DNA from: Candidatus Pacearchaeota archaeon
GTDB lineage: Archaea; Nanobdellota; Nanobdellia; Pacearchaeales; GW2011-AR1
Length of the DNA stretch: 64,000 nucleotides
NCBI GenBank assembly: GCA_041659265.1
Contig: JBAZYP010000009.1
Coordinates: 12,201 to 76,200, forward strand
Direction of reading: 5' to 3'
Positions 1 to 64,000 of this stretch are shown in pieces. A program made the translations under genes and the position numbers. Below the pieces are notes generated by a model. The model worked only from the letters and a program-made list of their open reading frames with translations, made no database searches and had not been told where the DNA came from. Each line of letters starts with the position of its first letter. Positions within the stretch are counted from its first letter, which is position 1.

Positions 1-1
1 T

Positions 2-226
2 AAATCAAAACCTGGAACAAATCTTACTTTTGATATAAATGAACTTTACAAGATATCTAAAAAGAACAAATATGAGGGTGGAATAATTAAGATAGATAAT
101 GTTGATAATAAGGTTACGGTTACTCTTGTTTCTGGAAAGGGATATTCTTATAGGTTATTTAGTGATAATGATGTTTTATGGGAATTAGATAAAACTGGAG
201 GCAAACTTCATTTGTTTGTAATTTAA
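2..226 (+). CDS. hypothetical protein, C-terminal fragment (gene starts left of window)
   Basis: Frame 2 is open from the window edge to TAA 224-226 (..LTFDINELYKISKKNKYEGG..KLHLFVI*). The stop abuts the ATG of the next gene, so it belongs to the same operon. Confidence 0.35.
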   Translation, partial: KSKPGTNLTFDINELYKISKKNKYEGGIIKIDNVDNKVTVTLVSGKGYSYRLFSDNDVLWELDKTGGKLHLFVI

Positions 227-691
227 ATGTCAGATAGTACTTATATTTCTCCTGGTCTATTTATAATCTTAGGAATAGTTAGTGTAGGAATTGTCCTAAG
301 TGTAATAATGTTTTTTAGTAATATTGCAGATGTTAGAATTGAAGAATCTAAATCCTTATTAGATCGTGTTGTTGATACCATATCTGATAATGGTTATTTG
401 AAATCTGAAATATTTGAAGAAAATTATAGTCTAATTGAAAATGCAAAATTAAATAATAATCTTTTTGCTGATGGATTTATTTATTTATCTTTAGAAATTT
501 ATAAAATGAATTCCAAAATAAAGGAGATAGATGTAGGAGATAGCGATTATAAAATTCAATGCAGATTAAAAGGAAAACATTATCCAAGATGTTATTATAA
601 GGAATTTATACTCGCAGATAAAAATAATCCTTTAGAAATCTATAAAATAAAGATATTAACTGGATCAAATAATTTGGGGAGTAGTGTATAA
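227..691 (+). CDS. small membrane-anchored protein, member of pilin-like cassette
   Basis: ATG abuts the previous stop. N-terminal hydrophobic helix PGLFIILGIVSVGIVLSVIMFF, then a ~120 aa soluble part. No family recognised. Confidence 0.45.
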   Translation: MSDSTYISPGLFIILGIVSVGIVLSVIMFFSNIADVRIEESKSLLDRVVDTISDNGYLKSEIFEENYSLIENAKLNNNLFADGFIYLSLEIYKMNSKIKEIDVGDSDYKIQCRLKGKHYPRCYYKEFILADKNNPLEIYKIKILTGSNNLGSSV

Positions 692-1243
692 ATGTTAAAT
701 AAAAAATCTCAAATAGGTCAAACTCTTACTTTAATTCCTGCAATATTTATAATTTTTTTTATAATGCTTTTATATCTGTTATTTTTTGGATTATTACTTA
801 CTAAAAAATCTGATTATAATGAACAAAATGTTGATATAATTCATGTTCCAATAGATCCTGTTGTTACAAACGTATTTTATTCTTTTTTAAATAGTCATAT
901 AGAATATTTGGGCGAAAATAGAAGCATATATGATTCAATAATTTATTCTATTAATAATCCTAATGAAAAAAATGATAAAGAGCTTATATTTTTAATAAAT
1001 AAAAGGTTAGATTTTTATTGCAATAGATATAGGCTTTTAATTCCTCAGGGTTTTATAGATGAAAAAGGACTCAGAATTCCTACTTATATCGAGAGTCTTG
1101 ATAATTTTGCAGATACAGAGGAGAATCTTGGAAGGTGGACAAGAAGTATAAGTTATAATTTAAAATATAATGAAGAACCAATTGAAATTAAATTTAGAAT
1201 ATTAAAAAGCTGTTTAGGTGAAGGAGAAATTAAAGTTGAATAA
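692..1243 (+). CDS. pilin-like protein (short basic N-terminus + long hydrophobic helix)
   Basis: MLNKKSQIGQTLTLIPAIFIIFFIMLLYLLFFGLLL.. resembles a class III (prepilin) signal. The start abuts the stop of the previous gene. Confidence 0.45.
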   Translation: MLNKKSQIGQTLTLIPAIFIIFFIMLLYLLFFGLLLTKKSDYNEQNVDIIHVPIDPVVTNVFYSFLNSHIEYLGENRSIYDSIIYSINNPNEKNDKELIFLINKRLDFYCNRYRLLIPQGFIDEKGLRIPTYIESLDNFADTEENLGRWTRSISYNLKYNEEPIEIKFRILKSCLGEGEIKVE

Positions 1244-1244
1244 A

Positions 1245-1706
1245 ATGAATAAAAAATCAATGTCAATTTCTATAGTTTTACTTGTAATAATGACATTAGT
1301 ACTTGTTGGAGTTAGTTTAACTTATTTTATTATTAAAGAGAATAATAATCAACAATTACTTCAGGTTTCTAGTAGTATTGATTATCTTTCTATTGAGGAA
1401 AGCCATTTAGATATTACCTTGGATAAGTTATTTTTAGAATCTGTTGTTGGAATCAAAACTCTAGATAGCAAACAGATTTTTATTGATAGATTAAATGAAA
1501 ATATTCCTAAATACCAGGATTATTATTTTTTGAAAAATCTAAATTCAATAAAAGAACAGGTTAAAGAAGAAAATATTGAAATAAATACTGAAGGAATTAA
1601 TTGGAAAGTTGAATTTATTATAGAATCAGTTAAAAATAATCCAAAAAACACGTTAAATGCAAATTATTTATATTCGAGGAAGTTTGAAAAGGTTTTTAAA
1701 GTTTAA
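1245..1706 (+). CDS. pilin-like protein
   Basis: Track ORF 1218-1706 trimmed to ATG 1245 (MNKKSMSISIVLLVIMTLVLVGVSL..), 1 nt after the previous stop. Same KK + hydrophobic-helix N-terminus. Confidence 0.45.
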   Translation: MNKKSMSISIVLLVIMTLVLVGVSLTYFIIKENNNQQLLQVSSSIDYLSIEESHLDITLDKLFLESVVGIKTLDSKQIFIDRLNENIPKYQDYYFLKNLNSIKEQVKEENIEINTEGINWKVEFIIESVKNNPKNTLNANYLYSRKFEKVFKV

Positions 1707-1755
1707 TAGGTTTTTAAAATTAAATAGTTTTTATTATGAAAGGAGGTTTATTAAA

Positions 1756-2100
1756 ATGAATAAAAAAGGTGAGGGAGTTAGCATGACTGGAGTTCTAGTT
1801 GCTGTTGTTCTATTAGTAGTTTTAATGGCTATAGTTGTATATGGCTTTACTGTAGGATGGGGCGATTTATGGAACAAAGTTACTGGATTTGGTGGTGGAA
1901 AAGTTAATGTTCAATCTGTAATAGATGCATGCAAGGTATCTTGTTCAACAAATCAAGTTTATGAATATTGCACTAAAACAAGATCTATAACATTTGCTGA
2001 AGCTGGTGAAGCTGAAAAAGGTTTAACATGTAAGACTCTTGAAGCAAGAAGCGCTGGTGCATTAAGTTGTGATACAATAACTTGTCCTGCTCCGGCATAA
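1756..2100 (+). CDS. Cys-rich pilin-like protein, candidate major subunit
   Basis: Track ORF 1657-2100 trimmed to ATG 1756, which has GGAGG (1742-1746) upstream. MNKKGEGVSMTGVLVAVVLLVVLMAIVVYGF.. is followed by a C-terminal domain with 6 Cys. Oligo-T runs follow the gene. Confidence 0.5.
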   Translation: MNKKGEGVSMTGVLVAVVLLVVLMAIVVYGFTVGWGDLWNKVTGFGGGKVNVQSVIDACKVSCSTNQVYEYCTKTRSITFAEAGEAEKGLTCKTLEARSAGALSCDTITCPAPA

Positions 2101-2145
2101 TAATATTTTTATTTTTATTTTTTATATATTTTTATTTTTATTAAT
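2101..2145 (+). terminator. oligo-T tract after pilin cassette (archaeal-type terminator candidate)
   Basis: Several T5-T6 runs lie right after TAA 2098-2100, followed by a ~300 bp gap before the next gene. Confidence 0.3.
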
Positions 2146-2408
2146 TAGGAGTTAGAAAAGATTTAAAAATTCTTTTTTGTTTTTAATATTGGAGATTATA
2201 TAAAAAGGGATTAAAAATCTCTTAAGATTTTTAGGATATGCCTAATACTTGAAAAAAAACAATGGATTACGGATATAATGATAGAAGAAAAACAAAGAAT
2301 GACAAGAGAGCTAAATCTAGATATAATAAGTATAAGAAAGGCGGAAGTCTACGAGTTCAAAATAAAGATCGAGATAAAAACTGTTGATATCTAAAAAGAG
2401 GTTTATAT

Positions 2409-3257
2409 ATGGGATTTAATCCTGAATTATTGTTTTTAATTGTACTCGCTTTAATATGGATAATTGGAGCCATATTACAAGATTTAAAACGAAGAGAAGT
2501 AGATAATATCTGGAATTTTTCTTTAATTGCTTTTGCATTATCTTATAGGTTTTTTGTATCTATATTTCAAGAAAATCCCTGGTTTTTTTTTAATGGAATA
2601 ATTGGTTTTTTTGTATTTTTGATCTTAGGAAATGTATTTTATTATTCTAGACTTTTTGCAGGAGGAGATGCAAAACTTTTGATTTCTCTTGGAACTATTT
2701 TACCATTAAGTTATGATTGGATTATAAATGCAAAGATATTTTTGATATTTATAATTGGTTTTCTTGTTTGCGGGTCTATATATGCCTTAAGTTGGTCTTT
2801 AGTTTTAGTAATTTTAAATTTTAAGAGATTTTTTAAGGAATTTGTTAAACAATCTAAAAATTATAAAAGATTTTATTTAATATCTATATTTTTTGCTAGC
2901 ATCTGGATAATTTTAACTTTAATTTTTCTAGATAAAATATTTTTATTTATAGGATTAATTATAGTTTTATTTCCAATTTTATTTGTATTTGCAAAATCTG
3001 TTGAAGAAAGCTGCATGATAATACCCACTAGCCCTTTGAAAGTAACTGAAGGGGACTGGTTATATGAAGATATACTAGTTGGAGATAAAAGAATTAAAGC
3101 AAGTTGGGAAGGAATTTCAAACAAGGAATTAAAATTAATACAAACCAAATATAAGAAAAAAATACTAATAAAACAAGGGATTCCATTTACCCCTAGTTTT
3201 TTATTTGGATTTTTAATAATACTTTTTCTTTTATTTAAAAATAATTTTTATATCTAA
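2409..3257 (+). CDS. prepilin/preflagellin peptidase, A24 family (PibD/FlaK/EppA-like)
   Basis: Polytopic membrane protein with the two aspartyl motifs of A24 peptidases (..ILQDLKRREVDNIWN.. and ..FAGGDAKLLISLG..). It sits directly after the pilin-like genes. Confidence 0.8.
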   Translation: MGFNPELLFLIVLALIWIIGAILQDLKRREVDNIWNFSLIAFALSYRFFVSIFQENPWFFFNGIIGFFVFLILGNVFYYSRLFAGGDAKLLISLGTILPLSYDWIINAKIFLIFIIGFLVCGSIYALSWSLVLVILNFKRFFKEFVKQSKNYKRFYLISIFFASIWIILTLIFLDKIFLFIGLIIVLFPILFVFAKSVEESCMIIPTSPLKVTEGDWLYEDILVGDKRIKASWEGISNKELKLIQTKYKKKILIKQGIPFTPSFLFGFLIILFLLFKNNFYI

Positions 3258-3293
3258 CAAATAATTTAAATAACCTCAAAAGCTTATATAATC

Positions 3294-3569
3294 ATGAAAA
3301 AAAAGAGGAGTTTAAACAAGAATCATAATACAAAAGAAATAAATTTTAATAGTACTCTTTATGCACTTAAAATTTCTTCATTAGTTTTATTATTTAGCGT
3401 ATTTTTATTAATTATTACATTGTTTAATCTAGGATTTTCTTTAGATCAGATTTTAAGAACTTTATTTAGAAAACCTAGTGGCAATGATTTTTTAGCAATA
3501 TTTGCAGGTTCTATACTTTTTATTGTTGTACCTTTTGTTTTAGGCGTAAAAGCAAATAATAAATTTTAA
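3294..3569 (+). CDS. small membrane protein
   Basis: 91 aa with two hydrophobic helices. No family recognised. Confidence 0.35.
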   Translation: MKKKRSLNKNHNTKEINFNSTLYALKISSLVLLFSVFLLIITLFNLGFSLDQILRTLFRKPSGNDFLAIFAGSILFIVVPFVLGVKANNKF

Positions 3570-3587
3570 GAATTTTTAGATTAATTT

Positions 3588-4250
3588 TTAAGGTATTCTA
3601 AAATCTTTTATCTTTGGTAATTTTGATATATCTTCTTTATTTGGGATATATTCTATTTCTTTTTCTTTTTCTTGTGTTTTTCTTTTTTTCCTTAGTTTTA
3701 CTTCAAGTTTATCTTGTAAAAGTTTTAATTCATTATCTTCTAATTTAATTTTTTTTAATGGTTCTTTGTAAATGGGTATTATGTTTATCATTGCATGACC
3801 CATAAGATTGGAGGTTTCTATTTTGATATCTTCTGGTTTAAATTTTTTCTTAATTCTATTTGCTATCTTTTGAGATAGGGACATTGCATTTTTTGGTATT
3901 TTTTCTGTTGGTATGTGTTTTAAAGGTAAAACTATTGAATGACCTCTTGACAAGGGGTTTATTTCTAGAATCGCAATAGATTTTTTATTTTCATCTATTT
4001 TATAGGAAGGAACTTCGTTATTTATTATTGAACAAAAGATACATTTTGGAGGACTAGAAGATTTTTCTTTATCTGCAGATTCTTTTTCATTCATCTGAAT
4101 ATTATTTTTTTTAAGAAATTCTTCTAGTTGTTCTTCATTTAAACCTTCTATATATTTTTTTATTTGATCCTTGTTCTCATTAGGAAGGCTTTCTACTTGA
4201 ATTAATAATTGCTTTTTTATATCTTCAGCTTCTTCTTTTGAAAATACCAT
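3588..4250 (-). CDS. HIT-superfamily protein with degenerate histidine triad and K/E-rich N-terminal extension
   Basis: ..CIFCSIINNEVPSYKIDENKKSIAILEINPLSRGHSIVLPLKH.. is a typical HIT N-terminal half. The triad position reads GHAMINIIP instead of HxHxHxx. Confidence 0.7.
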   Translation of the reverse strand: MVFSKEEAEDIKKQLLIQVESLPNENKDQIKKYIEGLNEEQLEEFLKKNNIQMNEKESADKEKSSSPPKCIFCSIINNEVPSYKIDENKKSIAILEINPLSRGHSIVLPLKHIPTEKIPKNAMSLSQKIANRIKKKFKPEDIKIETSNLMGHAMINIIPIYKEPLKKIKLEDNELKLLQDKLEVKLRKKRKTQEKEKEIEYIPNKEDISKLPKIKDFRIP

Positions 4251-4308
4251 TGGCTATATAAGAATAAAAGGGTTTAAAATATTATGGTAGTATCTAATAA
4301 AGTTAATT

Positions 4309-4827
4309 TTATTTTTTATATTTTCTTAAAATAAAATCTGGAGTGTAATTATTTTTTAAATAAAAATTCTGTATATTTTTGGGCAGTAATCTGAATTGAT
4401 CGATTAAACCTCTGCAATTTTTTGAACCACATTTGCATTTACATGTCCATAATCCTCCTCCGGATTTTTTTATTTTTTCTTCATTATCATCCATTGTCGT
4501 AGAATAATCATAGGTAATCTCATCTCCCCTATTTATATCTCTTAATGCTTTTAATTTAGATTTTTTTGAGAGATATGCATTTGGATTACATGAATGATTA
4601 AATGTTCTTGATAGTTCATCTAAATCCAGATATTTTTCATTATCTACACCTAAGGGGTCTGCACCATCTTCAAGATTTTCATCAGTTCTTCTTATCATTT
4701 CATTTAAATCCATTAATTCTCCCCTTAAGAAACAAATTGTTTTTCCTTTTTTAATTGAAATTCTAGCATAAACTCCTTTTCCAGAAATACCTGATTTTTT
4801 AATTATTAAATCTGATTTTTTCACCAT
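4309..4827 (-). CDS. SET-domain protein-lysine methyltransferase
   Basis: GKGVYA, FNHSCNPNA and GDEITYDY motifs, plus a Cys-rich post-SET segment WTCKCKCGSKNCRG. Confidence 0.85.
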   Translation of the reverse strand: MVKKSDLIIKKSGISGKGVYARISIKKGKTICFLRGELMDLNEMIRRTDENLEDGADPLGVDNEKYLDLDELSRTFNHSCNPNAYLSKKSKLKALRDINRGDEITYDYSTTMDDNEEKIKKSGGGLWTCKCKCGSKNCRGLIDQFRLLPKNIQNFYLKNNYTPDFILRKYKK

Positions 4828-4957
4828 AAAATAAAGAAAAGAATAATCTATATAAAAATCTAACTTAAAAATTTATTTTAAAAAAATAAGAATATTAACT
4901 AATTATCCAATTGCTCTACCTCGCAATTGTGTAATCACAATGAAGAATATTAGCTAA

Positions 4958-5230
4958 TTATCCTATCGCTCGTCTAAAATCTATAACTTCAGCAGAACTT
5001 ACATTTTTGAATTCTTGGATGGCATCAATTGTAGGATCTATTGAGATTTCTTCTTCCCAAGAAATCATTGCAATAACTGCAATAAGGCCAAAAGCAATTG
5101 GTTCTCTTTCAAACTTTATACTTTTACTTCCTTGTTTTTCTAGAAGTTCTCTAGTTTTTGTTTCTATATTATCTAAATCTGCTTGAGGTGAGTCAGGCAT
5201 AATTTTAATTTTAATTAATGCAAGTGCCAT
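4958..5230 (-). CDS. ef1b: translation elongation factor aEF-1 beta
   Basis: 90 aa. ..IKIKIMPDSPQADLDNIE..EREPIAFGLIAV..SWEEE.. fits archaeal EF-1beta in length and motif pattern. Confidence 0.8.
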   Translation of the reverse strand: MALALIKIKIMPDSPQADLDNIETKTRELLEKQGSKSIKFEREPIAFGLIAVIAMISWEEEISIDPTIDAIQEFKNVSSAEVIDFRRAIG

Positions 5231-5442
5231 AGCTTAGAAAGGATTATTTTTGTTTATAAAGGTTTCTAATTGCAAATTTTGTTAAGAATTAGTAGATTTT
5301 ATCATTTAATCAATTTTAGAAACAAAATATCTTATTTTAGATATAGAACAATTGCTTAAACTTCCATGTTAAATCTATAGTTTTAAACCACAATCATTAT
5401 AAAGGATATTTTTTTAAAGAGGTTAGGAAAAAGGAGAGATAT

Positions 5443-6375
5443 ATGGACACTAATTATCAATCAGTAATAGATTTTATTTCTGAAAAATCTGGGATTTCTA
5501 AAGAAGAGATTGAAAAGAAGATTGAAGCAAAGCAATCTAAATTAGCAGGGCTTATTTCTAAAGTTGGAGCAGCACAAATTGTTGCAGCTGAACTAAATGT
5601 AAGTTTTGATAAACAGAGTATTAAAATTTCTCAAATTGTTCCTGGAATAAAAAAGATAAATATTACTGGAAAAATTATAACTCTTTTTCCAATAAGGGAA
5701 TATAATAAAAATGGCAGAGCAGGCAGAATTGGCAGTTTTATCTTAGCAGATGAAACAAGCAATGTAAGGGTGGTTTTATGGGATGAAAACCATATTGAAC
5801 TAATCAGCAAGGGAGATATAGCCACTAATAAAGTAATTGATATTGAAAATGCAACATTAAGAAATGGGGAAATTCATTTGACTTCTTTTTCTGAAATAAA
5901 AATTTCCAATAAATCTCTTGATAGTGTAATTGTTGATAAACCTAAGGTGAACAAGAAAATAGCACATTTTAATCCTAATGATAATGTTTTAACAAGAGCA
6001 TTTATTGTTCAATTTTTTGAACCACGTTTTTTTGAAATATGCCCTGCATGCAAAAAAAAGGTCAGTGAAACTAAAGAATGCCTTACACATGGTAAAGTTG
6101 TATCTGAAAGAAGGGCTTTATTAAATTTTGTTATTGATGACGGGACTGAATCTATAAGATCAGTTGTATTTTCTGATCAGATATCTAAAATTATGCCTGG
6201 AATAGATATTTCTGATTCTCAAGCATTTTCATTAAAAAAATCAGATTTACTAGGGAAAGAACTTATAATTCATGGACAGGTAAGAAGAAATACTGTTTAT
6301 AATAATAATGAATTTGTTGTAACTGATTTTGAAGAGATTGATTTAAACAAACTTATTCAAGAACTTGAAAATTAG
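5443..6375 (+). CDS. rpa: replication protein A-like ssDNA-binding protein (OB folds + zinc ribbon)
   Basis: OB-fold pattern ..GRIGSFILADETSNVRVVLWDENH.. and a CPACKKKV..C..H zinc ribbon inside the second OB fold. Confidence 0.75.
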   Translation: MDTNYQSVIDFISEKSGISKEEIEKKIEAKQSKLAGLISKVGAAQIVAAELNVSFDKQSIKISQIVPGIKKINITGKIITLFPIREYNKNGRAGRIGSFILADETSNVRVVLWDENHIELISKGDIATNKVIDIENATLRNGEIHLTSFSEIKISNKSLDSVIVDKPKVNKKIAHFNPNDNVLTRAFIVQFFEPRFFEICPACKKKVSETKECLTHGKVVSERRALLNFVIDDGTESIRSVVFSDQISKIMPGIDISDSQAFSLKKSDLLGKELIIHGQVRRNTVYNNNEFVVTDFEEIDLNKLIQELEN

Positions 6376-6384
6376 ATTAATAAA

Positions 6385-6534
6385 TCAGTATTCTAGTTTT
6401 TGATACAATCCTTTTCTTGCCCACTCTTTCATAGAGTTTCTATTGAATCCTTTTAGATATCCTAGAACGAACATTTCTTTAGGATCTAAAATCTCATTCA
6501 AAATTTCTATTTCTTCAATTTCTTGTTTATTCAT
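6385..6534 (-). CDS. small hypothetical protein (49 aa), absent from ORF track
   Basis: ATG at 6534 is preceded by GGAGGAAAAA. Product MNKQEIEEIEILNEILDPKEMFVLGYLKGFNRNSMKEWARKGLYQKLEY*. Convergent with rpa. Confidence 0.35.
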   Translation of the reverse strand: MNKQEIEEIEILNEILDPKEMFVLGYLKGFNRNSMKEWARKGLYQKLEY

Positions 6535-6570
6535 TTTTTCCTCCTTGTTATTTAATATAAAGCGATTAAG

Positions 6571-7423
6571 GTGCTTTATTGTAAATCAGTTAAGATATTA
6601 GCTTATAAAGCAATTAGGAAGGAATTATTCAGAAGAACGATTCATAAGACTTATAAATGGATTTTAATGCCTAATATTATGGTTATTAGCCTATCTATTG
6701 GAGATTTTTATGGAATTGATTCTTTTGTTGAATTATTAATTGTAGTAGTCGCATTGATAATTTTTTTTTTATAGCAGAAAAGTATACAAAATAATTAATA
6801 ATAAAAATTATAAATATTTTTCATTCGCATTTTTATCAATCGCAATAGCTTATATTTTTAAGATATTGTCCAATTTAACAATAAAACATGTACTTATAAT
6901 AGAAAAAGCTAATCTCATATTTACTTTTACTTCTCAGATGAGATATATGGAAGCTATTAATTTTTTTAGTTATATGTTTTATAAAACTTTTAGTGTTATT
7001 GGATTTTTGATATTATTTTTAATTTTAACTAAGACTGATAAAAAGGAAAAGGTTTTTATGTTTTTTTATATGAGTCTTATTGTTGTATTTTTTAGTGTAT
7101 ATTATAATTTTATTTTTCATATGACTCTTATACTTATCCTTGTATTTTTAACTGAACATTATTATAGAAACTATTGCAAATTCAAATCTTTTAATAGCCG
7201 ACTTGTATTTTTTGCATTTTCGATAATTTTAATATCACAAATAATTTTTGTTCTTTCAGTTATCTTTTCAAAGTTTTATAGTGTGTTTTACTTATTTGGT
7301 GAAATACTTTTACTTATAGGATTTTTTTGTCTTTTAATAAATCAGATCAAATTAAAAAATGAAACAAAAACGAACAAGATTAGAAGTCGTAAGAGATCTT
7401 TTAGAAGTGCTTCAAAAAAATAG
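6571..7423 (+). pseudogene. polytopic membrane protein interrupted by a frameshift inside a T10 run
   Basis: ORF 6571-6774 (frame 1) stops just after T10 at 6761-6770. Frame 2 is open from 6761 and continues as ORF 6866-7423. Removing one T fuses them with no stops. Confidence 0.4.
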
Positions 7424-7628
7424 ACAAGTGAAAATAACTCACTTAATCTATAAAGCAAATCTTTCTAACAATAGTATCAAACCTTATTTAGAAGATCTTT
7501 TGAAAAATAAATTAATGGAGCAATATAGCGAAGAAGATAATCGATATTTTAGATTAACAAAAAAGGGACAGGAATTTTTACAAGAATTCAATAAGATAAA
7601 GATTTTCTCAGAGAGTTATGGATTATAA
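7359..7628 (+). CDS. small winged-helix DNA-binding protein
   Basis: 89 aa. ..RLEVVRDLLEVLQKNRQVKITHLIYKANLSNNSIKPYLEDLLKNKLMEQ..RYFRLTKKGQEFL.. shows an HTH + wing pattern. It overlaps the end of the upstream membrane ORF. Confidence 0.6.
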   Translation: MKQKRTRLEVVRDLLEVLQKNRQVKITHLIYKANLSNNSIKPYLEDLLKNKLMEQYSEEDNRYFRLTKKGQEFLQEFNKIKIFSESYGL

Positions 7629-7631
7629 AAC

Positions 7632-7768
7632 ATTCGCTATAAGCGAGATAAGAATGATTCGCAATCTAAAATTAATTTAGATTGCTCATTTAATAAGATT
7701 TTAAGAAATTCTAAATGGTATTAAGAAATTAATTTATAATAGATTCTATCGCATAAGCGAGATAATCT
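7632..7768. repeat. two copies of a small hairpin element sharing ATAAGCGAGATAA, plus a 10-bp-stem hairpin
   Basis: The 13-mer occurs at 7639-7651 and 7753-7765. Each copy lies inside a 5-bp inverted repeat (CATTC..GAATG; AGATT..AATCT) with an inner TCGC-loop-GCGA. A perfect hairpin GCAATCTAAA-attaa-TTTAGATTGC lies at 7661-7685. Confidence 0.6.
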
Positions 7769-7992
7769 TATGTTTATTGTTTTTTTTCATAATATATAAC
7801 CCAGAGGGGTAATCCTTATAAAGAAATTCATTTTTTAGTTAAGATGGTTGTGGAAAAGAGATTGATGAAAGTGAATCTAAGAAAAAGAAGTCTAAGAAAA
7901 AAGAAGAGGTAAAGGAAACTAAACTTTCTGATCTTCCTGGAATAGGTCCTGCTGCACAGGAAAAACTTGAAGCTGCAGGAATCTTTGATGTT

Positions 7993-8862
7993 ATGGGTAT
8001 TGCAGTTCTTGGACCTAAAGAATTATCTGAACTCGCTGGATTAGGCGAAGCTGTTGCAAGAAAGGTTATTCAAGCTGCAAGAAAGGTTATGGACCTTGGA
8101 TTTCAAGATGGATTAGAATTCGCTGAAAAAAGAGAAGAAGTATTTTTTATTACTACTGGAAGCAAGGAATTAGACAATCTTCTTGGGGGAAAGGGTGTTG
8201 AAACAAAAGCTATTACTGAAGCATTTGGGAGTTATGGAAGTGGAAAGACTCAATTAGGGTTGTCTTTAGCTGTTAATGTTCAGATGCCTTTAGAAAAAGG
8301 TGGGGCTGAAGGAAAGGCAGTTTATATTGACACTGAAGGAACTTTTAGGCCTGAAAGAATAAGACAAATTGCTGAATCAAAGGGAGCTAACCCTGAAAAT
8401 GTTTTAAAAAATATTCTTGTTGCAAGAGCATTTAATTCAGATCATCAGATTTTATTAATAGATAAAGTTGGTGAATTAATTAAAGGTGGAGAGCCTATAA
8501 GGATTGTTATTGTAGATTCTTTAACTGCTCATTTTAGGGCTGAATTTGCTGGAAGAGGGCAACTTGCAGATAGGCAGCAGAAATTAAATAAATATCTTCA
8601 CAATCTAATGAAAATTGCAGAACAATTTAATTTGGCAGTTTATGTAACAAATCAGGTCATGGCTAATCCTGCTATGATGTTTGGAGATCCTACGACAGCA
8701 ATAGGTGGAAATATTGTAGGTCATGCATCGACTTTTAGAATGTATATAAGAAAGGGAAAGAAAACTTCAAGAGTAGCTAAATTAATAGATAGTCCTAATC
8801 TTCCTGATAATGAGTGTATATTTTTTGTTGGTGCAAAGGGTGTTTGTGACGACGAAGAATAA
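7993..8862 (+). CDS. radA: DNA repair and recombination protein RadA
   Basis: GSYGSGKTQ (Walker A), IVIVDSL (Walker B), IDTEGTFRPERI and VYVTNQV. The conserved HhH segment (LSDLPGIGPAAQEKLEAAGIFDV) continues upstream to 7843 in frame, but with no in-frame start codon (see finding). Confidence 0.95.
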   Translation: MGIAVLGPKELSELAGLGEAVARKVIQAARKVMDLGFQDGLEFAEKREEVFFITTGSKELDNLLGGKGVETKAITEAFGSYGSGKTQLGLSLAVNVQMPLEKGGAEGKAVYIDTEGTFRPERIRQIAESKGANPENVLKNILVARAFNSDHQILLIDKVGELIKGGEPIRIVIVDSLTAHFRAEFAGRGQLADRQQKLNKYLHNLMKIAEQFNLAVYVTNQVMANPAMMFGDPTTAIGGNIVGHASTFRMYIRKGKKTSRVAKLIDSPNLPDNECIFFVGAKGVCDDEE

Positions 8863-8939
8863 AATTTAAAGGAATTCTAGTCTTTTTCAAATAGAATAAT
8901 GTTTATATATCATATTTAATATATAATATATATAAAAAA

Positions 8940-11312
8940 GTGAAAAAGGGGATGAAAAAGAAAAATCTTTTGTCTTTAGTAGTATTTCTAGTTTTAAACA
9001 TATTAGTTATTACTTCTGTATCTGCAGTAGTTAATCCGCCAATTGTTGAATCTGTTTCTCCAAATGATGGAATGATTACAAAAAATCCTTTATTTATTTG
9101 CAATGTTACTAGTAATTCTGCTGCATTATCTTTAATTTCAATTAGTATCTGGGATAGTGAAGGACAATTAGTAAATCATTCAATTGTAAACTTTCTAACT
9201 CCAGTATTATCTAATGTTTCAACATGGGCATATAGTTTTAGCAGATCTGGAAATTATACTTGGAATTGTTATTCTGAAGATAGTTTAGGGAATGGAGCTT
9301 GGAGTATTCAAGGAAATAAGACTTTGATATATGACATAACTAATCCATCATTAAAAATTAATTCTCCTTTTAATAACCAGAAATTTGCAACTAAATCCCT
9401 TTCACTTGAATTTTCATCAACAGATTCTACAAAATTTAATCACTCGATTGCGGGTGTTTATAATTCCTTAAATAATATTGAAAATTCGAACATAAGTTAT
9501 TTATCTGGGGATCAAACAATTCCCTTTGATATAAATCAAGATGGAAATTATTCTTTAAGGGTTAATAGTTATGACTTCATTGGAAACTCTAATAGCAGTT
9601 TTGTTAATATTATTGTTGATACAACGAAACCGGAGATAACAAAAAAATCTCCTATCAATGGGAGCACTTATTATACAAATCAATCGATTATAATTTATTT
9701 TGATGCTATTGATTTAACTTCTGTAAAAAAGTGGTGGAGTGATGGCAGTTCTAATTATAGTTTAGATATAGCGAATAATATCAGTTATACTTCGGCTGGA
9801 AATTATAATATAATCATTTATGCAAATGATAGTCTTGGAAATCTAGCAAGTGAAACCGTTTCCTTTTTTGTTATTGACATGCCTCAAAATAAATATCTTG
9901 AAAAAGAAAGTTCAAGTTATGTTGTTTCTGGGAATATTGAAGAAATAGTTTATTCTTACCAAAGCCAATTGCAAAATGTTAATGTTCCTTCAACATTATC
10001 TAGCAAGAATATTCTTATTGATTTTTCACAAATTTTAAATAATGGTGAACTAACTCTTTCGCAGAATTCATTGACACTAACTAGGGAAGATAGTTCGTTA
10101 AATCATGTTTTGATTTTTAATTCTGGAACAAGAATAATTTCTAATATATTGAATTGGGATGGCAAATTAAATTTGCCTTTTATTAGTTCTGAATCGGTTA
10201 GTGTACCTAATTCTGGAAGTTTAGAAATTTTACTTAATATGGGTGCAAGTTCTGAATTAAATTTATCTATTCCTGCAAAAATAATTCTTGCTGGAAAGGC
10301 TGGAAAAAAAGCAGCATGGAAAAAAGGGAGCAGTTCATCTTTAACTGAGATTAGTGTTTTATGTGATAGTATTACTCTTCCTACAAATATTAATTCAAAT
10401 TACCCTAGAGAATGTTATACTAATATTGGAACTGATTTAGTCATATTTACTTATCATCTTTCAGATTTTGCTGCATTCAATCCTACTTCTGTTCCAGTTA
10501 ATCCTAGTTCAGATGAAGAGGAAGTAAGTTCAACATCTTCTCCAGCAGGATCTGCTGGGGGCAACATGGGTTTTGTTTTACATTATCCTAATTATACTGA
10601 AATAAGGGAAGGATTTTCAAGAAGTTTAAAAGCAGGTGATCGTTTTAGGGTAAATATTAGTGGAGAAAATCATTTTGTTATTGTAGATAAGGTTGATACT
10701 AATTTTGTTGTAGTTAATATGTCTCCGAAATTTCAACAAACAGTAATAACCCTTAATGAATTTAAAAAATTTGATATTAATTTGGATGAAACTTTGGATT
10801 TTTCATTAAAGTTGAATTCTGTAATTTCTAATCGGGCTGGTTTAACAATAAAACATTTAGACGAGAAAGTTAATATTCCAACAAAAGAAAAAGAAGATAG
10901 TAGTCAAAAGAATAGTGCTGGAGAATATGCAACAAATGTTCCTACTGCTAGAGTAATAGATTCATCTTCATTATCAAAAAGCACAGGAGCATATGGATTA
11001 AATAGTGAAATAACTAAGAAGAAAACTGGATTATCCTTCTTTTTGTGGGCATTTATTACAAGCATGCTTTTAGTTGCAGGTTTTGCAACAACTAGTCATT
11101 ATGTACAGGTTAGAAAAAAGAAGATTGCTAGTGGTGAATCAAAAAAGTTTTCTTTTTCTTGGTCTAATTTATTTAAACGAGATAAATCTATAACTCCAAT
11201 TAATAATCTTCCTAGAAAAAATTATTTTTCTTTTTATTTTCCTTTTTTTAAACATAAAGAAAAACAAGAATCTTTGAATAATTGGGAACTTGCAAATGTT
11301 GTAAAAAGTTAA
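8940..11312 (+). CDS. large secreted surface protein with Ig-like repeats and C-terminal TM anchor
   Basis: Signal peptide (..LVLNILVITSVSA), repeats opening with D(I/T)T(N/K)P, many N-x-S/T sequons, and TM GLSFFLWAFITSMLLVAGFA plus a basic tail. ATG 8952 is an alternative start. Confidence 0.65.
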   Translation: MKKGMKKKNLLSLVVFLVLNILVITSVSAVVNPPIVESVSPNDGMITKNPLFICNVTSNSAALSLISISIWDSEGQLVNHSIVNFLTPVLSNVSTWAYSFSRSGNYTWNCYSEDSLGNGAWSIQGNKTLIYDITNPSLKINSPFNNQKFATKSLSLEFSSTDSTKFNHSIAGVYNSLNNIENSNISYLSGDQTIPFDINQDGNYSLRVNSYDFIGNSNSSFVNIIVDTTKPEITKKSPINGSTYYTNQSIIIYFDAIDLTSVKKWWSDGSSNYSLDIANNISYTSAGNYNIIIYANDSLGNLASETVSFFVIDMPQNKYLEKESSSYVVSGNIEEIVYSYQSQLQNVNVPSTLSSKNILIDFSQILNNGELTLSQNSLTLTREDSSLNHVLIFNSGTRIISNILNWDGKLNLPFISSESVSVPNSGSLEILLNMGASSELNLSIPAKIILAGKAGKKAAWKKGSSSSLTEISVLCDSITLPTNINSNYPRECYTNIGTDLVIFTYHLSDFAAFNPTSVPVNPSSDEEEVSSTSSPAGSAGGNMGFVLHYPNYTEIREGFSRSLKAGDRFRVNISGENHFVIVDKVDTNFVVVNMSPKFQQTVITLNEFKKFDINLDETLDFSLKLNSVISNRAGLTIKHLDEKVNIPTKEKEDSSQKNSAGEYATNVPTARVIDSSSLSKSTGAYGLNSEITKKKTGLSFFLWAFITSMLLVAGFATTSHYVQVRKKKIASGESKKFSFSWSNLFKRDKSITPINNLPRKNYFSFYFPFFKHKEKQESLNNWELANVVKS

Positions 11313-11496
11313 TATTTTTATTAATTTTATAATTCTAAAGAACAAATAGATTCATGTTAATCATTAATCAATTATAATAAATTCTATTGGGTCTTTATTT
11401 AAGAATATCAATAATCTTTCTAATAATAATCTATATATAGGGTTACTTATTAAAAAAATAAGGTAAAAAAAGAGTTATCAACTTAAGATATATAAG

Positions 11497-12717
11497 ATGA
11501 AAAATCCTGATTGGTTATTAGCTGATTTGCATATTCATTCAAAATATTCTAGAGCTTGCAGCAAGGATTTAGATATCCCTAATCTTGTTAAATGGGCGAA
11601 AGTTAAAGGGATTGATATTTTAGGCACAGGCGATTTTACGCATCCTAAATGGCTTGAAGAAATAAAAAAATTAAAGGAAGAAGAAGGAATTTATTATTAT
11701 AATTTAGATGAGGAAAATCGTTTTCCTTTTATTTTAAGTTCTGAAATTTCCCTTGTATATTCAAAAAATGGAAGGGGTAGAAGAATTCATTTATTATATT
11801 TTGCTCCTAACATAGAAGCTGTAAACAAAATTAATTCTTGGTTAGATAGCAAGGGGAGGAGAGATTATGATGGTAGACCTATCTTTAAGATAAGTTGCAG
11901 AGATTTTGTAGATGAGATGAATAAAATAGATGATAGAATAGAAGTAATTCCGGCTCATATTTGGACTCCTTGGTTTGGTGTTTTTGGTAGTAAAGGAGGT
12001 TTTGATAGTTTACTTGATGCATTTGAGGATAAACTTTCCCTTATACATGCAATTGAAACTGGAATTTCATCTGATCCTGAGATGAATTGGAAAATAAAAG
12101 ATTTAGATAATATCTCTATATTAAGTTTTTCAGATGCACATAGTTTTTGGCCCTGGAGACTTGGAAGAGAGGCAACTATTTTTAAAAAACCGATTGGCAA
12201 GTTAAGTTATCTTGAGATAATTAAACAAATTAGAGATAAAACTTTTATAGGCACTATAGAAACTGATCCTTCTTATGGAAAATATCATCTTGATGGTCAT
12301 ATTAAATGTGATTTTTCTTCAATTCCGGAAGTAACTAAGAAATTAAATGGAATTTGCCCTAAATGCAAAAAACCATTAACAATAGGAGTAGATTATAGAG
12401 TTAATGAACTTTCAAAACAAGGAAAATCAAAACTTAAAAATAAAAAAATTTATTATAAAATTTTACCTTTGCATGAAATTATCTCATTAGCATTAGGTAC
12501 TGGAATAAATAGCAAAGCTTGTTGGAAGATATATAATGATTTAATAATTAATTTTAATAATGAAATTGATATTTTATTGAATATTGAAAAAGATAAATTA
12601 AAAGAATTTTTAAAAAATGATTTTTTAGTTGAATTAATTTTAAGAAACCGGGAAGGAAAGATAAAAGTTAAACCTGGATATGATGGAATATATGGTGAAG
12701 CGTTAATTTCTATTTAA
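11497..12717 (+). CDS. PHP-domain nuclease, endonuclease Q-like
   Basis: LADLHIHSKYSRACS, GTGDFTHP and IPAHIWTPWF (PHP motifs), then the zinc ribbon CPKCKKPLTIGVDYRV. The domain order is as I recall for archaeal EndoQ. Confidence 0.65.
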   Translation: MKNPDWLLADLHIHSKYSRACSKDLDIPNLVKWAKVKGIDILGTGDFTHPKWLEEIKKLKEEEGIYYYNLDEENRFPFILSSEISLVYSKNGRGRRIHLLYFAPNIEAVNKINSWLDSKGRRDYDGRPIFKISCRDFVDEMNKIDDRIEVIPAHIWTPWFGVFGSKGGFDSLLDAFEDKLSLIHAIETGISSDPEMNWKIKDLDNISILSFSDAHSFWPWRLGREATIFKKPIGKLSYLEIIKQIRDKTFIGTIETDPSYGKYHLDGHIKCDFSSIPEVTKKLNGICPKCKKPLTIGVDYRVNELSKQGKSKLKNKKIYYKILPLHEIISLALGTGINSKACWKIYNDLIINFNNEIDILLNIEKDKLKEFLKNDFLVELILRNREGKIKVKPGYDGIYGEALISI

Positions 12718-12737
12718 GAAAAATAAAAGATTTTATT

Positions 12738-13466
12738 TTAGGCTTTTTCAATTAAAAAATCACAATGTTCTTTTTTAGCTAATTTTTCGACCTTTTCCAT
12801 TGTCTGATTCATTTCATTATTTAATCTTTTAAAGTCTTTTCCTTCTATTCGTATGGAATATTTTCCTGCAGCTAGATAAGTGATGCTGCATAAGGAACCA
12901 TTGCAAGACTCCTGCAGGATATTTTTTACAGTAGTCATTCCAGATGATGATTTGTTTGATAATTTAAAAATTTGCCTTATTTCTTTTGGTTTTTCTTTTT
13001 TAGTTTCAAATATTTTTAATATTTTTTCTGATTGTTCTTGATTGAAATAAACATCTAATTTCTTTGGATTTTCAATAGATTCTTCAAAAAAATCCAGAAG
13101 TGCTTCATTTTCTGATATTTTTTCTATTATTTTTTCTGATTCTTCTTTTCCTAGAATTGTTCTTAAAATAGCTTTGTAACTTTTTTCTTTTTCTACTTTT
13201 TCAAGAAGTTCTTTTCTTTCATTTGGTTTAACTCTTCTTAATGAAAGTTGAATTTTATTATCTTTGATACTAAGAATTTTACATACTATTTTTTTATTTG
13301 GAATAACATATTCTCTTAAATTTCTTATTCTACCTGGAGCTATTTCTGAAGTTGTTATTGTTCCATCATCATTATAGTCATCAAGTCTAACAAATACGGT
13401 TGTACCTAGAATCTTATCTACTGTACAAAGTACTAATTGGCCTTCTTCAAGTTGTTCATTTACCAT
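12738..13466 (-). CDS. translation initiation factor aIF-2 alpha subunit
   Basis: N-terminal S1/OB domain (EGQLVLCTVDKILGTTVFVRLDDY..), ~240 aa. It lies directly downstream of rps27e, as in the conserved archaeal S27e-aIF2alpha arrangement. Confidence 0.7.
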   Translation of the reverse strand: MVNEQLEEGQLVLCTVDKILGTTVFVRLDDYNDDGTITTSEIAPGRIRNLREYVIPNKKIVCKILSIKDNKIQLSLRRVKPNERKELLEKVEKEKSYKAILRTILGKEESEKIIEKISENEALLDFFEESIENPKKLDVYFNQEQSEKILKIFETKKEKPKEIRQIFKLSNKSSSGMTTVKNILQESCNGSLCSITYLAAGKYSIRIEGKDFKRLNNEMNQTMEKVEKLAKKEHCDFLIEKA

Positions 13467-13506
13467 AAAGAGAATAGAGAATATAAGCGGTTATAAAGTT
13501 TTTGTA

Positions 13507-13677
13507 TTAATTCAGAACTTCAACTACACGAGCTTTAATTTCTGCTTTTCCGCCTTTTGGTTCTGCAATTATAGCATCACAAATAAGGCATTTAACCTTT
13601 GTTGTTGCTCCTTCGAATATTATTTGTTCGTTCTTACAGGATTGGCATCTTACTTTGATAAATTTATATCTTCCCAT
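13507..13677 (-). CDS. rps27e: ribosomal protein eS27 (S27e), absent from ORF track
   Basis: 56 aa, MGRYKFIKVRCQSCKNEQIIFEGATTKVKCLICDAIIAEPKGGKAEIKARVVEVLN*, with a CxxC..CxxC zinc ribbon typical of S27e. Confidence 0.85.
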   Translation of the reverse strand: MGRYKFIKVRCQSCKNEQIIFEGATTKVKCLICDAIIAEPKGGKAEIKARVVEVLN

Positions 13678-13791
13678 GAGAAGTTATGTTTTAGAGGGTT
13701 TAAAAAGATTTTGTTTAGGTATTTTTAGGATAATTACAAAAAATTCCTAAAAATAGTCTATTTTATAAAACTTAGATTCATTAAATAGTCT

Positions 13792-14655
13792 ATGAAAAAA
13801 GATGTGAATGTAAGAGCTCAAATGAGTTTATTTATTATTATTGGAATAATTCTTTTTATTTTAATCGGTTTAATTTATGGATATTATGGATATAAATTAA
13901 AAAAAGATGCTGAATTAAATAAGGAATATTTTAATAATGAAGAGATAAAATTAGAGGTAGAAAATATTTATTCAAATATTCTTTTATGCATAGATATTTC
14001 TGGAAGAGAAAGTTTAAGGATGTTGGGTTTACAAGGAGGATATATTAAAAAACCCATTAGAGCAATCGAATATGATGGCTTTTTTATTCCTTATCATTAT
14101 TATGAAGGAGAATCTTATCCTCTTGGAATTGAGGAAGTTAAACCTGAATTAGAGCTATTTATGAATCAAGAAGTGGAACGTTGTTTTAATACGTTAAATT
14201 TTTCTAATTATGAACTTAAACATGATTTACCAAAAACCCAAGTAGCAATAAATAATGATGAAATTGTTTTTAATGTTGATAGTAAATTTACAATAAAACG
14301 TGATGGAAGATTTATATCATTTAATACAAATGAATATCCTATTCAACAAAAATCTGCATTAAAAGGTATATTAGAAATAGATCAATATATATTAGATTCT
14401 CATAAATTAGATCCTAAAAAATATTGCATTAGCTGTATTGATAAGATGGCTAAAGAAAAGGATATTTATGTAAAATATTCTGTATTTTCAAATAATACAG
14501 TTTTATTTATTATTGGGGAAAATAGGACTGGAACAGAACCTTATTTATTCAATTTTTTTAATAAATATACTGGAAAGGAAACAAGTGATGATTTTAAATT
14601 AACCGGAGATAGTGCTGAAAAAATTCCGGTTTATCAGGGGGGAATAAAATCATGA
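13792..14655 (+). CDS. anchored/secreted hypothetical protein with class III-like signal
   Basis: MKKDVNVRAQMSLFIIIGIILFILIGLIYGYY has a basic n-region, an RA|QM junction and a long hydrophobic helix. The stop overlaps the next start (ATGA). Confidence 0.5.
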   Translation: MKKDVNVRAQMSLFIIIGIILFILIGLIYGYYGYKLKKDAELNKEYFNNEEIKLEVENIYSNILLCIDISGRESLRMLGLQGGYIKKPIRAIEYDGFFIPYHYYEGESYPLGIEEVKPELELFMNQEVERCFNTLNFSNYELKHDLPKTQVAINNDEIVFNVDSKFTIKRDGRFISFNTNEYPIQQKSALKGILEIDQYILDSHKLDPKKYCISCIDKMAKEKDIYVKYSVFSNNTVLFIIGENRTGTEPYLFNFFNKYTGKETSDDFKLTGDSAEKIPVYQGGIKS

Positions 14656-16409
14656 AACTCTCTAGAAATAAAAATTTAATTATTTGTAATTTATTTATTT
14701 TATTTTTAATATTAATATTTCAAATCTCTGCTGCAGATATAACTCCTGAAATAAAAACCGATTTAGAAAATTTTAGAAGTCAACTTGAAATTGGAAATTT
14801 TAAAGATTTATTTACTAAACTAGATAAGACTGATCCTCAGCATCTTTCTGTAATTTTTAGTGGTATGGATAATAAGAATTTAGTACATGTTTGGAATAAT
14901 ATGGAAGTAAAACAATCAAATGGGAATTTGGATATTGAAAAAACTAATAAGTATAGACAAATGCTTTTAGATGGTTTAAAGGATAAAAAAGAAGATATTA
15001 ATTTATTTATTTCAGAACTTATTAAAAAAAATTCTAATATTATAGATTTTGAATTTAGTGGAGTTGAAAATTCTGCAGGAGTTAATATTAATGGAGATTT
15101 TATTGATTTTAAAGATTCAAATGGAAATATTCATAAACTGTCTTTAAAGGATCTGACTGGATTTAAAAAAATTTATTTTTCTGACATGAAAGAGGGTGGA
15201 AATGGATATGCAATGCATTATGTTTATTCAATGGGAAGAAAAAGCGGGGCAGTTTTATCAAGAGGTTATCTTAAGGGAAATGAAAAAAATGGATTTGATA
15301 TATTAGAAAATGAAGGATCAATAATAAAAAATGTTGGTCATATTAGTTTTGGAGATAACCCTCAAGAGGCAATTTATTTTCGTGGAATTCCTAAGGAAGT
15401 GGATGGAGAAAAATTTAGTTTAGGAGATTATATATTTAATAAACCTGGAAGAGATGGAGATATTAATTTTAAAGACTCATTAGGAAATCTTGAATCTAGT
15501 AAACGGGATTTGTTAAATGGACAAGGAGATAGAGTTGGTTTTCAGAATGAAGAAGGATTGAGGGGAGTAAAAAAAATAGATACAAATGGAGATAATATTC
15601 CTGATAAAATAATTGATATAACTCATCAAAATGGGGTTGGAGTAAAATATGGGGATAAAGTAATTGGAGCTAATTCTAAAAATGTTCTTGAGATTAAAGA
15701 TAGGGGAGAAGATATTGAAGCTGGTTTTTCAAAAAATATAATTAATGCAGAAATAACTAATCAAAATGGCAAGGTTTTTTATAAGGATGAATCTGGAAAT
15801 GAAGTAAATGCTGGAAAAGGGTATTCTTTAAAAATTGTTAATGGAAAAACAAATACTGGAGTTTTTGTTGATAGACAAGATAGTGGTGCTGGAACAGAGG
15901 GAGGCAGAGTTGATGGCTCAGGAGAAACTACAATTACACATACACAAGAGCTGGTTAATCAAGAAATTCAAGATGAAAAAGATAGATTAACATCTGAAAA
16001 TAATAATCAAAATAATCAAAATATTGATCCGTCTGCTTTAGCTGTTCATAATTATCTTAATAAGTATAGGGGCAAAGAACTAGTTTGGGATGAAAAAATT
16101 GCTGAAGTAGCAAGAAAATATAGTGTGCATTTGTCTACAGGGGTTCCTTTTAATCATGATCAGGCAGGAGGATTTAACTCAAGACTTTCTCAAATTGGTG
16201 GAAATGGGGGAGAAAATATTGCATATTTTTCAACTTCTGAAGAATTAAACCCTGAAGAAATTGGAAGAAGACTTAGTGTACAGTGGATAAATAGTAGAGG
16301 GCATAGGAATAATATATTAGGCAATTGGAAAAGAACAGGAGTTGGAATATATTCTTTTCAAAGAGGCGGGATGTATTATCATTATGGAACTCAAATCTTT
16401 GCAAATTAA
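14652..16409 (+). CDS. secreted protein with C-terminal CAP/SCP/PR-1-like domain
   Basis: Signal peptide ..ILIFQISAAD. The C-terminus ..HNYLNKYRGKELVWDEKIAEVARKYS..NHDQ..GENIAY..VQWINSRGHRNNILGNWKRTGVGIY.. follows the CAP (YkwD-like) pattern. Confidence 0.75.
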   Translation: MKLSRNKNLIICNLFILFLILIFQISAADITPEIKTDLENFRSQLEIGNFKDLFTKLDKTDPQHLSVIFSGMDNKNLVHVWNNMEVKQSNGNLDIEKTNKYRQMLLDGLKDKKEDINLFISELIKKNSNIIDFEFSGVENSAGVNINGDFIDFKDSNGNIHKLSLKDLTGFKKIYFSDMKEGGNGYAMHYVYSMGRKSGAVLSRGYLKGNEKNGFDILENEGSIIKNVGHISFGDNPQEAIYFRGIPKEVDGEKFSLGDYIFNKPGRDGDINFKDSLGNLESSKRDLLNGQGDRVGFQNEEGLRGVKKIDTNGDNIPDKIIDITHQNGVGVKYGDKVIGANSKNVLEIKDRGEDIEAGFSKNIINAEITNQNGKVFYKDESGNEVNAGKGYSLKIVNGKTNTGVFVDRQDSGAGTEGGRVDGSGETTITHTQELVNQEIQDEKDRLTSENNNQNNQNIDPSALAVHNYLNKYRGKELVWDEKIAEVARKYSVHLSTGVPFNHDQAGGFNSRLSQIGGNGGENIAYFSTSEELNPEEIGRRLSVQWINSRGHRNNILGNWKRTGVGIYSFQRGGMYYHYGTQIFAN

Positions 16410-16423
16410 AAAGAATAAAAAAA

Positions 16424-17752
16424 TCAAACTTTAATTAGTTCGTATTCTAATTTTTTCTTAACTAACTCAATAAATTTTTCTTCTTGATCTTTTTTAATCG
16501 TGCAACCTGCTGATTGTTTATGGCCTCCAAATTCTGCACCAAGGTCTTCTGCAATTGATTCTAAAAAATCTTTAAGATTTCTTCTTGATTTGTTATCTCT
16601 ACCTGCAATTCTAGTTGAAACTTTTATTTTATCTTCATTATATGCCATTGCAATAATTATTGTACCTTCTTTATAGATAGGTGAAAATGAAAGAATGCTT
16701 GCTATTGTTCCTATTATTGTATCTTTAATATTATCTTTTGCATTAATAATAATATATTCTCTTCCTTGAATTTTTTCATTATTTTCTATATATTTAAGAC
16801 CTGAAATAATATGTTGACGATATTTGAAATATATTCTTTCAGCTTTTTTTCTATATTCTGAATTTCCTAAACATAACATTAATGCAATTTCAGGCTTTCC
16901 CATTCTAGAACATGCATTTATTATTGCTGAAAGTTCTCTAGCATCTTCTAATTTATTATAGAATTTTACCAGATATAAGTTTCCAATAAATCTTGAACTT
17001 TCTTTAGCAGATAGTCTTAAAGCTACTGCTGTAACAAGTCTTTTCATTTCTTCTTCTTCTAATTCAATTAATGATCTAAATCCTTTTTCTCCTTTTTCAA
17101 TACCTGCTTCTTTAAGCAGTTCATAGGTTCCTTTTGCATCTCCTGTAACTCCTGGTATAAATGGTCTTGAACAGAATTCTAATGCCTTATCTAGGGGTCT
17201 AGTTGAAGGATAGATTAGTAAACCCTTTCTTATTTTAACTTCAGACTCTTTGATTAATTTACTTCTTGTTTTTGAAATTTCTTTTTCTAAATTATCTCCT
17301 ATCATTCCAATTATTGATAATTGAGACAAATCTTTATTGTCTTGTGAAAATTCTCTAGAAATTAGAAAAGATAATTCAGAAATGCATAATTCTTCAAATT
17401 CCTTAAAAAGATGAGGATTTAAAATATGCAGATTTTTGGATTCAAAAGGAATTAATTCATGATTATCTATAATAAATATTTCTTGGTTTAATGATGAAAT
17501 GTCTTCTAGATTGTTTGAACCCATTCCTAAAAGGATAATTAATTGCTCTTTTGGAAATGAATCTATTTCTTGCTTATTAAGTTGTTTTAAAATTTTAATT
17601 GAAAATTTTTTATTTAATCTTTCAAGGGTTTTAGAAAAAATTGCAGCAGAAATTATTCCATCTGTATCAAAATTACTTATTATGCAGATGTTTTTTTTAT
17701 TTGAAGCTTCTATAAATTCTTTAGAAAATCCTTTTATAGCTTCTTCTATCAT
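16424..17752 (-). CDS. DHH/DHHA1 phosphoesterase, RecJ/GAN-like
   Basis: ISNFDTDGIISAAIF (motif I), IIDNHE at the DHH position, and GGHKQSAGCTI (DHHA1). It is adjacent to rps15, a common archaeal RecJ-homologue neighbourhood. Confidence 0.75.
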   Translation of the reverse strand: MIEEAIKGFSKEFIEASNKKNICIISNFDTDGIISAAIFSKTLERLNKKFSIKILKQLNKQEIDSFPKEQLIILLGMGSNNLEDISSLNQEIFIIDNHELIPFESKNLHILNPHLFKEFEELCISELSFLISREFSQDNKDLSQLSIIGMIGDNLEKEISKTRSKLIKESEVKIRKGLLIYPSTRPLDKALEFCSRPFIPGVTGDAKGTYELLKEAGIEKGEKGFRSLIELEEEEMKRLVTAVALRLSAKESSRFIGNLYLVKFYNKLEDARELSAIINACSRMGKPEIALMLCLGNSEYRKKAERIYFKYRQHIISGLKYIENNEKIQGREYIIINAKDNIKDTIIGTIASILSFSPIYKEGTIIIAMAYNEDKIKVSTRIAGRDNKSRRNLKDFLESIAEDLGAEFGGHKQSAGCTIKKDQEEKFIELVKKKLEYELIKV

Positions 17753-17781
17753 TTTACCTCTTTTTATAACTAAAAGTAACT

Positions 17782-18150
17782 TTATTTATTAGAATTTTTT
17801 CTTGAATCGTAGTATTCTCTTTTTTTAAGTTGCGCTTTAGTGATTATTAAAGAACGTTCAGCTTTTTTGTCACCTTTATTTCTACTATAGTGTTTTATTA
17901 TTTTATCTAAATGTGTCTTAAGATTCTTAGTTGTTGGTTCTTCAAATTTACCTTTTTCTTCTAAGATCTTTTTTATTTTAATATTATATAGTTTTACTTT
18001 TGGAATACCGTATTGATCCCTTAATACCAAGCCTATTTTTTCAGAAGTTAAACCTTTATTGGCTAGTTTTACTATAATTGCTTCTACTTCTTCTTTAGTA
18101 TATTTTAACCATACTGGTTTTTCAGTTGTTATTTTTTTTGCTTTAGGCAT
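17782..18150 (-). CDS. rps15: ribosomal protein uS15 (S15P/S13e)
   Basis: ..KPVWLKYTKEEVEAIIVKLANKGLTSEKIGLVLRDQYGIPKVK.. matches the archaeal S15 pattern. Confidence 0.9.
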   Translation of the reverse strand: MPKAKKITTEKPVWLKYTKEEVEAIIVKLANKGLTSEKIGLVLRDQYGIPKVKLYNIKIKKILEEKGKFEEPTTKNLKTHLDKIIKHYSRNKGDKKAERSLIITKAQLKKREYYDSRKNSNK

Positions 18151-18403
18151 GATATTTTTATTCTATAGTGCTTTTTAAAGTTTGTGATTATTGGAAATCT
18201 ATCAACGGAAGGGTAAAAATGCCTTATTTTAATTATAATTCAAATTTCCTTGACAAATTTGATTATTAATAGCCCCATCTGTGAACGTATTTGCACTTTG
18301 TTGATTAAAGCATATTTCTTAAAGGGCAAATACTCGTCGAACCTAACAGGTTCAATTCCTGAAGAATAAAATAAACCCAAAATTATTAAATTTTGGTTTA
18401 TAA

Positions 18404-18476
18404 TAGCCCCACCAGGATTCGAACCTGGGTCCCAGGCTCCAAAGGCCCGTATCCTTGACCACTGGACGATGGGGCT
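18404..18476 (-). tRNA. tRNA-Gln (anticodon UUG)
   Basis: 73-nt cloverleaf folded by hand: acceptor AGCCCCA/TGGGGCT, D arm GTCC..GGAT, anticodon arm CGGGC-CTTTGGA-GCCTG, T arm CCAGG-TTCGAAT-CCTGG. No encoded CCA. Confidence 0.9.
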
Positions 18477-18653
18477 ATTTTTAGGTCAGAGAATAGAGTT
18501 TTATATGGTTTATAAGCTTTATTTTTTACAGAGAATTAGTTAAATCCTTTGGGATTTGACTAATTAAAGTTCGTTATTAATTGATATGATCTATAGAATC
18601 AATCAAGATCTTGCAAAGGCAAAGTATAAAAATTAAAGTGATTTAAATATAAT

Positions 18654-18884
18654 ATGGTAAAAAAAGGGATTGAGTGTAAAACTATTGTAAAAGGATATTG
18701 GATGAGTGTAATAGGGGTTTTAACAGTATCTTGTTTTATATTTTCATTATTGTTGTTATCACCAGGGTTTACTGGTTATGTTGTATCTGATTTGGAAAAT
18801 AGTAATTATTTTTATTCAGGATTAGTTTTATTTATATTAGGGATACTTGGTTCAGTTACATATGTTAGATTAAGAAATATCTGA
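18654..18884 (+). CDS. small membrane protein with FTGYVV motif
   Basis: 76 aa with two hydrophobic helices. ..LLLLSPGFTGYVVSDLEN.. follows the first helix. Confidence 0.4.
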   Translation: MVKKGIECKTIVKGYWMSVIGVLTVSCFIFSLLLLSPGFTGYVVSDLENSNYFYSGLVLFILGILGSVTYVRLRNI

Positions 18885-18924
18885 AAGTTAGAAATATTTA
18901 AAAGTTAATAATCTTAAAAAATTT

Positions 18925-19578
18925 ATGGTACATTTAGGATTAGGAGATTCTTATAGTTTATTTAGTCAGGCTATTAATCAAACAGAATTTTATTTAAATG
19001 ATATTTATGATCAATTTGGGAGATTAATGATAGATTCATTTGGAATAAATGATTCATCAAAAATTGATTTAAGATTAGGTTGTTTTTGGTTAGATGGATT
19101 TTACTCTCCAAATGGTCTTGGTGTTAATATGGATTATCTGGAAGAGAAAGTTAATTGTTGTGAGGATTGTTTTAATGAATGGCTGGATACAAGAGGATTT
19201 GTACTTGCTCATGAGATAGCACATCATTATCATTATTTAGTTAATCCCGATTTATTTCATGAAGATATACGAGATTTAAGGGATGTTGATTTTTATTCAG
19301 ATTTTTTAGCAGAATTAAGTGCGATGCATTTTTTTAATAAAATCGGTAAATTGAATAGTAGTATTTTAACATATTCTCAAATTGTAGATTATTCCTATTC
19401 ATCTTTTATGTATTTTAAGGATAATAAACTTGATTTAGATAAACAGATTTTTAATTTATCTAGATTTAATGAAAATGAAGCAAAATCATTTTTAAGAGAT
19501 TATGATCTTTCAAAGAAAATATTATGTTATATGGATAGAGATATTTTTTTAGGTATGTGTGTTCATGAAGAAATTTAA
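18925..19578 (+). CDS. hypothetical protein with HExxH motif (metallopeptidase-like)
   Basis: ..FVLAHEIAHHYHYL.. with no signal peptide. The stop overlaps the bud32 stop (TTAA). Confidence 0.4.
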   Translation: MVHLGLGDSYSLFSQAINQTEFYLNDIYDQFGRLMIDSFGINDSSKIDLRLGCFWLDGFYSPNGLGVNMDYLEEKVNCCEDCFNEWLDTRGFVLAHEIAHHYHYLVNPDLFHEDIRDLRDVDFYSDFLAELSAMHFFNKIGKLNSSILTYSQIVDYSYSSFMYFKDNKLDLDKQIFNLSRFNENEAKSFLRDYDLSKKILCYMDRDIFLGMCVHEEI

Positions 19579-20171
19579 TGTTTATCTTTATATCTGCCTC
19601 TTGATTCAATTGTTTTAATTCTCTTGATAATTTCAACTTTGTCTTTTGATGAGTATGAATCTAGTAGAATATTAAAAAATTCTTTATTAATTGTGAAATG
19701 TTTTGCATCTAAAGCTTGTTTTAATAAATGAAGGTCAACTGCTTTATCTTCAATTTTTTTTGAATGATAAGCTAAACCGAAATCAATAAGATAGACTAGA
19801 TTATTTTTTTCTATCATGTTACTTGTTGTTAAATCTCCATGGATAATATCTTTATCATGCATTTTTCCTATTGAATTTCCAAGTGATTTTGCAATCCTAA
19901 GATAATCTAATTTTTCTAGAGATTCTGAAAGTTTTTTTCCTTCAAGATATTCCATAATTATTTCATCTTCATTATTAGTCTTAATTATTTTTGGAACAGG
20001 AATGATTCCATTAAGTTTTTCTATAATTTTTGCTTCTGAACGAGTACGAGACTTTATTAATTTATTATCTATTTCATTAATACGATAAGATTTTTTTATT
20101 CTATTTTTTATTACTTGATTGTTATTTAATGTAATAAAAGCTTCTGCACCTTGAGAAATTTTCTTAATCAT
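19575..20171 (-). CDS. bud32: KEOPS subunit Bud32 (Kae1-associated kinase)
   Basis: ISQGAEAFI, KSRTRSEAKIIEKL, IIHGDLTTSNMI and YLIDFGLA. A ~200 aa RIO-like atypical kinase. Confidence 0.85.
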   Translation of the reverse strand: MIKKISQGAEAFITLNNNQVIKNRIKKSYRINEIDNKLIKSRTRSEAKIIEKLNGIIPVPKIIKTNNEDEIIMEYLEGKKLSESLEKLDYLRIAKSLGNSIGKMHDKDIIHGDLTTSNMIEKNNLVYLIDFGLAYHSKKIEDKAVDLHLLKQALDAKHFTINKEFFNILLDSYSSKDKVEIIKRIKTIESRGRYKDKH

Positions 20172-20542
20172 TTTATTAAAGAAGTATCTCCATTAAGTTC
20201 AATAACTCCTATGGCATTTAGTTCATCAGATGAATTAATTGGATTTTTGAATAACATGAAAATCTTTTTTTTCTGATTAAACGCCATACCAATTTCCATT
20301 ATAGAATTAAAACCAATATAATTTTCTATATTATTCTTCTTGTAGTTTGCAATAAGTATTGCATCAGACCACTTTAAGTTTTCATTAAAATCTAACATTG
20401 AATCTAGTTTGAAATTATTAGAGTTCTTATAATTGTTATCAGGTAATGGAATTTTAACAAGATGTCCTTGTTTTTCTAATTCTTTTTTTAGTTGCAGAAA
20501 ATTCTCATGAAAAGCCATCGAACCAATTATAGTTATCTTCAT
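20168..20542 (-). CDS. nucleoside 2-deoxyribosyltransferase-like small Rossmann protein
   Basis: 124 aa. MKITIIGSM.., ..SDAILIANY.. and ..MEIGMAF..KKIFMLF.. follow the pattern of NDT-like proteins. 4-nt overlap with bud32. Confidence 0.4.
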   Translation of the reverse strand: MKITIIGSMAFHENFLQLKKELEKQGHLVKIPLPDNNYKNSNNFKLDSMLDFNENLKWSDAILIANYKKNNIENYIGFNSIMEIGMAFNQKKKIFMLFKNPINSSDELNAIGVIELNGDTSLIK

Positions 20543-20550
20543 TTTAAAAT

Positions 20551-21927
20551 TTAAAACTTCATTCTTTTACCGAATTTTTTTGCTAGTTTTTGCATTTGCT
20601 TTTGAGATAAACCCTCTTTAGGATCTAGATTTGCTAAATCTCCTGAACCTGAAACCATGTCTTTTAATAATTTGTATTGCTTTATTAGTTGTCTAACATC
20701 TGTTGTTGTAGCTCCTGAACCTTTAGCTATACGACCTAGACGAGAAGTTTGTTTTTCTATAACTTCTGGATTTTCTATTTCTTCTTTTGTCATGGAATCT
20801 ATGATATGCTCCCATTTTTTTAGTTTTTCTTCTTGAATTCCTAACATATTATCTGGAATTTTTGCTTTACCTAAACCTGGAACCATTTCCATAATTTTTG
20901 AAAAACTTCCAATATTTTTCATTCCCTTTAATTGTTCTTGAAAATCACGTAAATCAAAATTACCTGATTCTAATTTATTTTTAATACGTTTTTGAGATTT
21001 TTCATCAAGAGCAGATTGAACTTTTTCCAAAAGTCCTTCTAAATCACCTAACCCTAATAATCTTGAAATAAATGCTTGTGGATTAAAGGTTTCAAAATCT
21101 GAAGGATTTTCTCCTGTACCAATAAAAAATACTGGAGCTTTAGTTTCATTACATGCTGTTAAAGCTCCTCCTGCTTTAGCAGTTGAATCCATTCTTGTAA
21201 TAATAACTCCATGTATGTTACAAGCTTTTTGAAATTCAGATGCTTGAACTTTAGCTGCTTGACCAATATCAGCTTGAATTACTAACAGAGTATAAGTTGG
21301 TTTAATTTCTTTACCTAATGTAGTAATTTCATCGACAAGTTCTTTATCTAGATTATGTCTGCCTGCTGTATCAATTATAACTAGGTCATAATCATCAAGT
21401 TCTTTAGAAAATTTTTTATATATTTTAAGAGCATTTTTTTCAGTCTTATCTGTTAATACTGGAATTTTTATTTTATTACCAAGTTGTTCTAATTGTTCTC
21501 TTGCTGCAGGCCTATGAACATCTAAACCCATCATAGCAACTTTAAAGCCCCTTTTAGAATAATAAGCTGCTAGTTTTGAGGAGGTAGTTGTTTTTCCTGC
21601 TCCATATAATCCTAAAAGCATTATTTTTGTGGTTTTTCCTTTTTCAATTTTTATTTCATATTTTTCTTTACCTAATAGATTTAAGATTTCATCATGTAAA
21701 ATTTTGGTTAAATGTTCTTTTCTTTCTATACCCTTGATTTTTTCGTTTTCTGCTTCTTTTTTAATTCTTTCACCAAGTTCTTTAACAAGGTAAACATTAA
21801 CATCTGCTTGAATTAATGCTCTTTGGAGATCTTTAACAAGGGTTTCTATTGTTTTTTTATCTAAAAACATAGCTCCAGCTATCTTGTCAAATCCTTTTTT
21901 AAAAGCTGAACCTAGTCCTTCTAACAT
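20551..21927 (-). CDS. srp54: signal recognition particle protein SRP54
   Basis: GLYGAGKTTT, DTAGRH and ITRMDSTAKAGGA G-domain motifs, plus a Met-rich M domain. Confidence 0.95.
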   Translation of the reverse strand: MLEGLGSAFKKGFDKIAGAMFLDKKTIETLVKDLQRALIQADVNVYLVKELGERIKKEAENEKIKGIERKEHLTKILHDEILNLLGKEKYEIKIEKGKTTKIMLLGLYGAGKTTTSSKLAAYYSKRGFKVAMMGLDVHRPAAREQLEQLGNKIKIPVLTDKTEKNALKIYKKFSKELDDYDLVIIDTAGRHNLDKELVDEITTLGKEIKPTYTLLVIQADIGQAAKVQASEFQKACNIHGVIITRMDSTAKAGGALTACNETKAPVFFIGTGENPSDFETFNPQAFISRLLGLGDLEGLLEKVQSALDEKSQKRIKNKLESGNFDLRDFQEQLKGMKNIGSFSKIMEMVPGLGKAKIPDNMLGIQEEKLKKWEHIIDSMTKEEIENPEVIEKQTSRLGRIAKGSGATTTDVRQLIKQYKLLKDMVSGSGDLANLDPKEGLSQKQMQKLAKKFGKRMKF

Positions 21928-22057
21928 GGTTTATTTAATGTTTTTTGGGTTTATAGGAGTTTTGGTAGCCGAAAATACCCTTAAATTATTATCAAATTAT
22001 TTATCTAAATTATATTTAAATCAATTCTATCTATCAACAATATATTTATAAAACAGG

Positions 22058-25000
22058 ATGTATATCAATAATTGTATTAAAAAGGGTGATATGATGAAGT
22101 TTAATAAAAATTTGAAGGTATTTTATATATTTTTAGTAGCAATTTTAATTATTCAAATTGTTTTAGCAGAAGAAATATTATTGACTGGATCAACGAATCC
22201 TGTTCTTGAAAATTCAAAAGTAGCTTATGTTTATAGAACGCCCTCTCAAATTGAACCAAATGTTGTTGAAGTGTTTAATTCATTAAATTTTTCTATTGAT
22301 TATATAATGGATTCAAGTTTTCCTATGGATTTATCTAAGTATAGGCTGATTTATATCGGGGATGAATATTTCACAAAAGATATACCAATAGATAAAACTA
22401 ATGTTATTGTAGCTAATCCTAATATTGGAAGTAAAGATGGTTTAACAAAAAATGGCGGAGTAAGTAAATTAACATCAACTAAACCTTTAAGAGTGGAAAT
22501 AAATGGAAAATATGTTCAAGTTTATGAATTAACTAAAGATAAAAAAGATATGTTTATTCCATATTATTTTTTGAATAATTTAATGAAATCTCCTACATTA
22601 AAGAAATATGCTGGAGCAGATACAATAAGTTCTGGTGAGAATTATGGAGATGTTATTGCTTATGCAAAACCTGGAGATGTTTTATTAAATGGAAAAATTT
22701 TACAAGGAAGATTATGTTTTTTTGGTATAAATCAAGCTGATTTTTGGACTAGTGAATCAAGACAATTATTTTTAGATTGTACTGGATATACTGCAACTGA
22801 ATGCAGAAAAGATTCTGATTGCGGGGCTTCTCAAACAAGTCAATCTTATTGCAAAGATGGAGATATTTACAAAGATATAAAGACTTATCAATGTTTAAAA
22901 CCAGGGAGTGTTCATTCTAAATGTGTTAGCAAATCAGTTTCAACAATTATTCAAAATTGTTTGAAAGGTTGCAAGACTGGAAGTTGTTTACCTGATTGCA
23001 CTAAAGATGCTGATTGCGGAAAAAATAAATTATGCCAAGCTAATAGTTGTGTTCAAATCGCATGTACAATAGACGCTGATTGTGGTAAAGATAAATTTGC
23101 TAATCAATTATTTTGTAAAGATGGAAATGTTTTTGATAAATATATTACTTATGATTGTATAAATCCTGGAACATTAACAAGCAAGTGTTCATCAACAACA
23201 AGCGATAAGCTTTTTGAAAAATGCTTTAAGGGATGTTCTAATGGGGATTGTGCTTCACAATGTACTAAGAATAGTGAATGTGGAATAGATGAATTTGTTG
23301 GAGAATCAATATGCAAGGATGGAAGTGTATTCCAGAATAAAAGAACATATATATGCAATTCTCCAGGAACAGCTGAATCAAAATGTTCAAATAGTATTGT
23401 TCTTCAAAAGAAAATAACTTGTTCTAATCAAGAAACTTGTTCAAAGGGCATTTGTGTTGATTTGGTTTGTTCTAATAATTTAGATTGTGATGATAAAAAT
23501 TCTACTACAGAAGATTTTTGCATTAATGCTGGAAAAGCAAACTCTGCTTGTGTTCATACTATAACTAATTATAAAAATATCAGCCAGATAAAATTTATTT
23601 TATTATATGCTTATGCTGGTTATAATTCTGTTACATTAAATTTTTCTGCTGTTTCAAAAGATAATACTTTAATAAATGGGTATTTATTAAGCAAGGACCA
23701 TAATAATTGGGTTAGACTTCCTGGAAGTTCAACTGGTTATGTATTTAGGGGTCTTAATCCATTAACAGATTATGTATTTTATGTTAAAGCTATTGATAGT
23801 TCAAATATAAGTTCAGATGAAATTAGTATTTATATGAAGACGCTTGCTAATCCTTATCAAAATAATACTAATAATGGCACGAATAACAATGGAACTAACA
23901 ATAATGGAACTAACAATCAAAATAATATTCCAACAATCTCATCATTAAAAGCAGTTGCTGGAACAAATTATGTAACTTTATTATATTCTGCTAATTCAGC
24001 AAATGGTTCAACAATAAAAAAATATCTTGTAAAAAAGAATAATGAAAATTGGATTGAAACAACAAAGAAAAATTATACTTATTCTTCTTTAGCATCTGAT
24101 ACTAGTTATACTTTTTATGTAAAAACTATGGATAGTTTAAATAGAACTTCTAAAGAATTAGCTATAACTATTAAGACAGCAAAAATTAGTGGAAATAATG
24201 GTACAAACAATAATAACACAAATAACAATGGAACTAACAATAATGGAACTAATAATTCTAATAATCTTCCAAGTGTTTCATCAGTTAGTGCAATTGTTAA
24301 ACCAACTAATGTAACTTTAATTTATTCTGCAACATCTAAACCCGGTTCAACAATAAAAAAGTATCTTGTAAAAAAGAATAATGAAAATTGGATTGAAACA
24401 ACAAAACTTAATTATACTTTTAGTTCATTAATTCCTGAAACAAATTATATCTTTTATATTAAAGTTGTAGATAGTTTAGATAGGGTATCAAAAGAATCAA
24501 ATATTAGTGTTAAAACCTTAAAATTAATGAATGATGGAGGCAATAATGGAACAAATTCTACAGGAAATAATACTAATAATCAAAATAATCAACCAAGTGT
24601 ATCTTCTTTAACAGCAATTGTAGGATATGATAATGTAACTTTAATTTATTCTGCAACATCTAAACCAGGTTCAACAATAACTAGTTATTATTTAAGAAGA
24701 AATAGTGGTGGATGGATGATAACAAATAAACCTAATTATACTTTTACTGGTTTAATGCCTGATACAAATTATGTATTTTTTATTAAAGTAAATGATAGTT
24801 TAAATAGAGTCTCAAAGGAAATTAATATTTCTGTAAAAACTGCAAAAAAGATAGAAACCGGGGGTTCTGATGGTGGATCTAATGGCGGTTCAGGAGGATC
24901 TGGAGGTTCTGGTGGCGGATCTGGAGGATCAGGCGGATCATCATCAATTTTAACTGGAAGTGGAAGTGGATTTTATCCAGGTCAACATTGTTTAACTATA

Positions 25001-25360
25001 TGGAATTGTAATGATTGGAGTAAATGCAGGGATAAAACTCAAACAAGAGAATGTATTTATCCTGCTAATTTTTGTGAACCTTATGACCCTAAACCAACTG
25101 AATCTAGAGTATGTATACCTGAAGAACCGATTCCAGACCAACAATTAGAAGAATTTAATTCAGAAGTAAATAAAGATACCCCTATTGTAAATGAGGTAAA
25201 AGAAAGTCCTTATTCTCCAATTACAGGAGCATTTATTGCAGCAACACTAGGAAAACATCCTTGGATATCATTATTAATTTTGGTTTTTGTTGGAATTGGA
25301 ATATATTATTATTATTCTGTAAGAACTAAGCCACTATTAAAAGCATTTTCTAAAAAGTAG
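22058..25360 (+). CDS. giant modular surface protein (3 Cys-rich modules, 4 FN3-like repeats, G/S linker, CxxxWxC module, C-terminal TM)
   Basis: Signal peptide ..LIIQIVLAEE. Three ~70-aa C..D.DCG..C.DG..Y.C..PG..S.C modules (22.8-23.5 kb), FN3-like units split by NNGTNN linkers, and a GGSGGSGG linker. These are followed by CLTIWNCNDWSKCRDKTQTREC and SPITGAFI + TM + basic tail. The likely start is M12/M13 (22091). Confidence 0.7.
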   Translation: MYINNCIKKGDMMKFNKNLKVFYIFLVAILIIQIVLAEEILLTGSTNPVLENSKVAYVYRTPSQIEPNVVEVFNSLNFSIDYIMDSSFPMDLSKYRLIYIGDEYFTKDIPIDKTNVIVANPNIGSKDGLTKNGGVSKLTSTKPLRVEINGKYVQVYELTKDKKDMFIPYYFLNNLMKSPTLKKYAGADTISSGENYGDVIAYAKPGDVLLNGKILQGRLCFFGINQADFWTSESRQLFLDCTGYTATECRKDSDCGASQTSQSYCKDGDIYKDIKTYQCLKPGSVHSKCVSKSVSTIIQNCLKGCKTGSCLPDCTKDADCGKNKLCQANSCVQIACTIDADCGKDKFANQLFCKDGNVFDKYITYDCINPGTLTSKCSSTTSDKLFEKCFKGCSNGDCASQCTKNSECGIDEFVGESICKDGSVFQNKRTYICNSPGTAESKCSNSIVLQKKITCSNQETCSKGICVDLVCSNNLDCDDKNSTTEDFCINAGKANSACVHTITNYKNISQIKFILLYAYAGYNSVTLNFSAVSKDNTLINGYLLSKDHNNWVRLPGSSTGYVFRGLNPLTDYVFYVKAIDSSNISSDEISIYMKTLANPYQNNTNNGTNNNGTNNNGTNNQNNIPTISSLKAVAGTNYVTLLYSANSANGSTIKKYLVKKNNENWIETTKKNYTYSSLASDTSYTFYVKTMDSLNRTSKELAITIKTAKISGNNGTNNNNTNNNGTNNNGTNNSNNLPSVSSVSAIVKPTNVTLIYSATSKPGSTIKKYLVKKNNENWIETTKLNYTFSSLIPETNYIFYIKVVDSLDRVSKESNISVKTLKLMNDGGNNGTNSTGNNTNNQNNQPSVSSLTAIVGYDNVTLIYSATSKPGSTITSYYLRRNSGGWMITNKPNYTFTGLMPDTNYVFFIKVNDSLNRVSKEINISVKTAKKIETGGSDGGSNGGSGGSGGSGGGSGGSGGSSSILTGSGSGFYPGQHCLTIWNCNDWSKCRDKTQTRECIYPANFCEPYDPKPTESRVCIPEEPIPDQQLEEFNSEVNKDTPIVNEVKESPYSPITGAFIAATLGKHPWISLLILVFVGIGIYYYYSVRTKPLLKAFSKK
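23926..24850 (+). repeat. tandem ~330-340 bp coding repeats (FN3-like units 2-4)
   Basis: Units start near 23926, 24266 and 24590. Segments 24005-24067 and 24344-24406 differ at a single base. Confidence 0.8.
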
Positions 25361-25391
25361 ATAAAAAATTTTATTATAAATAAAAATAATA

Positions 25392-26795
25392 TTATAATCC
25401 TAGGTTATTTATGAATTCGTTTTTATTAAATAATTTAATATCTTCATAATTTTGTCCAACTCCTAGATAAAAAATTGGTTTTTTTGTTATATGACTTACA
25501 GATAGGATTGTTCCACCTTTTTCATCAATATCTGCTTTACTTAATATACTTCCATCGATTCCAATCATTTCATTAAAGGTTCTAGCTTGTTCTGTAGCAT
25601 CATTTCCTGCAATAGATTCTGCAACAAATATCTTTAAATCAGGTTTAGTTACTCTGCATATTTTTTCCATTTCTGCTAATAAGTTTGTTTTTGTATGCAT
25701 TCTTCCTGCTGTATCTATTAAAACTACGTTAATTTTATGTTTTTTTGCATAACTTATAGCATCAAAACCTACTGCAGAAGGATCTGCATTATAATCATGT
25801 TTTATTAAAGGAACATCAAGTCTTTTTGCATGTTCGGAAATTTGTTCAATTGAAGCAGCTCTAAACGTATCTCCTGCAGCTAGAACCACGCTTAAATTAT
25901 TTTTTTTAAGAAGAGAAGTTAATTTTGCTATTGATGTTGTTTTTCCTGTTCCATTAATTCCAAAAAAAAGAATTACAAATGGAGATTCTTTTTTGTTTTT
26001 AATTATTTTTAATGGGTCTATTGGTTCAATTATTAATTCTTCTAAAGAAGATTTTAATTCTTTTTTAATAACCTCTTCTAAATCTTCTTTTTTAATTTCT
26101 TTACCTATCAGTCTTTTTGATAAAAGTTTTTTTAAATCTTCAACAACTTCCAGGGCTACATTATTTTCTAATAATAACATTTCCAAATCATCAAATAATG
26201 AATCAAAATCTTCTTCATTTATTTTATAAGTGAATGCGGATTTAATCCTTGTTAGGAAAGAGGTTTTTTCAATGGGTTTTTCTTCAATAACAATTTCTTC
26301 TTTTTCTTCTGAAATTTCTTTTTCTTCAATAATTGGGTCTGCAACTTCTTCTTCATCTTTTTTTCCTAATAGTCTTGAAAAAAATCCTTTTTTCTTTTTT
26401 TCAGATTTATCAATTAGTTCTGTTTTAACAACATCCTCCTCAATTTCTTCAATTATTTTTTCTTTTTCAACAACTTCTTCTGGAATTCCTTCAACTATAT
26501 CTTCTTCAATTTCTATAGCTTTACCTATTTCCTTAGTGATTTTTGGGATTTCTATAATTTTTTTATCTTTAGTCTTTTTAATAGGTATTTCCTTCTTTTT
26601 TTCAATAATATCTTTTTTAGAGTCTTTTTTTCCCTTTACAACTTTTTCTACTTTATTTGGTTTAGTAGATTTAGAAATCTTTTCTTCCTTTTTCTTTTTA
26701 GGTTTCTCAACTTTTTCAACAGGTTCTTCAACTTTTAATTTGTCTTTTGTACCACTAACCCAGTCTTTAAGCTTATTTTTTAGGAATCCAAACAT
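25392..26795 (-). CDS. ftsY: SRP receptor FtsY
   Basis: GINGTGKTTS, DTAGRMH and SKADIDEKGG NG-domain motifs, with a K/E-rich N-terminal region. The start is moved to ATG 26795 (MFGFLKNKLKDW..), because the longer track ORF would overlap the divergent gene. Confidence 0.95.
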   Translation of the reverse strand: MFGFLKNKLKDWVSGTKDKLKVEEPVEKVEKPKKKKEEKISKSTKPNKVEKVVKGKKDSKKDIIEKKKEIPIKKTKDKKIIEIPKITKEIGKAIEIEEDIVEGIPEEVVEKEKIIEEIEEDVVKTELIDKSEKKKKGFFSRLLGKKDEEEVADPIIEEKEISEEKEEIVIEEKPIEKTSFLTRIKSAFTYKINEEDFDSLFDDLEMLLLENNVALEVVEDLKKLLSKRLIGKEIKKEDLEEVIKKELKSSLEELIIEPIDPLKIIKNKKESPFVILFFGINGTGKTTSIAKLTSLLKKNNLSVVLAAGDTFRAASIEQISEHAKRLDVPLIKHDYNADPSAVGFDAISYAKKHKINVVLIDTAGRMHTKTNLLAEMEKICRVTKPDLKIFVAESIAGNDATEQARTFNEMIGIDGSILSKADIDEKGGTILSVSHITKKPIFYLGVGQNYEDIKLFNKNEFINNLGL

Positions 26796-26861
26796 TATAA
26801 TAATAAAAAATAAGGGTTTATAATCATTAAGGTTTATATATAAAATAGGTTTTATATTAAA

Positions 26862-27440
26862 ATGGGTGATTATCATATCTATCTTTTTAGGCATGGGCAG
26901 ACTTTTTACAATAAAAACAAAGTTTTTACTGGATGGAAAGATTCTAAATTGACTCCTGAAGGAATAAAACAAGCTAAAAATCTCGGAGAATTATTAAGGA
27001 ATAAAAAAATTGATATTGCTTATAAAAGCCCTTTATCTAGATCAAAAGATACCTTAAAAGAGGTTATTAAGTTTCATCCTGAATGCAAGAATATTTTTAC
27101 TGATAAAAGGATAATCGAAAGAAGTTATGGAAGCCTTGCAGGTAAAACTCATAATGAAGTACTTATAAAATTAGGTCAAGAACAATTTGATAAATGGCAT
27201 AGGGGGTTTAATGATAGGCCTCCTAAGGGTGAGTCTTTTAAAGATGTTGAAAAAAGGGTTAAACCATTTATTAATGATTTAATAAAGAAGATAAAGAAGG
27301 AAAAAGTTAATGTTGCAATATCGGCTCATGGTAATTCAATAAGATTATTTAGGAAAATAATGGAGAAAGCTTCTATTAAAGAATGTGTAACTTGGAAAAT
27401 TCCTTATGATGAATATTTTCATTATGTAATTAAATCCTAA
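26862..27440 (+). CDS. histidine phosphatase family protein (dPGM-like)
   Basis: YLFRHGQTFYN..FTGWKDSKLTPEGIKQA, SPLSRSKDT and SAHGNSIR. Confidence 0.85.
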   Translation: MGDYHIYLFRHGQTFYNKNKVFTGWKDSKLTPEGIKQAKNLGELLRNKKIDIAYKSPLSRSKDTLKEVIKFHPECKNIFTDKRIIERSYGSLAGKTHNEVLIKLGQEQFDKWHRGFNDRPPKGESFKDVEKRVKPFINDLIKKIKKEKVNVAISAHGNSIRLFRKIMEKASIKECVTWKIPYDEYFHYVIKS

Positions 27441-27538
27441 CTTTATAACTTGTTTAAATCATAATAAAGATTATAAAGTCAAATCTATTTTGTAGTTTAC
27501 CCTTAAAAGAGCTTAAATATATCTAAAAAGGAGATTTT

Positions 27539-28105
27539 ATGATAACTTATAATGAACTATATGATGCACTAAGAAAAGAGAGATATAGTGAACCGCTACA
27601 ACAATTAACTAAAAATTTTGTTAAGGAATTTGCTATTTATCTAAAAGAAAAGAAAGAAATTTTGGATACAAAGGATGATGATTTTTCTGATTCTATAATG
27701 AAAACCAAGAAACAGGTTGAAAATTCTGTTGCAATATTTAGGGAACTTATCTTAAGAAGAAAAAAGAAAATACTTGAATTAGCGTTTGTTGCTGCTGAAA
27801 CTGGAATATCAAAAAGAGATTTTGAAAATATGCTTAGTTTTGAAAAAGAATCTTTTGAAGGGATAATGAAATTATTAGAAAAAAGTGATAAGAAGATTTC
27901 TGAAATGCTTAAAGGTGTTAGTCAAGATAGTGAAGATAAGCCTAAAAATAAGATGATTGTTTTTATTACAGATACAGAGGAGTTTTTAGATCTTGAAGGA
28001 AATAAATTAGGTCCTTTTAAAAAAGGGGATGTTGCTAATATTTCTGAAGAAATAGCTAATATATTAATAATTGATAAAAAAGCAGAAGCTATCTCTGAAG
28101 AGTAA
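27539..28105 (+). CDS. GINS subunit, Gins51-like
   Basis: 188 aa. N-terminal ..YNELYDALRKERYSEPLQQLTKNFVKEF.. and C-terminal ..FLDLEGNKLGPFKKGDVANISEEIANILIIDKKAEAI.. fit the archaeal Gins51 A- and B-domain patterns. Confidence 0.6.
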   Translation: MITYNELYDALRKERYSEPLQQLTKNFVKEFAIYLKEKKEILDTKDDDFSDSIMKTKKQVENSVAIFRELILRRKKKILELAFVAAETGISKRDFENMLSFEKESFEGIMKLLEKSDKKISEMLKGVSQDSEDKPKNKMIVFITDTEEFLDLEGNKLGPFKKGDVANISEEIANILIIDKKAEAISEE

Positions 28106-28186
28106 GTAAAGATTAAAACAAATATAAAAAATTAGCATATAATCATAAAAACAAATATTTTTTAACTCAAGAATCTTATCTATAAT

Positions 28187-29200
28187 ATGGAAATTTTCAA
28201 TAGTCTTATTAGTCCTGAGGAATTAATTAAAGAAATCCCAACTAGTATTGCTGTTATAGAAAATGTTAAGAAATCCAGGCAAGAAATTAAAGATATACTT
28301 GATGGAAAGGATAAGAGGAAGATATTTGTTATTGGCCCTTGTTCAATACATAATTTTAATGAAGCATTAAAATATGCTGAAAAATTGAAAAATTTACAGG
28401 AAAAAGTTAAAGATAGGGTATTATTATTAATGAGAGTTTATCTTGAAAAACCAAGAACTAGTTCTGGATGGAAGGGTTTTATTAATGATCCTGATTTAAA
28501 TGAAAGTTATAATATTGAAAAAGGATTAAAATTATCAAGAGAATTATTAATTAAAATTATTGAATTAGGGGTTCCTTGTGCAACTGAATTTTTAGAAATA
28601 TTAGTTTATCCTTATATACAAGATTTAATTTCATGGGGTGCAATTGGTGCACGAACTACTGAATCTCCTGTACATAGACAAATTGTATCTGGGATGGATA
28701 TTCCTATAGGATTTAAAAATTTAACTTCAGGGGATATTGATAGTGCAATAAATGCAATTATTTTTTCAAGCAATCCTAATCATTTTATTGGTATTGATAT
28801 AAATGGAAAAGTTTCTAAAATTTCTACAAGTGGAAATAAATATTGCAATTTAGTTTTAAGAGGTGGAATAACTGGGCCTAATTATGAGGATGAATTTGTT
28901 GAAGAAAGCCAGAAGAGATTAAAAGAAAAGGCAATTTCTGAAAAAATCTTTATTGATTGCAATCATGGAAATTCTTTAAAAGATTATTCTAGGCAGCCTG
29001 ATGTTTTTAGAGAGGTTGTAGCTCAGATGATAAAAAATACTAATCTTATTGGAGTCATGTTAGAATCTAATATAAATGAAGGTAAACAAATTATTCCTGA
29101 AGATTTAAAACAATTAAAGGAAGGAGTTTCAGTTACTGATGGTTGCATTAGTTTTGAAGTAACAGAAAAACTAATTTTAGAAGCCTATTCTATACTTTAA
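28187..29200 (+). CDS. aroG: 3-deoxy-7-phosphoheptulonate (DAHP) synthase, class I alpha (AroG/F/H type)
   Basis: VIGPCSIH, RVYLEKPRTSSGWKGFINDP, WGAIGARTTESPVHRQ, PIGFKN and IDCNHGNS, colinear with E. coli AroG as I recall it. Confidence 0.9.
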   Translation: MEIFNSLISPEELIKEIPTSIAVIENVKKSRQEIKDILDGKDKRKIFVIGPCSIHNFNEALKYAEKLKNLQEKVKDRVLLLMRVYLEKPRTSSGWKGFINDPDLNESYNIEKGLKLSRELLIKIIELGVPCATEFLEILVYPYIQDLISWGAIGARTTESPVHRQIVSGMDIPIGFKNLTSGDIDSAINAIIFSSNPNHFIGIDINGKVSKISTSGNKYCNLVLRGGITGPNYEDEFVEESQKRLKEKAISEKIFIDCNHGNSLKDYSRQPDVFREVVAQMIKNTNLIGVMLESNINEGKQIIPEDLKQLKEGVSVTDGCISFEVTEKLILEAYSIL

Positions 29201-29286
29201 AGTTAAATTTGCTGCTTGCAAATTTAAGTTATAATTTTTTATTAATAATTTGCAATTTTAAAATTGAAATAAATTTAATTTTAAAT

Positions 29287-29505
29287 CTAGTCATCTAAAA
29301 TCGAATTATAGAAGTCTTTTGTGAACCATATCCAAACACCAGTTATAACAATACCCGCAGACCAGAATAATATTACAAGGTTAAGCAATGTAGAAGATGA
29401 TCCTTCACCAACGACATTTCCAGTTATTCCTTCTGAAGAGGCTATAAGCAAGACGAATAAACCAAATGTCATCATAATAGCTGAAAGGGTTTTTTGCATG
29501 ATCAT
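29287..29505 (-). CDS. small membrane protein with ITGNVVG motif
   Basis: 72 aa. ..FVLLIASSEGITGNVVGEGSS.. lies between two hydrophobic helices. It is preferred over the antisense track ORF 29321-29518. Confidence 0.45.
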   Translation of the reverse strand: MIMQKTLSAIMMTFGLFVLLIASSEGITGNVVGEGSSSTLLNLVILFWSAGIVITGVWIWFTKDFYNSILDD

Positions 29506-29684
29506 AGTAGATATATAAAATAATGTTGATATTTAAAGGTTATTTTTGTATATAATTGTTTGGAAATGATTGAAGAGAATGGTTTTAAATAAATAATTTT
29601 AAAAAATTAAGAAAAAATAAAATATTACAGAATATTTTTATTATACTAAGATAGATTTAAATATTTTTTATTTCTTTTAATTTT

Positions 29685-29981
29685 ATGGAATTAAAATGGT
29701 ATCAGTGGGTAGGTTTTTTAATATTTTTTACATATACCTATTTAATTTTAACGGTAACAACATCTACGCCTAGAGAGAATTATATCATTAATTATATTAT
29801 GATTGTTATAGGTTTTTTAATCGTTTTAGTTGGTTGGTTTGAAACCAGAAAAAATAAGGAAAAAAATAATAAAAGAAGTAAATGGAAAATTTTTCTCTAT
29901 TCCTCCCTTTATATTCTTATGTTTTTATTTCTTATGATAGATCTTCTAGATTTTTTAATATTTCTTTCATGGTTTTTTTAG
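29685..29981 (+). CDS. small polytopic membrane protein
   Basis: 98 aa with three hydrophobic helices. No family recognised. Confidence 0.35.
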   Translation: MELKWYQWVGFLIFFTYTYLILTVTTSTPRENYIINYIMIVIGFLIVLVGWFETRKNKEKNNKRSKWKIFLYSSLYILMFLFLMIDLLDFLIFLSWFF

Positions 29982-30103
29982 GTAATTTAATATTTAACAA
30001 TATTAGATCTAAACCTCTAGGCCGGTAAAATCTATAATATATGTTAGATAACTTCTATTATTATGTAATTGAGTTTAAAAAATGGATTTAGTATATCTTT
30101 ATT

Positions 30104-31105
30104 ATGAAACCTCAAAAAAAGGTTAGAAATTGGTTTTTATTTGGGGTGATGTTAATTGTAGTTCTTAATTTTGTTGATGCTATTGATGTAGGAAATGGTG
30201 TTGGAGTAAATATACAGCCGGTTAAACTTGCTCCAAAAGTGTGGTTATGTGAGAATCGTTCATTTAATAATTATGTAGTTGAAAATGAAGTAATAAAATG
30301 GAAAATACTTATTTTTGACAAATATGACATTAATAGGCTTGGTAATGTTATTGGTTTAGTTATTAATGAAGATAACAAGAATATAGAATTAAATTGTATT
30401 CCTGATGCAAATTCAAATTCATTAGGAATTCTAGATCCTTCATGTAATGCAAAATTTAGCGACTTCATAATTAATGAATTTGGAAAAGATTCTATGATAT
30501 ATTATACTTGTAGTCTTACTGCTGAAAATTATAATAAAATGAATGGAAAATATATTTTATCTTTTGAAGCAACTAATGCAGTAGGAATTTCTGAAAGAAA
30601 TTTAGGTGTAGAATATTTGTTTATAACTCCAATACCTTCTATACATATTAATTTTAATTCAACAAATAATGATATCGATGTAAAAACAGATTTAGATTAT
30701 TATATAAGGGATTATTCTGAAAAATGCTTGGATAAATATTGTAATAAGAAAATTAAAAAGTATTTTATTTCAAATGATAAACAAGATGCGTATTTAGAGT
30801 TAAAATATATAAAATCAAGAAATAATGGACAAATAGAAATTATTAATTTATCTTATAATGGGGTTAAACAACCTATAAAACGGAATTCATTCAAAATTAT
30901 GAATTCTACAAGAGGTATTAGTGAAAGACTTATTGTTGATAAAATATCATTAAATCTTGATTATAATAAGAGAAAAGATGAAACAATGGTTAAATCTTAT
31001 GGGGCAAGAAAAGTCCTAACAACAAAAGGAAATGGATTATCTTTAATTCAGTTAAATATTATTAATGGAAATTTTAATTATTCTATAATTAGGGATACTC
31101 TCTAA
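30104..31105 (+). CDS. secreted hypothetical protein
   Basis: Signal peptide ..LIVVLNFVDAID. The gene is flanked by 13-nt direct repeats related to the 3' end of tRNA-Thr. Confidence 0.5.
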   Translation: MKPQKKVRNWFLFGVMLIVVLNFVDAIDVGNGVGVNIQPVKLAPKVWLCENRSFNNYVVENEVIKWKILIFDKYDINRLGNVIGLVINEDNKNIELNCIPDANSNSLGILDPSCNAKFSDFIINEFGKDSMIYYTCSLTAENYNKMNGKYILSFEATNAVGISERNLGVEYLFITPIPSIHINFNSTNNDIDVKTDLDYYIRDYSEKCLDKYCNKKIKKYFISNDKQDAYLELKYIKSRNNGQIEIINLSYNGVKQPIKRNSFKIMNSTRGISERLIVDKISLNLDYNKRKDETMVKSYGARKVLTTKGNGLSLIQLNIINGNFNYSIIRDTL

Positions 31106-31281
31106 AAATAGGTTTTTCAACAAAAAAAGACAGCCTCCAGGCCGGTCCTAAAAATTTTATTTTATAAAATTTTTGTCTGATTCAAAAACCATAGAAGTTT
31201 TTGAACAAGTCGAACCGAGCACTTTGGTTAGAATCTGGCTAATGAAGAATTAATATAATATCGCAATAGCGATATTATTTA

Positions 31282-31354
31282 AGCCTCCAGCCGGAGTCGA
31301 ACCGACGACCTACTGATTACAAGTCAGCCGCTCTACCAACTGAGCTATGGAGGC
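31282..31354 (-). tRNA. tRNA-Thr (anticodon UGU)
   Basis: 73-nt cloverleaf folded by hand: acceptor GCCTCCA/TGGAGGC, D arm GCTC-AGTTGGTA-GAGC, anticodon arm GCTGA-CTTGTAA-TCAGT, T arm GTCGG-TTCGACT-CCGGC. No encoded CCA. Confidence 0.9.
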
Positions 31355-31422
31355 ATTATGGTAAGGGTCAATATATCATGATAAATGAGGTTTAAAAGGA
31401 TTTTGGAAAGAATTTTTATCCT

Positions 31423-31914
31423 TTATAATACATGGTCGTCATCCGTTCGTTTGTAATCATGGATTTCATCTATTGAAAACCATAGTTTTGTTTCATAGCT
31501 AGCGTCTTTTTCATCTGAAGAAGCATGGATGATATTTTTTACAGCTATTTCTTTTGTATCTGCATGACTATAACTTATATGAGAATAATCTCCTCTAATT
31601 GTACCTGGAAGTGCTGCTTTAGATTCAGTTGCACCGCATAGTTTTCTTACATTTTCTATTGCATCAACACCTTCAACAATCATAGCTACAATAGGACCTG
31701 AAGTAATAAAATCTAAAAGCCTTGTTCTAACATGTTCTCCTCTTCTTTTAGCTATATCATCTGTATAATGATTTTGAGCAAGATCTTTAGATATATGCGT
31801 CAATTTAAGCGCAACAATTTTTAATCCTCTTTGTTCAAATCTTCTAATAACTTCTCCAACTAGACCTCTAGCTACTCCATCTGGTTTAACCAATACTAAA
31901 GTTTGTTGAATCAT
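31423..31914 (-). CDS. ndk: nucleoside diphosphate kinase
   Basis: TLVLVKPDGVARGLVGEVIRRFEQRGLKIVALK, GTIRGDY and NIIHASS. Confidence 0.95.
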   Translation of the reverse strand: MIQQTLVLVKPDGVARGLVGEVIRRFEQRGLKIVALKLTHISKDLAQNHYTDDIAKRRGEHVRTRLLDFITSGPIVAMIVEGVDAIENVRKLCGATESKAALPGTIRGDYSHISYSHADTKEIAVKNIIHASSDEKDASYETKLWFSIDEIHDYKRTDDDHVL

Positions 31915-32109
31915 TTTTTTTAATAATATCTAGGATTTATAAACTTAATTATGATGAGGCTTTGTTTATGGTTTATAAAATATTATTTTTTATTAATAAT
32001 TTTAAACTTATTTTTACTTGTTTCTCCTCACTTAAGGGGGAGAAAAAGTATAAAATAAGTAGTTTAAATTATAACCTTTGATTATTCTTAAGGAGAATAA
32101 TAATCATAT

Positions 32110-35100
32110 TTAATCCTTAAATAATTTATTTTTTACCTTTAATCTTTCTTTTTTAGGTAATTTTACATATGTCTTTTTTATGTTTTCATAAAAACGAGTT
32201 GCATCATCAGTTCTCTTATCTTTTTTAGCAAGTTCATATTCTTTTATTAATGCGTTTATATCTTTCTTATCGATATAAATTCTTATATTTTTAATATCTT
32301 TATACAAATGTTTTCTACAGCCCTTAGGAACTAATGGATATATTTCTTTAATTTTATGATATTTTTCTCTAGCTGTTTCAATATCTTCTCTTTTTATTGC
32401 TTTTTTTGCTTCTTTAACATATTTGAATATTCTTGAACCATCTTCTTCTTTTTTCCACATATATATTCTGTATCTTTTTATAGAGATAAAGATAAGATAA
32501 ATGATAAATAATCCCAAGATTATTAACATCAAATATGTTAGCCAGTTGTCAAATTTAAGATCACTTAATAAAAAGAATCCTGTAATTTTAACTTCTTTTA
32601 TATAAATTTCTTTAAAGAGTATTGTGTCTGTTTTTTCAAATTCCTTTGGTTCTATTTCTTTTTCTATATAATAGACTAGTTCATTATTTTCATTTAAGTC
32701 TTTTTTACTAATTAATACACTATTTCCTTGTTTTTCAATTGGTAAAGATAAAAATACAGTATTATTAATGTCTGATATTAGTTCACCAGGGATTATTTCC
32801 ATTATTTCTTCAAACGAATCATTTTGAATATTAATTTTTTTAGATATTAGGGTAATCTTTTTTGTTTTTTCTTTATATTCTATTTCAACTTGGTAAACTT
32901 TAGTTGATACAGAAAGATATTTTTGGAATTCTAAATTTGTTTCTACTAGATTTTTTATAATATCTTTATCTATTTCATTTCCTTTTGAAGAAAGATAGTT
33001 GTTTAAAACCGATTCTAAATCATTAGTAATACTATTTTTAACAAATTCCTGCTGTTTTATTATTCTAACATCTAATGGTAATTTATTTTTAATATCGCTG
33101 ATCTCATTATTTATCTCTTGTATCTTTTTTTCTTTTTGAACTTGATCTGAAACATATTTAAGATTATTTCCAAGGTCTTGATCTATTTGTCTTAATCTTT
33201 TATTAAAATAACCTAGATCATTTTCCAAACCTAATAATAGAAGGACATTTTTTTGATCCATTGAATAGGTTTCTTTTTTATCCATAAAATCCTGAAGACT
33301 AGATAATAAACTATCTACTTCTTCTTTTTGAGAGTAAGAATAACTAGTATTTTTTTCATTTTCTTCATCTTCATTGTCATCTTCATTTAATTGATTTGAG
33401 GTTAATAAGTTGTTATTTAAATCAATAGTAAAATCTCTTTTATTTTCATTGTGATTACTTGAGTTATCATAACATTCAATATACCAAGAAAATTCTCCAT
33501 TATGGAATTCTTGCATTGGAATTTCGTAAATTTTATTATTTTCAGGATTAATTTCAGTTTTTGAATATATAAGAACTCCAAACATGCCTGAATTATTATA
33601 AAGTTCAAAAGTGCAATTTGCTAATTTTATATTATCTGATGCCTTATATGAAAATGTTAATGTTGAAGATTTTATTATTGCTTCGTTTTCTGGTCCGATT
33701 AAAGTAATTTCTGGATCAGTTGAATCAATGTTGTTTGTAACTTGAATTGGTCCTTTTTGAATTGAAAACACTCTTCCATCTATAGTTATATTACTTTTTA
33801 TATAAAAAGTTCCTGGAAGTGCATATTTGTGTGAACTTGTTATATTAATATTATTTTCATTAATTGAAAAATAGGAAATATCTAACGCGCCTTCTCCAAA
33901 ATAATTTATTATAGAGCTTATTTTTTCAACAGGAGAATCAATTCTAATATCTAATGTTAAATTTTCATTAGAATTTAATTCAAGTTTATTAGGCGTTATA
34001 TCTATTTTTGCAACTGAGAAATTCTTTGATATTGAATAGGGTTGTTCATAGTAATACGATGTAAGATTAACGGTATATACTCCTGGTGAAGAAATTTCTG
34101 AACCTGATATATTGTATTCCATTGGATAAGGCCCATTTAGATTATTTAAAATAACTTCATTTCCATTTGGTTTTTTTAATATTAATCTAGTTTGAGTTGG
34201 TTTTGAATCAAATCTAAGTCTTATATTTTCTCCTGGAAGATATACTTTATTTTCAATATCTAAAGAGAATGTATCATTAATAATGAAATAACCTGAAATT
34301 GATTTTTCTTTATCATTATCTTTGCATATAAGATCCCATTTATGATTTCCATTAATTAGATTTGTTGGCCAGATCAAGGATAAATTTAGTGCAGGATTAA
34401 AATCAGTTAGATTTTGATGAGAATTTAAATTATCAATTATTAATTTGCATTTTAATCTAGATAGATTAAAATATCCAATATTAAAATTAAAATTAATTGG
34501 ATTAGCTACTAGTGAATTATTAATTGGAAATGTTGAAACTAGGGTAAGATTTTCAGAAAAATCTATTGGATTAAAACTTATTTTAATTCTATATTCTTGT
34601 TCTGATAGATGCGGTACAATCCAAGAGATCCTATCAAACAATTCATCATTATTTGTGTCATAATAAGTAATATTATCAAGTAATTTAGCTTCAACTTTAG
34701 AATAAACTTCTATTTTAGTAAATTCATTTATTTTAGTTGGTATAATATCTGTATAAAGTCTTATTGGATTGTCTATTTCAACTGAACTATTTAAAATAAC
34801 AATTTTTTCAGTTTCATTATGCTTTATTTCTTTTTTTTGAATTTGATTATCACAATTTATTTCTTCAGGCATAAGTCCTTCATAATTCATCAAATCAGAA
34901 TCATCTTCAATATGGCATTCTAAATATCTTTTTTCAATAGGATTATCTTCTTTATTTTCAGTATTTTCTTGTTCAAGAGCTAAAGAAATCGCTTCAACTG
35001 TTTTTAACATTTGAATAGTATCTGAATATTTTGGATTAGATTCATTTAAATCTGATTTAGATAATTCTTCCTGAGTAATATTTTCTTTTTGATTTTCAAT

Positions 35101-35679
35101 ATTTGTTGAAGAATTACTTTGAGATGAAGTTGTTTGTTCAATAATTTTAACTTCTCCAGAGGAACTTGTACCAATATTTCCTTCACTTGAACCGCCATTG
35201 AAAGTTATTGATGCTTCTTTAACTGGTTCTTCATTAGTATTATTTGAAGAATTTTCTTGTTCTTTATAATCTTCATTAGTTTCATTATTAGATGTTATTT
35301 TTCTTTCAGAATTATTTTCTTGTGAATCTTTAATTGGTGAATCCATTTTTGATTCAACCTCAACAAGATCAAATTCAGATTCTATTTTTTCATTAGAATC
35401 ATTTTTATTAATTGTAGAAACTTGTTCTTCAGATTTGTTTACTAAAATAGAACTATCCTGAATTATTGATGGAGTTTGTTTATTTTCTGTTGAAGAAGTT
35501 GATTCTGTTGATACAGATATTTCTAATTGTTGAGTTTGTTTAATTTCATTAGTATTTTCAATATTAGTTTTATCTAAATCAATAGTAGTATTATCCTGGC
35601 TTAAAACTATGATATTTGAAACTGAGATTAAGATTAAAGTAATTAATAATAAAGATATATTTTTGTTAAGAAATTTCAT
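32110..35679 (-). CDS. giant surface protein (signal peptide, acidic S/T/N/E-rich region, WIVPHLS domain, Ig-like domains, TM, helical cytoplasmic tail)
   Basis: Start set to ATG 35679 (MKFLNKNISLLLITLILISVSNIIVLSQD). Contains ..YYDTNNDELFDRISWIVPHLSEQEY.. and DSTDPEITLIGP Ig-like units, then KITGFFLL + TM LTYLMLIILGLFIIYLIFISI and a ~125-aa K/E-rich tail. Confidence 0.7.
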   Translation of the reverse strand: MKFLNKNISLLLITLILISVSNIIVLSQDNTTIDLDKTNIENTNEIKQTQQLEISVSTESTSSTENKQTPSIIQDSSILVNKSEEQVSTINKNDSNEKIESEFDLVEVESKMDSPIKDSQENNSERKITSNNETNEDYKEQENSSNNTNEEPVKEASITFNGGSSEGNIGTSSSGEVKIIEQTTSSQSNSSTNIENQKENITQEELSKSDLNESNPKYSDTIQMLKTVEAISLALEQENTENKEDNPIEKRYLECHIEDDSDLMNYEGLMPEEINCDNQIQKKEIKHNETEKIVILNSSVEIDNPIRLYTDIIPTKINEFTKIEVYSKVEAKLLDNITYYDTNNDELFDRISWIVPHLSEQEYRIKISFNPIDFSENLTLVSTFPINNSLVANPINFNFNIGYFNLSRLKCKLIIDNLNSHQNLTDFNPALNLSLIWPTNLINGNHKWDLICKDNDKEKSISGYFIINDTFSLDIENKVYLPGENIRLRFDSKPTQTRLILKKPNGNEVILNNLNGPYPMEYNISGSEISSPGVYTVNLTSYYYEQPYSISKNFSVAKIDITPNKLELNSNENLTLDIRIDSPVEKISSIINYFGEGALDISYFSINENNINITSSHKYALPGTFYIKSNITIDGRVFSIQKGPIQVTNNIDSTDPEITLIGPENEAIIKSSTLTFSYKASDNIKLANCTFELYNNSGMFGVLIYSKTEINPENNKIYEIPMQEFHNGEFSWYIECYDNSSNHNENKRDFTIDLNNNLLTSNQLNEDDNEDEENEKNTSYSYSQKEEVDSLLSSLQDFMDKKETYSMDQKNVLLLLGLENDLGYFNKRLRQIDQDLGNNLKYVSDQVQKEKKIQEINNEISDIKNKLPLDVRIIKQQEFVKNSITNDLESVLNNYLSSKGNEIDKDIIKNLVETNLEFQKYLSVSTKVYQVEIEYKEKTKKITLISKKINIQNDSFEEIMEIIPGELISDINNTVFLSLPIEKQGNSVLISKKDLNENNELVYYIEKEIEPKEFEKTDTILFKEIYIKEVKITGFFLLSDLKFDNWLTYLMLIILGLFIIYLIFISIKRYRIYMWKKEEDGSRIFKYVKEAKKAIKREDIETAREKYHKIKEIYPLVPKGCRKHLYKDIKNIRIYIDKKDINALIKEYELAKKDKRTDDATRFYENIKKTYVKLPKKERLKVKNKLFKD

Positions 35680-35680
35680 T

Positions 35681-35929
35681 TTATTTATCACCTTTTTTTT
35701 CTAGTTTATTTATCTTTAAGAATCCTTCATTATATAACCATAATGTTAAAATTTTTCCAACTACATCTTGCTCATTACTTCCCATAATGCCTACTAATTT
35801 TTGCAGAATATCTCTTTGATTGTCAGTAATCGTACCTTTAACAACGACGGTTTTTGCTCTATTTTTTTCATCAGGTCTCTTTTGAGACTCTTTTAAGCCC
35901 TCTTTTAGCATAAAATAGATACTTTTCAA
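35681..35929 (-). CDS. small DNA-binding protein, ribbon-helix-helix-like
   Basis: 82 aa. ..KTVVVKGTITDNQRDILQKLVGIMGSNEQDVVGKILTLWL.. fits a strand-helix-helix fold. Its TAA (35681-35683) is 1 nt from the ATG of the giant gene. Confidence 0.35.
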   Translation of the reverse strand: MKSIYFMLKEGLKESQKRPDEKNRAKTVVVKGTITDNQRDILQKLVGIMGSNEQDVVGKILTLWLYNEGFLKINKLEKKGDK

Positions 35930-36016
35930 GTCTTTATAAACCTTTTCATTAAGGTTTTTTAATAGTATATTTTTTCTTTCAAAAAGGTATATAAATTATA
36001 ATTGAGGTATTATATA

Positions 36017-37936
36017 ATGAATAGAATAAAGGGGCGGTATTATTTGGTGATAGGTTTATTTTACTTATTTTTTCTATTAAATTCAGTAATAATTGCTCAA
36101 GATGTAGAAACTGGGATGAATGTTACAGTTAGTCCTCCTATTCTTATTCAACTAATACCTAATTTTACATGGGAAACTAATCAAAATCTTACTAATGCCT
36201 TTTGTTTAGATGATTATTTTAAAGACCCTTCTGGATTTAGTTTAAATTATACATTTACCAGTGTTCCTAATATTCTTGTTGTGATTAATTCTACAACAAA
36301 TAATGTTTCTTTTTATCCTGATTTTGGATTTATGGGTATTAGGAATATAACTTTTTATGCTACCAATGATATGGGAACTACTCCAAGTAATCCTGTTACA
36401 TTATTTGTAAATTTAGATGACGAGGCACCTAAATGGAAGAATCCTGGAAAAAATAAAGTAAATGTTTATCAAAATGATTATGTAAATTTTACAACAACTT
36501 GGACTGACAATTATCAATTGCAGGGTTATACATTTTATTTAAGGCAACAAGGTGCTTGGGTTAGCACTCCTGGAAGTTTTAGTGGAATTGAAAATATTTC
36601 GAGAGCTAGTGCCCAGATAGTAAGTATTCCTGGAAATTTTATTTATTGGTATTTTTGCGCAAATGATACCTCTGCAAATTCAAATTGTACTGATTTATAT
36701 TCTTTTAATGTATCTGTGCCCCCTGTTGTTGATAATCCTCCATCTGTATCTCCCCCTTCATCAGGAGCAACTTCACCACCTCCTGCAACAACCACTCCAC
36801 CTGCAACTGGTGCTGCAGTAGTTCAATCTGAAGCAAAAAAGAAAATAAAGGATTTTTTAGTCGAACCCAGTTTTTTTAAGATTTCTATGAAACAAGCATC
36901 TGTTGATACTAGAATATTAAAAATAACTAATATAGGTAATACTGAAATTTTCATAAATTTGAGTCTTCTTGGTGTAGAAGATTTTGTCGTATTAAGTGAA
37001 AATTCATTTAATTTAACTAATGGCGAGGTTAAGAAAATTACAGTTGATTTCATAACAAAAAATAATACTGTTCCTGATCAATATTTTGGAAGAATAATAG
37101 TTTCTTCTTCTCAAATTCAAGAAGTTCCGGTTATTATTGATGTTAATCCTATTAATCAAAAATTTTCAGTTGATGTAAATATTTCTGAAAAATATAAGGT
37201 AGTTAAACCTGGTGAGATGGTACAAGCGAATATCATCATTAAGAACATAAAGGATATTACTCCTACAAATGTTAAATTACATATTGCTATAAAAGATTTT
37301 TCAGGAACAATTTATGATTCTTATGAGGAAGATATTCTTTTTGATGATACTTTAAATCTAATAAGAAATATCACTGTACCTTCAAATACAATTGTAGGGG
37401 AATATTTATTTTATGCTAGAATTTATGATGAAAATAATATTGCTATTGATTCAGATAGTTTTCAGGTTGGAACAAGATATTTATTAGCAGTTTATTTTAA
37501 AAAATATTTTTTATTTATTCTATTATTATTTTTATTTATTTTAACTATCTTTTTGATACTTAGATATAAAAAGGAAAGAGAGAAGGAACGAACTTTAACT
37601 CTTTATTTAATGCTTACAGAATTAAAGAATTTAATAAAAGATGGCAAGTTTGATAAAGCTGTACAATTATATATTAGAATAAAAACTATTTATGGCGAAC
37701 CTGTATCAAGAGCCAGTATTAAAGACAAAGAAAAATTAAAAGAAGAAATTGAAAAACTTTCTAATAAATTAAAGGGAGAATTGGAGACAGCAAAAGAAGC
37801 TAATTCAGATAAAGAAAAAAGCGATACAAAAAAATCTGAGGATATAAAAGAAGTCAATAAAGAAGAAACTATTGTAAAAAATGAAGAAAAAAAAGAAAGT
37901 GAAAATGAGGTAAAAAATGAAGAAAAAACCAAGTAA
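36017..37936 (+). CDS. surface protein: Ig-like N-domains, Pro-rich linker, two-domain juxtamembrane module, TM, helical tail
   Basis: Start set to ATG 36017 (signal ..FFLLNSVIIAQD). Has a PPSVSPPSSGATSPPPATTTPPATG linker, a module with DQYFGRIIVSS..VPVIIDV and VKPGEMV..VGEYLFY, TM FLFILLLFLFILTIFLIL, and a tail ..FDKAVQLYIRIKTIYGEP... Confidence 0.65.
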   Translation: MNRIKGRYYLVIGLFYLFFLLNSVIIAQDVETGMNVTVSPPILIQLIPNFTWETNQNLTNAFCLDDYFKDPSGFSLNYTFTSVPNILVVINSTTNNVSFYPDFGFMGIRNITFYATNDMGTTPSNPVTLFVNLDDEAPKWKNPGKNKVNVYQNDYVNFTTTWTDNYQLQGYTFYLRQQGAWVSTPGSFSGIENISRASAQIVSIPGNFIYWYFCANDTSANSNCTDLYSFNVSVPPVVDNPPSVSPPSSGATSPPPATTTPPATGAAVVQSEAKKKIKDFLVEPSFFKISMKQASVDTRILKITNIGNTEIFINLSLLGVEDFVVLSENSFNLTNGEVKKITVDFITKNNTVPDQYFGRIIVSSSQIQEVPVIIDVNPINQKFSVDVNISEKYKVVKPGEMVQANIIIKNIKDITPTNVKLHIAIKDFSGTIYDSYEEDILFDDTLNLIRNITVPSNTIVGEYLFYARIYDENNIAIDSDSFQVGTRYLLAVYFKKYFLFILLLFLFILTIFLILRYKKEREKERTLTLYLMLTELKNLIKDGKFDKAVQLYIRIKTIYGEPVSRASIKDKEKLKEEIEKLSNKLKGELETAKEANSDKEKSDTKKSEDIKEVNKEETIVKNEEKKESENEVKNEEKTK

Positions 37937-40409
37937 AACTTTAAAGAATTCTTTTTATCTGTTTTTTATTTTTTTATTAATATTTGGAATAATTTCTAAT
38001 GCAAATGTAAATGTACATGCAATTGATTCAGCATATGGGCCTAAAATTGAAAAAGAACTTTATACTATTTCAAGAAATAAAGTAGATAGGCTTGTTTATA
38101 AGGGAGATATATTTAGAGATTTTATTGATATTACTTATTCTGGAAGTTCTGGCTCTGAAGTTACTTTTGCGGTTAGCGATGAATTAACAGAAATTATTGA
38201 ATTTGAAACAGCAGGAGTTATTCTAAATTCCAATAATTATTCTAGAGCAAATTTTTTATTAAAGGGAAAGGAAATTGGTAATTATTCTGGATTTATTAAA
38301 TTAAAGGGAGGTATTATTGAAGATATTCCTGTAAATGTAACTGTAATTGAACCTAAAATAGATCCCCCATTAATAATAAGTCTTGAATTATCCGAGTCTA
38401 AGTTTGTTCTTAATAGGCCTTTTGAATTTAAGTTAAATATAAATAAATTAAAACCGGATTTTATAAACAACGTTTCAATTGCATATAGAATTAGGGACAG
38501 TAATAATAAAACTTTTTTTTTGGGTTCTGAACAATTAGATATTCAAACTTCTTTTCAAATTGTCAAGAAATTTAAAATACCTGATGAAATTGATGAAGGG
38601 CAATTTATTTTAGAATGTGAAACTCAATATGAGGATAAAAGGATAATTACTTCTTCAATATTCCTATTAAGAAGACCTTTTATGAAGATACTTATTTTTG
38701 GTTTTTTCCCAATGTGGTTGCTTATAACTATTTTAGGTTTGTTATTTTTTAGTGCTCTTGTTTTTTATCTTATAAGAATGAATTTAGCTAAAAGAAGAAA
38801 ATATCAGATGAAACTTGATTTAAAAACTATTCCTATAAAAGAACCTGGTTTTTTATTTTTAGGTAAAATTGCAGAGAAGAGCAATAAGGCTTATCTTGAT
38901 CCTTATAGGTTAACTACTCATAGTATTGTAGCAGGTGCTACTGGTGGAGGAAAATCAATTGCAGCTCAAGTAATTGTTGAAGAGGCCTTAATAAATAATA
39001 TTGCGGTTATTGTTATGGATCCAACTGCACAATGGTCCGGAATGCTAAGAAAATGTACTGATAAAAAGATGATGTCTTATTATCCTAATTTTGGTTTAAA
39101 AGAAACAGACTCAAGAGCATTCAAGGGTAATGTAAGACAAATAAAGAATGCTCGAGAAATAGTTCATGTTGAAAAATATATGAATCCGGGTCAAATACAG
39201 ATATTATCTCTTAATAAATTGGATCCAAAGGATATGGATTTTTTTATTGCTAATTTTATTAGGCAGATATTTAAGTCAGATCCTAAAGAATCTCCAAATC
39301 TTAAATTATTACTAGTTTTTGATGAGGTTCATAGACTTTTATCAAAATTCGGAGGTACTGGGGAAGGGTTTTTGCAAGTTGAAAGGGCATGCAGAGAGTT
39401 TAGAAAATGGGGTTTAGGAGTAATGTTAATCTCTCAGGTCTTAAATGATTTTGTTGGAGAAATTAAAGCAAATATTTCTACAGAAATTCAGATGAGAACT
39501 AGAGATGAAGGAGATTTAAAAAGAATTCAGACTAAATATGGTGATGAATTCTTACGTTCTTTAGTGAAAGCTTCTGTAGGGGTTGGTATGTTTGTAAATC
39601 CTGCTTATAATCATGCTAGACCTTATTTTGTAAACTTTAGGCCTATATTACATAATACTAGAAGATTGCCTGATGAAGAATTGGAACGTTATAATAAATA
39701 TAATGATATTTTGGAAGATTTAGAATTTCAGACAGATCAACTAGAGAAAGAAAAATTAGATGTTTTTGATCTTAAAATGGAATTAAAACTTGTTAAAGAT
39801 AAAATTATGACAGGAAATTTTTCGGTTGTAGAAATTTATTTAGAGGGATTAACTCCAAGAATTGCAAAAGAATGGGAAAAACTCGGGAAACAACCAAAGA
39901 AACTTGAAGTAGAACTTATTTCTGAAGATGAAATAAAAAAATCAATCGAAGAAGCAAAAAACGCAAGAAAAAAATATGAGCTTGAAGAAGCTAAGAAAAA
40001 AGCTAAAGATGAAAAAGAAGTAGTTAAAGCCCCGGAAAAAGAAAATCTTGATTTGAAAGAAGTTAATCCAATAACTTTTGATAATGGAATTATGGTTTCA
40101 AGTTTAAAAGAACTTAAAAGTGTTTTACCTACTATGGATATAAGTATTTTTAAAATTCATGTAAATGATCAAAAAAATGAGATTGCTGATTGGATAGAGA
40201 AAAATATATCTCCGGAGTTAGGGGTTAGATTAAAAGATGCTAAATTAAAATCACAAATGATTAAAGTTATGGATGATTTTGCTAAAGGAATTGTAGAAGA
40301 GAAGAAAGAAGAGAAGAAAGAAGAGAAGAAAGAAGAGAAGAAAGAAGAGAAAATAGTAGATAATAAATCTCCAGTAAATACAACCCCTGTAAATACGCCT
40401 CCAAAATAA
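37917..40409 (+). CDS. membrane-anchored FtsK/HerA-superfamily P-loop ATPase with extracellular N-terminal module (copy 1)
   Basis: Signal ..LIFGIISNANVNVHA, a ~230-aa ectodomain, TM ILIFGFFPMWLLITILGLLFFSALVFYLI and RRKY. Cytoplasmic part: IVAGATGGGKS (Walker A, 38941-38967), VIVMDPTAQW, LLLVFDEVHRL (Walker B, ~39306-39338) and GLGVMLISQ. 20-nt overlap with the upstream gene. Confidence 0.8.
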   Translation: MKKKPSKTLKNSFYLFFIFLLIFGIISNANVNVHAIDSAYGPKIEKELYTISRNKVDRLVYKGDIFRDFIDITYSGSSGSEVTFAVSDELTEIIEFETAGVILNSNNYSRANFLLKGKEIGNYSGFIKLKGGIIEDIPVNVTVIEPKIDPPLIISLELSESKFVLNRPFEFKLNINKLKPDFINNVSIAYRIRDSNNKTFFLGSEQLDIQTSFQIVKKFKIPDEIDEGQFILECETQYEDKRIITSSIFLLRRPFMKILIFGFFPMWLLITILGLLFFSALVFYLIRMNLAKRRKYQMKLDLKTIPIKEPGFLFLGKIAEKSNKAYLDPYRLTTHSIVAGATGGGKSIAAQVIVEEALINNIAVIVMDPTAQWSGMLRKCTDKKMMSYYPNFGLKETDSRAFKGNVRQIKNAREIVHVEKYMNPGQIQILSLNKLDPKDMDFFIANFIRQIFKSDPKESPNLKLLLVFDEVHRLLSKFGGTGEGFLQVERACREFRKWGLGVMLISQVLNDFVGEIKANISTEIQMRTRDEGDLKRIQTKYGDEFLRSLVKASVGVGMFVNPAYNHARPYFVNFRPILHNTRRLPDEELERYNKYNDILEDLEFQTDQLEKEKLDVFDLKMELKLVKDKIMTGNFSVVEIYLEGLTPRIAKEWEKLGKQPKKLEVELISEDEIKKSIEEAKNARKKYELEEAKKKAKDEKEVVKAPEKENLDLKEVNPITFDNGIMVSSLKELKSVLPTMDISIFKIHVNDQKNEIADWIEKNISPELGVRLKDAKLKSQMIKVMDDFAKGIVEEKKEEKKEEKKEEKKEEKIVDNKSPVNTTPVNTPPK
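40296..40352 (+). repeat. 12-bp tandem repeat GAAGAGAAGAAA x ~4.75 encoding (EEKK)n
   Basis: Read directly from the sequence, inside the C-terminal tail of ATPase copy 1. Confidence 0.85.
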
Positions 40410-40487
40410 GAAAATAACTAATATTAATTAAATAATTAAACTATTTAATAATTAAATAATTAAATAAACTAAATTAAAAAAATTAAA

Positions 40488-41408
40488 ATGAATCTAATCA
40501 TAATTTTTATTATTCTAGGAGTTATCTTATTTTTTTTAATAATTTTTTTTGTTTTTGTTTATTTTTTAAACAAGAAAAAAGAAAGTAGATTGTTTGATGA
40601 TGAATCTAGCGGTTATTTTAGGAAATTTTTTAGAAGATTAAATCCATTTATTTTTTCTGATCAAGAGTTTAATGAAAATATGGAGGGTATTGGTGGAAAT
40701 AATGAAAATTTAAAAGAAAATCTTAAAAAGATAATGTTATCTAGTAATAAAATCACTAAAGATTCTCTTATTAATAAAACAAAAAATAAAAAAATTGATG
40801 AACTTAATAAAGAAAGTCAACCTAATCCTCCTATCTTAAATAATAAACCTATTGATAATAATTTACCTACTAATACTCCTGAAATTCCGAATAAACCTTT
40901 GGCTGTTACAAATGTTAATTTAAATGTAAAAGCAGGTGATAAAACTGTTGCACCCATAAATCCAGTTATACCGGCTCCTAAAAATCCTATAAAATCAAAA
41001 CTTCCTTCAAAACTTCCTTACGAAGGTCCAAAAACAGTTAATTTTGAAACTATTGTTGAAGCTGTAAAAGATGAAGAATTATTGATAATCTTAAAGGCTC
41101 TAAAGGAGAAGTATAATAAATTTCTTGAAAAAAGAACATTAAATAAAAACTTTAATTCTTATGAGGAGCTTCTTGATTTTTTAAAAAATGAGATAAAACT
41201 TTTTTTAAAAGATACTTATGAAGCATTAAAATCTGAGATTTCTACATTAAGAAGATCTGGAAAAGATACTAATGAGCAATCTATAAGGTTAATGTCTGTA
41301 CCTTTAAAGATAAAAATATATGAATCTAATCCCTCAATAAAAAATTTTAATAATGTTTTAGAAATTATTGGACATATTGAAGAAGGCATTAATAATCTTA
41401 AAAAATAA
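40488..41408 (+). CDS. N-terminally anchored protein with Pro-rich spacer and helical C-domain
   Basis: N-terminal TM IIIFIILGVILFFLIIFFVFVYFL, a P/N-rich stretch (..QPNPPILNNKPIDNNLPTNTPEIPNKP..) and a helical C-terminus. No family recognised. Confidence 0.45.
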   Translation: MNLIIIFIILGVILFFLIIFFVFVYFLNKKKESRLFDDESSGYFRKFFRRLNPFIFSDQEFNENMEGIGGNNENLKENLKKIMLSSNKITKDSLINKTKNKKIDELNKESQPNPPILNNKPIDNNLPTNTPEIPNKPLAVTNVNLNVKAGDKTVAPINPVIPAPKNPIKSKLPSKLPYEGPKTVNFETIVEAVKDEELLIILKALKEKYNKFLEKRTLNKNFNSYEELLDFLKNEIKLFLKDTYEALKSEISTLRRSGKDTNEQSIRLMSVPLKIKIYESNPSIKNFNNVLEIIGHIEEGINNLKK

Positions 41409-41439
41409 TTAGACTAAATAATTTGTTAATACTTAAGAT

Positions 41440-43134
41440 TTAATCTTCATCATCTTCCCTACGTTTAATAATAAATATGATTATAATCAGGATAATAATC
41501 AATATAATTAATATTATTATGATGTAGGTTATTAAAGTAAGATTTTCTATTCTTAAATCCATTTTATCTATAGTTAAAACATAGACAAGATTATCCTCTT
41601 TTTCACCTGAATAAACTGTAAGTTTTATAAATGGATTTTTTAATAAATCTTCTTCATTTAATTCTTCATGAATTAGAATGTCTTGTGATTTTTTACTTTT
41701 TATTAGAACAGATCCTTCTATACCTAATGTCCTTTTAGTATAACCCATTATTACATCTTTTAGCTCAAAATCTATCCAACAATCTATTTCATAGGGGTTA
41801 TTAATTCTTAATTTAAAATATTTTTTTTGTTTATTATATTTTAAGAATTTTATATCTTCTTTTGAAAGTTTGCATCTATCTAATACTTCTACTATTGTTA
41901 CATTTACTCTTGCAGTTAGAACTTTATCTAAAGAACTTGAAATTTCTCCTAATAGGGCATAAACATCTGCTTCTAATGTATCACCAACAGTAGCATTAAC
42001 AATATAACTTATTGTTTTATAATCTCCTGGAGCTATAAAAATAGGGTCTATATCTCCTACACGGATTCTATCTGTACCGGAGATTAATGTAATTGTTCCT
42101 TTTATAAATGCAGGGACATTAGAATCACTTTTATAGGTAACTTCTAATTGTTTTGTTGCTTTATTATATTTAATAGATTTAATAGAAATTTGAACATTTG
42201 GAGTTGGTAGTGGAAAGATATCTAACCCTTCAATAGCTGAAATTCCTTTTGTTTCTGCTCTTGCACCCCTAGCAAATTTAACCATAACACTAACTCCTGT
42301 ACTTCTCTTGATATTTGTTGCTGCCCCCACCAATTCATTTCCTACAAGAACACCAACTTCTATACCTGAATTTTTAAGATAATCTTTTATTTGATCTGGA
42401 ACATTTTCTCTTCCTGTGAAAAGCACTGGTTGAATTCCATTCATTAATTCTCTTTCTATAAATTCTCCATTTGTTAAAGCTACTTGCTTTGTTGGTTTAA
42501 TAGCTAAATATCTTTTAACTATTTCAATATTATCTTTAAATTTATCTTCGTTATCTATTACTTCTGGATTGTATTTATTTAACATATCCCTAACTTCTCT
42601 ATCAATATAACCGTAGATTATTATTTTTTTTATTGTTCTTTTAGAAAGAATATTCTCTATTTCCATACTATTTTGTCTATTTGCAAGAAATACCCAAGAT
42701 CTAGTTGTTACTGCATAGGGAGCTACAGCCATAGCGTTAAATCCATAGGAATCTCCAACAACAATAAAATTTTCAATATCAACTAAATCATTAATTAGTT
42801 CTAAATTGGCACTATCTACACTTAATTCATCAGCACCAGCAAAACTTTTAGAAGTTATAACATCTGGATAATTAAATACATAAGGTTTTGATTTAGATGT
42901 GATTACCCTTATACTGTTTTTTTTATCAATATTATTTAATAATAATTGACCGTGATTTGTACTTACAAGAAAATCACTACCTATTTTTTTAAGATTAGCA
43001 TAATGTATTGTTGAATATACATCCTGCCAATTTTCGGAATTTGATATCACATGGGTAATTTCTTGAGAACTAATAAAATTTATAGCTAATAAGGAAAATA
43101 ATACGCTTAAAAAAATTATACCACTCTTTTTCAT
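41440..43134 (-). CDS. surface protein: three alpha/beta repeats resembling cell-wall-binding repeat 2 (CWB2), Ig-like domains, C-terminal TM
   Basis: Signal ..LLAINFISSQE. Repeats such as ..FIVVGDSYGFNAMAVAPYAVTTRSWVFLANRQN..IKKIIIYGYI.. and TM ITYIIIILIILIIILIIIIFII plus an acidic tail. Confidence 0.45.
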   Translation of the reverse strand: MKKSGIIFLSVLFSLLAINFISSQEITHVISNSENWQDVYSTIHYANLKKIGSDFLVSTNHGQLLLNNIDKKNSIRVITSKSKPYVFNYPDVITSKSFAGADELSVDSANLELINDLVDIENFIVVGDSYGFNAMAVAPYAVTTRSWVFLANRQNSMEIENILSKRTIKKIIIYGYIDREVRDMLNKYNPEVIDNEDKFKDNIEIVKRYLAIKPTKQVALTNGEFIERELMNGIQPVLFTGRENVPDQIKDYLKNSGIEVGVLVGNELVGAATNIKRSTGVSVMVKFARGARAETKGISAIEGLDIFPLPTPNVQISIKSIKYNKATKQLEVTYKSDSNVPAFIKGTITLISGTDRIRVGDIDPIFIAPGDYKTISYIVNATVGDTLEADVYALLGEISSSLDKVLTARVNVTIVEVLDRCKLSKEDIKFLKYNKQKKYFKLRINNPYEIDCWIDFELKDVIMGYTKRTLGIEGSVLIKSKKSQDILIHEELNEEDLLKNPFIKLTVYSGEKEDNLVYVLTIDKMDLRIENLTLITYIIIILIILIIILIIIIFIIKRREDDED

Positions 43135-43281
43135 TAATGATACTCTTAAAGTTAAATATATAAAATTTTCTATATTATTTATTCTATTTTAAGTATAGAA
43201 TTTTATGATATTAATAGAGGTATCAAATTTAAGAGTGGAAAATATCTGAAACTTTATATACTTTGTTTTTTAATTTATAAT

Positions 43282-44091
43282 ATGTTTAATATCCTTTTTA
43301 ATCCTAAAAAAGCACAGAGACATCCAATAGAAATGATGTTTATTGGAATGTTTTATTCTTCTATTTCTATTTTATTAAGCGCATGGCTTTTTCCAGATCA
43401 TACTTCTCTAGTTATGGTATTTTTTACAGTTCTTTCTTGTTTATATGTTGTTCAGGGTGCAATAAAGCATGAAGAATCTATAGAAAGATCTTATAAAACT
43501 GAATTTTGGATATTAAAACATCATTCAAAACTTTTAGTTTTTTTATTATTTCTTTTTTTGGGATTTGTTTTTTCATTTGCTTTTTGGAGTTTCTTTTTAC
43601 CGGGTGATAATTCTAATAATGTTTTCGGGCTTCAAAAAGCGGTTGTTGAAGGTATAAAAACTAGTTCTATAAAGGGAGATTTTACAAATTCTAATCAGGT
43701 TATTTTTGCTATTTTAGCAAATAATTTGAAGGTTAGTATTCTTTCTTTAGTTTTAGCATTTTTTTATGGTGCTGGAGCAATATTTGTTTTAGTATGGAAT
43801 GCTAGTGTAATGGGTTTAGTTATTGGTAATTTAGCAAAAGTTAAATTTGGAATATTAGGGCTTCCTATAGCATTTACAAAATATTTTGTTCACGGGATTC
43901 CTGAAATGCTTGCATATTTAGTTGTTGCAATAGCTGGAGGGATAATTTATACTGCGGTTTGGAAAGGGGATTTTTTGAAATATGGCAGATCAAAAAAGAT
44001 TTTTCTTGATGTAATTGTTTTAATATTTATCTCCTTATTATTATTAGTATTTGCAGCATTAATTGAAGTATACATTTCTCCTTATATCTAA
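43282..44091 (+). CDS. SpoIIM/DUF95-family integral membrane protein
   Basis: ..ILANNLKVSILSLVLAFFYGAGAIFVLVWNASVMG.. and ..FVHGIPEMLAYLVVAIAGG.. are the hallmark segments as I recall the family. Confidence 0.65.
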   Translation: MFNILFNPKKAQRHPIEMMFIGMFYSSISILLSAWLFPDHTSLVMVFFTVLSCLYVVQGAIKHEESIERSYKTEFWILKHHSKLLVFLLFLFLGFVFSFAFWSFFLPGDNSNNVFGLQKAVVEGIKTSSIKGDFTNSNQVIFAILANNLKVSILSLVLAFFYGAGAIFVLVWNASVMGLVIGNLAKVKFGILGLPIAFTKYFVHGIPEMLAYLVVAIAGGIIYTAVWKGDFLKYGRSKKIFLDVIVLIFISLLLLVFAALIEVYISPYI

Positions 44092-44374
44092 TTTGATAGA
44101 TTTGATTTATATTAATAATTTATATCTATGAAATTCATGATTAAGATTAGGTTCGTATAAATTATTATTAAAAATTATTAAAAAGATGAGAGGAAAAAAA
44201 TCCTTGTTATAAATTGGAGTTAATATTTTAGGCTTTGTTACGGAGTTCTTTAAACTCCGAATAAGAACGCAACTATTAAAGGCTAATAAGACAAAAGTTT
44301 CTTAAAAAATAATCATTTCGGACAGAGCGATATTTTAGATAAATTTATAAATAAAGATTTATTTATTTGGATAT

Positions 44375-44404
44375 AAAAAGTACATAAAAAGTACTTTAAA
44401 AGTA
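44375..44404 (+). promoter_or_regulatory. three direct AAAAGTA(C) repeats at 11-bp spacing next to a TATA-like box, just upstream of the AbrB-like gene
   Basis: AAAAAGTAC at 44375-44383 and 44386-44394, and AAAAGTA at 44398-44404. ATATAAAA lies at 44371-44378 and the ATG at 44409. Confidence 0.35.
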
Positions 44405-44408
44405 TCAA

Positions 44409-44585
44409 ATGACGGAAATCTTATTTAAAGGATCTAAAATTCAGACTGGAGAAAGAATAAAAATTCCTAAACCTATAGTAGATACTCTAAACCTTTATTC
44501 TGGCCAAGGGATTATAATTATTTTTGATGCTGAAAAAAAAGAAATAATTATTAGAGAAGAAAAGAATAAAAAAGATAAAAAATGA
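44409..44585 (+). CDS. AbrB/SpoVT-type (swapped-hairpin) DNA-binding protein, 58 aa, absent from ORF track
   Basis: MTEILFKGSKIQTGERIKIPKPIVDTLNLYSGQGIIIIFDAEKKEIIIREEKNKKDKK*. It shows the ..RIKIPKPIVDTLNL..G..I.. pattern. Its TGA overlaps the ATG of the next gene (ATGA at 44582-44585). Confidence 0.55.
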   Translation: MTEILFKGSKIQTGERIKIPKPIVDTLNLYSGQGIIIIFDAEKKEIIIREEKNKKDKK

Positions 44586-46465
44586 ACATAATTAAACATC
44601 TAAATAAATTTAGTATTGTCCTATTAGCCTTTATTTTAGCATTGCAGCTAGTTTCAGCTTCTCATTATATAACTGGTTATGTTCATGATTCTTTAGATTC
44701 ATTAGAAAGTGCAAATGATAAACAAGTTATTTTATGGAATCCAATTATAGGTATGCAAGAGAATATTAGTGATATTATTGGAATAAATGGAAATTCTGAA
44801 TCTTCAAATACTTTTATGTTTGATTGTGAATTATTGAATAATTCTTGTAAAATTGGAGATATTTTTAAGGTTAAAACTTTAAATGATGGAGATAATTATT
44901 TTAGTGAAGAAGAATCAGTAATTATTAGTGGTGCAGGTTATGATATAACTCCGGATTTAATTTTAAATAGTCCTCCTAATATAACTTTAAATTTTCCATT
45001 AGAGCAAGGAAATGAAAGTAGAACGGTTCGTTTTAATTGTTCTATTTTTGATTTAGATTCTAACCTTCATAATGTTAGTTTGTATGGTAATTGGACCGGG
45101 ACTTGGCATTTAAATGAGACTATAGAAACTCTGGGTGGGGCGACTTCAGTTTTATTTGAAAAAAATCTAAGCGAGGGAGAATATTCTTGGAACTGTTTAA
45201 GCTATGATAATTTATCTATATCTGGATTTAATTATAAAAATAATACATTTAGAGTAGATACAACTAGCCCTGTAATATCCCAGATTTCTGTTAATTCCAC
45301 TTATGGGTGTGGAAATTCTTATATTAATGTAAATTGCTCTGCAATTGATAGTTATGTGGGCATTGATAGTGTAATAATTCAAGCATTAAAACCTAGTGGA
45401 AGTGCTTTTTATCCTGCAAATATTTTAATACCGGGAGTATATTCTACAGAGATATTATTAGATGAAGGAGGTAATTGGAGTTTTATTTGTATTGCAAATG
45501 ATAGTTCATCAAATATTGCAAATCTTTCTTCCAATATAATAAGAGTTTATTCTTTAACTGAAAATGAGATATATGTTAATTATTCTAAAATCTATTTTGG
45601 TAATGAAAAACCAATTGAAACTGAAGAAGTAATTATTAATGCAACAATTGAGAATAGGGGATGCTCTAATTTAAATAATTTTTTAGTAGGATTTTTTAAT
45701 GGTGAACCTACTTTAGGCAATCAAATAGGAAATAATTTAACTATTTCCATACCCGGTTTTTCAAGTCAGATTGTTAATATAAGCTGGAGTGCATTAATTG
45801 GATTAACAAATATATTTATTTTTGCAGATTTAAATGATTCCATAATTGAAATAAATAATAATAACAATATTGCTAATAAGACAATAATTGTTGGTTCTTG
45901 GCAGACTTTTTATGGAAATGTGACTCTTGATAAAATTCTTGCAGATAGTTTGTTCTTTAATTTTAGTTCATGGTATAATGAATCTGAACCAATGGGAAAT
46001 ATATTTGTAGCAGATAAAGAGTCTAATATTAATTGGGCGGCATTATATCCTATTGGAAGAAATATTAGTGGAGATTTAAAGAATGATGATTTTTCTAATA
46101 TAGATAATATTTTTAATACTGCTGAATTTAATGATTCAGTAGAAAAACTTTATTCTACTTTTGGAAATTCTAAATTTAGTGATAGTTTTTTTATTCATCA
46201 TCGTAATTTAACAAATGTTCCTATTTTAAATTCAACTAATTCATCTAATTTTATTACTGGAATTCTTTGGGATTCTGCTAAAGATAGTGGTAATGGGGAG
46301 TTTGATGTTATAGATAAAGAAGATATTGTATTTGTAACAAAAATAAATAAGGCTAGTCCTGGTGGTTATGGCATATATGATTATGAAATAACCATCCCAG
46401 TTAGATTAAGAGAGTTCAATAGTCTTGATAGTAGTGAAATCTATTTTTATTATGAACTTGAATAA
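44582..46465 (+). CDS. secreted protein: HYITGYV N-domain, Ig-like repeats, C-terminal WQxFYGN..YFYYELE domain
   Basis: Signal ..ILALQLVSAS. The N-domain is paralogous to 60248-61513, and the C-terminal ~190 aa are paralogous to 53939-54724 and 55609-56391. Confidence 0.65.
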   Translation: MNIIKHLNKFSIVLLAFILALQLVSASHYITGYVHDSLDSLESANDKQVILWNPIIGMQENISDIIGINGNSESSNTFMFDCELLNNSCKIGDIFKVKTLNDGDNYFSEEESVIISGAGYDITPDLILNSPPNITLNFPLEQGNESRTVRFNCSIFDLDSNLHNVSLYGNWTGTWHLNETIETLGGATSVLFEKNLSEGEYSWNCLSYDNLSISGFNYKNNTFRVDTTSPVISQISVNSTYGCGNSYINVNCSAIDSYVGIDSVIIQALKPSGSAFYPANILIPGVYSTEILLDEGGNWSFICIANDSSSNIANLSSNIIRVYSLTENEIYVNYSKIYFGNEKPIETEEVIINATIENRGCSNLNNFLVGFFNGEPTLGNQIGNNLTISIPGFSSQIVNISWSALIGLTNIFIFADLNDSIIEINNNNNIANKTIIVGSWQTFYGNVTLDKILADSLFFNFSSWYNESEPMGNIFVADKESNINWAALYPIGRNISGDLKNDDFSNIDNIFNTAEFNDSVEKLYSTFGNSKFSDSFFIHHRNLTNVPILNSTNSSNFITGILWDSAKDSGNGEFDVIDKEDIVFVTKINKASPGGYGIYDYEITIPVRLREFNSLDSSEIYFYYELE

Positions 46466-46473
46466 TTATAAAA

Positions 46474-47142
46474 TTATTCTTTTTTTCCTTGAAGTAATTT
46501 TTCAGCTATAAGTTCGTCTGGCCTTTTTTCTACAACCACTTCTTCTTTTTTTCTTTTTAAAATTTTTTTAAAAATCTTTGAAACAATAGTGAAAATATTT
46601 AGTATTATTTTTTTAATAAACCTTAAAATCCCCATAATAATTTTTATAATCAATTTTATTAAGGATAGAATAAACTTTTTAATCATGTTAATGATATTTT
46701 TTATAATTCTTTTTATTTCATTATAGGTTAGTTTAAAGAATAATCTGGTTTTTAAAATGCCGCGTATAAGAAAATTGGGCATTAATTTATGAAAAATTTT
46801 TCTAAAATTTATTTTAAATTTAAATCTGAACATTTCCCATTTTAAACTAATTTTTTCCTTAATAGAAAGTTCCAGATTTAATCGCTTAACGGTAAAATGT
46901 TCTTCTTTATTTTTTTCTTTTTTTATTGCTTTTTTTTTCTCATTTATATAAAGTCTTTTTTGTTCATCAATAAATTTTTTATATTTTAATTCATATGCAA
47001 TACGTGCTTTGTTAAGTTTTTCTTTGTAATCCTTTTCTCTTGAAATTTTGATTGGATATTTTTTAAAATCTTCAAGATACTCTCTATCTATTCTTTCTAT
47101 TTCATGTTTATAAAATTCTTCAATATCATCCGCGTTTTCCAT
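46474..47142 (-). CDS. hypothetical basic protein with amphipathic/hydrophobic C-terminal half
   Basis: 222 aa, K/I-rich (..IINMIKKFILSLIKLIIKIIMGILRFIKKIILNIF..). No family recognised. Confidence 0.4.
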   Translation of the reverse strand: MENADDIEEFYKHEIERIDREYLEDFKKYPIKISREKDYKEKLNKARIAYELKYKKFIDEQKRLYINEKKKAIKKEKNKEEHFTVKRLNLELSIKEKISLKWEMFRFKFKINFRKIFHKLMPNFLIRGILKTRLFFKLTYNEIKRIIKNIINMIKKFILSLIKLIIKIIMGILRFIKKIILNIFTIVSKIFKKILKRKKEEVVVEKRPDELIAEKLLQGKKE

Positions 47143-47144
47143 TT

Positions 47145-47456
47145 TTATTTACAATAACAATCACATTTATGGCAGGAATTCTCTTGAAAACTAAATTCAA
47201 CTCTAAAAAATTTCATCTTTCGAATATTGCACTCATTATAGCATCTAATTTTGCATTTATCTTCATTTTCAATTTGATGAAGAATAGTATTCATTATTAG
47301 AGAACATTCATCTTTTAATTCAATTAGGGAAGGTTCTTTATTTATATTTTTTATCTTATCATAAAATCCAAATTCTGATAAAATCAATGAGGTTAAAATT
47401 ACCAAGAGAACAATTGTTATTATAATAAGCTTCTTACTAATCTTCTTCTTTTTCAT
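47145..47456 (-). CDS. small N-terminally anchored Cys-rich protein
   Basis: Start trimmed to ATG 47456 (MKKKKISKKLIIITIVLLVILTSLILS..). The ectodomain has 8 Cys and ends ..SCHKCDCYCK. Confidence 0.4.
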   Translation of the reverse strand: MKKKKISKKLIIITIVLLVILTSLILSEFGFYDKIKNINKEPSLIELKDECSLIMNTILHQIENEDKCKIRCYNECNIRKMKFFRVEFSFQENSCHKCDCYCK

Positions 47457-48168
47457 TTTCCTTGCTTTTTCTTTTACAAATCTCAACAAAATCAGCAAGC
47501 ATCATTTTTAATTCTTTTTCTTGTTCTTTAATCTCTTCTTCTTTTTCAACCATATTAAAATATATATTTTGCCATTCTTTTTCTAAATCTTTGAGATTTT
47601 TTGTTTTTTCAGAAATTCTCTCCTGAAAATTTTTGCTTAACATTTTTATTACCGTATTATTCTTCTTTCCTTCCCAATGTTTTTTCATATCCTTAACAAT
47701 ATCTCTTGAAACAAATTTTTTCTTATACCAATCTTCTAATTCTTCTATATTTGTAATTTCTTTATCAATATTTTCTTTTAGTTCAGAAAAATAACTTTCT
47801 TCAGAATCAAATTCCATTGCAGGTTCATTTTTGTTTAAAGAAAATTCTTTATGTTGAAAATGTGGTTTATGATGTTTTGGTTTTATTTTAGGATGAAGAT
47901 TCGTATTTTCAATAATAACTTCAGTTGTTTTAACTGGTTCAATTACTTCATCAGAGTTATTAGATTCAATTGGAGTAATAATTGGTTTAAAACCTATTTC
48001 TTCTCTTGATTCTTCTTGAGATTCTATAAGCGGATTAAACTCATCTTCATTTAAAGAAGTTTTTTTTAGGGGTTTTTCAGGTTCAATTTTTTCTTGCATT
48101 TCGTCTGTCACTAATTCTGGAAGTTCATCAGGTGCTGATTTGCTCTTAAAAATACCAAAAAGTCCCAT
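47437..48168 (-). CDS. hypothetical acidic protein with MGLFGIFKSK N-terminus
   Basis: 243 aa with no TM. Amphipathic N-terminus, acidic middle and helical C-terminus. Confidence 0.45.
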   Translation of the reverse strand: MGLFGIFKSKSAPDELPELVTDEMQEKIEPEKPLKKTSLNEDEFNPLIESQEESREEIGFKPIITPIESNNSDEVIEPVKTTEVIIENTNLHPKIKPKHHKPHFQHKEFSLNKNEPAMEFDSEESYFSELKENIDKEITNIEELEDWYKKKFVSRDIVKDMKKHWEGKKNNTVIKMLSKNFQERISEKTKNLKDLEKEWQNIYFNMVEKEEEIKEQEKELKMMLADFVEICKRKSKENEKEED

Positions 48169-48280
48169 TTTATTTAACCCCTTTAATAAATAGAAAAAGA
48201 CGAAAATTCTTTAAATACTTTTCGGTATCTTGTCTTCGAATTTTAATAAAGTTTATTAATTGTTTTTGGGACTTATATAT

Positions 48281-51200
48281 ATGCATTTTAATAAAAATTC
48301 AAAAGAGGCATTAGATATTGCTAAAAAAGAGATTAGAAAAGCAAAAATAGAAAAATTTGTTTTTTTGTTTTTTTTGTTTTTAACATTAATCTCTTGTTCT
48401 TTTTTAGTAGTTTTTTTATCATCTAAATTAATGATGACTGGATATGCATCTTATATAGAAGGAAGGGCTGGATATATCACTGAATTAAATATAACTCAAA
48501 CATTTATACCTGATTATTGGAGTGGGGTATATGGATTATCTTTAAGGGTTCCAGGTTATTTTAGTCAGATAATAAGAGAAGTTCCTAATTCTGAGATAGT
48601 TGAAGCTCCTTCTTATTTTGATTGTATACAAACAGATGCATTAGGTGGTCCTGAAATTTATGCAACTACCGCATCTTCAATAGATTTTAATTCATTAAGG
48701 CCTGCTACACTTGCAGAATTAGATTCCTATGTCGGATGCAGCGGATCTTTCCAATGTCCGAGTAATACTTTTACCAGTATTAATAGCTATGTCGTTGGAA
48801 CAAATAATATTACAGATGTTCCATCTACTTATACTTATAGATTTGATGGAAATCAAGGAACTTTTGATGTTGGAGCTTTAAATGATTCAGTTAATTTAGT
48901 ATTTGTTAGTCATTTAGCAGCAATTCAAAAGGGTTATAGTTCTACAAAGACAGTAAATTTTCAGATGCTTCTTCCAACATTACCCAACACTACTGTTGAT
49001 TATTATTTTTTTAATGATCCTAATGATGAATGTCCTGCTGGTGGAATTGGGAATAATATTAACGCTTCTGTTTATGGATATTCATTTGATATTTATAATA
49101 ATACTCTTCCTAATGTTACAGTTACTGTTGCAGGGTATAGTGCTGTAACTGACTCTAATGGATTTTATAATTTTTCATTTACAGTTAGTCCTGGAGTTTA
49201 TAATCTTATTGCCCAATTAGCTGGATATGATCCTTATTTTGACAATGTATCTGTAACTTTTTCTGAAAATGTTTTTGAAAGAAATATTACTATGGTAATC
49301 ATTACTCCTGGAATGAATGATACTATTTCCCCTATTGTTGATGGTTTTGTTTGGGATGAATCTTTAATCCCCATATCTGGTGCTAATGTATCTATGTCTG
49401 GAACTTCAAATGTTACCGACTCTAATGGATATTATTCAATATCACCTATAATTTTTCCAGGATTAAGTCCGATTATAGCTATAAATGAGGGCTATAATAA
49501 TTATTTTTATTTTTTAAGTTTTGATGATAACACTACTTATATAAATCATAATATTACCATGACTGTTGCTTCAACTAATTATCAATTTCCAACTGGCCCC
49601 TATACATCTGGCCCTTATACAACTGGCCCTTATCCTCAACAATTTCAACCTCAAATCATTCAAGCTAAGAAGAATGGAGAAGACTTTTGGATAAGCACTA
49701 AAGAAATAAGAAAGGAAGTAAGACAAAATACTTTTGTTGATGAAAAAATAGGTCTTTTTAATTTTAAAACTTCTACAATGAATATGTTATTTTCTTTATC
49801 TCCCAATCTTCAGGATTTTGTTAAAATAGATAAAACATCTGTTGTATTAAATCCTAATTCTTTTGCAGATGTAACTGTTACAATCTATGGAACGAAACCC
49901 CTTGGAGTTTATAATGGGTCTATAACTGTTTCTGGTGATGTGCAACAGACTATTCCTGTTCATATTACTGTTGTTGAAAAAAGATCTTTAGTTGAAGCTT
50001 TATTAATGCAAATAGATGTTTTTAATAAAATAGTAAGGCCTGGAGATACTGTAAAATATAAATTAAGTCTGCAAAATCTTTTAAGAGAACAAGGATATAA
50101 AGTATTTTTAAAAATTTATTTGACAGAATCTAATGGTACTACAATTTATGCTACTGATAATGATGAAGTGGAAATATTAAATTCTTTAACTTTGTTAAAA
50201 GAACTTAAATTGCCAGATAATATAACTGAAGGAGATTATTTATTAAATGTTGATGCAACGTATTTAAATCTTTTTTCAAGTGTAACTGCACCAGTAAAAA
50301 TAACTAAACCAATTTATTTATATTCCTTTTTAGGAATGCCTTTATGGTTATGGTTTTCATTGATTTCTTTCTTTAGTTTTATTTTATTAAATTTTTTAAT
50401 TTATAAATATTATAAAGAAAAGAAGAAGAGATACAAGATATTTTTAGATTACAATACTTTACCAAAACCTGGAACGGGTGTTGTAAGGCTAGGAAATATT
50501 GCTGAAACAAAAGTTCCAGCTTATTATGAACTTGAAAGATTAACAACTCACTGTATTGTTGCTGGGGCTACAGGAATGGGAAAATCAATTTCAGCTCAAG
50601 TTATAATTGAAGAAGCTTTAATGAATAATATCGCAGTAATTGTTATGGATCCAACTGCACAATGGTCTGGAATGTTAAGAAAATGTACTGATAAAAAAAT
50701 GATGTCTTTTTATCCTAAATTTGGATTAAAAGAAACTGATGCAAGAGCCTTTAAGGGAAATGTAAAACAGATAAGAGATGCTAAAGAGATAATTGATATA
50801 ACCAAATACATGACCCCTGGCCAAATACAGATTTTTTCAATGAATAAATTAGATCCAAAGGATATTGATATTTTTGTTGCTAATTTTATTAGACAGATTT
50901 TTAGATCAGATCCTAAAGAATCTCCAACTTTAAAAGTATTACTTGTTTTTGATGAGGTTCATAGACTTTTATCAAAATTCGGAGGAAGTGGAGAAGGATT
51001 CTTGCAAGTAGAAAGATCTTGTAGAGAGTTTAGAAAATGGGGATTAGGAGTAATGTTGATATCTCAAGTCTTAAATGATTTTGTTGGTGAAATTAAAGCA
51101 AATATTAATACAGAAGTTCAAGCAAGAACTCTTGAAGAGTCAGATCTTGATAGAATAAAAACTAAGTATGGGGAAGAATATCTTAAATCATTAGTAAGGG

Positions 51201-52012
51201 CTGAAGTTGGTGTTGCAATGTTTCAAAATGCTGAATATAATAGAGGTAGACCTTATTTTTTGAATTTTAGGCCTATATTACATAATACCAGAAGACTTCC
51301 TGATGAGGAACTTGAAAAGTATAATAAATATAATTTCCAGGTTGAAGATTTAGAATATCAAATCGAACAGCTTGAAAAAGAAAAATTAGATGTTTTTGAT
51401 CTAAAAATGGAATTAAAACTTGTTAAAGATAAGATTATGACTGGAAATTTTTCGGTTGTAGAAATTTATCTTGAAGGATTGGTTCCTAGAGTTGCTAAAG
51501 AATGGGAAAAACTTGGAAAACAACCAAAGAAATTGCAAACTCAATTATTATCTGAAGAAGAAATAAAAAAAGCTATGGAACAAGAGAAAAAAGAAAAAGA
51601 AGCATTAGCTGCAAAAGAAGAAAAGAAAGTTGAAGCAAAACCAATCGAGAAGCCTGTTGAAACTCAGGCAGTTAAACAAACTAATCCTGCTACAAATAAA
51701 ACTTCTGTTAATATTGTTAAACCTAATACTTCTATTCTACAACAAACTACAAAACCAGCAAGTTTAGTTAAACCAAATAATCCTTCTACTCAAAAAGTTA
51801 CAACCGTTATACCAACTAACGCTACAACTAAACCAGTAGTATTAGCTAAACCCGTTATTCCTTCTGCACCAGCAACAAAACCCGCAGTAGTAGTTAAACC
51901 AGCAACTCCTGTTGTTCAAACATCTAAACCAACGGTTATAACTAAACCTGCGGTGCAGTCTGTTCAAACCACTAAACTTGCTGAAACAAAAAAAGAAGAA
52001 GTAAAAAAATAA
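48281..52012 (+). CDS. membrane-anchored FtsK/HerA-superfamily P-loop ATPase with large extracellular N-terminal region (copy 2)
   Basis: Start set to ATG 48281. Signal anchor FVFLFFLFLTLISCSFLVVFL, two carboxypeptidase-regulatory-like units (..VTDSNGFYNFSF..), a (TGPY)x3 repeat, the juxtamembrane module and a TM. Cytoplasmic part: IVAGATGMGKS (50561-50587), VIVMDPTAQW, LLVFDEVHRL (~50941-50965) and a K/P/T/V-rich tail. Confidence 0.8.
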   Translation: MHFNKNSKEALDIAKKEIRKAKIEKFVFLFFLFLTLISCSFLVVFLSSKLMMTGYASYIEGRAGYITELNITQTFIPDYWSGVYGLSLRVPGYFSQIIREVPNSEIVEAPSYFDCIQTDALGGPEIYATTASSIDFNSLRPATLAELDSYVGCSGSFQCPSNTFTSINSYVVGTNNITDVPSTYTYRFDGNQGTFDVGALNDSVNLVFVSHLAAIQKGYSSTKTVNFQMLLPTLPNTTVDYYFFNDPNDECPAGGIGNNINASVYGYSFDIYNNTLPNVTVTVAGYSAVTDSNGFYNFSFTVSPGVYNLIAQLAGYDPYFDNVSVTFSENVFERNITMVIITPGMNDTISPIVDGFVWDESLIPISGANVSMSGTSNVTDSNGYYSISPIIFPGLSPIIAINEGYNNYFYFLSFDDNTTYINHNITMTVASTNYQFPTGPYTSGPYTTGPYPQQFQPQIIQAKKNGEDFWISTKEIRKEVRQNTFVDEKIGLFNFKTSTMNMLFSLSPNLQDFVKIDKTSVVLNPNSFADVTVTIYGTKPLGVYNGSITVSGDVQQTIPVHITVVEKRSLVEALLMQIDVFNKIVRPGDTVKYKLSLQNLLREQGYKVFLKIYLTESNGTTIYATDNDEVEILNSLTLLKELKLPDNITEGDYLLNVDATYLNLFSSVTAPVKITKPIYLYSFLGMPLWLWFSLISFFSFILLNFLIYKYYKEKKKRYKIFLDYNTLPKPGTGVVRLGNIAETKVPAYYELERLTTHCIVAGATGMGKSISAQVIIEEALMNNIAVIVMDPTAQWSGMLRKCTDKKMMSFYPKFGLKETDARAFKGNVKQIRDAKEIIDITKYMTPGQIQIFSMNKLDPKDIDIFVANFIRQIFRSDPKESPTLKVLLVFDEVHRLLSKFGGSGEGFLQVERSCREFRKWGLGVMLISQVLNDFVGEIKANINTEVQARTLEESDLDRIKTKYGEEYLKSLVRAEVGVAMFQNAEYNRGRPYFLNFRPILHNTRRLPDEELEKYNKYNFQVEDLEYQIEQLEKEKLDVFDLKMELKLVKDKIMTGNFSVVEIYLEGLVPRVAKEWEKLGKQPKKLQTQLLSEEEIKKAMEQEKKEKEALAAKEEKKVEAKPIEKPVETQAVKQTNPATNKTSVNIVKPNTSILQQTTKPASLVKPNNPSTQKVTTVIPTNATTKPVVLAKPVIPSAPATKPAVVVKPATPVVQTSKPTVITKPAVQSVQTTKLAETKKEEVKK

Positions 52013-52077
52013 TTTAACTAATTTAATAATATCTTAAAATACTAACTATTATAAATGAAAAATGCTTTTATTAATTG

Positions 52078-52419
52078 ATGATAATAAGAACTGAGTATGG
52101 TCAACTTAATAAAATAGCTAAGGAAATAGTTGAAAAAAGAATATTAAAGAAATTAGAAAAGATATGTGACAAGAAAGAAAGACTGGAAATGCTCAAGTAC
52201 ACACTAAAATCAACAATAGACTTAAAATATATAGAAATATTAAGAAAAATAAAAAAACTGGAAAAACAAAAAAAAGATATTTTTTTTATAGAGGTAAAAT
52301 CAGAGTTATTGGCTTCAAAAATAAGGATTTTTAATGCTACCTTTAATAAAAAAGATTTTTATAATGTTTTAACTATGTTTAATGATATAGAAAAAGAGAT
52401 GAACGATGTTTGGGTTTAA
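52078..52419 (+). CDS. small helical hypothetical protein
   Basis: ~113 aa, K/E/I-rich, with no TM. It overlaps the next gene by 14 nt. Confidence 0.35.
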   Translation: MIIRTEYGQLNKIAKEIVEKRILKKLEKICDKKERLEMLKYTLKSTIDLKYIEILRKIKKLEKQKKDIFFIEVKSELLASKIRIFNATFNKKDFYNVLTMFNDIEKEMNDVWV

Positions 52420-53263
52420 GAAAAAAGATAATGCAAATGCAGATACTCAGAATGCTGTAGCTGCTGCTGAAAAAGAAGAAGCAGAAGCTGCAAAACAAGA
52501 GGCTGCTGAAAAAAAAGTTACTGCTGTAAGTGAAAGTGCGTCTTCTGATGTAGTTAGACTTGCTTCTGAAATTGATAGATTAAAAGCGAGTGTTGAAAGT
52601 TTTAATGAAGTGAGAAAATCTTTTACTGAAAGATTTTCAAGAACTAGTGAACAGATTGGTGAACTAAGGGCAATGATTCTAGAAAGAGATAAATCTATCC
52701 AGGAGATAGAACTTAAATCAATAAAAGCTTATGATCTTGTTGAATCAGTTCATCCTGAAAAAATCATGACTGAAGTACAAAAACAAGATGCAAAATCTGA
52801 GGCATTAAAAGCAAATCTTGAAGGAAATGAGGCTATTATGGGTAGAATCATGGAAGAATTAAAAGAAACAAAAAGGAAAATAGAATTTTTTAGGGGAATA
52901 GAAGAAATTGTGAAATTAAGTGAAGAAATAAAGCAAGAATTAATTGAAATAAAGAAAATAGAATCAAGAATAAGCATTAATACTGATAAAGTAGATACTA
53001 TTTATTCAGAAGTTAGGAAGAAATTCCAAGATATTGATACTTTTAATTCAGAGTTACAGGAAATGAAGGTTTTGCAAGAACAGTCATCAAAGGATGTTAA
53101 TTTCCTTAAAGATAAAGTTTCTAATATGGTTGAAAAAGAAGAATTAAACAATCTTGTAAATAAGGTTCAGAGGTATATTGATACTTTAAAGGAATTAGAG
53201 AAGAATTCTTCATTAACAAAAGATATTGCTACACTAAAAACTATTCTTGATAGTCTTAAATAA
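52406..53263 (+). CDS. coiled-coil protein with MFGFKKK N-terminus
   Basis: 285 aa with an Ala/Glu-rich start, then long heptad-like helical segments. No TM. Confidence 0.45.
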   Translation: MFGFKKKDNANADTQNAVAAAEKEEAEAAKQEAAEKKVTAVSESASSDVVRLASEIDRLKASVESFNEVRKSFTERFSRTSEQIGELRAMILERDKSIQEIELKSIKAYDLVESVHPEKIMTEVQKQDAKSEALKANLEGNEAIMGRIMEELKETKRKIEFFRGIEEIVKLSEEIKQELIEIKKIESRISINTDKVDTIYSEVRKKFQDIDTFNSELQEMKVLQEQSSKDVNFLKDKVSNMVEKEELNNLVNKVQRYIDTLKELEKNSSLTKDIATLKTILDSLK

Positions 53264-53456
53264 TTTTATATTTTTTTATAATAATTTGTTATAAATAAGT
53301 GTACGAATTTTTAAATTTTATTTTTTCCTTTATTTTTAATTATTTTATTTTTATTCTATATATTTTTATAATTTATATTATATTTTATGTACATATTGTT
53401 TTAAATTATCCGTTATAAATAATAAGATTTAAAAACAAGGAAATATTATATTATTC

Positions 53457-53669
53457 ATGGTTATAAGTGAAAGTGAACTAAAAAATATCCTTAAAACAAG
53501 AACGAATATAGAGAAATCTACAACTATTAGCAGTGATGGAAAAAATCTTCTTACAAGAATACCTAAGGAAATTGCAGATTTTTTAGAAATTGAAAAGGGA
53601 TATAAGATAAAATGGAATATAACCAGAAATAAAAAAATAAAAATGGAGATAGTTGCAAATGAAATCTAA
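53457..53669 (+). CDS. AbrB/SpoVT-type DNA-binding protein
   Basis: 70 aa. ..GKNLLTRIPKEIADFLEIEKGYKIKWNI.. matches the swapped-hairpin pattern. 17-nt overlap with the next gene. Confidence 0.5.
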   Translation: MVISESELKNILKTRTNIEKSTTISSDGKNLLTRIPKEIADFLEIEKGYKIKWNITRNKKIKMEIVANEI

Positions 53670-53961
53670 ATTTAATAAAATAAGATTAGATGGAATTGAT
53701 AAAGATATTTTAAGAATTCTTTATTCTAGAAGACCTTTAGTAACATTAAAAATAGCCAAATATGCAAAACTTTCTAGTCCTACTGTTTCTGCTAGATTAT
53801 CTAATCTTGAAAAATTAGGGATAGTAAAAAAAGCCAGAATAAATAAAATAAGAAAGTTTGAAAGAACTTTTGGGGATAATCTTATCAAGATAAAATCAGC
53901 AAGTAGGATTTATTGGGACCTTGATTTAGAAGATAAAAATGGGGGCAATAAAAATGAATAA
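53653..53961 (+). CDS. winged-helix regulator (Lrp/AsnC-type HTH)
   Basis: ..DGIDKDILRILYSRRPLVTLKIAKYAKLSSPTVSARLSNLEKLGIVKK... It overlaps the start of the next gene. Confidence 0.6.
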   Translation: MQMKSKFNKIRLDGIDKDILRILYSRRPLVTLKIAKYAKLSSPTVSARLSNLEKLGIVKKARINKIRKFERTFGDNLIKIKSASRIYWDLDLEDKNGGNKNE

Positions 53962-54724
53962 TAAATTTATTATTATCATAATATTTTCTTTAATATCTCT
54001 ATTCTTTTTGGAAAGTATAATTGCAATATCTCCAAGTGGTGGAGAGATAATTGGAATAAAAAATGAAACTGCTCCTTCTGGATCTCCAACTTCTGCGCAA
54101 GCTGTTGCTGGAAATGTAACCGAACTTAATATATTCGGATTTTCAACCACTCAAACTTGGCAAGGCTATTTTGGAAATATTAGTGGAACAATCCAACTCG
54201 CAGATGGATCAGGTAGAGCTATGTATAATTGGAGCGCAACTAACCCTGAAGGGGAGGTATTTGCATCATTAAATGATAGTCTTATTTGGACAAATTTAGC
54301 ATGCTTTAATTTTTCTTCAGATGGAAGTTTTACTGATGATAGTCTTCAATCTGGAAATACTAGTTTATATGGGATGAATCTTACCCAATTAGAATCTGAT
54401 TTTGGAATAGAACCGAATGATGTTGATGGGGTTAATGAAACATTTATTTTTCAAGATCATCCTTTATTTTATGTGAATAATTTAATGTTTAGCCAGGGAG
54501 AATGCAGAAATACTAGAATTTATAATAGTACTGGACAAGGGGCTTTTGATGAGGTATTATTGTATTCTCCAGATAATCGTGCAGTAGTATTTGCTTCAAT
54601 ATTAAGAGATAATGCAATAGGTTTTGATGGAAGAGAATATGATTTTGAGATGCTTGTTTTAGAAGATGGTCATGGGGAAGATGTATCCACTTCAACTTAT
54701 TATTTTTACTTAGAGCTTGAGTAA
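53939..54724 (+). CDS. secreted WQGYFGN...YYFYLELE family protein (copy a)
   Basis: Signal ..FSLISLFFLESIIAIS (ATG 53954 is an alternative start), ~10 N-x-S/T sequons, and a C-terminus ..STYYFYLELE*. Confidence 0.65.
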   Translation: MGAIKMNNKFIIIIIFSLISLFFLESIIAISPSGGEIIGIKNETAPSGSPTSAQAVAGNVTELNIFGFSTTQTWQGYFGNISGTIQLADGSGRAMYNWSATNPEGEVFASLNDSLIWTNLACFNFSSDGSFTDDSLQSGNTSLYGMNLTQLESDFGIEPNDVDGVNETFIFQDHPLFYVNNLMFSQGECRNTRIYNSTGQGAFDEVLLYSPDNRAVVFASILRDNAIGFDGREYDFEMLVLEDGHGEDVSTSTYYFYLELE

Positions 54725-54992
54725 ATTTAATTTTTATATCTAAATTTTAATTTTTTTTATTTGAATTGCAAGTTTTTTTTATTTTTAGGTTTTTTAACCC
54801 TTAAAAAAGCAATTTATATCTATTTTAGTAATTAATTAAATAGTATATTAAATTTAAAAGAATTATAATTTTATTTTAATTATAATTTTAATGAGTTATT
54901 TACTTTTAAAGCTTTAATTAATTAATTAAACATAATATTTAAATAGTCTTGATATTTATTTACTTAAAAGAGGTATAATAAAGAAATAAGTC

Positions 54993-55604
54993 ATGGATTT
55001 TGACCTGTTCTTGACTTCCCCTAGGTGGGAAATCTTGCAAATAATAGCCGAAAGGCCTTCGTCTCCTGTAGAGATTGCTGAAAAACTTAAGACAACGGTA
55101 TCTTATGTCAGTCAGCAACTTAAATTGCTTGATGCTGCTAATCTGCTTTCCAAAGAGAAGACTGGTGCTGCTGAAAAAGGCAAACCAAGAACACTTTTTA
55201 GCCTTTCTAATGAATTATTTTATTTAACTGTTTTAACAAAGCAATTTTCTAAAAAGAAACTTTTTAAATTAGATGAACACCATAAAAATATTTTAAAAAT
55301 TTGGTTAATTGAAGATAATACTATTCATCATTTAATAGAAAAGTTATATTGGAAACTTCAAGAGGAAATTTCCGATATAGAAGGAATTTTCATTGATAAT
55401 ATCAATTTTAAGCCAAAAATTATTATTCTCTCTGAATCAAAAAAAGTAAAATTAAAGATAGATTCTTATATTGAAGATGAAGGAAAAAGGCTAGATCTTA
55501 ATATTATTTCTTCAAATACCTTTAAAAAATATTTTTCTGAAAAACTAATTTCATTACATGATCCAACTAAATTATTGGAAAAGTTGAAAGGAGGTTTGAT
55601 TTGA
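54993..55604 (+). CDS. ArsR-like winged-helix regulator with C-terminal extension
   Basis: ..SPRWEILQIIAERPSSPVEIAEKLKTTVSYVSQQLKLLDAANLLSKEK... It ends 4 nt before the next start. Confidence 0.6.
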   Translation: MDFDLFLTSPRWEILQIIAERPSSPVEIAEKLKTTVSYVSQQLKLLDAANLLSKEKTGAAEKGKPRTLFSLSNELFYLTVLTKQFSKKKLFKLDEHHKNILKIWLIEDNTIHHLIEKLYWKLQEEISDIEGIFIDNINFKPKIIILSESKKVKLKIDSYIEDEGKRLDLNIISSNTFKKYFSEKLISLHDPTKLLEKLKGGLI

Positions 55605-55608
55605 ATAG

Positions 55609-56391
55609 ATGGTTAACAAATTTTTAGTGAGTTCTAGACTAAGATTATTTTTGGTCTTAATTTCATGTGTTTTGTCTGTAAATATGATTTTGGCAGTTCC
55701 TTCAGGAAGTCAGATTACTGGTTTAACCAATTCATCTGCTGCTACTATTGCACCTGATTGGGATAATGCAATTGCAGGAAATGTTAGTGAATTAACTTTA
55801 TATGGTGATTCTGTAACTCAATCTTGGCAAGGTTATTTTGGAAATGTAACAGGAGCAATAAGACTAGCTGATGGATCTGGAAATGTAATGTATAATTGGA
55901 GTTTAACTAATCCTAGTGGAGAAATATATTCTTCATTTAATGATTCCATAATCTGGACAAATATACAATGTTTTAATTATACTGCTGCAGGAACTTTTGC
56001 AGATGATTCAGGACAAGCTGGTGCTACAAGCAGATTTGGTATGAATTTAACACAATTAGAAGGTTTATTTAATATAACTTCAACAGATGTTGACGGAGTA
56101 GATGAAACTTTTAGTTTAAACAGTCATGTTGCATTCTATACTAATAGCAAGCAATTTTCAGCAGGAGAATGTAACAATTCCAAAATATTCACTCAAAATG
56201 GAACTGGATATTTTGATGAAGTATTGTTGTATTCACCAGATACACAAGTAGTTGTATTTACATCAATATTAAAGAGCGATGCTTTAGGTTTTGATGGGGC
56301 TAAACATGATTTTGAGATGTTAGTCTTAGAGGATGGAAGAGATGGTAATAGTGCATTAACGCCATATTACTTTTATTTAGAACTTCAATAA
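55609..56391 (+). CDS. secreted WQGYFGN...YYFYLELQ family protein (copy b)
   Basis: Colinear with 53939-54724 over its full length (more than half the residues identical by eye). C-terminus ..TPYYFYLELQ*. Confidence 0.65.
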   Translation: MVNKFLVSSRLRLFLVLISCVLSVNMILAVPSGSQITGLTNSSAATIAPDWDNAIAGNVSELTLYGDSVTQSWQGYFGNVTGAIRLADGSGNVMYNWSLTNPSGEIYSSFNDSIIWTNIQCFNYTAAGTFADDSGQAGATSRFGMNLTQLEGLFNITSTDVDGVDETFSLNSHVAFYTNSKQFSAGECNNSKIFTQNGTGYFDEVLLYSPDTQVVVFTSILKSDALGFDGAKHDFEMLVLEDGRDGNSALTPYYFYLELQ

Positions 56392-56462
56392 TTTATTTTT
56401 TTTATTTTTTTTATTAAGTTTATTTTTTTAGATGCAAGAAAAAAAGAAAGGGAGAAAAAGAA

Positions 56463-57716
56463 ATGATAATTGAAAATAGAATTAGAAAAGATAAAAAGAA
56501 ATGTAAATTTTTTTTTAAATCTAAATATATAAATATTATATTTATAATATTAGTCATACTTACAAATAATATTTTAATTACAGCAACTATAATCGGAATA
56601 AGTCCGGCTTCTGTAGGTATGACAAAAGTATTACGTGGAGGATATGCAGAAAGAAATATTGTTGTTTCTACAGATAGTGTTGAACCAATTTTAATCAAAT
56701 TAACTCAAAGAGGAGATACTAATGGTTGGATAAATTATTCAGATGATAATTTTAGCATATCTAAAGATTCTCCTTATGTACTTAAGATGATTATTCTTCC
56801 TCCCCTGGATCAGAGTAATGGAAATTATTCTGGTTTTTTGACTTTTTCTTCAAGCCCATTTGGAAAGGGAAGAGAAGGCCAGGCAGTAGGAGTAATACGA
56901 TCTACATTAGATTTGGCTCTTGATTTTGAAATAATTGATACAGAAATTATGGATTGCTCTGCTAAAAATTTTATAGTCGAATCTGCAGAAAAAGGAGATG
57001 ATATTATCTTTAATCTTGTAGTAATAAATAATGGAAATATTCGATTTAAACCTAATTTGAATATAAAAATATGGGATATAGATCAGATTGAAATAAAAAA
57101 AGAAGAAAATATTTTAGGTCAAGAAATATTACCTACGACTGCTGATAATTATAGCGCAAGGGTTAAATCTGATGAGCTTGAAGTTGGTCAATATTTTGCT
57201 GAAATATCTATAGATGAGTGTTACTCTTCACAGCTTTTAACATTTGATATATTAACTCCTGGTGCATTAAAGGCTGATGGGTCTTTACTTGGAATAATAC
57301 TTTCAAGACAAGGTTATGTTGGAGAGAGGGTTCCTATACGAGTTAGTTTTAAAAATACTGGACAAAAAGATGTTTCAGCACAATTTGATGGAAAAATCGT
57401 TCTTGATGGCAAGACTATCCAAAAATTAGATAGTCAAAAAATAGGAGTATCAATTTCACAGACAAAAGATTTTAATTTTGAATTTCAACCTGAAAAACCT
57501 GGAAAATATATAATTAGCGGAAAAGTTTATTATAGTGGTAAGAAGACTTTTGAATCTAGTGCTAGTATAGATATAATTGATAAAACTTCCAAGAAATCTA
57601 ATTTATTCATTTATCTAATTTATTTAGCATTAATATTTTTTATTGTAGTTTTATTTTATAAGATAAATAAAGAAAGAAGAATCTATAATCATAATTTAAA
57701 GAGGTTAAGAAGATGA
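56463..57716 (+). CDS. membrane protein made of the two-domain juxtamembrane module plus C-terminal TM
   Basis: GNYSGFLTFSS, a CARDB-like second domain (..AEKGDDIIFNLVVINNGN.., ..LEVGQYFAEISI..), a third Ig-like unit, TM LFIYLIYLALIFFIVVLFY and a short basic tail. ATGA overlap with the next gene. Confidence 0.6.
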   Translation: MIIENRIRKDKKKCKFFFKSKYINIIFIILVILTNNILITATIIGISPASVGMTKVLRGGYAERNIVVSTDSVEPILIKLTQRGDTNGWINYSDDNFSISKDSPYVLKMIILPPLDQSNGNYSGFLTFSSSPFGKGREGQAVGVIRSTLDLALDFEIIDTEIMDCSAKNFIVESAEKGDDIIFNLVVINNGNIRFKPNLNIKIWDIDQIEIKKEENILGQEILPTTADNYSARVKSDELEVGQYFAEISIDECYSSQLLTFDILTPGALKADGSLLGIILSRQGYVGERVPIRVSFKNTGQKDVSAQFDGKIVLDGKTIQKLDSQKIGVSISQTKDFNFEFQPEKPGKYIISGKVYYSGKKTFESSASIDIIDKTSKKSNLFIYLIYLALIFFIVVLFYKINKERRIYNHNLKRLRR

Positions 57717-59932
57717 AAAAATTAATTTTAATTTTGTTATTAGTATTTTTAACAATAAATTTTGTTTTTTCACAATCACAAACCGTTGTTCTTGATTATA
57801 ACTATAATAATATCACTAGATTTGAAAAATCAATCAATTATCCTGATTTTCTTTTGAAAGTTATAACTGAAAATAATTCTATATGTAAATATAGTGTTAA
57901 TCGCGACATTAATTATATTGATATGGAAGGAAGTTTTGAAACTAATACCGAGAAGATTCATGAAAAAAGTTTTGTATCCTTGTCAGAAGGAGTTACAAGG
58001 TATTTCATAAAATGTATATTTTTATATAATAACTCTTTTGAACCTTCTCAAAATGAATTATTATTAAGGGTCAATTCTTATGTAACAGGAAAAATAACTT
58101 TATCTAGGGAGTCTCCATTAAAATCTGGTCAAGTAGAAGTTAGTTTAACTACCTCTAAAATAATTTCACAAACTCCTATTTTAAGTTATTCATTTGATGG
58201 AATTACTTATAATGATCTTCCTTTGGTTGGATCTCAAAAGAATTGGAAAGGTTATTTAATGATTCCAAAAAATGCTGGAGAAACATTATTATCTTTTAAA
58301 TTCAGTGCAAGTGATCTTGAAGGAAGGCAAGGTCAAGAGATTACTTCTGGCAAGGTTTTTGTTATTGATACTATTAAACCTAAGATGGTTTCATATATTG
58401 ATGCTGAAAGTGAAGAAGGAAGAATAAAGTTAGAATGGTATTATGATGAAGATTTTAAGGAATTTAGAATTTTTAGGTCAAATTCTCCGAATTCTGATTA
58501 TACTAATTTTTATAAGATAATTGACGGTACTTCTTTTTATGACACTCTTGTAGATAAGGGAAAAACTTATTATTACAGGGTTTCGCCTGTTGACGAGGCT
58601 GGAAATGAGGGAGAATTATCTAAAGAAGTATTAGCAACTGCACTACTTCCAAATAATTTACAAACAAATCTTAATGGGGCTATTGGATTAAATCCTGAAT
58701 TATTAGGATTTGTAGATAATTTTATTGTTGAAATAGATTCAGTAATTTCTGATTTAGAGAGTATTAAAGAAAATGTTTTAACTAAACCAGAAAAAGATAA
58801 GTCTTTATTTAATGAATTGCAATTGGATAAAGATCTTGAAACTTCCAAGTTGGAATTATCTAATTTAAGAAAAGATATTGAAAGATTTAAATCTCAAGAT
58901 CTTAAATTAGATGAACTTAATAAGAAAATAGATTCGTCTAGGCTAAAATTAAATGTTATAAAAAGAAAGATTCCTGAAAGTTTTGCTGTTATAAATGAAA
59001 ATGAAGAAGAGAATACATTTGATGAAAAAGAAACTAATGAAATTTTACTTGAATTATATCCTACTTTTTCACAAAAGGAAATCGAAAGGAGTTTAAAAGC
59101 TACAAAAGATATTATTAAAGAATCAGGATATCAGGTAAAAAGTTATTATTATATTCTTAATATTATTTATCTTGATGGAACTAAAAAAGAGATTTCTTTA
59201 ATTAAAAGAGATATAACTTCCCAATTGACTAGAAAGGATAATTATACTTTTATTGAATATATTCCAAAGGATGTAGCTGAAAGCACTTCTGAAATTCAGA
59301 TAAAAACTCTTGGATACGGGATTGTAAAAGAGGATCCAATAATATCTTTTGGAACAGATACAAAACAAATAATTTATATTATAAATAAAAAATCCAATTT
59401 AGATCTTATTAAGAATACTAAATTTTATTTAATAAATATTCCAATAAACTCTGAGGAATCAAATTTAGGTTTTGATATAACTGGATATTTTTTATTAGAT
59501 TATGATAAAAAAAGCTACTTTGGAATAGTTATTGCAACATTATTCTTGTCTTCTTTAATAATTTACTTTTTTTATTTAAAATATAAGGGAAAGAATAATA
59601 ATCTTGATGAAGTATATAAAAAATTAGACTTATTGGATTATCTTCTTGAATTAAAGGATGAATATAAAGCTGAAATTTCCTATAGGGATATTAATAATGA
59701 TTATATAAAATTAAGTTCAAAAGAGAAAGAAAAGTTATATCCAAAAATAGAGAAATTGAGGGAAAGAATCTTAATTTTAAAATTAAAAAAAGGGATAATT
59801 GAATTAAATAAAAATAAAGATTTTGAAAAATTCAAAAACTTAGAAAAAATATTTAATAGTTTAAGCATTGAATCAAGAAAAGAAATTTCTCCTTATTTTT
59901 ATAAATTAAAAAAGAACTTTGAAAATATATGA
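57713..59932 (+). CDS. surface protein with FN3 domain, coiled-coil ectodomain, TM and helical cytoplasmic tail
   Basis: Signal ..LTINFVFSQS. FN3 unit ..RIKLEWYYDEDFKEFRIFRS..GKTYYYRVSPVDEAGNEG... Then DITGYFLL + TM FGIVIATLFLSSLIIYFFY and a tail with ..LSSKEKEKLYPKIEKL... Confidence 0.65.
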   Translation: MKKLILILLLVFLTINFVFSQSQTVVLDYNYNNITRFEKSINYPDFLLKVITENNSICKYSVNRDINYIDMEGSFETNTEKIHEKSFVSLSEGVTRYFIKCIFLYNNSFEPSQNELLLRVNSYVTGKITLSRESPLKSGQVEVSLTTSKIISQTPILSYSFDGITYNDLPLVGSQKNWKGYLMIPKNAGETLLSFKFSASDLEGRQGQEITSGKVFVIDTIKPKMVSYIDAESEEGRIKLEWYYDEDFKEFRIFRSNSPNSDYTNFYKIIDGTSFYDTLVDKGKTYYYRVSPVDEAGNEGELSKEVLATALLPNNLQTNLNGAIGLNPELLGFVDNFIVEIDSVISDLESIKENVLTKPEKDKSLFNELQLDKDLETSKLELSNLRKDIERFKSQDLKLDELNKKIDSSRLKLNVIKRKIPESFAVINENEEENTFDEKETNEILLELYPTFSQKEIERSLKATKDIIKESGYQVKSYYYILNIIYLDGTKKEISLIKRDITSQLTRKDNYTFIEYIPKDVAESTSEIQIKTLGYGIVKEDPIISFGTDTKQIIYIINKKSNLDLIKNTKFYLINIPINSEESNLGFDITGYFLLDYDKKSYFGIVIATLFLSSLIIYFFYLKYKGKNNNLDEVYKKLDLLDYLLELKDEYKAEISYRDINNDYIKLSSKEKEKLYPKIEKLRERILILKLKKGIIELNKNKDFEKFKNLEKIFNSLSIESRKEISPYFYKLKKNFENI

Positions 59933-60246
59933 TGAAATTAATAATATTTTCCTTTTTATTAGTATTTTTTTTAGGATTAATTAGTGTTTCATCCTCTGAT
60001 ATTATTAAAATGAATTTAAATGAGGGTAAAAATAATCTGCATATAACCTCTGAAAAAGAATTTTTTGTTAAAGATTTAATTTTATTAAATCCGGATATAG
60101 AAGTTATTTCTTATATTAATGGAAATAGGACAATAGGATATATTAATATTTTTGGAGGGATAGGAGAGAATTTTTTAATAAGGAATGATATAAATTATGA
60201 GATTATCAGTAAAAGTGATGCTGAAATTATTTTTCCTTTAAATTAA
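59929..60246 (+). CDS. small secreted protein
   Basis: 105 aa, signal ..FFLGLISVSSSD. ATGA overlap upstream, and 1-nt spacing to the next gene. Confidence 0.45.
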   Translation: MMKLIIFSFLLVFFLGLISVSSSDIIKMNLNEGKNNLHITSEKEFFVKDLILLNPDIEVISYINGNRTIGYINIFGGIGENFLIRNDINYEIISKSDAEIIFPLN

Positions 60247-60247
60247 G

Positions 60248-61513
60248 ATGAAAAAAAAATATTTTTTTCAAAAATTTAAAAATAATGAAATTAAAAGAAA
60301 TATTTTAATTAATAAATATTTTATTTCATTTATATTTAATATTTTTTTAATTTATTTTTTTATAACTTCTATAAGTGCGGCTCATTATATTGTTGGTTAT
60401 GTTAATAATTCAAGGGGAGGAATACAAGCAGATAATCATACTATTCTAATATGGAATCCCCTAGTTGGATTAGAGGATAATTTGACTGAAATTATTGGAA
60501 TTTCTGGAAGTTCTGGAGTTAGAAATGTTTATATGATTGATTGTGAAATGCTAAATAATTCTTGCAAGGTAGGAGATATAATTAATATTCAAGTCATAGA
60601 TAATGGCGATGGGTATTTTAGTAATCAAACTTATGTTAATATAACTGGTGCTGGATTTGATAGTGCACAAAATCTTTTTTTAATAACTCAAATGAATATT
60701 AGTTCAATAATTGTAGATGATTTTTTATCTAGTCCTTCTAATGAAATTGATTTACTTGCTGCAACAAATCAAACAGTAAATTGTGAGGCAATTATTGTTG
60801 GTTTAGATGGGGCCTCATTATTCAATATAAGTTCACAATTTTTTAATGATAATTTATCTTTTTATGGGGATAGCAATGATAATAATATCCATTATACCAA
60901 TAATAGTTGTTTTATTAATCAAAGTTATAATGGCAGTCATACAAAAAAGATTATTTGTTCATTTCCAGTTCAATATTATTCAAATAGTGGAAATTGGAGT
61001 TGCAGGATAAATATTATGAATAATTATTCAATTGAAACAAATAATTCAGATAACACTTTTATAAATACTTTGCTAGCTATAGGAGTAGATTCGCCTGTTG
61101 ATTATGGAGAATTTAATATTGGCAGTGTAACTGATGAAAAACAAATCGATATAATTAATTATGGCAATCAAGTCGCTAATTTAAGTTTAAAAGGATATGG
61201 CCAAATTGAAGGGGATGGATTTTCTATGATCTGCAATGGAAGTGGCAGCAATAATCTAAGCGTTTATCATGAAAAATATAACCTAACACAATCTAATTTT
61301 GGAGAAATTACTTTAAATCAAATGGAAAATATATACAAAAACTTAACAAGCGAAAGTGTAATTAATAGTTTTAATATTAAAATTAGAGAAAATGATTTGT
61401 TTAATGATGCAATAAATTCTTCTTATTGGAGAATGTATGTGCCCATTGGTGCTTTTAGTGGATCTTGTCAAGGAAATTTAATATTTGGAGCAGTAATTGC
61501 TCCAGGAGAATAA
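60248..61513 (+). CDS. secreted protein with HYIVGYV N-domain
   Basis: ..ITSISAAHYIVGYVNNS..ILIWNPLVGLEDNLTEIIGISGSSG..YMIDCEMLNNSCKVGDII..GAGFD.. is paralogous to the N-domain of 44582-46465. Confidence 0.6.
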   Translation: MKKKYFFQKFKNNEIKRNILINKYFISFIFNIFLIYFFITSISAAHYIVGYVNNSRGGIQADNHTILIWNPLVGLEDNLTEIIGISGSSGVRNVYMIDCEMLNNSCKVGDIINIQVIDNGDGYFSNQTYVNITGAGFDSAQNLFLITQMNISSIIVDDFLSSPSNEIDLLAATNQTVNCEAIIVGLDGASLFNISSQFFNDNLSFYGDSNDNNIHYTNNSCFINQSYNGSHTKKIICSFPVQYYSNSGNWSCRINIMNNYSIETNNSDNTFINTLLAIGVDSPVDYGEFNIGSVTDEKQIDIINYGNQVANLSLKGYGQIEGDGFSMICNGSGSNNLSVYHEKYNLTQSNFGEITLNQMENIYKNLTSESVINSFNIKIRENDLFNDAINSSYWRMYVPIGAFSGSCQGNLIFGAVIAPGE

Positions 61514-62598
61514 TGTTAGAAATAATTTATTTAATCAATAGCATTGTAACCTTAATTATATTTTTTATTTTATTAAAGGGCTATTTTATAGATAAAGCTA
61601 AAAAACATATACAAAGAGTTGTAAATGTCCTTTTTGGAATTTCATTAATTTATTTTATATTATTTTTGTATTCAAGTTTATGGTATTTTGAGATATTAGA
61701 ATATTCTTTAGAAGATTTTTTATTAATAAATACTTTGATGAACGTAATTCAAACATTACTTTTATTCAGGATAGTTTATTTATTAAATCAAAATAAAAAT
61801 CTCTTTTATTTATTATTTTTTTATGTTATTGGACTTTTATCAGTATTTTCTTCAATAATTAACTTTTATAATATTTTTTTAATAATTTCTTATCTATTAA
61901 CTTTAGCATTATTATTAGTATTAGGGGCCTCAATAGGAATTGTAAAAAAATCTTCAAATTATGGGATTGCATATTCTTGCATTTCTTTAATTTTATTATT
62001 ATTTTCTATGTATTTTCCAAATCTAATTTTTTTATTTTCAATATTTTCAAATATTTTGTTTTTATTATTTATTTATAATTTTATAAAAATTTTGGATAAA
62101 TGTCCTGTTGTTTATCATGACTCAAGGTATAAGAAGAAACATTATATATTTATTTTTTTAAGATATTTGACCTTTGTTATAACAATAACTAATTTGGTAT
62201 TTATAGGAACTCTAGCTGTTCATGAGTTTGGACATTTTTCAGTAGCTAAATTATATGGTTGTGAATATAGCAAGATAATCTATGAATCAGATATGCCTTA
62301 TACTGAAACTTTTTGCAAAATGGATTCAAAAAATAATCTATTATTTGGGGGGATATTTCTGCCATTTTTAATTGGATTTATATTATTTATAGTAGGGGGA
62401 TTAGTTATAAGGGATATATCTCTATTAATAATTGGATTTAATCTCATTGTTTCAACTAAAGATTTTATTGAATTGGGTCTAACTGAAAATATCATATTAA
62501 TCTCCATAATTGCAGGCGTTTTATTTTTAATAACCGGGATAGTAATGTTAGCTAAATCAAGAACAGAGGATTATATGCATATAGTCTTTGATTTATGA
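61513..62598 (+). CDS. polytopic membrane protein with M50 (site-2 protease)-like HExxH
   Basis: Start set to ATG 61513 (TAATG overlap with the previous stop). ~8 hydrophobic helices, with ..LAVHEFGHFSVAKLYGC.. inside a helix, as in M50/SpoIVFB-type proteases. Confidence 0.5.
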   Translation: MLEIIYLINSIVTLIIFFILLKGYFIDKAKKHIQRVVNVLFGISLIYFILFLYSSLWYFEILEYSLEDFLLINTLMNVIQTLLLFRIVYLLNQNKNLFYLLFFYVIGLLSVFSSIINFYNIFLIISYLLTLALLLVLGASIGIVKKSSNYGIAYSCISLILLLFSMYFPNLIFLFSIFSNILFLLFIYNFIKILDKCPVVYHDSRYKKKHYIFIFLRYLTFVITITNLVFIGTLAVHEFGHFSVAKLYGCEYSKIIYESDMPYTETFCKMDSKNNLLFGGIFLPFLIGFILFIVGGLVIRDISLLIIGFNLIVSTKDFIELGLTENIILISIIAGVLFLITGIVMLAKSRTEDYMHIVFDL

Positions 62599-62707
62599 AA
62601 AAAATAATGATTTTGAGGTATGTATTTTATTCAATATATATCTATTTAAATGGAGAATTTTCAAGATATTTATGAAAAAAGAATGGTAATATAAAAGGGT
62701 GTATAAA

Positions 62708-64000
62708 ATGAATAAAAAGAGCATGGCTAGAGCAGGTTTAATCTTAATAGTAATTCTCTTATTTTTCTTAATAATTTTTGTAATACCCAAAGTTAGTCCT
62801 GCCGCAATACAAGTAAAAGAGATTTATATTTTAGGTGAAAAATTTGAGCTTGATTTAACAAATAAGCCTTGGGCGAAAATAAAAGTATATACTCCTTCAA
62901 AACAGGTTTTAAATTCTCTTTCAAATCAGAAGAGATTTATATTCAGGCCTTGGGAAACAGGGGAATATAAGGTAGAAGTTGTTTATAATGGAAAAAAAGA
63001 AAATTATAATTTTAAGGTTGTAAGTAATTTAACAGAAAATGTTTCAGAAACTCTTTTTATAATTGATCCAACAAAAATTATTGATCTTAATGTTGAAAGT
63101 ACAAATTCCAGTTTTTTAAAAATAGGTAGGCCTATTGTTTTAATGGATGAAGCAAAGGTGATAACCGGAGTTGAAAAGAAAATAGAAATTCCAGAAAGCA
63201 GTAATATTTCTGTATATCATATGATAGGAAATGAGAAAAAAGTTTTTTTAGATTTTGAATTAAAGAATAATAATGATGGAACAAATTCTGTAATTATTGA
63301 TGGTATTGCTGGTAATTTTCAAGTAGAATATTCTTTAGCTGCTCCTGAAAAAGTTGAAAAAGTGATAAGTGAAGAAAAAAAAGAAGTTACTATCTATACT
63401 CCAAATGGTCTTGGATATCAAAATGTTACAGCATTTACATATCTAAAGGAGTTTTCAAAATCAAAAGAAAATCTTCAAATTTATTGGAAAGAAGAAGAGA
63501 GATATCTTGATTTTACTCCTTATGATAAAAATAATAATGGTTTTATTGATTATATAGAATGGATAGTTCCTCACTTATCTAATCAGACTTTTGAAATAAT
63601 TTATATTATAAAAGCTGAACATTTAAATTCTACAAGAGATTTTGTTGAAGAAATCTATCCTTTTGTTAAAGATAGAGATTATTTATTTAAAGAAATATTA
63701 ATAAATCATTATATTAGAGTTACTTTTGAAAAATTACTTGATTCAACTAAAGATATAACAATATATGCAAAAAGCAATAATTCTGGAAGAGTTGAAGTTT
63801 ATAATAAAGATAGCAATACTAAAATAGCAGATTTTGGAATAATAAATGAAGATAATAAATATCGGATTTTATTGAATAATTTAACTTTACCTTCAGATAC
63901 ATTTGATTTAAAGATAATAAATGGAAGTGTATTTTTTGATCAAATAATTGATCCTTCTGTTTCGATTAATGTTCCTGGTTCAATTGTTTATGGTCAAAGT
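62708..64000 (+). CDS. giant surface protein, N-terminal part (runs off the window), absent from ORF track
   Basis: ATG 62708 opens MNKKSMARAGLILIVILLFFLIIFVIPKVSPA... The frame stays open for 431 codons to the window end. It contains ..YDKNNNGFIDYIEWIVPHLSNQTFEI.., paralogous to 32110-35679. Confidence 0.6.
   Translation, partial: MNKKSMARAGLILIVILLFFLIIFVIPKVSPAAIQVKEIYILGEKFELDLTNKPWAKIKVYTPSKQVLNSLSNQKRFIFRPWETGEYKVEVVYNGKKENYNFKVVSNLTENVSETLFIIDPTKIIDLNVESTNSSFLKIGRPIVLMDEAKVITGVEKKIEIPESSNISVYHMIGNEKKVFLDFELKNNNDGTNSVIIDGIAGNFQVEYSLAAPEKVEKVISEEKKEVTIYTPNGLGYQNVTAFTYLKEFSKSKENLQIYWKEEERYLDFTPYDKNNNGFIDYIEWIVPHLSNQTFEIIYIIKAEHLNSTRDFVEEIYPFVKDRDYLFKEILINHYIRVTFEKLLDSTKDITIYAKSNNSGRVEVYNKDSNTKIADFGIINEDNKYRILLNNLTLPSDTFDLKIINGSVFFDQIIDPSVSINVPGSIVYGQS

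Follow-up and report, generated by a model that had tools for sequence, protein, structure and literature searches.

The DNA analyzed here, a 64,000-nucleotide window of chromosomal sequence from a Candidatus Pacearchaeota MAG, has a uniform base composition and contains a cluster of ~32 kb encoding two membrane-anchored HerA/FtsK-superfamily ATPases and about a dozen surface proteins without annotation (Table 1). The cluster, which is bordered on its left by a tRNA-Thr gene, looks like a cell-envelope machine not described so far, and the searchable literature yielded no earlier description of this gene set. All open reading frames named in a previous interpretation of the DNA (the sequence-only reading) are present, with coordinates that are exact or off by a few codons, and the start proposed for ATPase B (48281) is identical to the NCBI start. 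The dense gene packing reported there is real, with gaps of -4, -4, +1, +4, -14, -17, -23, +2, and +8 nt, as is the 20-nt overlap between 36002 and 37917.

Table 1. Features of the cluster in window coordinates (protein-coding genes are named by their first position)
Feature	Coordinates	Strand	Description
tRNA-Thr	31282-31354		left border of the cluster
32110	32110-35691	-	giant surface protein, 1193 aa; signal peptide; N/S/E-rich, Ig-like ectodomain; TM aa 1047-1074; helical (TPR-like) cytoplasmic tail of ~120 aa
35681	35681-35929	-	small protein, 82 aa; first gene of giant-gene operon
36002	36002-37936	+	single-pass partner of ATPase A; signal peptide, Ig-like domains, P/T-rich linker, juxtamembrane Ig pair, TM aa 493-524, helical K/E-rich cytoplasmic tail
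37917 (ATPase A)	37917-40409	+	830 aa; N-terminal signal/anchor; two PapD/ASH-like beta-sandwiches (aa ~45-252); TM aa ~254-291 by hydrophobicity (helix 266-295 in structure model); HerA/DUF87 P-loop core, Walker A GATGGGKS aa 340-347, Walker B LLVFDEVH aa 465-472; coiled coil; C-terminal DUF5752-like domain (HVNDQKNEIADW aa 748-759)
40488	40488-41408	+	N-terminal TM, Pro-rich linker, cytoplasmic helical C-terminal domain
41440	41440-43134	-	secreted; N-terminal repeats weakly CWB2-like, C-terminal TM anchor
43282	43282-44091	+	SpoIIM-family polytopic membrane protein
44409	44409-44585	+	small AbrB/MazE-like protein; heads the secreted cassette in many genomes
44582	44582-46465	+	secreted, 627 aa; N-terminal HYIxGYV domain, Ig/CARDB-like middle, C-terminal WQGYFGN-type domain ending in YFYYELE
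46474	46474-47142	-	K-rich, one TM
47145	47145-47498	-	small TM protein, Cys-rich extracellular tail; conserved, divergent from ATPase B
47437	47437-48168	-	cytoplasmic, 243 aa; conserved N-terminal MGLFGIFK..., helical C-terminal domain
48281 (ATPase B)	48281-52012	+	1243 aa; N-terminal TM anchor; WQGYFGN-type domain aa ~26-251 (48260 ORF numbering); two CarboxypepD_reg domains; Ig pair; second TM aa 690-710; HerA core, Walker A aa 769-776, Walker B aa 894-901; coiled coil; P/T/K-rich tail
52075	52075-52419	+	small cytoplasmic helical protein; homologue of 40488 C-terminus
52406	52406-53263	+	cytoplasmic coiled-coil protein, MFxFKKK N-terminus
53457	53457-53669	+	AbrB/MazE-like regulator; overlaps 53653
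53653	53653-53961	+	wHTH regulator; overlaps 53457 and 53939
53939 (WQGYFGN protein 1)	53939-54724	+	261 aa; Sec-type signal peptide, conserved N-terminal extension, beta-rich core, C-terminal YYFYLELE
54993	54993-55604	+	wHTH (ArsR/MarR-like), between the two WQGYFGN genes
55609 (WQGYFGN protein 2)	55609-56391	+	260 aa
56463	56463-57716	+	CARDB-containing ectodomain (CARDB 24.3 bits), TM, short tail
57713	57713-59932	+	32110 paralogue; signal peptide, ectodomain, TM aa 601-624, helical cytoplasmic tail
59929	59929-60246	+	small secreted protein, 105 aa; conserved cassette member
60248	60248-61513	+	secreted HYIxGYV-domain protein; C-terminal half CARDB-like, Cys-containing
61465	61465-62598	+	polytopic membrane protein; HEFGH motif at aa 253
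62708	62708-64000	+	5' part of a gene for a further giant surface protein; truncated by the end of the window

The locus had been described as two diverged copies of one module, with each structural family present in both. Comparison with 77 related loci shows that this is too simple. There are two architecturally different ATPase operons, and 41440, 43282 (SpoIIM), 47145, 47437, 52406, 59929, and 61465 are single. In the comparative loci, the A core consists of an RHH-like gene and a giant gene divergent from 36002 and ATPase A, and the B core of 47145/47437 divergent from ATPase B, 52075, 52406, and WQGYFGN genes. In addition, a movable cassette (44409-59929-60248-56463-57713-44582), which is a single operon in many genomes, is here divided between the A and B halves. 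As judged from these sequence comparisons, the locus is best described as one ancient super-cluster in which two distinct, anciently diverged ATPase operons share a cassette of genes for secreted proteins.

Predicted architecture of the ATPases and surface proteins

ATPases A and B are paralogous, as previously proposed (55% identity over 666 aa), and the Walker motifs are intact in both. The DUF87 profile matches ATPase A with 37 bits (cut-off 23.2). Both are predicted to be single-pass membrane proteins of the HerA/FtsK superfamily, with ectodomains outside and motors inside, which is the orientation given by the positive-inside rule. N-x-S/T sequons are in 1.9-fold excess in the predicted ectodomains (163 observed versus 84 expected), with the counts for 32110 (31 versus 19.6), 44582 (30 versus 12.8), and 60248 (22 versus 8.5) all above expectation, and show no excess in cytoplasmic parts (14 versus 15). 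Topology and sequons thus agree with the earlier view that the Ig-like modules are extracellular, not cytoplasmic. DUF5752, which forms the C terminus of ATPase A, also occurs as free proteins in related operons.

Several surface proteins share modules with the ATPases or with each other. The ectodomain of 36002 aligns with ATPase A aa 45-310 (hhalign probability 98.8%) and ATPase B aa 421-734 (99.4%), and its tail with that of 57713 (95.8%). Proteins 32110 and 57713 are paralogues (100% over 649 columns), and 32110 also matches 36002 (96.7%) and, over 85 columns, 62708 (99.1%). A helical cytoplasmic tail is common to 32110, 57713, and 36002. The N terminus of 56463 matches ATPase A (93.6%), a weak relation to the ATPase/36002 module, and its supposed kinship with 36002 was not confirmed (39%). 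The FN3 domain assigned to 57713 has no Pfam match.

WQGYFGN domains occur in three ways: as the N-terminal domain of ATPase B, in free Sec-secreted proteins, and at the C terminus of larger surface proteins. Two such free proteins, 53939 and 55609, are 54% identical over their full length, in line with the sequence-only reading, which had also correctly paired the N-terminal domains of 44582 and 60248 (43% identity over 126 aa; hhalign 100%). ATPase B aa 26-251 matches 53939 and 55609 with hhalign probabilities of 98.7 and 98.3%, respectively, and shares with WQGYFGN proteins the motif AG..TELNI...W.G.yG; the corresponding values for the 44582 C terminus are 89.8 and 81.2%. The copy in ATPase B directly follows the first TM. 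Should this TM stay uncleaved, the domain would sit close to the membrane and be held at either end, an arrangement that suits a ring or base and equally a non-polymerizing sensor. Among the 1149 representatives of the family, the domain is always C-terminal in long proteins. No known fold was recognized, and structure and sequence searches with the model matched no known filament, S-layer, or capsid subunit. The monomer model has a confident core but shows no structure for the conserved N-terminal extension (aa 55-73).

Of all proteins in the cluster, 41440 is conserved best (mean column identity 59%). Its CWB2-like label holds only weakly, with CW_binding_2 found in 3/22 family members (best E=7.8e-4), and a PDB search gave no match. 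It travels in other genomes with 43282, whose SpoIIM assignment was confirmed (PF01944, E=8.6e-15). The C terminus of 40488 is homologous to 52075 (hhalign 97.2%), and Woesearchaeota-type operons have its LRRSxKD...KIxYY domain joined to DUF5752 repeats. The N terminus of the 52406 coiled-coil protein is putatively membrane-binding. As for 61465, described as M50-like, the HEFGH motif is present and the profile match is sub-threshold (E=5.7e-4), which makes it a putative M50B-like intramembrane metalloprotease. Searches with 47437 returned no family match. The family of 46474 comprises only six sequences, and its membership of the system is uncertain because it is poorly conserved.

The wHTH protein 53653 matches HTH_24 (E=1.8e-7), and 53457 matches MazE with E=0.038; the AbrB-like kinship of 44409 and 53457 is weak (hhalign 86.5%). 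Protein 35681 is unrelated to this pair, and its RHH-like label finds no Pfam match or other profile to back the pattern, which is clear in the first gene of Woesearchaeota-type operons.

Conservation in related archaea

The multi-component envelope gene set around the ATPases is strongly conserved, as the 77 related loci show. We found at least 561 ATPase clusters, and 473 relatives in GTDB species representatives; among the best 120 matches listed, all those with a name belong to Pacearchaeota, Nanoarchaeota, or Nanobdellota. The two ATPase genes share a contig in at least seven other genomes, and sit inside one locus in six more. In agreement with the sequence-only reading, the neighbor families found here also accompany ATPase homologues in other genomes. 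A-type loci contain a 36002-like partner (36/39), a 35681-like gene (27/38) and, upstream of the ATPase, a 32110/57713-like giant (28/28 loci with sufficient flank). B-type neighbor families recur by the ATPase in 13/15 (47437, which is divergently oriented), 12/13 (47145), 11/15 (52406), 10/15 (52075), and 9/15 loci, and secreted WQGYFGN proteins are also among these neighbors. The most widely kept ATPase partner is the 52406 coiled coil, found in 12/13 Woesearchaeota-type loci as well. The cytoplasmic partners 52406, 40488/52075, and 47437 and DUF5752 domains co-occur with the ATPases. A 62708-like giant was found in 26 loci, 54993 keeps its position between the WQGYFGN genes, and 61465 follows WQGYFGN genes in other genomes.

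The cluster contains no PilB/PilC, archaellum, Ced/Ted, or VirB set, as previously noted. Assignment to HerA repair, FtsK, T4SS/Ced, T7SS, type IV pili, phage, and defence systems failed.

Possible functions of the cluster

The function of the cluster can only be inferred, and the adhesion or DNA/protein transfer proposed by the sequence-only reading was likewise pure inference. We tentatively favor the idea that the ATPases are the membrane base and energizer of a glycosylated extracellular assembly. They would form hexameric rings that co-assemble with tail-anchored surface proteins into a membrane platform via the shared Ig-pair/TM modules and tails. In a ring of ATPase B, six WQGYFGN domains would be the anchor and template on which secreted N-glycosylated WQGYFGN subunits, together with WQGYFGN-tailed adhesin-like proteins of the 44582 type, polymerize into a fiber or lattice. 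Internal ATP hydrolysis would power assembly, remodeling, or retraction through mechanotransmission via the TM helices, the small regulators ahead of each operon would govern expression, and 61465 may mature components. Because the subunits carry Sec-type signal peptides, the ATPase would not be needed for their export. Counting against this idea, ATPase A lacks a WQGYFGN domain, no WQGYFGN genes were seen in the 10-kb flanks of Woesearchaeota-type ATPases, and we know of no precedent for mechanotransmission by a HerA/FtsK-type ring.

Classic HerA/FtsK ATPases thread DNA or polypeptide via a central pore, and the characterized membrane-anchored superfamily members known to us (FtsK/SpoIIIE, TraB, VirD4-type coupling proteins, CedB, and EssC) are substrate translocases (see PMC12857230). 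A live, if less likely, alternative is that the hexamers would pump DNA or unfolded protein across the envelope, through a channel made of their TM helices and those of 36002, 32110, 57713, and 56463, with the ectodomains and WQGYFGN proteins as an extracellular conduit or docking structure. The best non-HerA profile matches of the ATPase, CedD, TraC, and TraD, point the same way but are weak (17-32 bits versus cut-offs of 366-600) and limited to the P-loop or Walker B region. Moreover, each ATPase subunit has one post-ectodomain TM only, the cluster encodes no nuclease, relaxase, recognizable DNA-binding domain, or CedA/VirB6/ComEC-like polytopic channel, and extracellular components with Sec signal peptides need no dedicated translocon. 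Such translocation could, for instance, supply nucleotides through scavenging of DNA from the host or the environment: Pacearchaeota have been proposed to live on scavenged nucleotides (PMC8204110), and the T4SS that episymbiotic Patescibacteria need for growth on their host (PMC12857230) is a possible functional analogue.

The near-core, chromosomal, and vertically inherited distribution would also suit a role in envelope biogenesis or cell division, which we regard as unlikely. The ATPases, 52406, 43282, and 41440 would organize surface-layer insertion and anchoring, with WQGYFGN proteins as wall or S-layer constituents, and might link the envelope to division or chromosome segregation in an FtsK-like manner. 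The conservation of 41440 with its weak CWB2 hints, the retention of 52406 more widely than any other neighbor, and the membrane remodeling or division role proposed for archaeal SpoIIM-family proteins (PMC5898192) are consistent with this. However, no FtsZ, SepF, Cdv, or ESCRT-III/PspA signature was found among the partner proteins, and the FtsK_SpoIIIE Pfam score is sub-threshold (19.3 versus 24). Two ATPases with differing ectodomain sets, adhesin-like giants, and dedicated regulators resemble an accessory surface organelle more than a housekeeping divisome. Less probable still is inside-out adhesion or motility, in which ATP hydrolysis would move or tension the giant tail-anchored adhesins on a host surface, their TPR-like tails docking on the ATPase, DUF5752, and a coiled-coil scaffold, by functional analogy with the internal ATPase-driven gliding legs of Mycoplasma mobile. 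The homologous tails of 32110, 57713, and 36002, the TPR repeats at the C terminus of Woesearchaeota-type ATPases, the 52406 coiled coil with its putative membrane-binding N terminus, and giant ectodomains rich in Ig/PKD/FN3 argue for it. Against it, no ring translocase is, to our knowledge, a force transducer for adhesins, and the WQGYFGN fusion to ATPase B is left unexplained. This fusion, as read from sequence, is a new specific clue that does not decide between the functional options.

The tRNA-Thr border, flanks whose synteny is not kept between genomes, and a weak PHROG match (E=8e-9) to a "terminase large subunit" of HerA/FtsK type could suggest a mobile module, either a conjugative element that has integrated or a virus whose packaging ATPase is of that type. 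This is highly improbable and already largely refuted. The ATPase falls outside conjugation and virus-packaging families, and within this window neither the cluster nor its flanks showed any mobile-element gene (integrase, relaxase, capsid, or replication), in keeping with the sequence-only reading; base composition is uniform, and the "structural" proteins bear signal peptides and TM anchors. The family is missing from 2.9 million viral contigs save for one P-loop-only match, was not found in phage genomes, and has only three plasmid matches (~26%), with the one neighborhood examined (Haladaptatus) being unrelated. The cluster occurs in hundreds of species with conserved internal synteny, and is best explained as vertically inherited and lineage-specific to Pacearchaeota/Woesearchaeota (Nanoarchaeota sensu GTDB).

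The ATPase gene cluster and its conservation

The window consists of AT-rich archaeal chromosomal DNA with a uniform G+C content (23-31%), and the genes upstream of the cluster encode RadA, SRP54, FtsY, a DHH/GAN-type nuclease, DAHP synthase and two tRNAs. In the existing annotation (locus tags WC867_07080-07170), all cluster products are listed as 'hypothetical' or 'DUF87 domain-containing', except for that of the SpoIIM gene. The ORFs named by the sequence-only reading all exist, with starts that are off by a few codons at most, and ATPase B has the same start in NCBI (48281). The tight gene spacing that it had described is borne out as well, with a 20-nt overlap between 36002, encoding a single-pass partner of ATPase A, and the ATPase A gene itself (37917), and other gaps of -4, -4, +1, +4, -14, -17 and -23 nt. 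The true start of 61465, which encodes an M50B-like protein, is probably the ATG at 61513, as had been assumed. When the longest ORFs are taken, 47145 and 47437, which are divergent from ATPase B, overlap by 62 nt; 47145 itself probably begins further in, at MKKKKISKK. The last giant gene (62708) is incomplete, being cut by the window end, past which the sole sequence record is a 7.8-kb duplicate contig. No operator or promoter motif common to the 10 intergenic regions of the cluster stood above shuffled controls in this AT-rich DNA.

Paralogy inside the window was assessed by BLASTP and by profile-profile comparison, using family alignments made from related loci. ATPases A and B are 55% identical over 666 aa (BLASTP), and the two secreted WQGYFGN proteins (53939 and 55609) share 54% identity. 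By profile-profile comparison, the giant surface protein 32110 matches the giants 57713 (probability 100%, 649 columns) and 62708 (99.1%), the N-terminal HYIxGYV domain of the larger surface protein 44582 matches 60248 (100%), and the product of 52075 matches the C terminus of that of 40488 (97.2%), each gene lying immediately 3' of an ATPase gene. The ectodomain of 36002 is related to the two ATPase ectodomains (98.8 and 99.4%) and its cytoplasmic tail to that of 57713 (95.8%); between 36002 and 56463 the match is weak (39%). No convincing relation was found between 35681 and the AbrB-like pair 44409/53457, whose members match each other at 86.5%. Seven families are single-copy in the window, i.e. 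the weakly CWB2-like anchored protein 41440, SpoIIM (43282), 47145, 47437, the coiled coil 52406, 59929 and 61465. The earlier claim that each family occurs in both copies of a module is therefore only partly true.

The ATPase family comprises at least 561 clusters in a collection of 5.8 billion proteins, in which architectures of ~800 and ~1250 aa are both recurrent, and all named clusters among the 120 listed are from Pacearchaeota, Nanoarchaeota or Nanobdellota. GTDB species representatives contain 473 ATPase relatives, the best 80 of which yielded 77 loci for analysis of neighborhoods, with counts restricted to loci with enough flank. A-type loci contain a 36002-like gene (36/39), a small leading gene resembling 35681 (27/38) and a 32110/57713-like giant (28/28). 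B-type loci contain the 47437 (13/15), 47145 (12/13), 52406 (11/15) and 52075 (10/15) families, and a WQGYFGN gene in 9 of 15. In many genomes (L004-L020), 44409-59929-60248-56463-57713-44582 form one co-directional operon adjoining either ATPase, a cassette that is divided between the two halves of the cluster in the window. At least seven other genomes have ATPases A and B together on one contig, and a further six have them inside one locus.

A more distant, Woesearchaeota-type set of 15 loci retains a compact operon that opens with an RHH-pattern gene, a tail-anchored giant (~1000 aa) and an ATPase (~1300 aa), whose N-domain resembles WQGYFGN ('WSGVYG') and which has TPR at its C terminus. 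These are followed, in order, by a DUF5752 protein, a coiled coil like 52406, another DUF5752 protein, a protein of ~200 aa and a giant of ~2000 aa. The leading RHH gene and the ~200-aa gene were considered as homologues of 35681 and of the wHTH gene 54993, respectively, and both were rejected for lack of detectable homology. Complete Woese-type or Pace-type operons are also found on contigs labeled 'uncultured Methanosarcinales archaeon' and 'Candidatus Diapherotrites' (L060, CAZJFT010000012.1; L066, CAZQDS010000032.1; L020, MWBV01000001.1), which are probably mis-binned or mis-labeled DPANN, not occurrences outside the lineage.

The cores of ATPases A and B are 71% identical, and either is about 63% identical to the Woese type. 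In a simple NJ tree, the Woese-type cores form a separate clade and the A and B architectures are each present in two deep sub-lineages; reciprocal monophyly of the A and B cores was not recovered. Because A and B divide alike into these two deep sub-lineages, the tree was not used to infer how old the duplication is; the conserved architectures were used instead. The conserved linkage, the shared cassette and the comparison of ATPase cores therefore point, in our reading, to a single old super-cluster in which two ATPase operons have differentiated and a cassette is shared; given the comparative loci, this replaces the duplicated module proposed at first. The flanks of the cluster are non-syntenic among genomes, except in the closest relative (L023). 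A tRNA-Thr(UGU) gene lies directly at the left border, near which Pfam scans of neighboring genes found no integrase.

Architecture and predicted topology of the cluster proteins

In both ATPases, a signal/anchor at the N terminus precedes an ectodomain, and a single TM helix, with K/R residues directly after it, leads to the HerA/DUF87 core in the cytoplasm. Walker A is GATGGGKS in ATPase A and GATGMGKS in ATPase B, Walker B is LLVFDEVH in both, and these positions are invariant in 19 aligned sequences (consensus GATG[GM]GKS and LLVFDEVH). The DUF87 family (PF01935) scores 37 bits for ATPase A and 48.2 bits for ATPase B (cut-off 23.2). As judged by Walker motifs and DUF87/HerA-type profiles, both are P-loop ATPases of the FtsK-HerA superfamily. 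The AlphaFold monomer model of ATPase A (pLDDT 68, with the ATPase subdomain at aa 496-580 <50), which like the WQGYFGN model is of medium confidence, displays two beta-sandwich domains (aa 45-252). Their best Foldseek matches are the PapD/ASH-like tandem domains of HYDIN, RbmA, WxLIP and CEP192, with Caf1M lower down, at rank 44.

The C terminus of ATPase A is a small alpha/beta domain bearing the motif HVNDQKNEIADW. The pattern HVNxxKN[DE][IF]AxW is common to this domain and to free cytoplasmic Woese-type proteins, which contain it once or twice each (L055:12844-14070, L055:15263-15781, L047:12838-13545 and L047:14831-15442). The first of these has two copies of DUF5752 (PF19027; 31 bits vs a cut-off of 23, E=2e-7), and the match of the ATPase A C terminus to DUF5752 is sub-threshold (13.2 bits, E=0.057). 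DUF5752, an uncharacterized Pfam family, thereby gains a first genomic context, as a partner or appendage of membrane HerA-type ATPases. In place of the alpha/beta domain, ATPase B in the window has a P/T/K-rich tail, and its layout corresponds to a TM and WQGYFGN domain, two CarboxypepD_reg domains and an ATPase-A-like protein. Over residues 26-251, ATPase B matches the free WQGYFGN proteins with 98.7% probability (profile-profile), and direct alignment shows the common motif AG..TELNI...W.G.yG. The Woese-type ATPases (L055:8888-12781 and L047:8858-12784) have C-terminal TPR repeats (TPR_19, E=1.6e-9), which are absent from Pacearchaeota ATPases; together with the TPR-like tails of giant surface proteins, these repeats suggest cytoplasmic protein-protein docking.

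The WQGYFGN proteins are beta-rich, 260 aa long, and have N-terminal signal peptides. Signal peptides of the cluster are Sec type I-like, with cleavage past the hydrophobic core (at the slash in ...IIA/IS and ...ILA/VP). The WQGYFGN family is very large (785 clusters at 90% identity, E<=0.001; 1149 representatives at 50%). It has no counterpart in Pfam, and a sequence search of PDB gave nothing even with the cut-off relaxed to E<=10. The monomer model displays a confident beta-rich core (aa 75-261) and a strongly conserved N-terminal extension (aa 55-73) that is unstructured in the model. Foldseek found no structural match for it in PDB or BFVD, on which ground a capsid/jelly-roll protein with a packaging ATPase was rejected. 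In longer proteins, such as 44582, the WQGYFGN domain is always extreme C-terminal. The C-terminal end of all WQGYFGN proteins is a near-invariant Y-Y-F-Y-[LV]-E-L-[EQ], and a conserved sequon lies inside AGNVTELNI. As assessed on 53939 and the family alignment, 10 sequons are observed vs about 3.4 expected, a 3-fold excess, and heavy N-glycosylation is therefore predicted.

From the hydrophobic segments and the charges next to them, every Ig-like module is predicted to lie outside the cell, and the ATPase cores and tails to lie inside. The distribution of N-x-S/T sequons provides independent support for this assignment, with 163 vs 84 expected from shuffling in predicted outside regions (1.9-fold, 2.9 per 100 aa), and no enrichment in predicted inside regions (14 vs 15.4 expected, 0.55 per 100 aa). 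The polytopic membrane protein encoded by 61465 contains an HEFGH zinc-metalloprotease motif and has only a sub-threshold match to Peptidase_M50B; 61465-like genes are found directly 3' of WQGYFGN genes in other genomes. Because of this motif and position, it is a candidate maturation protease. An ESCRT-III/PspA reading of 47437 (MGLFGIFK...) and 52406 (MFGFKKK...) was rejected, with no Snf7/PspA match in any of 43 family members; the two families gave an isolated Mvb12 match (E=0.007), and their PDB profile matches are generic coiled coils.

Coordinates of features in the window
Feature	Position	Strand	Location or detail
Putatively secreted protein, Big_7/Big_13 domains, 790 aa	8940-11312	+	upstream of cluster
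Putatively secreted protein, CAP domain, 585 aa	14652-16409	+	upstream of cluster
SRP54	20551-21927	-	upstream of cluster
Putatively secreted protein, fn3 domain, 1100 aa	22058-25360	+	upstream of cluster
FtsY	25392-26972	-	upstream of cluster
tRNA-Thr(UGU)	31282-31354	-	left border of cluster
ATPase A, 830 aa	37917-40409	+	
C-terminal motif of ATPase A	40158-40193		aa 748-759
Intergenic gap	44092-44408		317 nt
Overlap of 47145 and 47437	47437-47498		longest ORFs
ATPase B, 1243 aa	48281-52012	+	
WQGYFGN protein 53939	53939-54724		
HEFGH motif of 61465	62221-62235		aa 253-257

Comparison with known systems

The nearest known protein by sequence is HerA, whose solved structures are matched at E=1.5e-7 in a profile search. 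ATPases A and B share with it a DUF87 domain above the Pfam cut-off and HerA-type Walker motifs (GxTGxGKS, hhhhDExH). However, the HAS-barrel N terminus is missing, replaced by the signal/anchor, extracellular Ig-like ectodomain and TM helix, and all named or labeled relatives examined are DPANN-type archaea. NCBIfam HerA equivalog models score 15-41 bits vs cut-offs of 800-970, PADLOC HerA/Mad8 matches are partial (E=1e-11 to 1e-12), and Pfam scans found none of the HerA partner genes NurA/Mre11/Rad50 or Sir2/DUF4297 in the cluster. By these comparisons, the ATPases are not HerA proper, whether repair helicase or defense HerA. PF01580 (FtsK_SpoIIIE) scores 19.3 bits for ATPase B, below the cut-off of 24, and has no match in ATPase A at E<=0.01. 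Whereas FtsK/SpoIIIE has a multi-pass N-terminal membrane domain and a gamma wHTH domain, ATPases A and B have a single TM after the ectodomain; no wHTH was detected in either, and they do not appear to be FtsK/SpoIIIE DNA translocases.

VirD4/TraD, VirB4/TraC, the archaeal Ced ATPase, Streptomyces TraB and EssC/EccC resemble ATPases A and B in their N-terminal anchor, cytoplasmic ring ATPase (for A and B, a presumed ring) and membrane/surface operon partners, and the likely working principle, ATP-driven envelope work, may be analogous. Models of TraC, CedD, TraD and VirB4 score 17-32 bits vs cut-offs of 366-600, over P-loop or Walker B regions only. In contrast to these translocases, ATPases A and B carry a large extracellular domain N-terminal of the TM, and the cluster is chromosomal and lineage-wide, outside mobile elements. 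Pfam and NCBIfam scans found no VirB2/VirB6/VirB8, CedA, relaxase or WXG100-type partners in the cluster, which does not seem to encode a type IV secretion or conjugation system, Ced/Ted included. A type VII secretion system seems equally inapplicable: EssC/EccC has three tandem ATPase domains vs one in ATPases A and B, and WXG100 proteins are ~100-aa helical hairpins without signal peptide, whereas WQGYFGN proteins are 260-aa, beta-rich and have one. The 'W-x-G' within the WQGYFGN motif is coincidental. No cluster protein of the window matched the T2SSE/T2SSF families (Pfam), a lone T2SSF match (E=0.017) in one 41440-family relative being treated as noise, and PilB/PilC were found neither by Pfam nor by NCBIfam in the cluster, which appears to be distinct from type IV pili and archaella. 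The Sec type I-like signal peptides differ from the class III type used by those filaments. These scans confirm the initial impression that no PilB/PilC, archaellum, Ced/Ted or VirB set is present.

Among filaments, WQGYFGN proteins resemble the subunits of threads, TasA/ABP and chaperone-usher systems, as small beta-rich Sec-secreted proteins, predicted to be heavily glycosylated, with many paralogues and a conserved extension at the N terminus, which the monomer model leaves disordered. As in FimH, larger proteins hold the WQGYFGN domain C-terminally behind an 'adhesin-like' N-terminal part, and the WQGYFGN domain fused to ATPase B is reminiscent of an anchor/nucleator copy, such as TapA, CsgB or, in its proposed role, Saci_0405. 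The tandem PapD/ASH-like Ig pair beside the membrane in the ATPase also recalls these filament systems; PapD-like folds are generic. On the other hand, WQGYFGN is without fold or sequence (HMM) similarity to any solved subunit of strand-complementation filaments. To our knowledge, no ATPase is used by threads, TasA/bundling pili or chaperone-usher systems. The thread preprint mentions no ATPase in the Sulfolobus thread cluster (bioRxiv 10.1101/2022.04.26.489512).

The archaeal 'novel secretion system' predicted by Makarova et al. 2015 (arCOG01314/DUF4350, MoxR ATPase, vWA and Ig-like S-layer proteins; PMC5898192), in a paper that also treats SpoIIM-family proteins, is similarly a predicted envelope complex joining an ATPase and membrane-anchored Ig-like surface proteins. 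Identity with our cluster was rejected because the MoxR AAA+ ATPase, vWA and DUF4350 are all missing here (Pfam). No description of the cluster was found in the literature searched, the nearest published statement being that Pacearchaeota have lineage-specific, unannotated family modules, mostly membrane-bound or extracellular (PMC8204110).

Possible roles of the cluster and its surroundings

The cluster is very probably a real, conserved, non-mobile and undescribed envelope system. The observed basis for a mechanism is that the gene linkage is conserved, the ectodomains lie outside and the ATPase cores inside, the catalytic motifs are intact, ectodomain/TM modules and tails are shared between proteins, ATPase B is fused to a WQGYFGN domain, and the free subunits are exported by a Sec-type route. 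By analogy with known fibers, we tentatively propose that the ATPases anchor, template and energize an extracellular WQGYFGN assembly from a membrane platform. ATPases A and B would form hexamers, as their superfamily suggests. Considering the homology of the Ig-pair and TM modules (ATPases and 36002) and of the tails (36002, 32110 and 57713), these parts would drive co-assembly into the platform, for which 52406, 40488/52075, 47437 and DUF5752 domains could provide a cytoplasmic scaffold. The WQGYFGN domains of ATPase B would anchor and template an assembly outside the cell, made of free WQGYFGN subunits and of proteins with a WQGYFGN tail, an arrangement that may parallel the nucleator/anchor copies and two-domain adhesins of Sec-dependent fibers (threads, TasA, chaperone-usher), and ATP hydrolysis might power assembly, remodeling or retraction.

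An improbable elaboration would be a new trans-envelope nanomachine unrelated to type IV pili, T4SS/Ced and T7SS, in which six WQGYFGN domains on a hexameric HerA-type motor template a hollow glycosylated tube coaxial with the pore, tipped by WQGYFGN-tailed adhesins, with which these ultra-small, nucleotide-scavenging archaea would attach to other cells and carry out ATP-driven DNA uptake or protein export/import. DNA or protein translocation in general would suit the habit of the superfamily and a nucleotide-scavenging lifestyle, but the cluster has no channel, nuclease or DNA-binding partner, and we regard this explanation as somewhat doubtful. That the system serves envelope biogenesis or division is unlikely, and that it is an inside-out force-transducing adhesion/motility machine is less likely still.

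A mobile element is an extremely improbable explanation. The ATPase family occurs across hundreds of species, among which internal synteny is conserved; phage genomes lack it, and in 2.9 million viral contigs it is essentially absent. On plasmids, there are three ~26% matches, and the one neighborhood examined (Haladaptatus) is unrelated; the DUF87 gene there, which stands alone in an unrelated context, was rejected as an annotated analogue. PADLOC and PHROG matches of the ATPases are superfamily-level only, and other cluster proteins are unmatched in both libraries. Pfam and NCBIfam scans of the cluster found no integrase, relaxase, capsid or replication genes, the base composition is uniform, and the cluster is not classed as a virus, ICE or plasmid module.

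Few archaea are as abundant, or as little understood, as Pacearchaeota and Woesearchaeota, and we know of no cultured member. The cluster turns part of their unannotated protein families into a concrete, testable candidate machine, with two motors that have clear catalytic motifs and defined partner sets, and the ATPase B fusion physically ties a motor to a very large secreted family (>1,100 representatives) without known fold. A surface organelle built or powered by these ATPases would make this the first envelope system whose driving HerA-type ATPase has its own ectodomain. It would also offer a candidate explanation for how such structures in archaea are energized from inside the cell when type IV pilus machinery is lacking. 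If DNA is moved, archaea would have a third, independent way of transporting it. Both readings offer specific targets for cryo-ET, metaproteomics and heterologous reconstitution.

Surface proteins are unusually plentiful across the whole window, with three putatively secreted proteins upstream of the cluster. Inside the cluster, a stretch of unusually high G+C content in the gap before 44409 includes a 7-bp hairpin (CGGAGTT...AACTCCG). A small RNA in this gap was rejected, with no Rfam match at E<=1 and a fold z-score of -0.25 vs shuffles. The SRP54 and FtsY genes lie ~3.5 kb apart, on either side of the fn3 protein gene, and their GTPase domains, which are 27% identical, represent the one other paralogue pair within the window; this likeness is ordinary paralogy.

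Follow-up and report, generated by a model that had tools for sequence, protein, structure and literature searches.

Gene order and protein layout at the locus

Two related ATPase genes lie in the window, the whole stretch of 64,000 nucleotides that was analysed. The first of them, copy 1, is an open reading frame on the plus strand (37917..40409, 830 aa) which starts with ATG and has a Shine-Dalgarno-like GAGGT 6 nt upstream of the start codon. The signal, TM core, stop-transfer, Walker and SQ motifs quoted in the initial annotation were each located in its sequence. The N-terminus carries a Sec-type signal peptide (37917..38021, plus strand; aa 1-35) with a K-rich n-region, an h-region and the site VHA↓IDSAYG. 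The n/h/c layout, with [VLI]-x-A↓S and then a conserved S-A-Y-G mature N-terminus, is found in nearly all of the 66 aligned homologs, and we infer that the signal of copy 1 is cleaved.

The rest of the protein, all on the plus strand, was delimited mainly with an AlphaFold2 model (mean pLDDT 83.8). The ectomodule, described earlier as having two domains, is modelled as two Ig-like β-sandwiches, an extracellular, sequon-rich one (38046..38348; aa 44-144; pLDDT ~85-90) and a membrane-proximal one (38370..38672; aa 152-252). In Foldseek searches the tandem sandwiches matched ASH/PapD-like, CEP192 SPD-2, RbmA and WxLIP folds. A single TM helix with a KR-rich stop-transfer follows (38688..38804; hydropathy, AlphaFold2 and conservation). 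Its core ILIFGFFPMWLLITILGLLFFSALVFYLI (aa 258-286) is wholly hydrophobic, the stop-transfer RMNLAKRRKY occupies aa 287-296, and the modelled helix spans aa 266-292. FGFxPxW is conserved at the outer edge of the TM, as are G262, W267, K295 and Y296 around it in the family alignment. After a linker of about 20 residues comes the first strand of the cytoplasmic α/β ATPase core (38853..39641; aa 313-575), in which Walker A GATGGGKS (38934-38957; aa 340-347), the D368 block DPTAQW (39018-39035; aa 368-373), Walker B LLLVFDEVH (39306-39332; aa 464-472), the arginine-finger motif REFRKWG (39393-39413) and the SQ motif MLISQ (39423-39437; aa 503-507) were placed. Beyond the core lies a helical domain (aa 586-660) with a long K/E-rich helix that runs to aa 704 (39672..40028; modelled helices 586-611, 617-632, 635-656 and 670-704), and nearly invariant columns are numerous in the family alignment as far as aa 658. 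The C-terminal module (40059..40298; aa 715-794) reached pLDDT 87.5 when modelled separately. Its only meaningful fold match is OrfY of T. tenax (4cso, TM 0.53-0.55, rmsd 2.2-2.9 Å), and its match to Pfam DUF5752 is below cut-off (E=0.017). Relatives carry one to three such OrfY/DUF5752-like modules, with repeats in P0122 and P0132.

The arrangement of an extracellular Ig/CARDB-like module, a TM segment and a cytoplasmic ATPase, proposed in the initial annotation, was borne out by the model and by three features of 66 family members. These have classical Sec signal peptides; N-glycosylation sequons are more frequent outside than inside (2.5 vs 0.4 per 100 aa; p=8e-13); and K/R residues are enriched in the 15 aa after the TM relative to the 15 aa before it (5.2 vs 2.3; p=1e-12). 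Topology prediction did not place the N-terminal region in the cytoplasm. Copy 1, from a Pacearchaeota archaeon, is thus very probably a type-I single-pass protein composed of a Sec signal, two Ig-like sandwiches, a TM helix, a HerA/DUF87-clade ATPase, a helical domain and an OrfY/DUF5752-like module. If its signal stays uncleaved, each subunit would cross the membrane twice, like VirD4-type coupling proteins.

Assignment to the HerA clade and range of the family

The P-loop domain had been called FtsK/HerA-like. Pfam, a PDB profile search and Foldseek uphold this and narrow it to the HerA/DUF87 clade. DUF87 (46 bits) and HerA_C (35 bits) both exceed their gathering cut-offs, while the FtsK and VirD4 families fail: FtsK_SpoIIIE (16.6), T4SS-DNA_transf (15.9) and TrwB_AAD_bind (12.3) stay below cut-off. 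VirB4-type models are below cut-off or borderline, the VirB4/TraG-like AAA_10 scoring 28.2 on the isolated domain against a cut-off of 27.5, and the CedD model is not reached (23.7 bits vs a cut-off of 600). When PDB sequences were searched with the family profile, only HerA-clade chains matched; in fold the ATPase is closest to HerA 4d2i, with TcpA as a weaker match. The domain is neither ABC nor AAA+. K346, D368, E470 and R496 are invariant in the family alignment and align with K154, D176, E356 and R381 of HerA. Sulfolobus HerA cannot do without these four residues, one of which is its trans-acting arginine finger; their invariance here implies a ring oligomer for the copy 1 motor, and the equivalent of the finger suggests that the ring is a hexamer.

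By profile and fold, copy 1 has the same DUF87/HerA core as the archaeal HerA of the HerA-NurA DNA-end resection helicase (4d2i, 9x1l), with the Walker A lysine, the D176 equivalent, the Walker B glutamate and the trans arginine finger conserved (REGRKFG in HerA vs REFRKWG here). However, the N-terminal HAS-barrel of HerA is replaced by the signal peptide, the two Ig-like ectodomains and the TM. Unlike HerA, copy 1 is membrane-anchored, has no NurA partner and bears the extra C-terminal helical and OrfY-like modules.

The family comprises 373 cluster representatives at E<=1e-30, whose source names are all Woese-, Pace- or Nanoarchaeota or unclassified archaea (MAGs). The same architecture is present in all 120 top homologs, evident N-terminal fragments excepted, and recurs across 150 sequences that each represent a cluster at 50% identity; because of this recurrence it is not a product of chance. 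The motor is always C-terminal, while the ectodomain ranges from ~200 to ~5300 residues, and the giant members contain the extracellular-type domains Peptidase_S8, Laminin_G_3, Beta_helix and NPCBM_assoc. As judged from domain content, the ectodomains are built of adhesin, lectin, β-helix and protease (subtilase) modules around one conserved, covalently fused motor. The unusual fusion pointed out in the initial annotation is therefore real, but its scale had been underestimated, since ectodomains reach thousands of residues. That annotation knew of no described family of this kind, and our search likewise found no description of a HerA motor fused to its own ectodomain in the searchable literature.

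The conserved gene neighbourhood

The conserved set of partner genes spans 32.1-62.6 kb of the window. Directly 5' of copy 1 lies B644 (36002..37936, plus strand), which encodes a protein with signal peptide, ectodomain and TM and with a TPR-like cytoplasmic tail in place of the motor. The two genes overlap, as had been noted; the overlap measures 20 nt here and 14 nt or 4 nt at homologous loci, and we regard the pair as translationally coupled. B644 was also said to encode the same ectomodule without the motor. Direct BLASTP found nothing, but profile-profile comparison supports the claim (hhalign, copy 1 aa 46-262 vs B644 aa 282-500, probability 99.2%, E 1.3e-19). The module common to copy 1, B644 and copy 2 (hhalign 100%) consists of both sandwiches and the TM. 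In 37 of 80 related loci B644 was detected, always directly upstream of a copy-1-type motor. Divergent from B644 and copy 1 are two minus-strand genes, A1193 (32110-35691), which encodes a large surface protein with signal peptide, ectodomain, TM and two TPR-like tail motifs, and the small gene s82 (35681-35929). Their homologs occur in 50/80 and 28/80 related loci, respectively; in distant Woesearchaeota an A1193-like gene lies directly 5' of the motor on the same strand.

Copy 2 (48260..52012, plus strand; 1250 aa; Walker A GATGMGKS at 50564-50587) shares module, TM and motor with copy 1 at 55% identity and has an ectodomain of ~630 aa that includes CarboxypepD_reg. This long class recurs among the homologs listed, and both motor copies are present in at least 11 genomes. 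Between the two motors lie D306 (40488-41408, plus), E564 (41440-43134, minus), F627 (44582-46465, plus), g222 (46474-47142, minus) and g243 (47437-48168, minus), all co-localised with the motors in other genomes, together with a SpoIIM-like polytopic protein (43282-44091, plus; Pfam SpoIIM and topology). Pfam gives CARDB-like matches among the genes of this interval (40488..48168). The most constant partner of the motor is the cytoplasmic coiled-coil protein h285 (52406..53263, plus strand). In 33/80 loci it is the next gene after the motor, which holds for nearly all motors of copy-2 type and for some of copy-1 type; giant genes too are followed by it in almost every case, among them one that encodes 4862 aa. 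The best 120 of its 446 homologs are 59-82% identical, one exact match excepted. Further downstream of copy 2, a recurrent plus-strand group (53939..62598) comprises i261, a wHTH regulator, i260, J417 (CARDB), K739 (an A1193 paralog), s105, L421 and M377 (polytopic, HExxH).

A1193, B644 and K739 are single-pass surface proteins with TPR-like cytoplasmic tails. These conserved tails are ~115 aa long, and three motor proteins end in the same motif. A C-terminal Y[FY]YxEL[EQ] motif is common to i261, i260 and F627, which are secreted. Polytopic genes are rare near the motors (SpoIIM-like in 13/80 loci, M377 in 8/80). The giant member has no polytopic protein as an immediate neighbour, the closest being that of a Peptidase_A24 gene two genes upstream, and the scanned cluster genes contain no nuclease or DNA-processing domain.

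Possible modes of action of the membrane-anchored motor

The main rival to the mechanism favoured below is a contact-dependent DNA translocase, in which the ring would drive DNA through the membrane, taking it up from a host or neighbouring cell or exchanging it with that cell, and the ectodomain would serve as dock or adhesin. Such a machine would be a DPANN counterpart of Ced, of T4SS coupling proteins or of FtsK/SpoIIIE. The characterised HerA-clade members (HerA-NurA, SIR2-HerA, HerA-DUF4297 and CedB/CedD) act on DNA, the catalytic set of HerA is kept here, and the reduced biosynthesis of these archaea also speaks for DNA uptake. Because the linker is short, the axis of the ring comes to lie on the membrane, which fits a trans-membrane pump. 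Moreover, CedB/CedD of the crenarchaeal Ced DNA import system are likewise archaeal, HerA-clade, TM-anchored paralogs paired in one envelope system, and each genome here likewise has a pair of paralogs. However, the Ced proteins have a VirB4-NTD-like domain between TM and ATPase, which the Ced paper assigns to the cytoplasmic ATPase ring, whereas copy 1 has a large extracellular N-terminal domain; and Ced works with a VirB6-like channel (CedA/CedE) and a pilin, partners that were not found here. The conserved core also lacks a relaxase, nuclease or DNA-binding partner, and the CedD, FtsK and VirD4 models all stay below cut-off. FtsK/SpoIIIE and VirD4/TrwB/TcpA share the superfamily and the order of N-terminal membrane anchor and C-terminal ring motor. 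Yet FtsK/SpoIIIE and the type IV coupling proteins have polytopic or two-helix anchors, very small external loops and no adhesin-like ectodomains, and known membrane DNA pumps expose very little outside the cytoplasm, in contrast with the ectodomains of up to ~5300 residues in this family. An aqueous DNA pore cannot be lined by subunits that each contribute a single, wholly hydrophobic TM helix; together with the ~20-residue linker and the rarity of polytopic genes, this argues against a self-made channel, although the gene for a channel partner could lie in another part of the genome. On balance, DNA translocation seems rather unlikely.

Unlikely, too, is a protein-handling platform, in which the ring would thread or pull the tails of A1193, B644 and K739, or h285, and so insert, extract, assemble or turn over a surface structure, like VirB4 in pilin dislocation, T7SS EccC or FtsH. 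The conserved neighbourhood, the single-pass partners with TPR-like tails whose motif also ends three motor proteins, and the borderline AAA_10 score are in its favour, and the Y[FY]YxEL[EQ] motif common to i261, i260 and F627 suggests an assembled structure. T7SS EccC/EssC are membrane-anchored ATPases of the FtsK-HerA superfamily that work for surface or secretion systems and not on DNA; they are FtsK-clade, with multiple ATPase domains, a cytoplasmic N-terminus, tiny external loops and substrates without Sec signals, and they were not detected in any search here. But the putative substrates all bear Sec signal peptides and need no dedicated exporter, the giant members adjoin h285 only, the motor has no fused protease domain, and no member of the HerA clade is known to translocate polypeptides. 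A membrane-anchored FtsK analogue in chromosome segregation or cell division is highly improbable. Iyer et al. reportedly proposed in 2004 that HerA takes the place of FtsK in archaea, the widespread gene lies on the chromosome among housekeeping genes, and h285 is highly conserved; but hypervariable lectin, protease and β-helix ectodomains, and two or more paralogs per genome among surface-protein genes, are unexpected for a division protein, and the cluster has no division genes. An anti-virus HerA system with an extracellular sensor has hardly any chance of being correct. Many HerA proteins among the PDB matches are defence components, and the ATPase core scores 41-45 bits with the PADLOC models HerA and mad8, but these matches are limited to the generic core. 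NCBIfam HerA_antiphage gives 15.5 bits vs a cut-off of 800, no partner gene matches a defence model, no effector (SIR2, nuclease, DUF4297) is present, and near-universal presence in the lineage with synteny is unlike defence islands.

Preferably, though tentatively and at somewhat below even probability, the motor may act by ATP-driven mechanotransmission to its ectodomains. It is favoured because the TM is purely hydrophobic, because neither a polytopic channel nor a nuclease, pilin or DNA-processing partner belongs to the conserved core, and because each subunit is rigidly joined to a conserved membrane-proximal stalk. The argument from context is negative evidence only, since no function is known for h285, A1193 or the OrfY-like module. 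We know of no HerA-clade protein that works in this way, and a further objection is the difficulty of turning a rotary or staircase cycle of the ATPase into useful motion through one TM helix per subunit. MacB and FtsEX hydrolyse ATP on the inside to power work on the outside, and nothing is transported through the protein itself. FtsH and MacB/FtsEX resemble copy 1 by analogy only, as cytoplasmic ATPases whose subunits bear their own extracytoplasmic domain; no sequence or fold relationship to copy 1 was found, their ATPase classes (AAA+ and ABC, respectively) are unrelated, and FtsH has a fused protease.

In this mechanotransmission scheme, six motor domains would form a HerA-like ring pressed on the inner face of the membrane, with six TM helices and six ectodomain arms standing above it. 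ATP-driven shifts of the ring subunits would pass through the TM helices, and the arms and partner surface proteins, the latter docked via their own tails and h285, would move, cluster, extend or retract. One apparatus might contain two such rings, one of copy 1 with B644 and one of copy 2, or else mixed rings. The outcome would be ATP-powered work outside the cell, for example capture of, or action on, the envelope of a host or neighbour cell. Taken whole, identity and mechanotransmission together, this explanation comes close to an even chance of being right. The family provides concrete candidates for the cell-cell interaction of these tiny symbiotic archaea.

Domain anatomy and membrane topology of copy 1

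The reading frame of copy 1 at 37917..40409 (+), encoding 830 aa, was recovered exactly as given in the initial annotation, and all the motifs quoted there were found in the translation: a signal peptide (aa 1-35), a hydrophobic core (aa 258-286), RMNLAKRRKY (aa 287-296), Walker A (aa 340-347), DPTAQW (aa 368-373), Walker B (aa 464-472) and SQ (aa 506-507). The claimed overlap with the upstream gene B644 (36002..37936, +) measures 20 nt, and a GAGGT motif lies 6 nt 5' of the copy-1 ATG, inside the 3' end of B644. In an AlphaFold2 monomer prediction with 66 homologs as input (mean pLDDT 83.8), copy 1 has a helix near its N-terminus (aa 5-30), followed by one beta-sandwich at aa 44-144 and another at aa 152-252. 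After the TM helix (aa 266-292) come the ATPase core of alpha/beta type (aa 313-575), a region of helices (aa 586-704), a small C-terminal domain (aa 719-794) and a disordered K/E-rich tail.

Foldseek comparison of this model with the PDB gave two separate sets of matches, one to the ectodomain and the other to the ATPase core. The ectodomain matches were tandem Ig-like sandwiches (ASH/PapD-like ciliary proteins, CEP192 SPD-2, RbmA and WxLIP). In Pfam no family matched the copy-1 ectodomain even at E<=10, and for a module of this kind only weak MG2-type matches were obtained, in the paralog copy 2 and in B644. Of the description 'Ig/CARDB-like', the Ig-like fold and the external location are therefore supported, while CARDB specifically is not. 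The C-terminal module, modelled alone (pLDDT 87.5), had OrfY of Thermoproteus tenax (4cso) as its sole meaningful Foldseek match (TM 0.53-0.55, rmsd 2.2-2.9 A, E 0.3), and Pfam DUF5752 scored a sub-threshold 14.9 bits on copy 1 (cut-off 23). These two weak signals, of fold and of Pfam, agree in hinting that the module may be OrfY/DUF5752-like.

Copy 2 (48260..52012, +, 1250 aa) is 55% identical to copy 1 over the region that begins with the second half of the first sandwich, and its ectodomain of ~630 aa includes a CarboxypepD_reg domain. Profile-profile comparison revealed the two-sandwich module and TM segment as common to copy 1, copy 2 (probability 100%) and B644 (99.2%). Direct BLASTP of copy 1 against B644 detected no homology; the claim that the upstream gene encodes the same ectomodule without the motor nevertheless stands on the profile-profile result. 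In B644 a TPR-like helical tail takes the place of the ATPase of the motor proteins.

To place the two sides of the membrane, 66 family members were compared. At the N-terminus they carry a Sec signal of classical type (K/R n-region, h-region, [VLI]-x-A|S), behind which S-A-Y-G is conserved. Sequons for N-glycosylation number 2.52 per 100 aa in the ectodomain and 0.40 in the cytoplasmic part, a six-fold difference (p=8e-13), and the 15 residues after the TM segment contain 5.2 K+R against 2.3 in those before it (p=1e-12). Taken together, the Sec signal, the sequon density and the K/R asymmetry place the ectodomain outside and the ATPase inside, in agreement with the topology first proposed. 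The signal is presumably cleaved, which would leave a mature protein with one TM helix.

The HerA-type motor and its family

The ATPase was placed by ranked HMM scores and fold matches. DUF87 (PF01935, cut-off 23.2) was passed by full-length copy 1 (37 bits) and by its isolated domain (46 bits), and so was HerA_C (PF05872, cut-off 22; 30 and 35.3 bits); copy 2 scored 48.2 bits with DUF87. FtsK_SpoIIIE (PF01580) gave 15.2-16.6 bits on copy 1 and failed its cut-off of 24, which sets copy 1 apart from FtsK/SpoIIIE. The isolated domain likewise fell under both Pfam cut-offs for type IV coupling proteins (VirD4/TraD/TrwB), with 15.9 bits for T4SS-DNA_transf (cut-off 20.1) and 12.3 bits for TrwB_AAD_bind (cut-off 20.5). 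AAA_10 (VirB4/TraC/TrbE) was borderline at a cut-off of 27.5, with 25.2 bits for the full protein and 28.2 bits for the isolated domain. The call of an FtsK/HerA-like P-loop ATPase thus survives profile comparison, on its HerA/DUF87 side. The named NCBIfam equivalogs lie far below cut-off: 17.5 bits against 366 for TIGR03743 (type IV coupling, VirD4/TraD/TrwB), 23 against 567 for TIGR02746 (TraC), 15.2 against 970 for NF040819 (helicase_HerA), 23.7 against 600 for NF053655 (CedD) and 15.5 against 800 for NF042943 (anti-phage HerA). By these scores, therefore, the copy-1 motor belongs to a distinct HerA-clade family and to none of the named ones, its affinity to VirB4 being borderline.

When the family profile was searched against all PDB sequences, HerA-clade chains only, and no FtsK chains, were retrieved at E<=1. 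In Foldseek the ATPase core matched HerA 4d2i (E 4e-11, TM (target) 0.43-0.44); other matches were HerA hexameric translocases (9x1m, 8xau, 8woc and 9c1m), including SIR2-HerA and HerA-DUF4297, and TcpA, an FtsK-like coupling protein, appeared only at rank 49. Essential residues of Sulfolobus HerA are K154, D176, E356 and the trans-acting arginine finger R381 (PMC4351679). With these align K346, D368, E470 and R496 of copy 1, which are invariant in 66 family sequences. With the trans-acting finger intact, the active site would be shared between neighbouring subunits, which implies a ring, and the motor would accordingly assemble as a hexamer.

Canonical HerA, as in HerA-NurA, has a HAS-barrel. 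Copy 1 lacks it, since only ~20 residues separate the end of the TM helix (~aa 292) from the first strand of the core (aa 313), and no NurA domain was found in the cluster genes scanned. An N-terminal domain of the VirB4 type was not seen in the copy-1 model. Ced ATPases (CedB/CedD) have a VirB4-NTD-like domain and a CedA/VirB6-like partner (PMC11868833); copy 1 lies far under the CedD cut-off, and no Ced-type partner was found in 80 related loci.

Family size was estimated from several collections. When the cytoplasmic part by itself served as query in an exhaustive HMMER search, 373 representatives of 50% clusters were matched at E<=1e-30 and 1159 at E<=1e-3, with the motor at the C-terminal end in every case. 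The 90%-cluster database gave 561 matches among 8000 candidates scored, all from sources named as Pace-/Woese-/Nanoarchaeota or unclassified archaea and annotated only as 'DUF87 domain-containing protein', 'ATP-binding protein' or similar. Leaving aside evident N-terminal fragments, all 120 top matches have the layout of copy 1, and they divide into short proteins (GATGGGKS) and long ones (mostly GATGMGKS). Among GTDB species representatives, at least 573 coding stretches belong to the family, and both copies are present in at least 11 genomes. A plasmid search yielded nothing but soluble DUF87 proteins of haloarchaea (<=29% identity), whose context was uninformative, and showed no link to a mobile element.

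Protein lengths range from 333 to 6253 aa, exceeding 2000 aa in ~46 of the 150 best 50%-cluster representatives. The members fetched keep a constant order: signal, sequon-rich ectodomain, membrane-proximal module, one TM segment, KR stop-transfer and motor. The ectodomains have a median length of ~740 aa and reach at most ~5300 aa, and short and giant forms are interleaved in the motor tree; in both respects some short entries may be fragments. Two giant ectodomains that were scanned contain Peptidase_S8, Laminin_G_3, Beta_helix, NPCBM_assoc and sialidase-N domains. In P0159, a member of 4192 aa with a subtilase near its N-terminus, DUF835 at residues 4071-4186 (39.4 bits, above cut-off) replaces the OrfY-like modules at the C-terminus. 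Some family-bearing loci (L018, L051, L058, L073, L074 and L079) are from MAGs whose labels read 'Diapherotrites' or 'uncultured Methanosarcinales'. Taxonomic mislabelling or a binning error is the probable cause; were the labels correct, the family would reach beyond Nanoarchaeia.

Gene neighbourhood and partners

Across 80 related loci the motors are held in two recurrent modules. Module 1 consists of A1193(-) s82(-) / B644(+) copy 1(+), then D306/E564/SpoIIM/F627/g243 or F627/K739/J417/L421/s105, and Module 2 of g243, copy 2, h285, i261, wHTH, i260 and further genes. Every gene at 32.1-62.6 kb of the window is part of the recurrent set. More distant Woesearchaeota have a core of three genes on the same strand (an A1193-like gene, the motor and h285), and a family member of 4862 aa, encoded amid housekeeping genes on a 620-kb contig, has an h285 homolog directly downstream.

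The coiled-coil protein h285 (52406..53263, +) has 446 homologs, the best 120 of which are 59-82% identical to the window protein, bar one exact match, and bear generic coiled-coil names only. The source names 'chromosome segregation ATPase' and 'SbcCD' were dismissed as coiled-coil artefacts. The MGLF-type N-termini raised an ESCRT-III/PspA-like identity for h285 or g243, which was rejected as neither matches Snf7 or PspA_IM30 in Pfam at E<=0.05. No solved relatives were found by sequence for h285, i261 or A1193 (32110-35691, -), and nothing supports A1193 as a fusogen, a role that was also considered.

A1193, B644 and K739 are proteins with a signal peptide, an ectodomain and a TM segment, whose tails of ~115 aa have in common the TPR-like motif [ED]-A-x3-Y-x2-[IL]-K-x2-Y-x2-L-[PS], usually in two copies in A1193. 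The tails lie at 32110-32460 (A1193) and in the C-terminal parts of B644 (36002-37936) and K739 (57713-59932). As the same motif ends 3 of 270 motor proteins (P0125, P0128 and P0175), its presence in both suggests a common cytoplasmic docking module.

Polytopic proteins occur in a minority of the related loci, M377 in 8/80 and the SpoIIM-like protein in 13/80. M377 (61465-62598) has an HEFGH motif and a weak Peptidase_M50B-like match, and the SpoIIM/DUF95-family protein (43282-44091) scored 55.5 bits. No nuclease, pilin, VirB6-like or DNA-processing domains were found in the cluster genes scanned.

Several smaller features of the locus were recorded. The products of i261 (53939-54724), i260 (55609-56391) and F627 (44582-46465) are secreted with Sec signals and end in the same C-terminal motif (YYFYLELE, YYFYLELQ and IYFYYELE respectively); a surface structure could be assembled with them as subunits. 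The first two are paralogs (54-57% identical) on either side of the wHTH regulator, and F627 and L421 (60248-61513) have a common N-terminal domain of ~125 aa right after the signal peptide (43% identity, ..HYI[TV]GYV..). The 82-aa protein s82 (35681-35929, -), whose gene overlaps the A1193 start, is conserved in 28/80 related loci; it has no Pfam match, and by its sequence (TVVVKGTITDNQRDILQKLV...) it resembles a ribbon-helix-helix regulator. In L001 a gene of at least 1160 aa (19245-22337) starts right after the compact cluster and runs past the locus end, and it may be that genome's copy-2-type motor.

The window has a G+C content of ~26% and contains the housekeeping genes SRP54, FtsY, NDK and DAHP synthase, and one of its proteins has an exact match whose annotation gives a Candidatus Pacearchaeota MAG as source. 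The genes for SRP54 and the FtsY-like SRP receptor are a few kb from each other (20551-21927 and 25392-26972, -); SRP54-family domains start only at ~residue 240 of the 526-aa FtsY-like protein, and an SRP54 gene is also found near the giant family member in L082. Further large signal-peptide proteins are encoded outside the cluster at 8940-11312, 14652-16409 and 22058-25360, one of them with 1100 aa, four fn3 domains and a C-terminal TM segment, and the window is unusually rich in surface proteins.

Possible modes of action

Copy 1 is a single-pass surface protein with a cytoplasmic, catalytically intact HerA-clade ATPase, set within a conserved multi-gene surface system. In all membrane-anchored members of the superfamily known to us (FtsK, SpoIIIE, VirD4, EccC and CedB/D) the external parts are minimal, whereas here a surface protein has the motor as its cytoplasmic tail. 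No description of a HerA-type motor fused to an extracellular domain, giant sizes included, was found in the searchable full-text literature on DPANN, Woesearchaeota or Pacearchaeota, and within that literature the claim that no such family had been described holds.

The mechanism that we tentatively favour is mechanotransmission. A hexameric ring would lie flat beneath the membrane, topped by six TM helices and as many arms, and its ATP cycle would move the TM helices and the conserved stalk, and hence the ectodomains and docked partners. This is preferred because each subunit is covalently and closely coupled to the stalk, the TM helix is wholly hydrophobic, the ectodomains resemble host-interaction devices and the conserved core includes no channel or DNA-handling partner. 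The last point bears on the main rival, a contact-dependent DNA pump, for which known HerA-clade biochemistry and the Ced precedent of two TM-anchored paralogs (PMC11868833) speak; with no CedA/VirB6-like partner in the 80 related loci, we consider it unlikely. Somewhat less probable again is a platform for tail-threading or assembly, and a role in division is highly improbable. Least credible is anti-virus defence: the anti-phage HerA systems (SIR2-HerA, DUF4297-HerA and MADS) lead one to expect a defence model and an effector partner, while PADLOC gave copy 1 generic, core-only matches (41-45 bits) and its partner genes none.

It is realistically possible that the system as a whole represents a surface machine of a new kind. 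In its boldest form, which we regard as doubtful, this would be an archaeal 'motor-adhesin': six arms, each of up to ~5300 residues with lectins, beta-helices and proteases, would be held covalently on a cytoplasmic HerA-type ring, and the ring, acting together with h285, would spend ATP on moving or retracting the arms or on opening a conduit at the site of contact. If true, it would be the missing energised device by which DPANN of the Woese-/Pacearchaeota type seize, breach or exchange material with host cells.

To our knowledge, the molecular basis of attachment to and uptake from other cells by genome-reduced DPANN archaea is largely unknown. The motor family, which is large, lineage-wide and syntenic, provides concrete candidates for this interaction; its current annotation as 'DUF87 domain-containing protein' or 'hypothetical protein' gives no hint of a surface motor. 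It joins ectodomains typical of host interaction directly to an ATP-driven, putatively ring-forming motor, and it offers well-defined catalytic residues and a defined partner set (h285, B644, A1193 and others). It also extends the FtsK-HerA superfamily to motors that form the cytoplasmic tail of a surface protein, and makes one ask whether energy could be passed outward by a HerA-type ring instead of being used to pump a polymer.

Follow-up and report, generated by a model that had tools for sequence, protein, structure and literature searches.

Probable partial homogenisation of the motor domains in a conserved pair of membrane-anchored HerA-like ATPases from a Pacearchaeota archaeon

Nanohaloarchaeota have giant surface proteins called SPEARE (Hamm et al. 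2019, PMC6642349, with a re-analysis by Reva et al. 2023, PMC10266531), in which extracellular adhesion-type domains are joined through a single transmembrane helix to a conserved P-loop ATPase on the cytoplasmic side, with a coiled-coil tail; homologs have been reported in Woesearchaeota, Micrarchaeota and Altiarchaeales. The supplement of the SPEARE paper records DUF87 in an SG9 SPEARE, and its Table S3 lists a gene from the metagenome-assembled genome SM23-78. Two genes in the window (the whole stretch of 64,000 nucleotides analysed here, from a Candidatus Pacearchaeota contig) encode ATPases that resemble the cytoplasmic ATPase of SPEARE when compared by layout, by DUF87 and by the link through SM23-78, a locus of which (L074) is 64% identical to the window motor. 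The genes belong to a tiny symbiotic-type archaeon of the DPANN group. Both window proteins show the SPEARE-type topology, being mostly extracytoplasmic with one transmembrane helix on the C-terminal side and a P-loop domain. Likened on the basis of published descriptions, the two families have one layout of ectodomain, single transmembrane helix and conserved ATPase. In both, conservation is highest on the cytoplasmic side, the outer part varies, and several paralogs of different length occur per genome with a second ATPase gene adjoining. Matches to the window family come from the same taxa as the reported SPEARE homologs, and weak ResIII matches of the window motor would account for the original "restriction enzyme" label of SPEARE.

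The window proteins nevertheless differ from SPEARE in size (830 and 1,243 aa vs 3,300-9,400 aa) and are without its laminin-G, protease and toxin-like regions. A fixed pair of genes with orthologous ectodomains is likewise a trait of the window family and not of SPEARE, and concerted evolution of the motors is not described for the latter. Membership among the giant SPEARE with laminin-G and multiple adhesion domains was rejected, as the proteins are only 830 and 1,243 aa long and their ectodomains matched in Pfam only CarboxypepD_reg and, weakly, MG2. A window-type motor also stands at the C-terminus of relatives whose ectodomains are giant (up to 6,253-7,818 aa).

Both copies belong to the DUF87 clade of the HerA/FtsK superfamily. 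Pfam DUF87 (PF01935) scored 37 bits for copy 1 and 48.2 bits for copy 2 (cutoff 23.2), and the motors contain Walker A as GATG(G/M)GKS and Walker B as LLVFDEVH, the patterns tested being GxxGxGKS and hhhhDE in a RecA-like fold resembling HerA. HerA was also matched in the PDB sequence search, and the AlphaFold model of the motor (pLDDT 81.6) returned HerA 4d2i as top Foldseek match, followed by HerA-NurA and Sir2-HerA (9x1m and 8woc among the top); the best matches 4d2i, 9x1l and 8woc had Foldseek E-values of 1.9e-10 to 1e-8. Known HerA systems include archaeal HerA-NurA and, in bacteria, the anti-phage Sir2-HerA and DUF4297-HerA. While the DUF87 core with Walker A and B is common to HerA and the window proteins, HerA has a HAS-barrel where the latter have a membrane anchor and an ectodomain at the N-terminal side. 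No Pfam match to a HAS-barrel was found in the window copies, and the neighbouring genes scanned included no NurA, Mre11, Rad50, Sir2 or DUF4297 partner. A bona fide HerA of the HerA-NurA repair helicase was rejected on these grounds and on NCBIfam HerA scores of 15-41 bits against cutoffs of 800-970.

FtsK/SpoIIIE, TrwB/TraD/TcpA, VirB4 and Ced proteins likewise tether a superfamily ATPase by one or more N-terminal transmembrane segments, and FtsK_SpoIIIE, TraD, TraC, VirB4 and CedD match the window motor weakly (Foldseek ranks 9 to 30). In the window proteins, unlike FtsK, T4CP and Ced proteins, anchor and transmembrane helix are separated by a large ectodomain. Assignment to FtsK/SpoIIIE was rejected (PF01580 matched copy 2 only, at 19.3 bits where the cutoff is 24, and the gamma domain gave no match), as was assignment to the type IV secretion and conjugation ATPases (TraC 19-23 vs 567; TraD 17-22 vs 366-648) and to the Ced import ATPase (CedD 24-32 vs 600). 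The VirB4 structure 4ag5 matched the motor at a sequence E-value of 0.69, and no VirB6-, VirB2- or CedA-like neighbours were recognised.

The longer gene, copy 2 (L-type), occupies 48281-52012 on the + strand, where all other features described here also lie, and encodes 1,243 aa. An alternative TTG start at 48260 in the open reading frame list would give 1,250 aa, and the ATG at 48281 agrees best with the N-termini of the full-length orthologs, which are 41-58% identical. A conserved short cytoplasmic helix precedes the N-terminal signal-anchor or first transmembrane helix (48356-48424, FVFLFFLFLTLISCSFLVVFLSS); the N-terminal consensus is kept in alignment A2, and residues 14-60 are helical in the AlphaFold model. 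Next comes an L-type-specific, beta-rich ectodomain (48518-49015; residues 87-252, pLDDT ~80-93) with 38-52% identity between L orthologs. The N-terminal ectodomain carries the near-invariant cysteines C122, C160, C166 and C258 in alignment A2. Two carboxypeptidase-regulatory-like domains lie at 49058-49561 (PF13620, CarboxypepD_reg, E 8.8e-12, in two stretches) and are modelled as beta-sandwiches (residues 267-345 and 359-434). They are followed by a disordered linker (49574-49645; residues 439-462, pLDDT <50) holding three (T/S)GPY units (PTGPYTSGPYTTGPY, ~49589-49633), of which the core G446-P447-Y448 is invariant across orthologs. Two Ig/MG-like domains adjoin the membrane (49685-50302; model residues 476-681), identified by BLASTP and by Foldseek matches to MG/Ig arrays, and this juxtamembrane module is common at low identity to copy 2, copy 1 and the protein encoded at 36002-37936 (BLASTP). 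The stop-transfer helix (50339-50404, PLWLWFSLISFFSFILLNFLIY, then KYYKEKKKRY) leads to the motor at 50480-51556, which was delimited by Pfam, PDB sequence matches and AlphaFold/Foldseek, with Walker A at 50564-50587 and Walker B at 50936-50956. The cytoplasmic tail (51560-52009) is K/E-rich, then of low complexity and rich in P, T, V and K, and has no conservation among orthologs.

Copy 1 (S-type) lies at 37917-40409, was assigned from its reading frame, Pfam and ortholog comparison, and has its stop-transfer helix at 38709-38774 (PMWLLITILGLLFFSALVFYLI, then RMNLAKRRK) and its motor at 38850-39926. Its tail contains a small conserved domain (NPITFDNGIMVSSLKEL...HVNDQKNEIADWIEK, 40059-40286) that aligns among S orthologs at 27-53% identity and is absent from copy 2. 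Directly upstream, in 27 loci as in the window, stands the gene of a secreted partner protein that is anchored in the membrane by its C-terminus (36002-37936), which overlaps the start of copy 1 by 20 nt and is probably co-translated with it. Two genes downstream of copy 2 (52075-53263), for a 114-aa protein and a 285-aa coiled-coil protein, are conserved; only coiled-coil-type matches were found, and in 37 loci a homolog of the 285-aa protein (identity up to 80%) comes after an ATPase gene of type L, M or S. The two ATPase genes are in direct orientation, ~11.6 kb apart, within a conserved cell-surface gene cluster.

BLASTP aligned the two proteins at 55% identity over 666 aa, from residue 77 of copy 1 and residue 504 of copy 2, and found no alignment for residues 1-76 and ~1-503, respectively, nor any relation between the tails. 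The motors are 80.6% identical over 356 aa, and their DNA, offset by 11,630, aligns without gaps and is 78% identical at the nucleotide level. The juxtamembrane two-domain module, by comparison, is only ~20-25% identical. This bears out the descriptive part of the original prediction, which had seen a shared motor about four-fifths identical in protein, ectodomains alignable only next to the membrane, ~430 additional residues in copy 2 with two carboxypeptidase-regulatory-like units and a (TGPY)x3 repeat, and unrelated tails. It had also singled out a near-identical block, 39749-39900 vs 51379-51530, as a mark of gene conversion. The block has 14 mismatches in 152 nt (91% identity). As had been stated, its 50 encoded residues differ at two positions, here read as T/V and I/V; its core (39747-39839 in copy 1, 51377-51469 in copy 2) differs at 3 of 93 nt (96.8% identity).

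An S and an L copy, one of each, are present in at least 18 related genomes. Over 78 loci, the number of residues that precede the motor has a bimodal distribution (~298-321 vs ~727-761), and S and L are spaced 11,584 nt apart in UBA9966, compared with 11,630 nt in the window. The ectodomains of each type are conserved among orthologs at 28-65% identity and stable length in dozens of genomes, those of L from two lineages being homologous over 92-96% of their length, and in a homolog search the L ectodomain was found only fused to the HerA-like motor. No swapping of ectodomains was seen within the S or L class at the strain level or between genomes. Hypervariability of the outer part appears only at the superfamily scale, where 72 to 5,694 residues precede the P-loop and 127 of 138 representative relatives have a hydrophobic helix within 130 residues before it.

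Concerted evolution by intrachromosomal gene conversion is known, for example, from bacterial tuf genes and rRNA operons. The window family is similar in that direct repeats on one chromosome share discrete identical tracts, within-genome paralogs are more alike than orthology predicts, and conversion ends where functional divergence is kept. It differs in that only parts of one domain are homogenised, while ectodomains and tails differ, and in that a segment in the middle of the motor stays exempt in one lineage after another. Dividing the motor into segments A (to 39419 in copy 1), B (39420-39689; 51050-51319 in copy 2) and C (39690-39926; 51320-51556, the C-terminal helices), a four-group bootstrap joined the genes by lineage in A and C (500/500) and by paralog type in B (497/500), and five of six type-diagnostic motor residues fall in B. 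In quartets with orthologs, derived states are common to the two window copies in 39150-39419 and 39690-39926, while in 39420-39689 each pairs with its own ortholog. The informative sites favoured joining the paralogs in segments A2 (39150-39419) and C but joining orthologs in B, with Fisher p of 4e-3 to 2e-5 on nucleotides and of 0.03 to 5e-5 on amino acids. In relatives, segment C contains tracts of 231 nt (100%), 139 nt (98.6%), 197 nt (96.4%), 207 nt (95.2%), 176 nt (98.3%) and 116 nt (100%), with GENECONV-type permutation p <=0.0005, and the sharp tracts sit at the C-terminal hot spot that also holds the block of the original prediction. Within genomes, S and L share 0.76-0.85 of their amino acids (cross-genome mean 0.75) and use the same codon at a fraction of 0.56-0.78 (cross-genome 0.51 +/- 0.07), an excess over the codon-usage expectation of z = 2.8-9.8. 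Gene conversion between the paralogs is thus supported, as the sharing of derived states against orthologs is real and depends on the segment.

The window pair taken by itself is less telling, and an account without conversion, in which purifying selection on a helical segment conserved family-wide acts together with shared AT-biased codon usage, deserves consideration. The amino-acid sequence of the block matches the consensus of the entire family, and the pair has extreme codon bias (GC3 0.15-0.18), which sets the expected same-codon fraction at saturation to 0.59-0.60; part of the DNA identity in the block is due to this constraint and bias, and the extreme AT bias that both genes have in common could make the paralogs pair too readily at third codon positions. 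The same-codon excess of the pair is modest (0.69 vs 0.59 expected, z 3.8), copy 2 reaches 0.63-0.68 with S orthologs of low GC3, and the longest exact run (41 nt, 39315-39355) is in the Walker B region, outside the block. Synonymous-site clustering scans on the pair alone were not significant (p 0.14-0.85), and the GENECONV-type permutation that the original prediction had proposed as a check was run in four variants, of which one gave p=0.0085 for 39747-39839 and three gave 0.11-0.34. However, orthologs with equal or even lower GC3 (L010, 0.13) reach only 88-89% in this tract, the best cross-genome value, and of 2,554 pairs compared across genomes just 0.08% attain 96.8%. Quartets at the amino-acid level are not affected by codon bias; they pair the window copies in C (5/0, 4/1, 6/1) and the orthologs in B (0/12, 0/10). 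In genomes with GC3 of 0.3-0.4, tracts have 90-100% same codons where ~0.45-0.56 is expected, and the mosaic of lineage and type in the bootstrap also speaks against bias and selection as the whole cause, which we consider unlikely.

The original prediction in full, a single recent tract at 39749-39900 joined to ectodomains swapped for diversifying surface recognition, is in our estimate very improbable. Its block does contain the best-scoring fragment of the pair, and the ectodomains are unlike in length and content and hypervariable at the superfamily scale. But the tract is short and non-identical, homogenisation extends to 39150-39419, and the ectodomains of S and of L are each conserved by orthology across at least 18 genomes. 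For this pair, gene conversion is supported, and the single recent event and the diversifying swap are not. The window genome shows an exchange that is old or that covers a short stretch (93 nt at 96.8%) and that is regional, not one recent event of 152 nt. Alternatively, S and L could have arisen by independent duplication in each lineage, as the neighbour-joining tree of the whole motor, with S and L of lineage 2 as sisters, would suggest, or one copy could be an assembly chimera, since metagenome-assembled genomes can hold collapsed repeats and their 100% tracts could in principle be artefacts. Both are scarcely credible: segment B joins S with S and L with L across lineages, the L ectodomains of two lineages are homologous, each window copy has orthologs in synteny, with conserved neighbours of its own, and hence shows no sign of chimerism, and several tracts are 95-98.6% rather than 100% identical or lie on different contigs.

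We consider it probable that conversion homogenises the flanks of the motor and spares its centre in an ancient, conserved S/L pair of Pacearchaeota/Woesearchaeota-type DPANN archaea; by analogy, the pair may be a SPEARE-like surface translocase. Both proteins are laid out alike, with an N-terminal signal or anchor, a beta-sandwich stalk, a transmembrane helix and a cytoplasmic HerA-like ATPase that is followed by a helical C-terminal segment and then the tail. The duplication and both ectodomain types would predate the divergence of the sampled lineages. Recurrent conversion within the chromosome would homogenise ~39150-39419 and 39690-39926 (copy 1 coordinates), the block of the original prediction lying within the presumed hot spot, while the ~90-residue centre and the G/M position of the P-loop would retain paralog-specific identity. 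As in hexameric HerA, FtsK and T4CP proteins, each protein may form a membrane-anchored ring, and the N-terminal tether suggests that its pore faces the membrane, with the ectodomains projecting from the cell. The ATPase could then drive a polymer, either DNA or protein, through the cell surface, a role that has been proposed for SPEARE in Nanohaloarchaeota.

Perhaps S and L also share partners or co-assemble, which would explain why homogenisation of the motors is tolerated or favoured. That they do so as the compact core of a DPANN SPEARE-type translocase, with conversion selected for motor compatibility, is a tentative extension by analogy that we hold to be rather doubtful. If true, a conserved cluster of envelope genes, ~30 kb long, would encode the translocase, conversion would keep the ring-forming and ATP-site parts of both motors compatible, and the excluded ~90-residue segment would be the paralog-specific contact to a partner or substrate. 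Such a small and tractable pair would offer a minimal model of how DPANN symbionts energise exchange with their hosts.

The short and long membrane-anchored, HerA-like ATPases of the window, copy 1 (S type, 37917-40409, plus strand, 830 aa) and copy 2 (L type, 48260 or 48281 to 52012, plus strand, 1250 or 1243 aa, with the ATG at 48281 giving the best fit to ortholog N-termini), are related proteins, as first described. Their BLASTP alignment, which starts at residue 77 in copy 1 and at 504 in copy 2, covers 666 residues with 55% identity. The cytoplasmic motors, judged by eye to be about four-fifths identical, share 80.6% of their residues; their DNA aligns ungapped with an offset of 11,630 nt and is 78% identical. 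In Pfam, both copies match DUF87/HerA, and copy 2 additionally has two CarboxypepD_reg stretches, matching the carboxypeptidase-regulatory-like units described there. The threefold (T/S)GPY stretch is likewise present as a disordered linker whose G-P-Y core is invariant among orthologs, and the tails of the two copies are indeed unrelated.

HerA was the best sequence match in the PDB (E 1e-8 to 1e-7), and the AlphaFold model of the motor (pLDDT 81.6) retrieved Sulfolobus HerA, HerA-NurA and Sir2-HerA as top Foldseek matches, followed by VirB4, DndH, FtsK and TcpA. The curated NCBIfam models for HerA, CedD, TraD, TraC and VirB4 all scored far under their cutoffs, and both a HAS-barrel and a NurA neighbour are absent. 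Weak "restriction enzyme/helicase" matches on these ATPases are P-loop noise and should be read as an annotation warning. As modelled (pLDDT 80.5), the ectodomain of copy 2 has an anchor helix, then a beta domain that contains cysteines, a pair of CarboxypepD_reg sandwiches, the disordered linker and, adjoining the membrane, two Ig/MG-like domains; Foldseek matched this ectodomain to generic Ig/MG beta-sandwich arrays only, without a functional lead. A small globular domain at 40059-40286 (…FDNGIMVSSLKEL…HVNDQKNEIADWIEK…) is conserved in the S-type tail and has no match in Pfam or NCBIfam; a similar motif, absent from copy 2, recurs in at least one L-ortholog tail (P0158).

A scan of GTDB species genomes yielded 78 loci, which form sharp classes by the number of residues preceding the motor: about 298-321 in S (like copy 1), about 727-761 in L (like copy 2) and about 647-679 in the more distant M. 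At least 18 genomes pair one S gene with one L gene, often on the same contig, and the S-to-L spacing in UBA9966 (11,584 nt) nearly equals that of the window. Across all L orthologs the ectodomain is 38-52% identical in its N-terminal part and 43-65% in the membrane-adjoining module over more than 92% of its length, and a database search with it found it solely in fusion with this motor. Among S orthologs, the ectodomain is 28-60% and the S-specific tail domain 27-53% identical; end to end, full-length orthologs reach 58% identity for copy 2 and 55% for copy 1. The suggestion of swapped, diversifying ectodomains thus does not hold for the S/L pair, in which each type keeps its own conserved outer part. 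Such variability exists instead at the scale of the superfamily. When 1.84 billion representative proteins were searched with a profile, 434 had E <1e-30; the motor is C-terminal in proteins whose lengths range from 450 to over 6,250 aa, and a cluster member reaches 7,818 aa. In representatives the P-loop is preceded by 72 to 5,694 residues and followed by just 312 to 1,043, and a hydrophobic helix lies just before it in 127 of 138.

The genomic setting is conserved as well. The window has a G+C content of about 26% and represents a cellular chromosome, since it encodes SRP54, FtsY and two tRNAs. Homologs of the studied genes carry the names of Pacearchaeota, Woesearchaeota, Nanoarchaeota, Micrarchaeota and Altiarchaeota, and the source organism is therefore a DPANN archaeon. 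A mobile element is not indicated, since the only DUF87 proteins in a plasmid collection were distant ones (23-30% identity) from haloarchaeal plasmids. A region of about 30 kb (32110-62598) forms a cluster conserved in more than 25 related genomes. Besides HTH regulators and both ATPases, it encodes secreted proteins with C-terminal membrane anchors (32110-35691, 36002-37936, 41440-43134, 44582-46465, 56463-57716 and 57713-59932) and a SpoIIM-like membrane protein (43282-44091). In 27 loci the S gene directly follows an overlapping homolog of 36002-37936, a 644-aa protein whose gene overlaps the start of copy 1 by 20 nt in the window. A homolog of the 285-aa coiled-coil protein encoded at 52406-53263 is found in 37 loci, after the L and M genes and, in loci L010, L018 and L045, after the S gene. 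This best conserved neighbour, up to 80% identical and retained even in the distant M class, has no recognisable family and is likely a functional partner of the ATPases; searches of the conserved neighbours against NCBIfam, Pfam and PDB returned coiled-coil noise only.

The 644-aa protein and copy 2 have in common a pair of Ig-like domains with a transmembrane helix (266 aa aligned at 26% identity, E 1e-9), and therefore one membrane-proximal stalk is reused by ATPase and non-ATPase surface proteins. An origin of the long form by fusion of this upstream partner to a short-type ATPase was rejected, as the two share the membrane module (26%, E 1e-9) but not the N-terminal ~430 residues. Elsewhere in the cluster, three secreted proteins (44582-46465, 53939-54724 and 55609-56391) end in the C-terminal motif Y-F-Y-x-E-L-(E/Q), which may be a sorting or subunit-assembly signal. 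The latter two are paralogs with 54% identity, each preceded by a small HTH regulator gene (53653-53961 and 54993-55604).

Gene conversion had been proposed from a near-identical DNA block (39749-39900 and 51379-51530), which indeed differs at just 14 of 152 nt and, in protein, by two conservative substitutions. Tests on the window pair alone were weak. Identical residues with degenerate codons use the same codon in 70% of 285 cases, where saturation under codon bias would give 59-60%, and two-sequence scans for clustering of synonymous differences, based on the longest run and on minimum and maximum windows, were not significant (p 0.14-0.85); they were dropped, as conversion and constraint are inseparable by them. 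The protein sequence of the block is conserved family-wide. Of four variants of a GENECONV-type permutation on polymorphic sites, one reached p=0.0085 for 39747-39839, and the other three lay at 0.11-0.34.

Comparative tests were much clearer. Since a ranking by DNA identity alone, which had hinted at a mosaic, is confounded by shared codon bias, codon-usage expectations, cross-genome controls and amino-acid quartets took its place. The S and L motors of one genome are closer to each other than cross-genome pairs, both in amino acids (0.76-0.85, against a mean of 0.75) and in the fraction of same codons (0.56-0.78, against 0.51 +/- 0.07), exceeding the codon-usage expectation of each genome with z = 2.8-9.8. 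Discrete tracts in the same C-terminal segment as the block (permutation p <=0.0005) were found in relatives: 116 nt at 100% in L030/L055, which lie on different contigs, 139 nt at 98.6% in L046/L011, 176 nt at 98.3% in L033/L043, 197 nt at 96.4% in L053/L062, 207 nt at 95.2% in L032/L012 and 231 nt at 100% in L018. The last of these calls for caution and should not be taken at face value while the L018 assembly has runs of N (1601-1615 and 5209-5308) inside and near the L-type tail.

The exchange follows a mosaic along the motor. In a four-group bootstrap over two organismal lineages, using distance-based trees and relatives that are metagenome-assembled genomes, segments A (to 39419) and C (from 39690) grouped by lineage in 500 of 500 replicates and segment B (39420-39689) by paralog type in 497 of 500. 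When the window pair was set in quartets with S and L orthologs, the two paralogs paired with each other in 39150-39419 and 39690-39926, and each copy with its ortholog in 39420-39689. Fisher p was 4e-3 to 2e-5 on nucleotides and 0.03 to 5e-5 on amino acids, where codon bias has no influence. The 93-nt core at 39747-39839 is 96.8% identical between the copies, the best ortholog, even one with lower GC3, reaching 88-89%, and only 0.08% of 2,554 cross-genome pairs attain 96.8% there. Five of the six type-diagnostic residues lie in segment B. The one such position outside it is in the Walker A motif GATG(G/M)GKS (38946 and 50576), with G in the S type and M in the L type, and some L orthologs (P0158) have G. 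A search of all window ORFs for segment C as a helical module gave only a marginal HMM match, in a downstream protein of 114 aa (E 0.024), and a shared module of this kind was rejected. From these sequence comparisons we conclude that the motors evolve in concert via gene conversion and that the block lies within the hot spot of the family. The exchanges in the window genome are older and span whole regions rather than represent a single fresh event of 152 nt.

The closest relative in the scan, L010 (Pacearchaeota JAVYLW010000001.1, 3092-19582), is colinear with the window (32110-59932) on both sides and lacks the ~11.6 kb that separate the S tail from the L tail. It carries a single S-type gene of 706 aa, which has an S-type segment B, has no S tail domain and is directly followed by the genes that stand downstream of L in the window. 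This layout is the expected remnant of a deletion through recombination between two direct-repeat motors, and the gene is possibly an S/L recombinant. On the low-coverage contig of L002 (6288-9757), an L-type gene with downstream synteny like that of copy 2 is split into overlapping ORFs of 611 and 553 aa, reflecting either a frameshift or an assembly error.

DPANN archaea rely on contact with host cells. To our knowledge, their contact machinery is largely uncharacterised, and the giant SPEARE surface proteins of Nanohaloarchaeota, whose size makes them hard to handle, are the sole candidate discussed to date. Literature searches on DPANN with HerA, FtsK or DUF87 found nothing specific. SPEARE were described by Hamm et al. 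2019 (PMC6642349) as mostly extracellular proteins with one transmembrane helix and a conserved cytoplasmic domain interpreted as a type III restriction enzyme, with several paralogs of different length per genome and homologs in Woesearchaeota, Micrarchaeota and Altiarchaeales. In the later reading by Reva et al. 2023 (PMC10266531), this domain is a VirB4/TraG-like ATPase with a coiled coil behind it, and a second ATPase gene adjoins the SPEARE gene. The window ATPases resemble SPEARE in layout and in weak ResIII/DEAD matches; moreover, the SPEARE supplement reports DUF87 in one SPEARE and lists a homolog from MAG SM23-78, in which locus L074 encodes a motor 64% identical. For these reasons the window ATPases are candidate, and likely, members of the SPEARE family.

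Each ATPase would form a membrane-anchored hexameric ring that powers DNA or protein translocation at the cell surface, S and L may share partners or co-assemble, and segment B could have a role in specificity. With its SPEARE-like layout, the compact S/L pair in a conserved surface-gene cluster of Pacearchaeota/Woesearchaeota-type genomes offers structural and biochemical studies a small target. The mosaic marks the homogenised flanks as motor parts interchangeable between paralogs and the ~90-residue segment, always paralog-specific, as functionally specialised, and thus provides a concrete, testable map of specificity.
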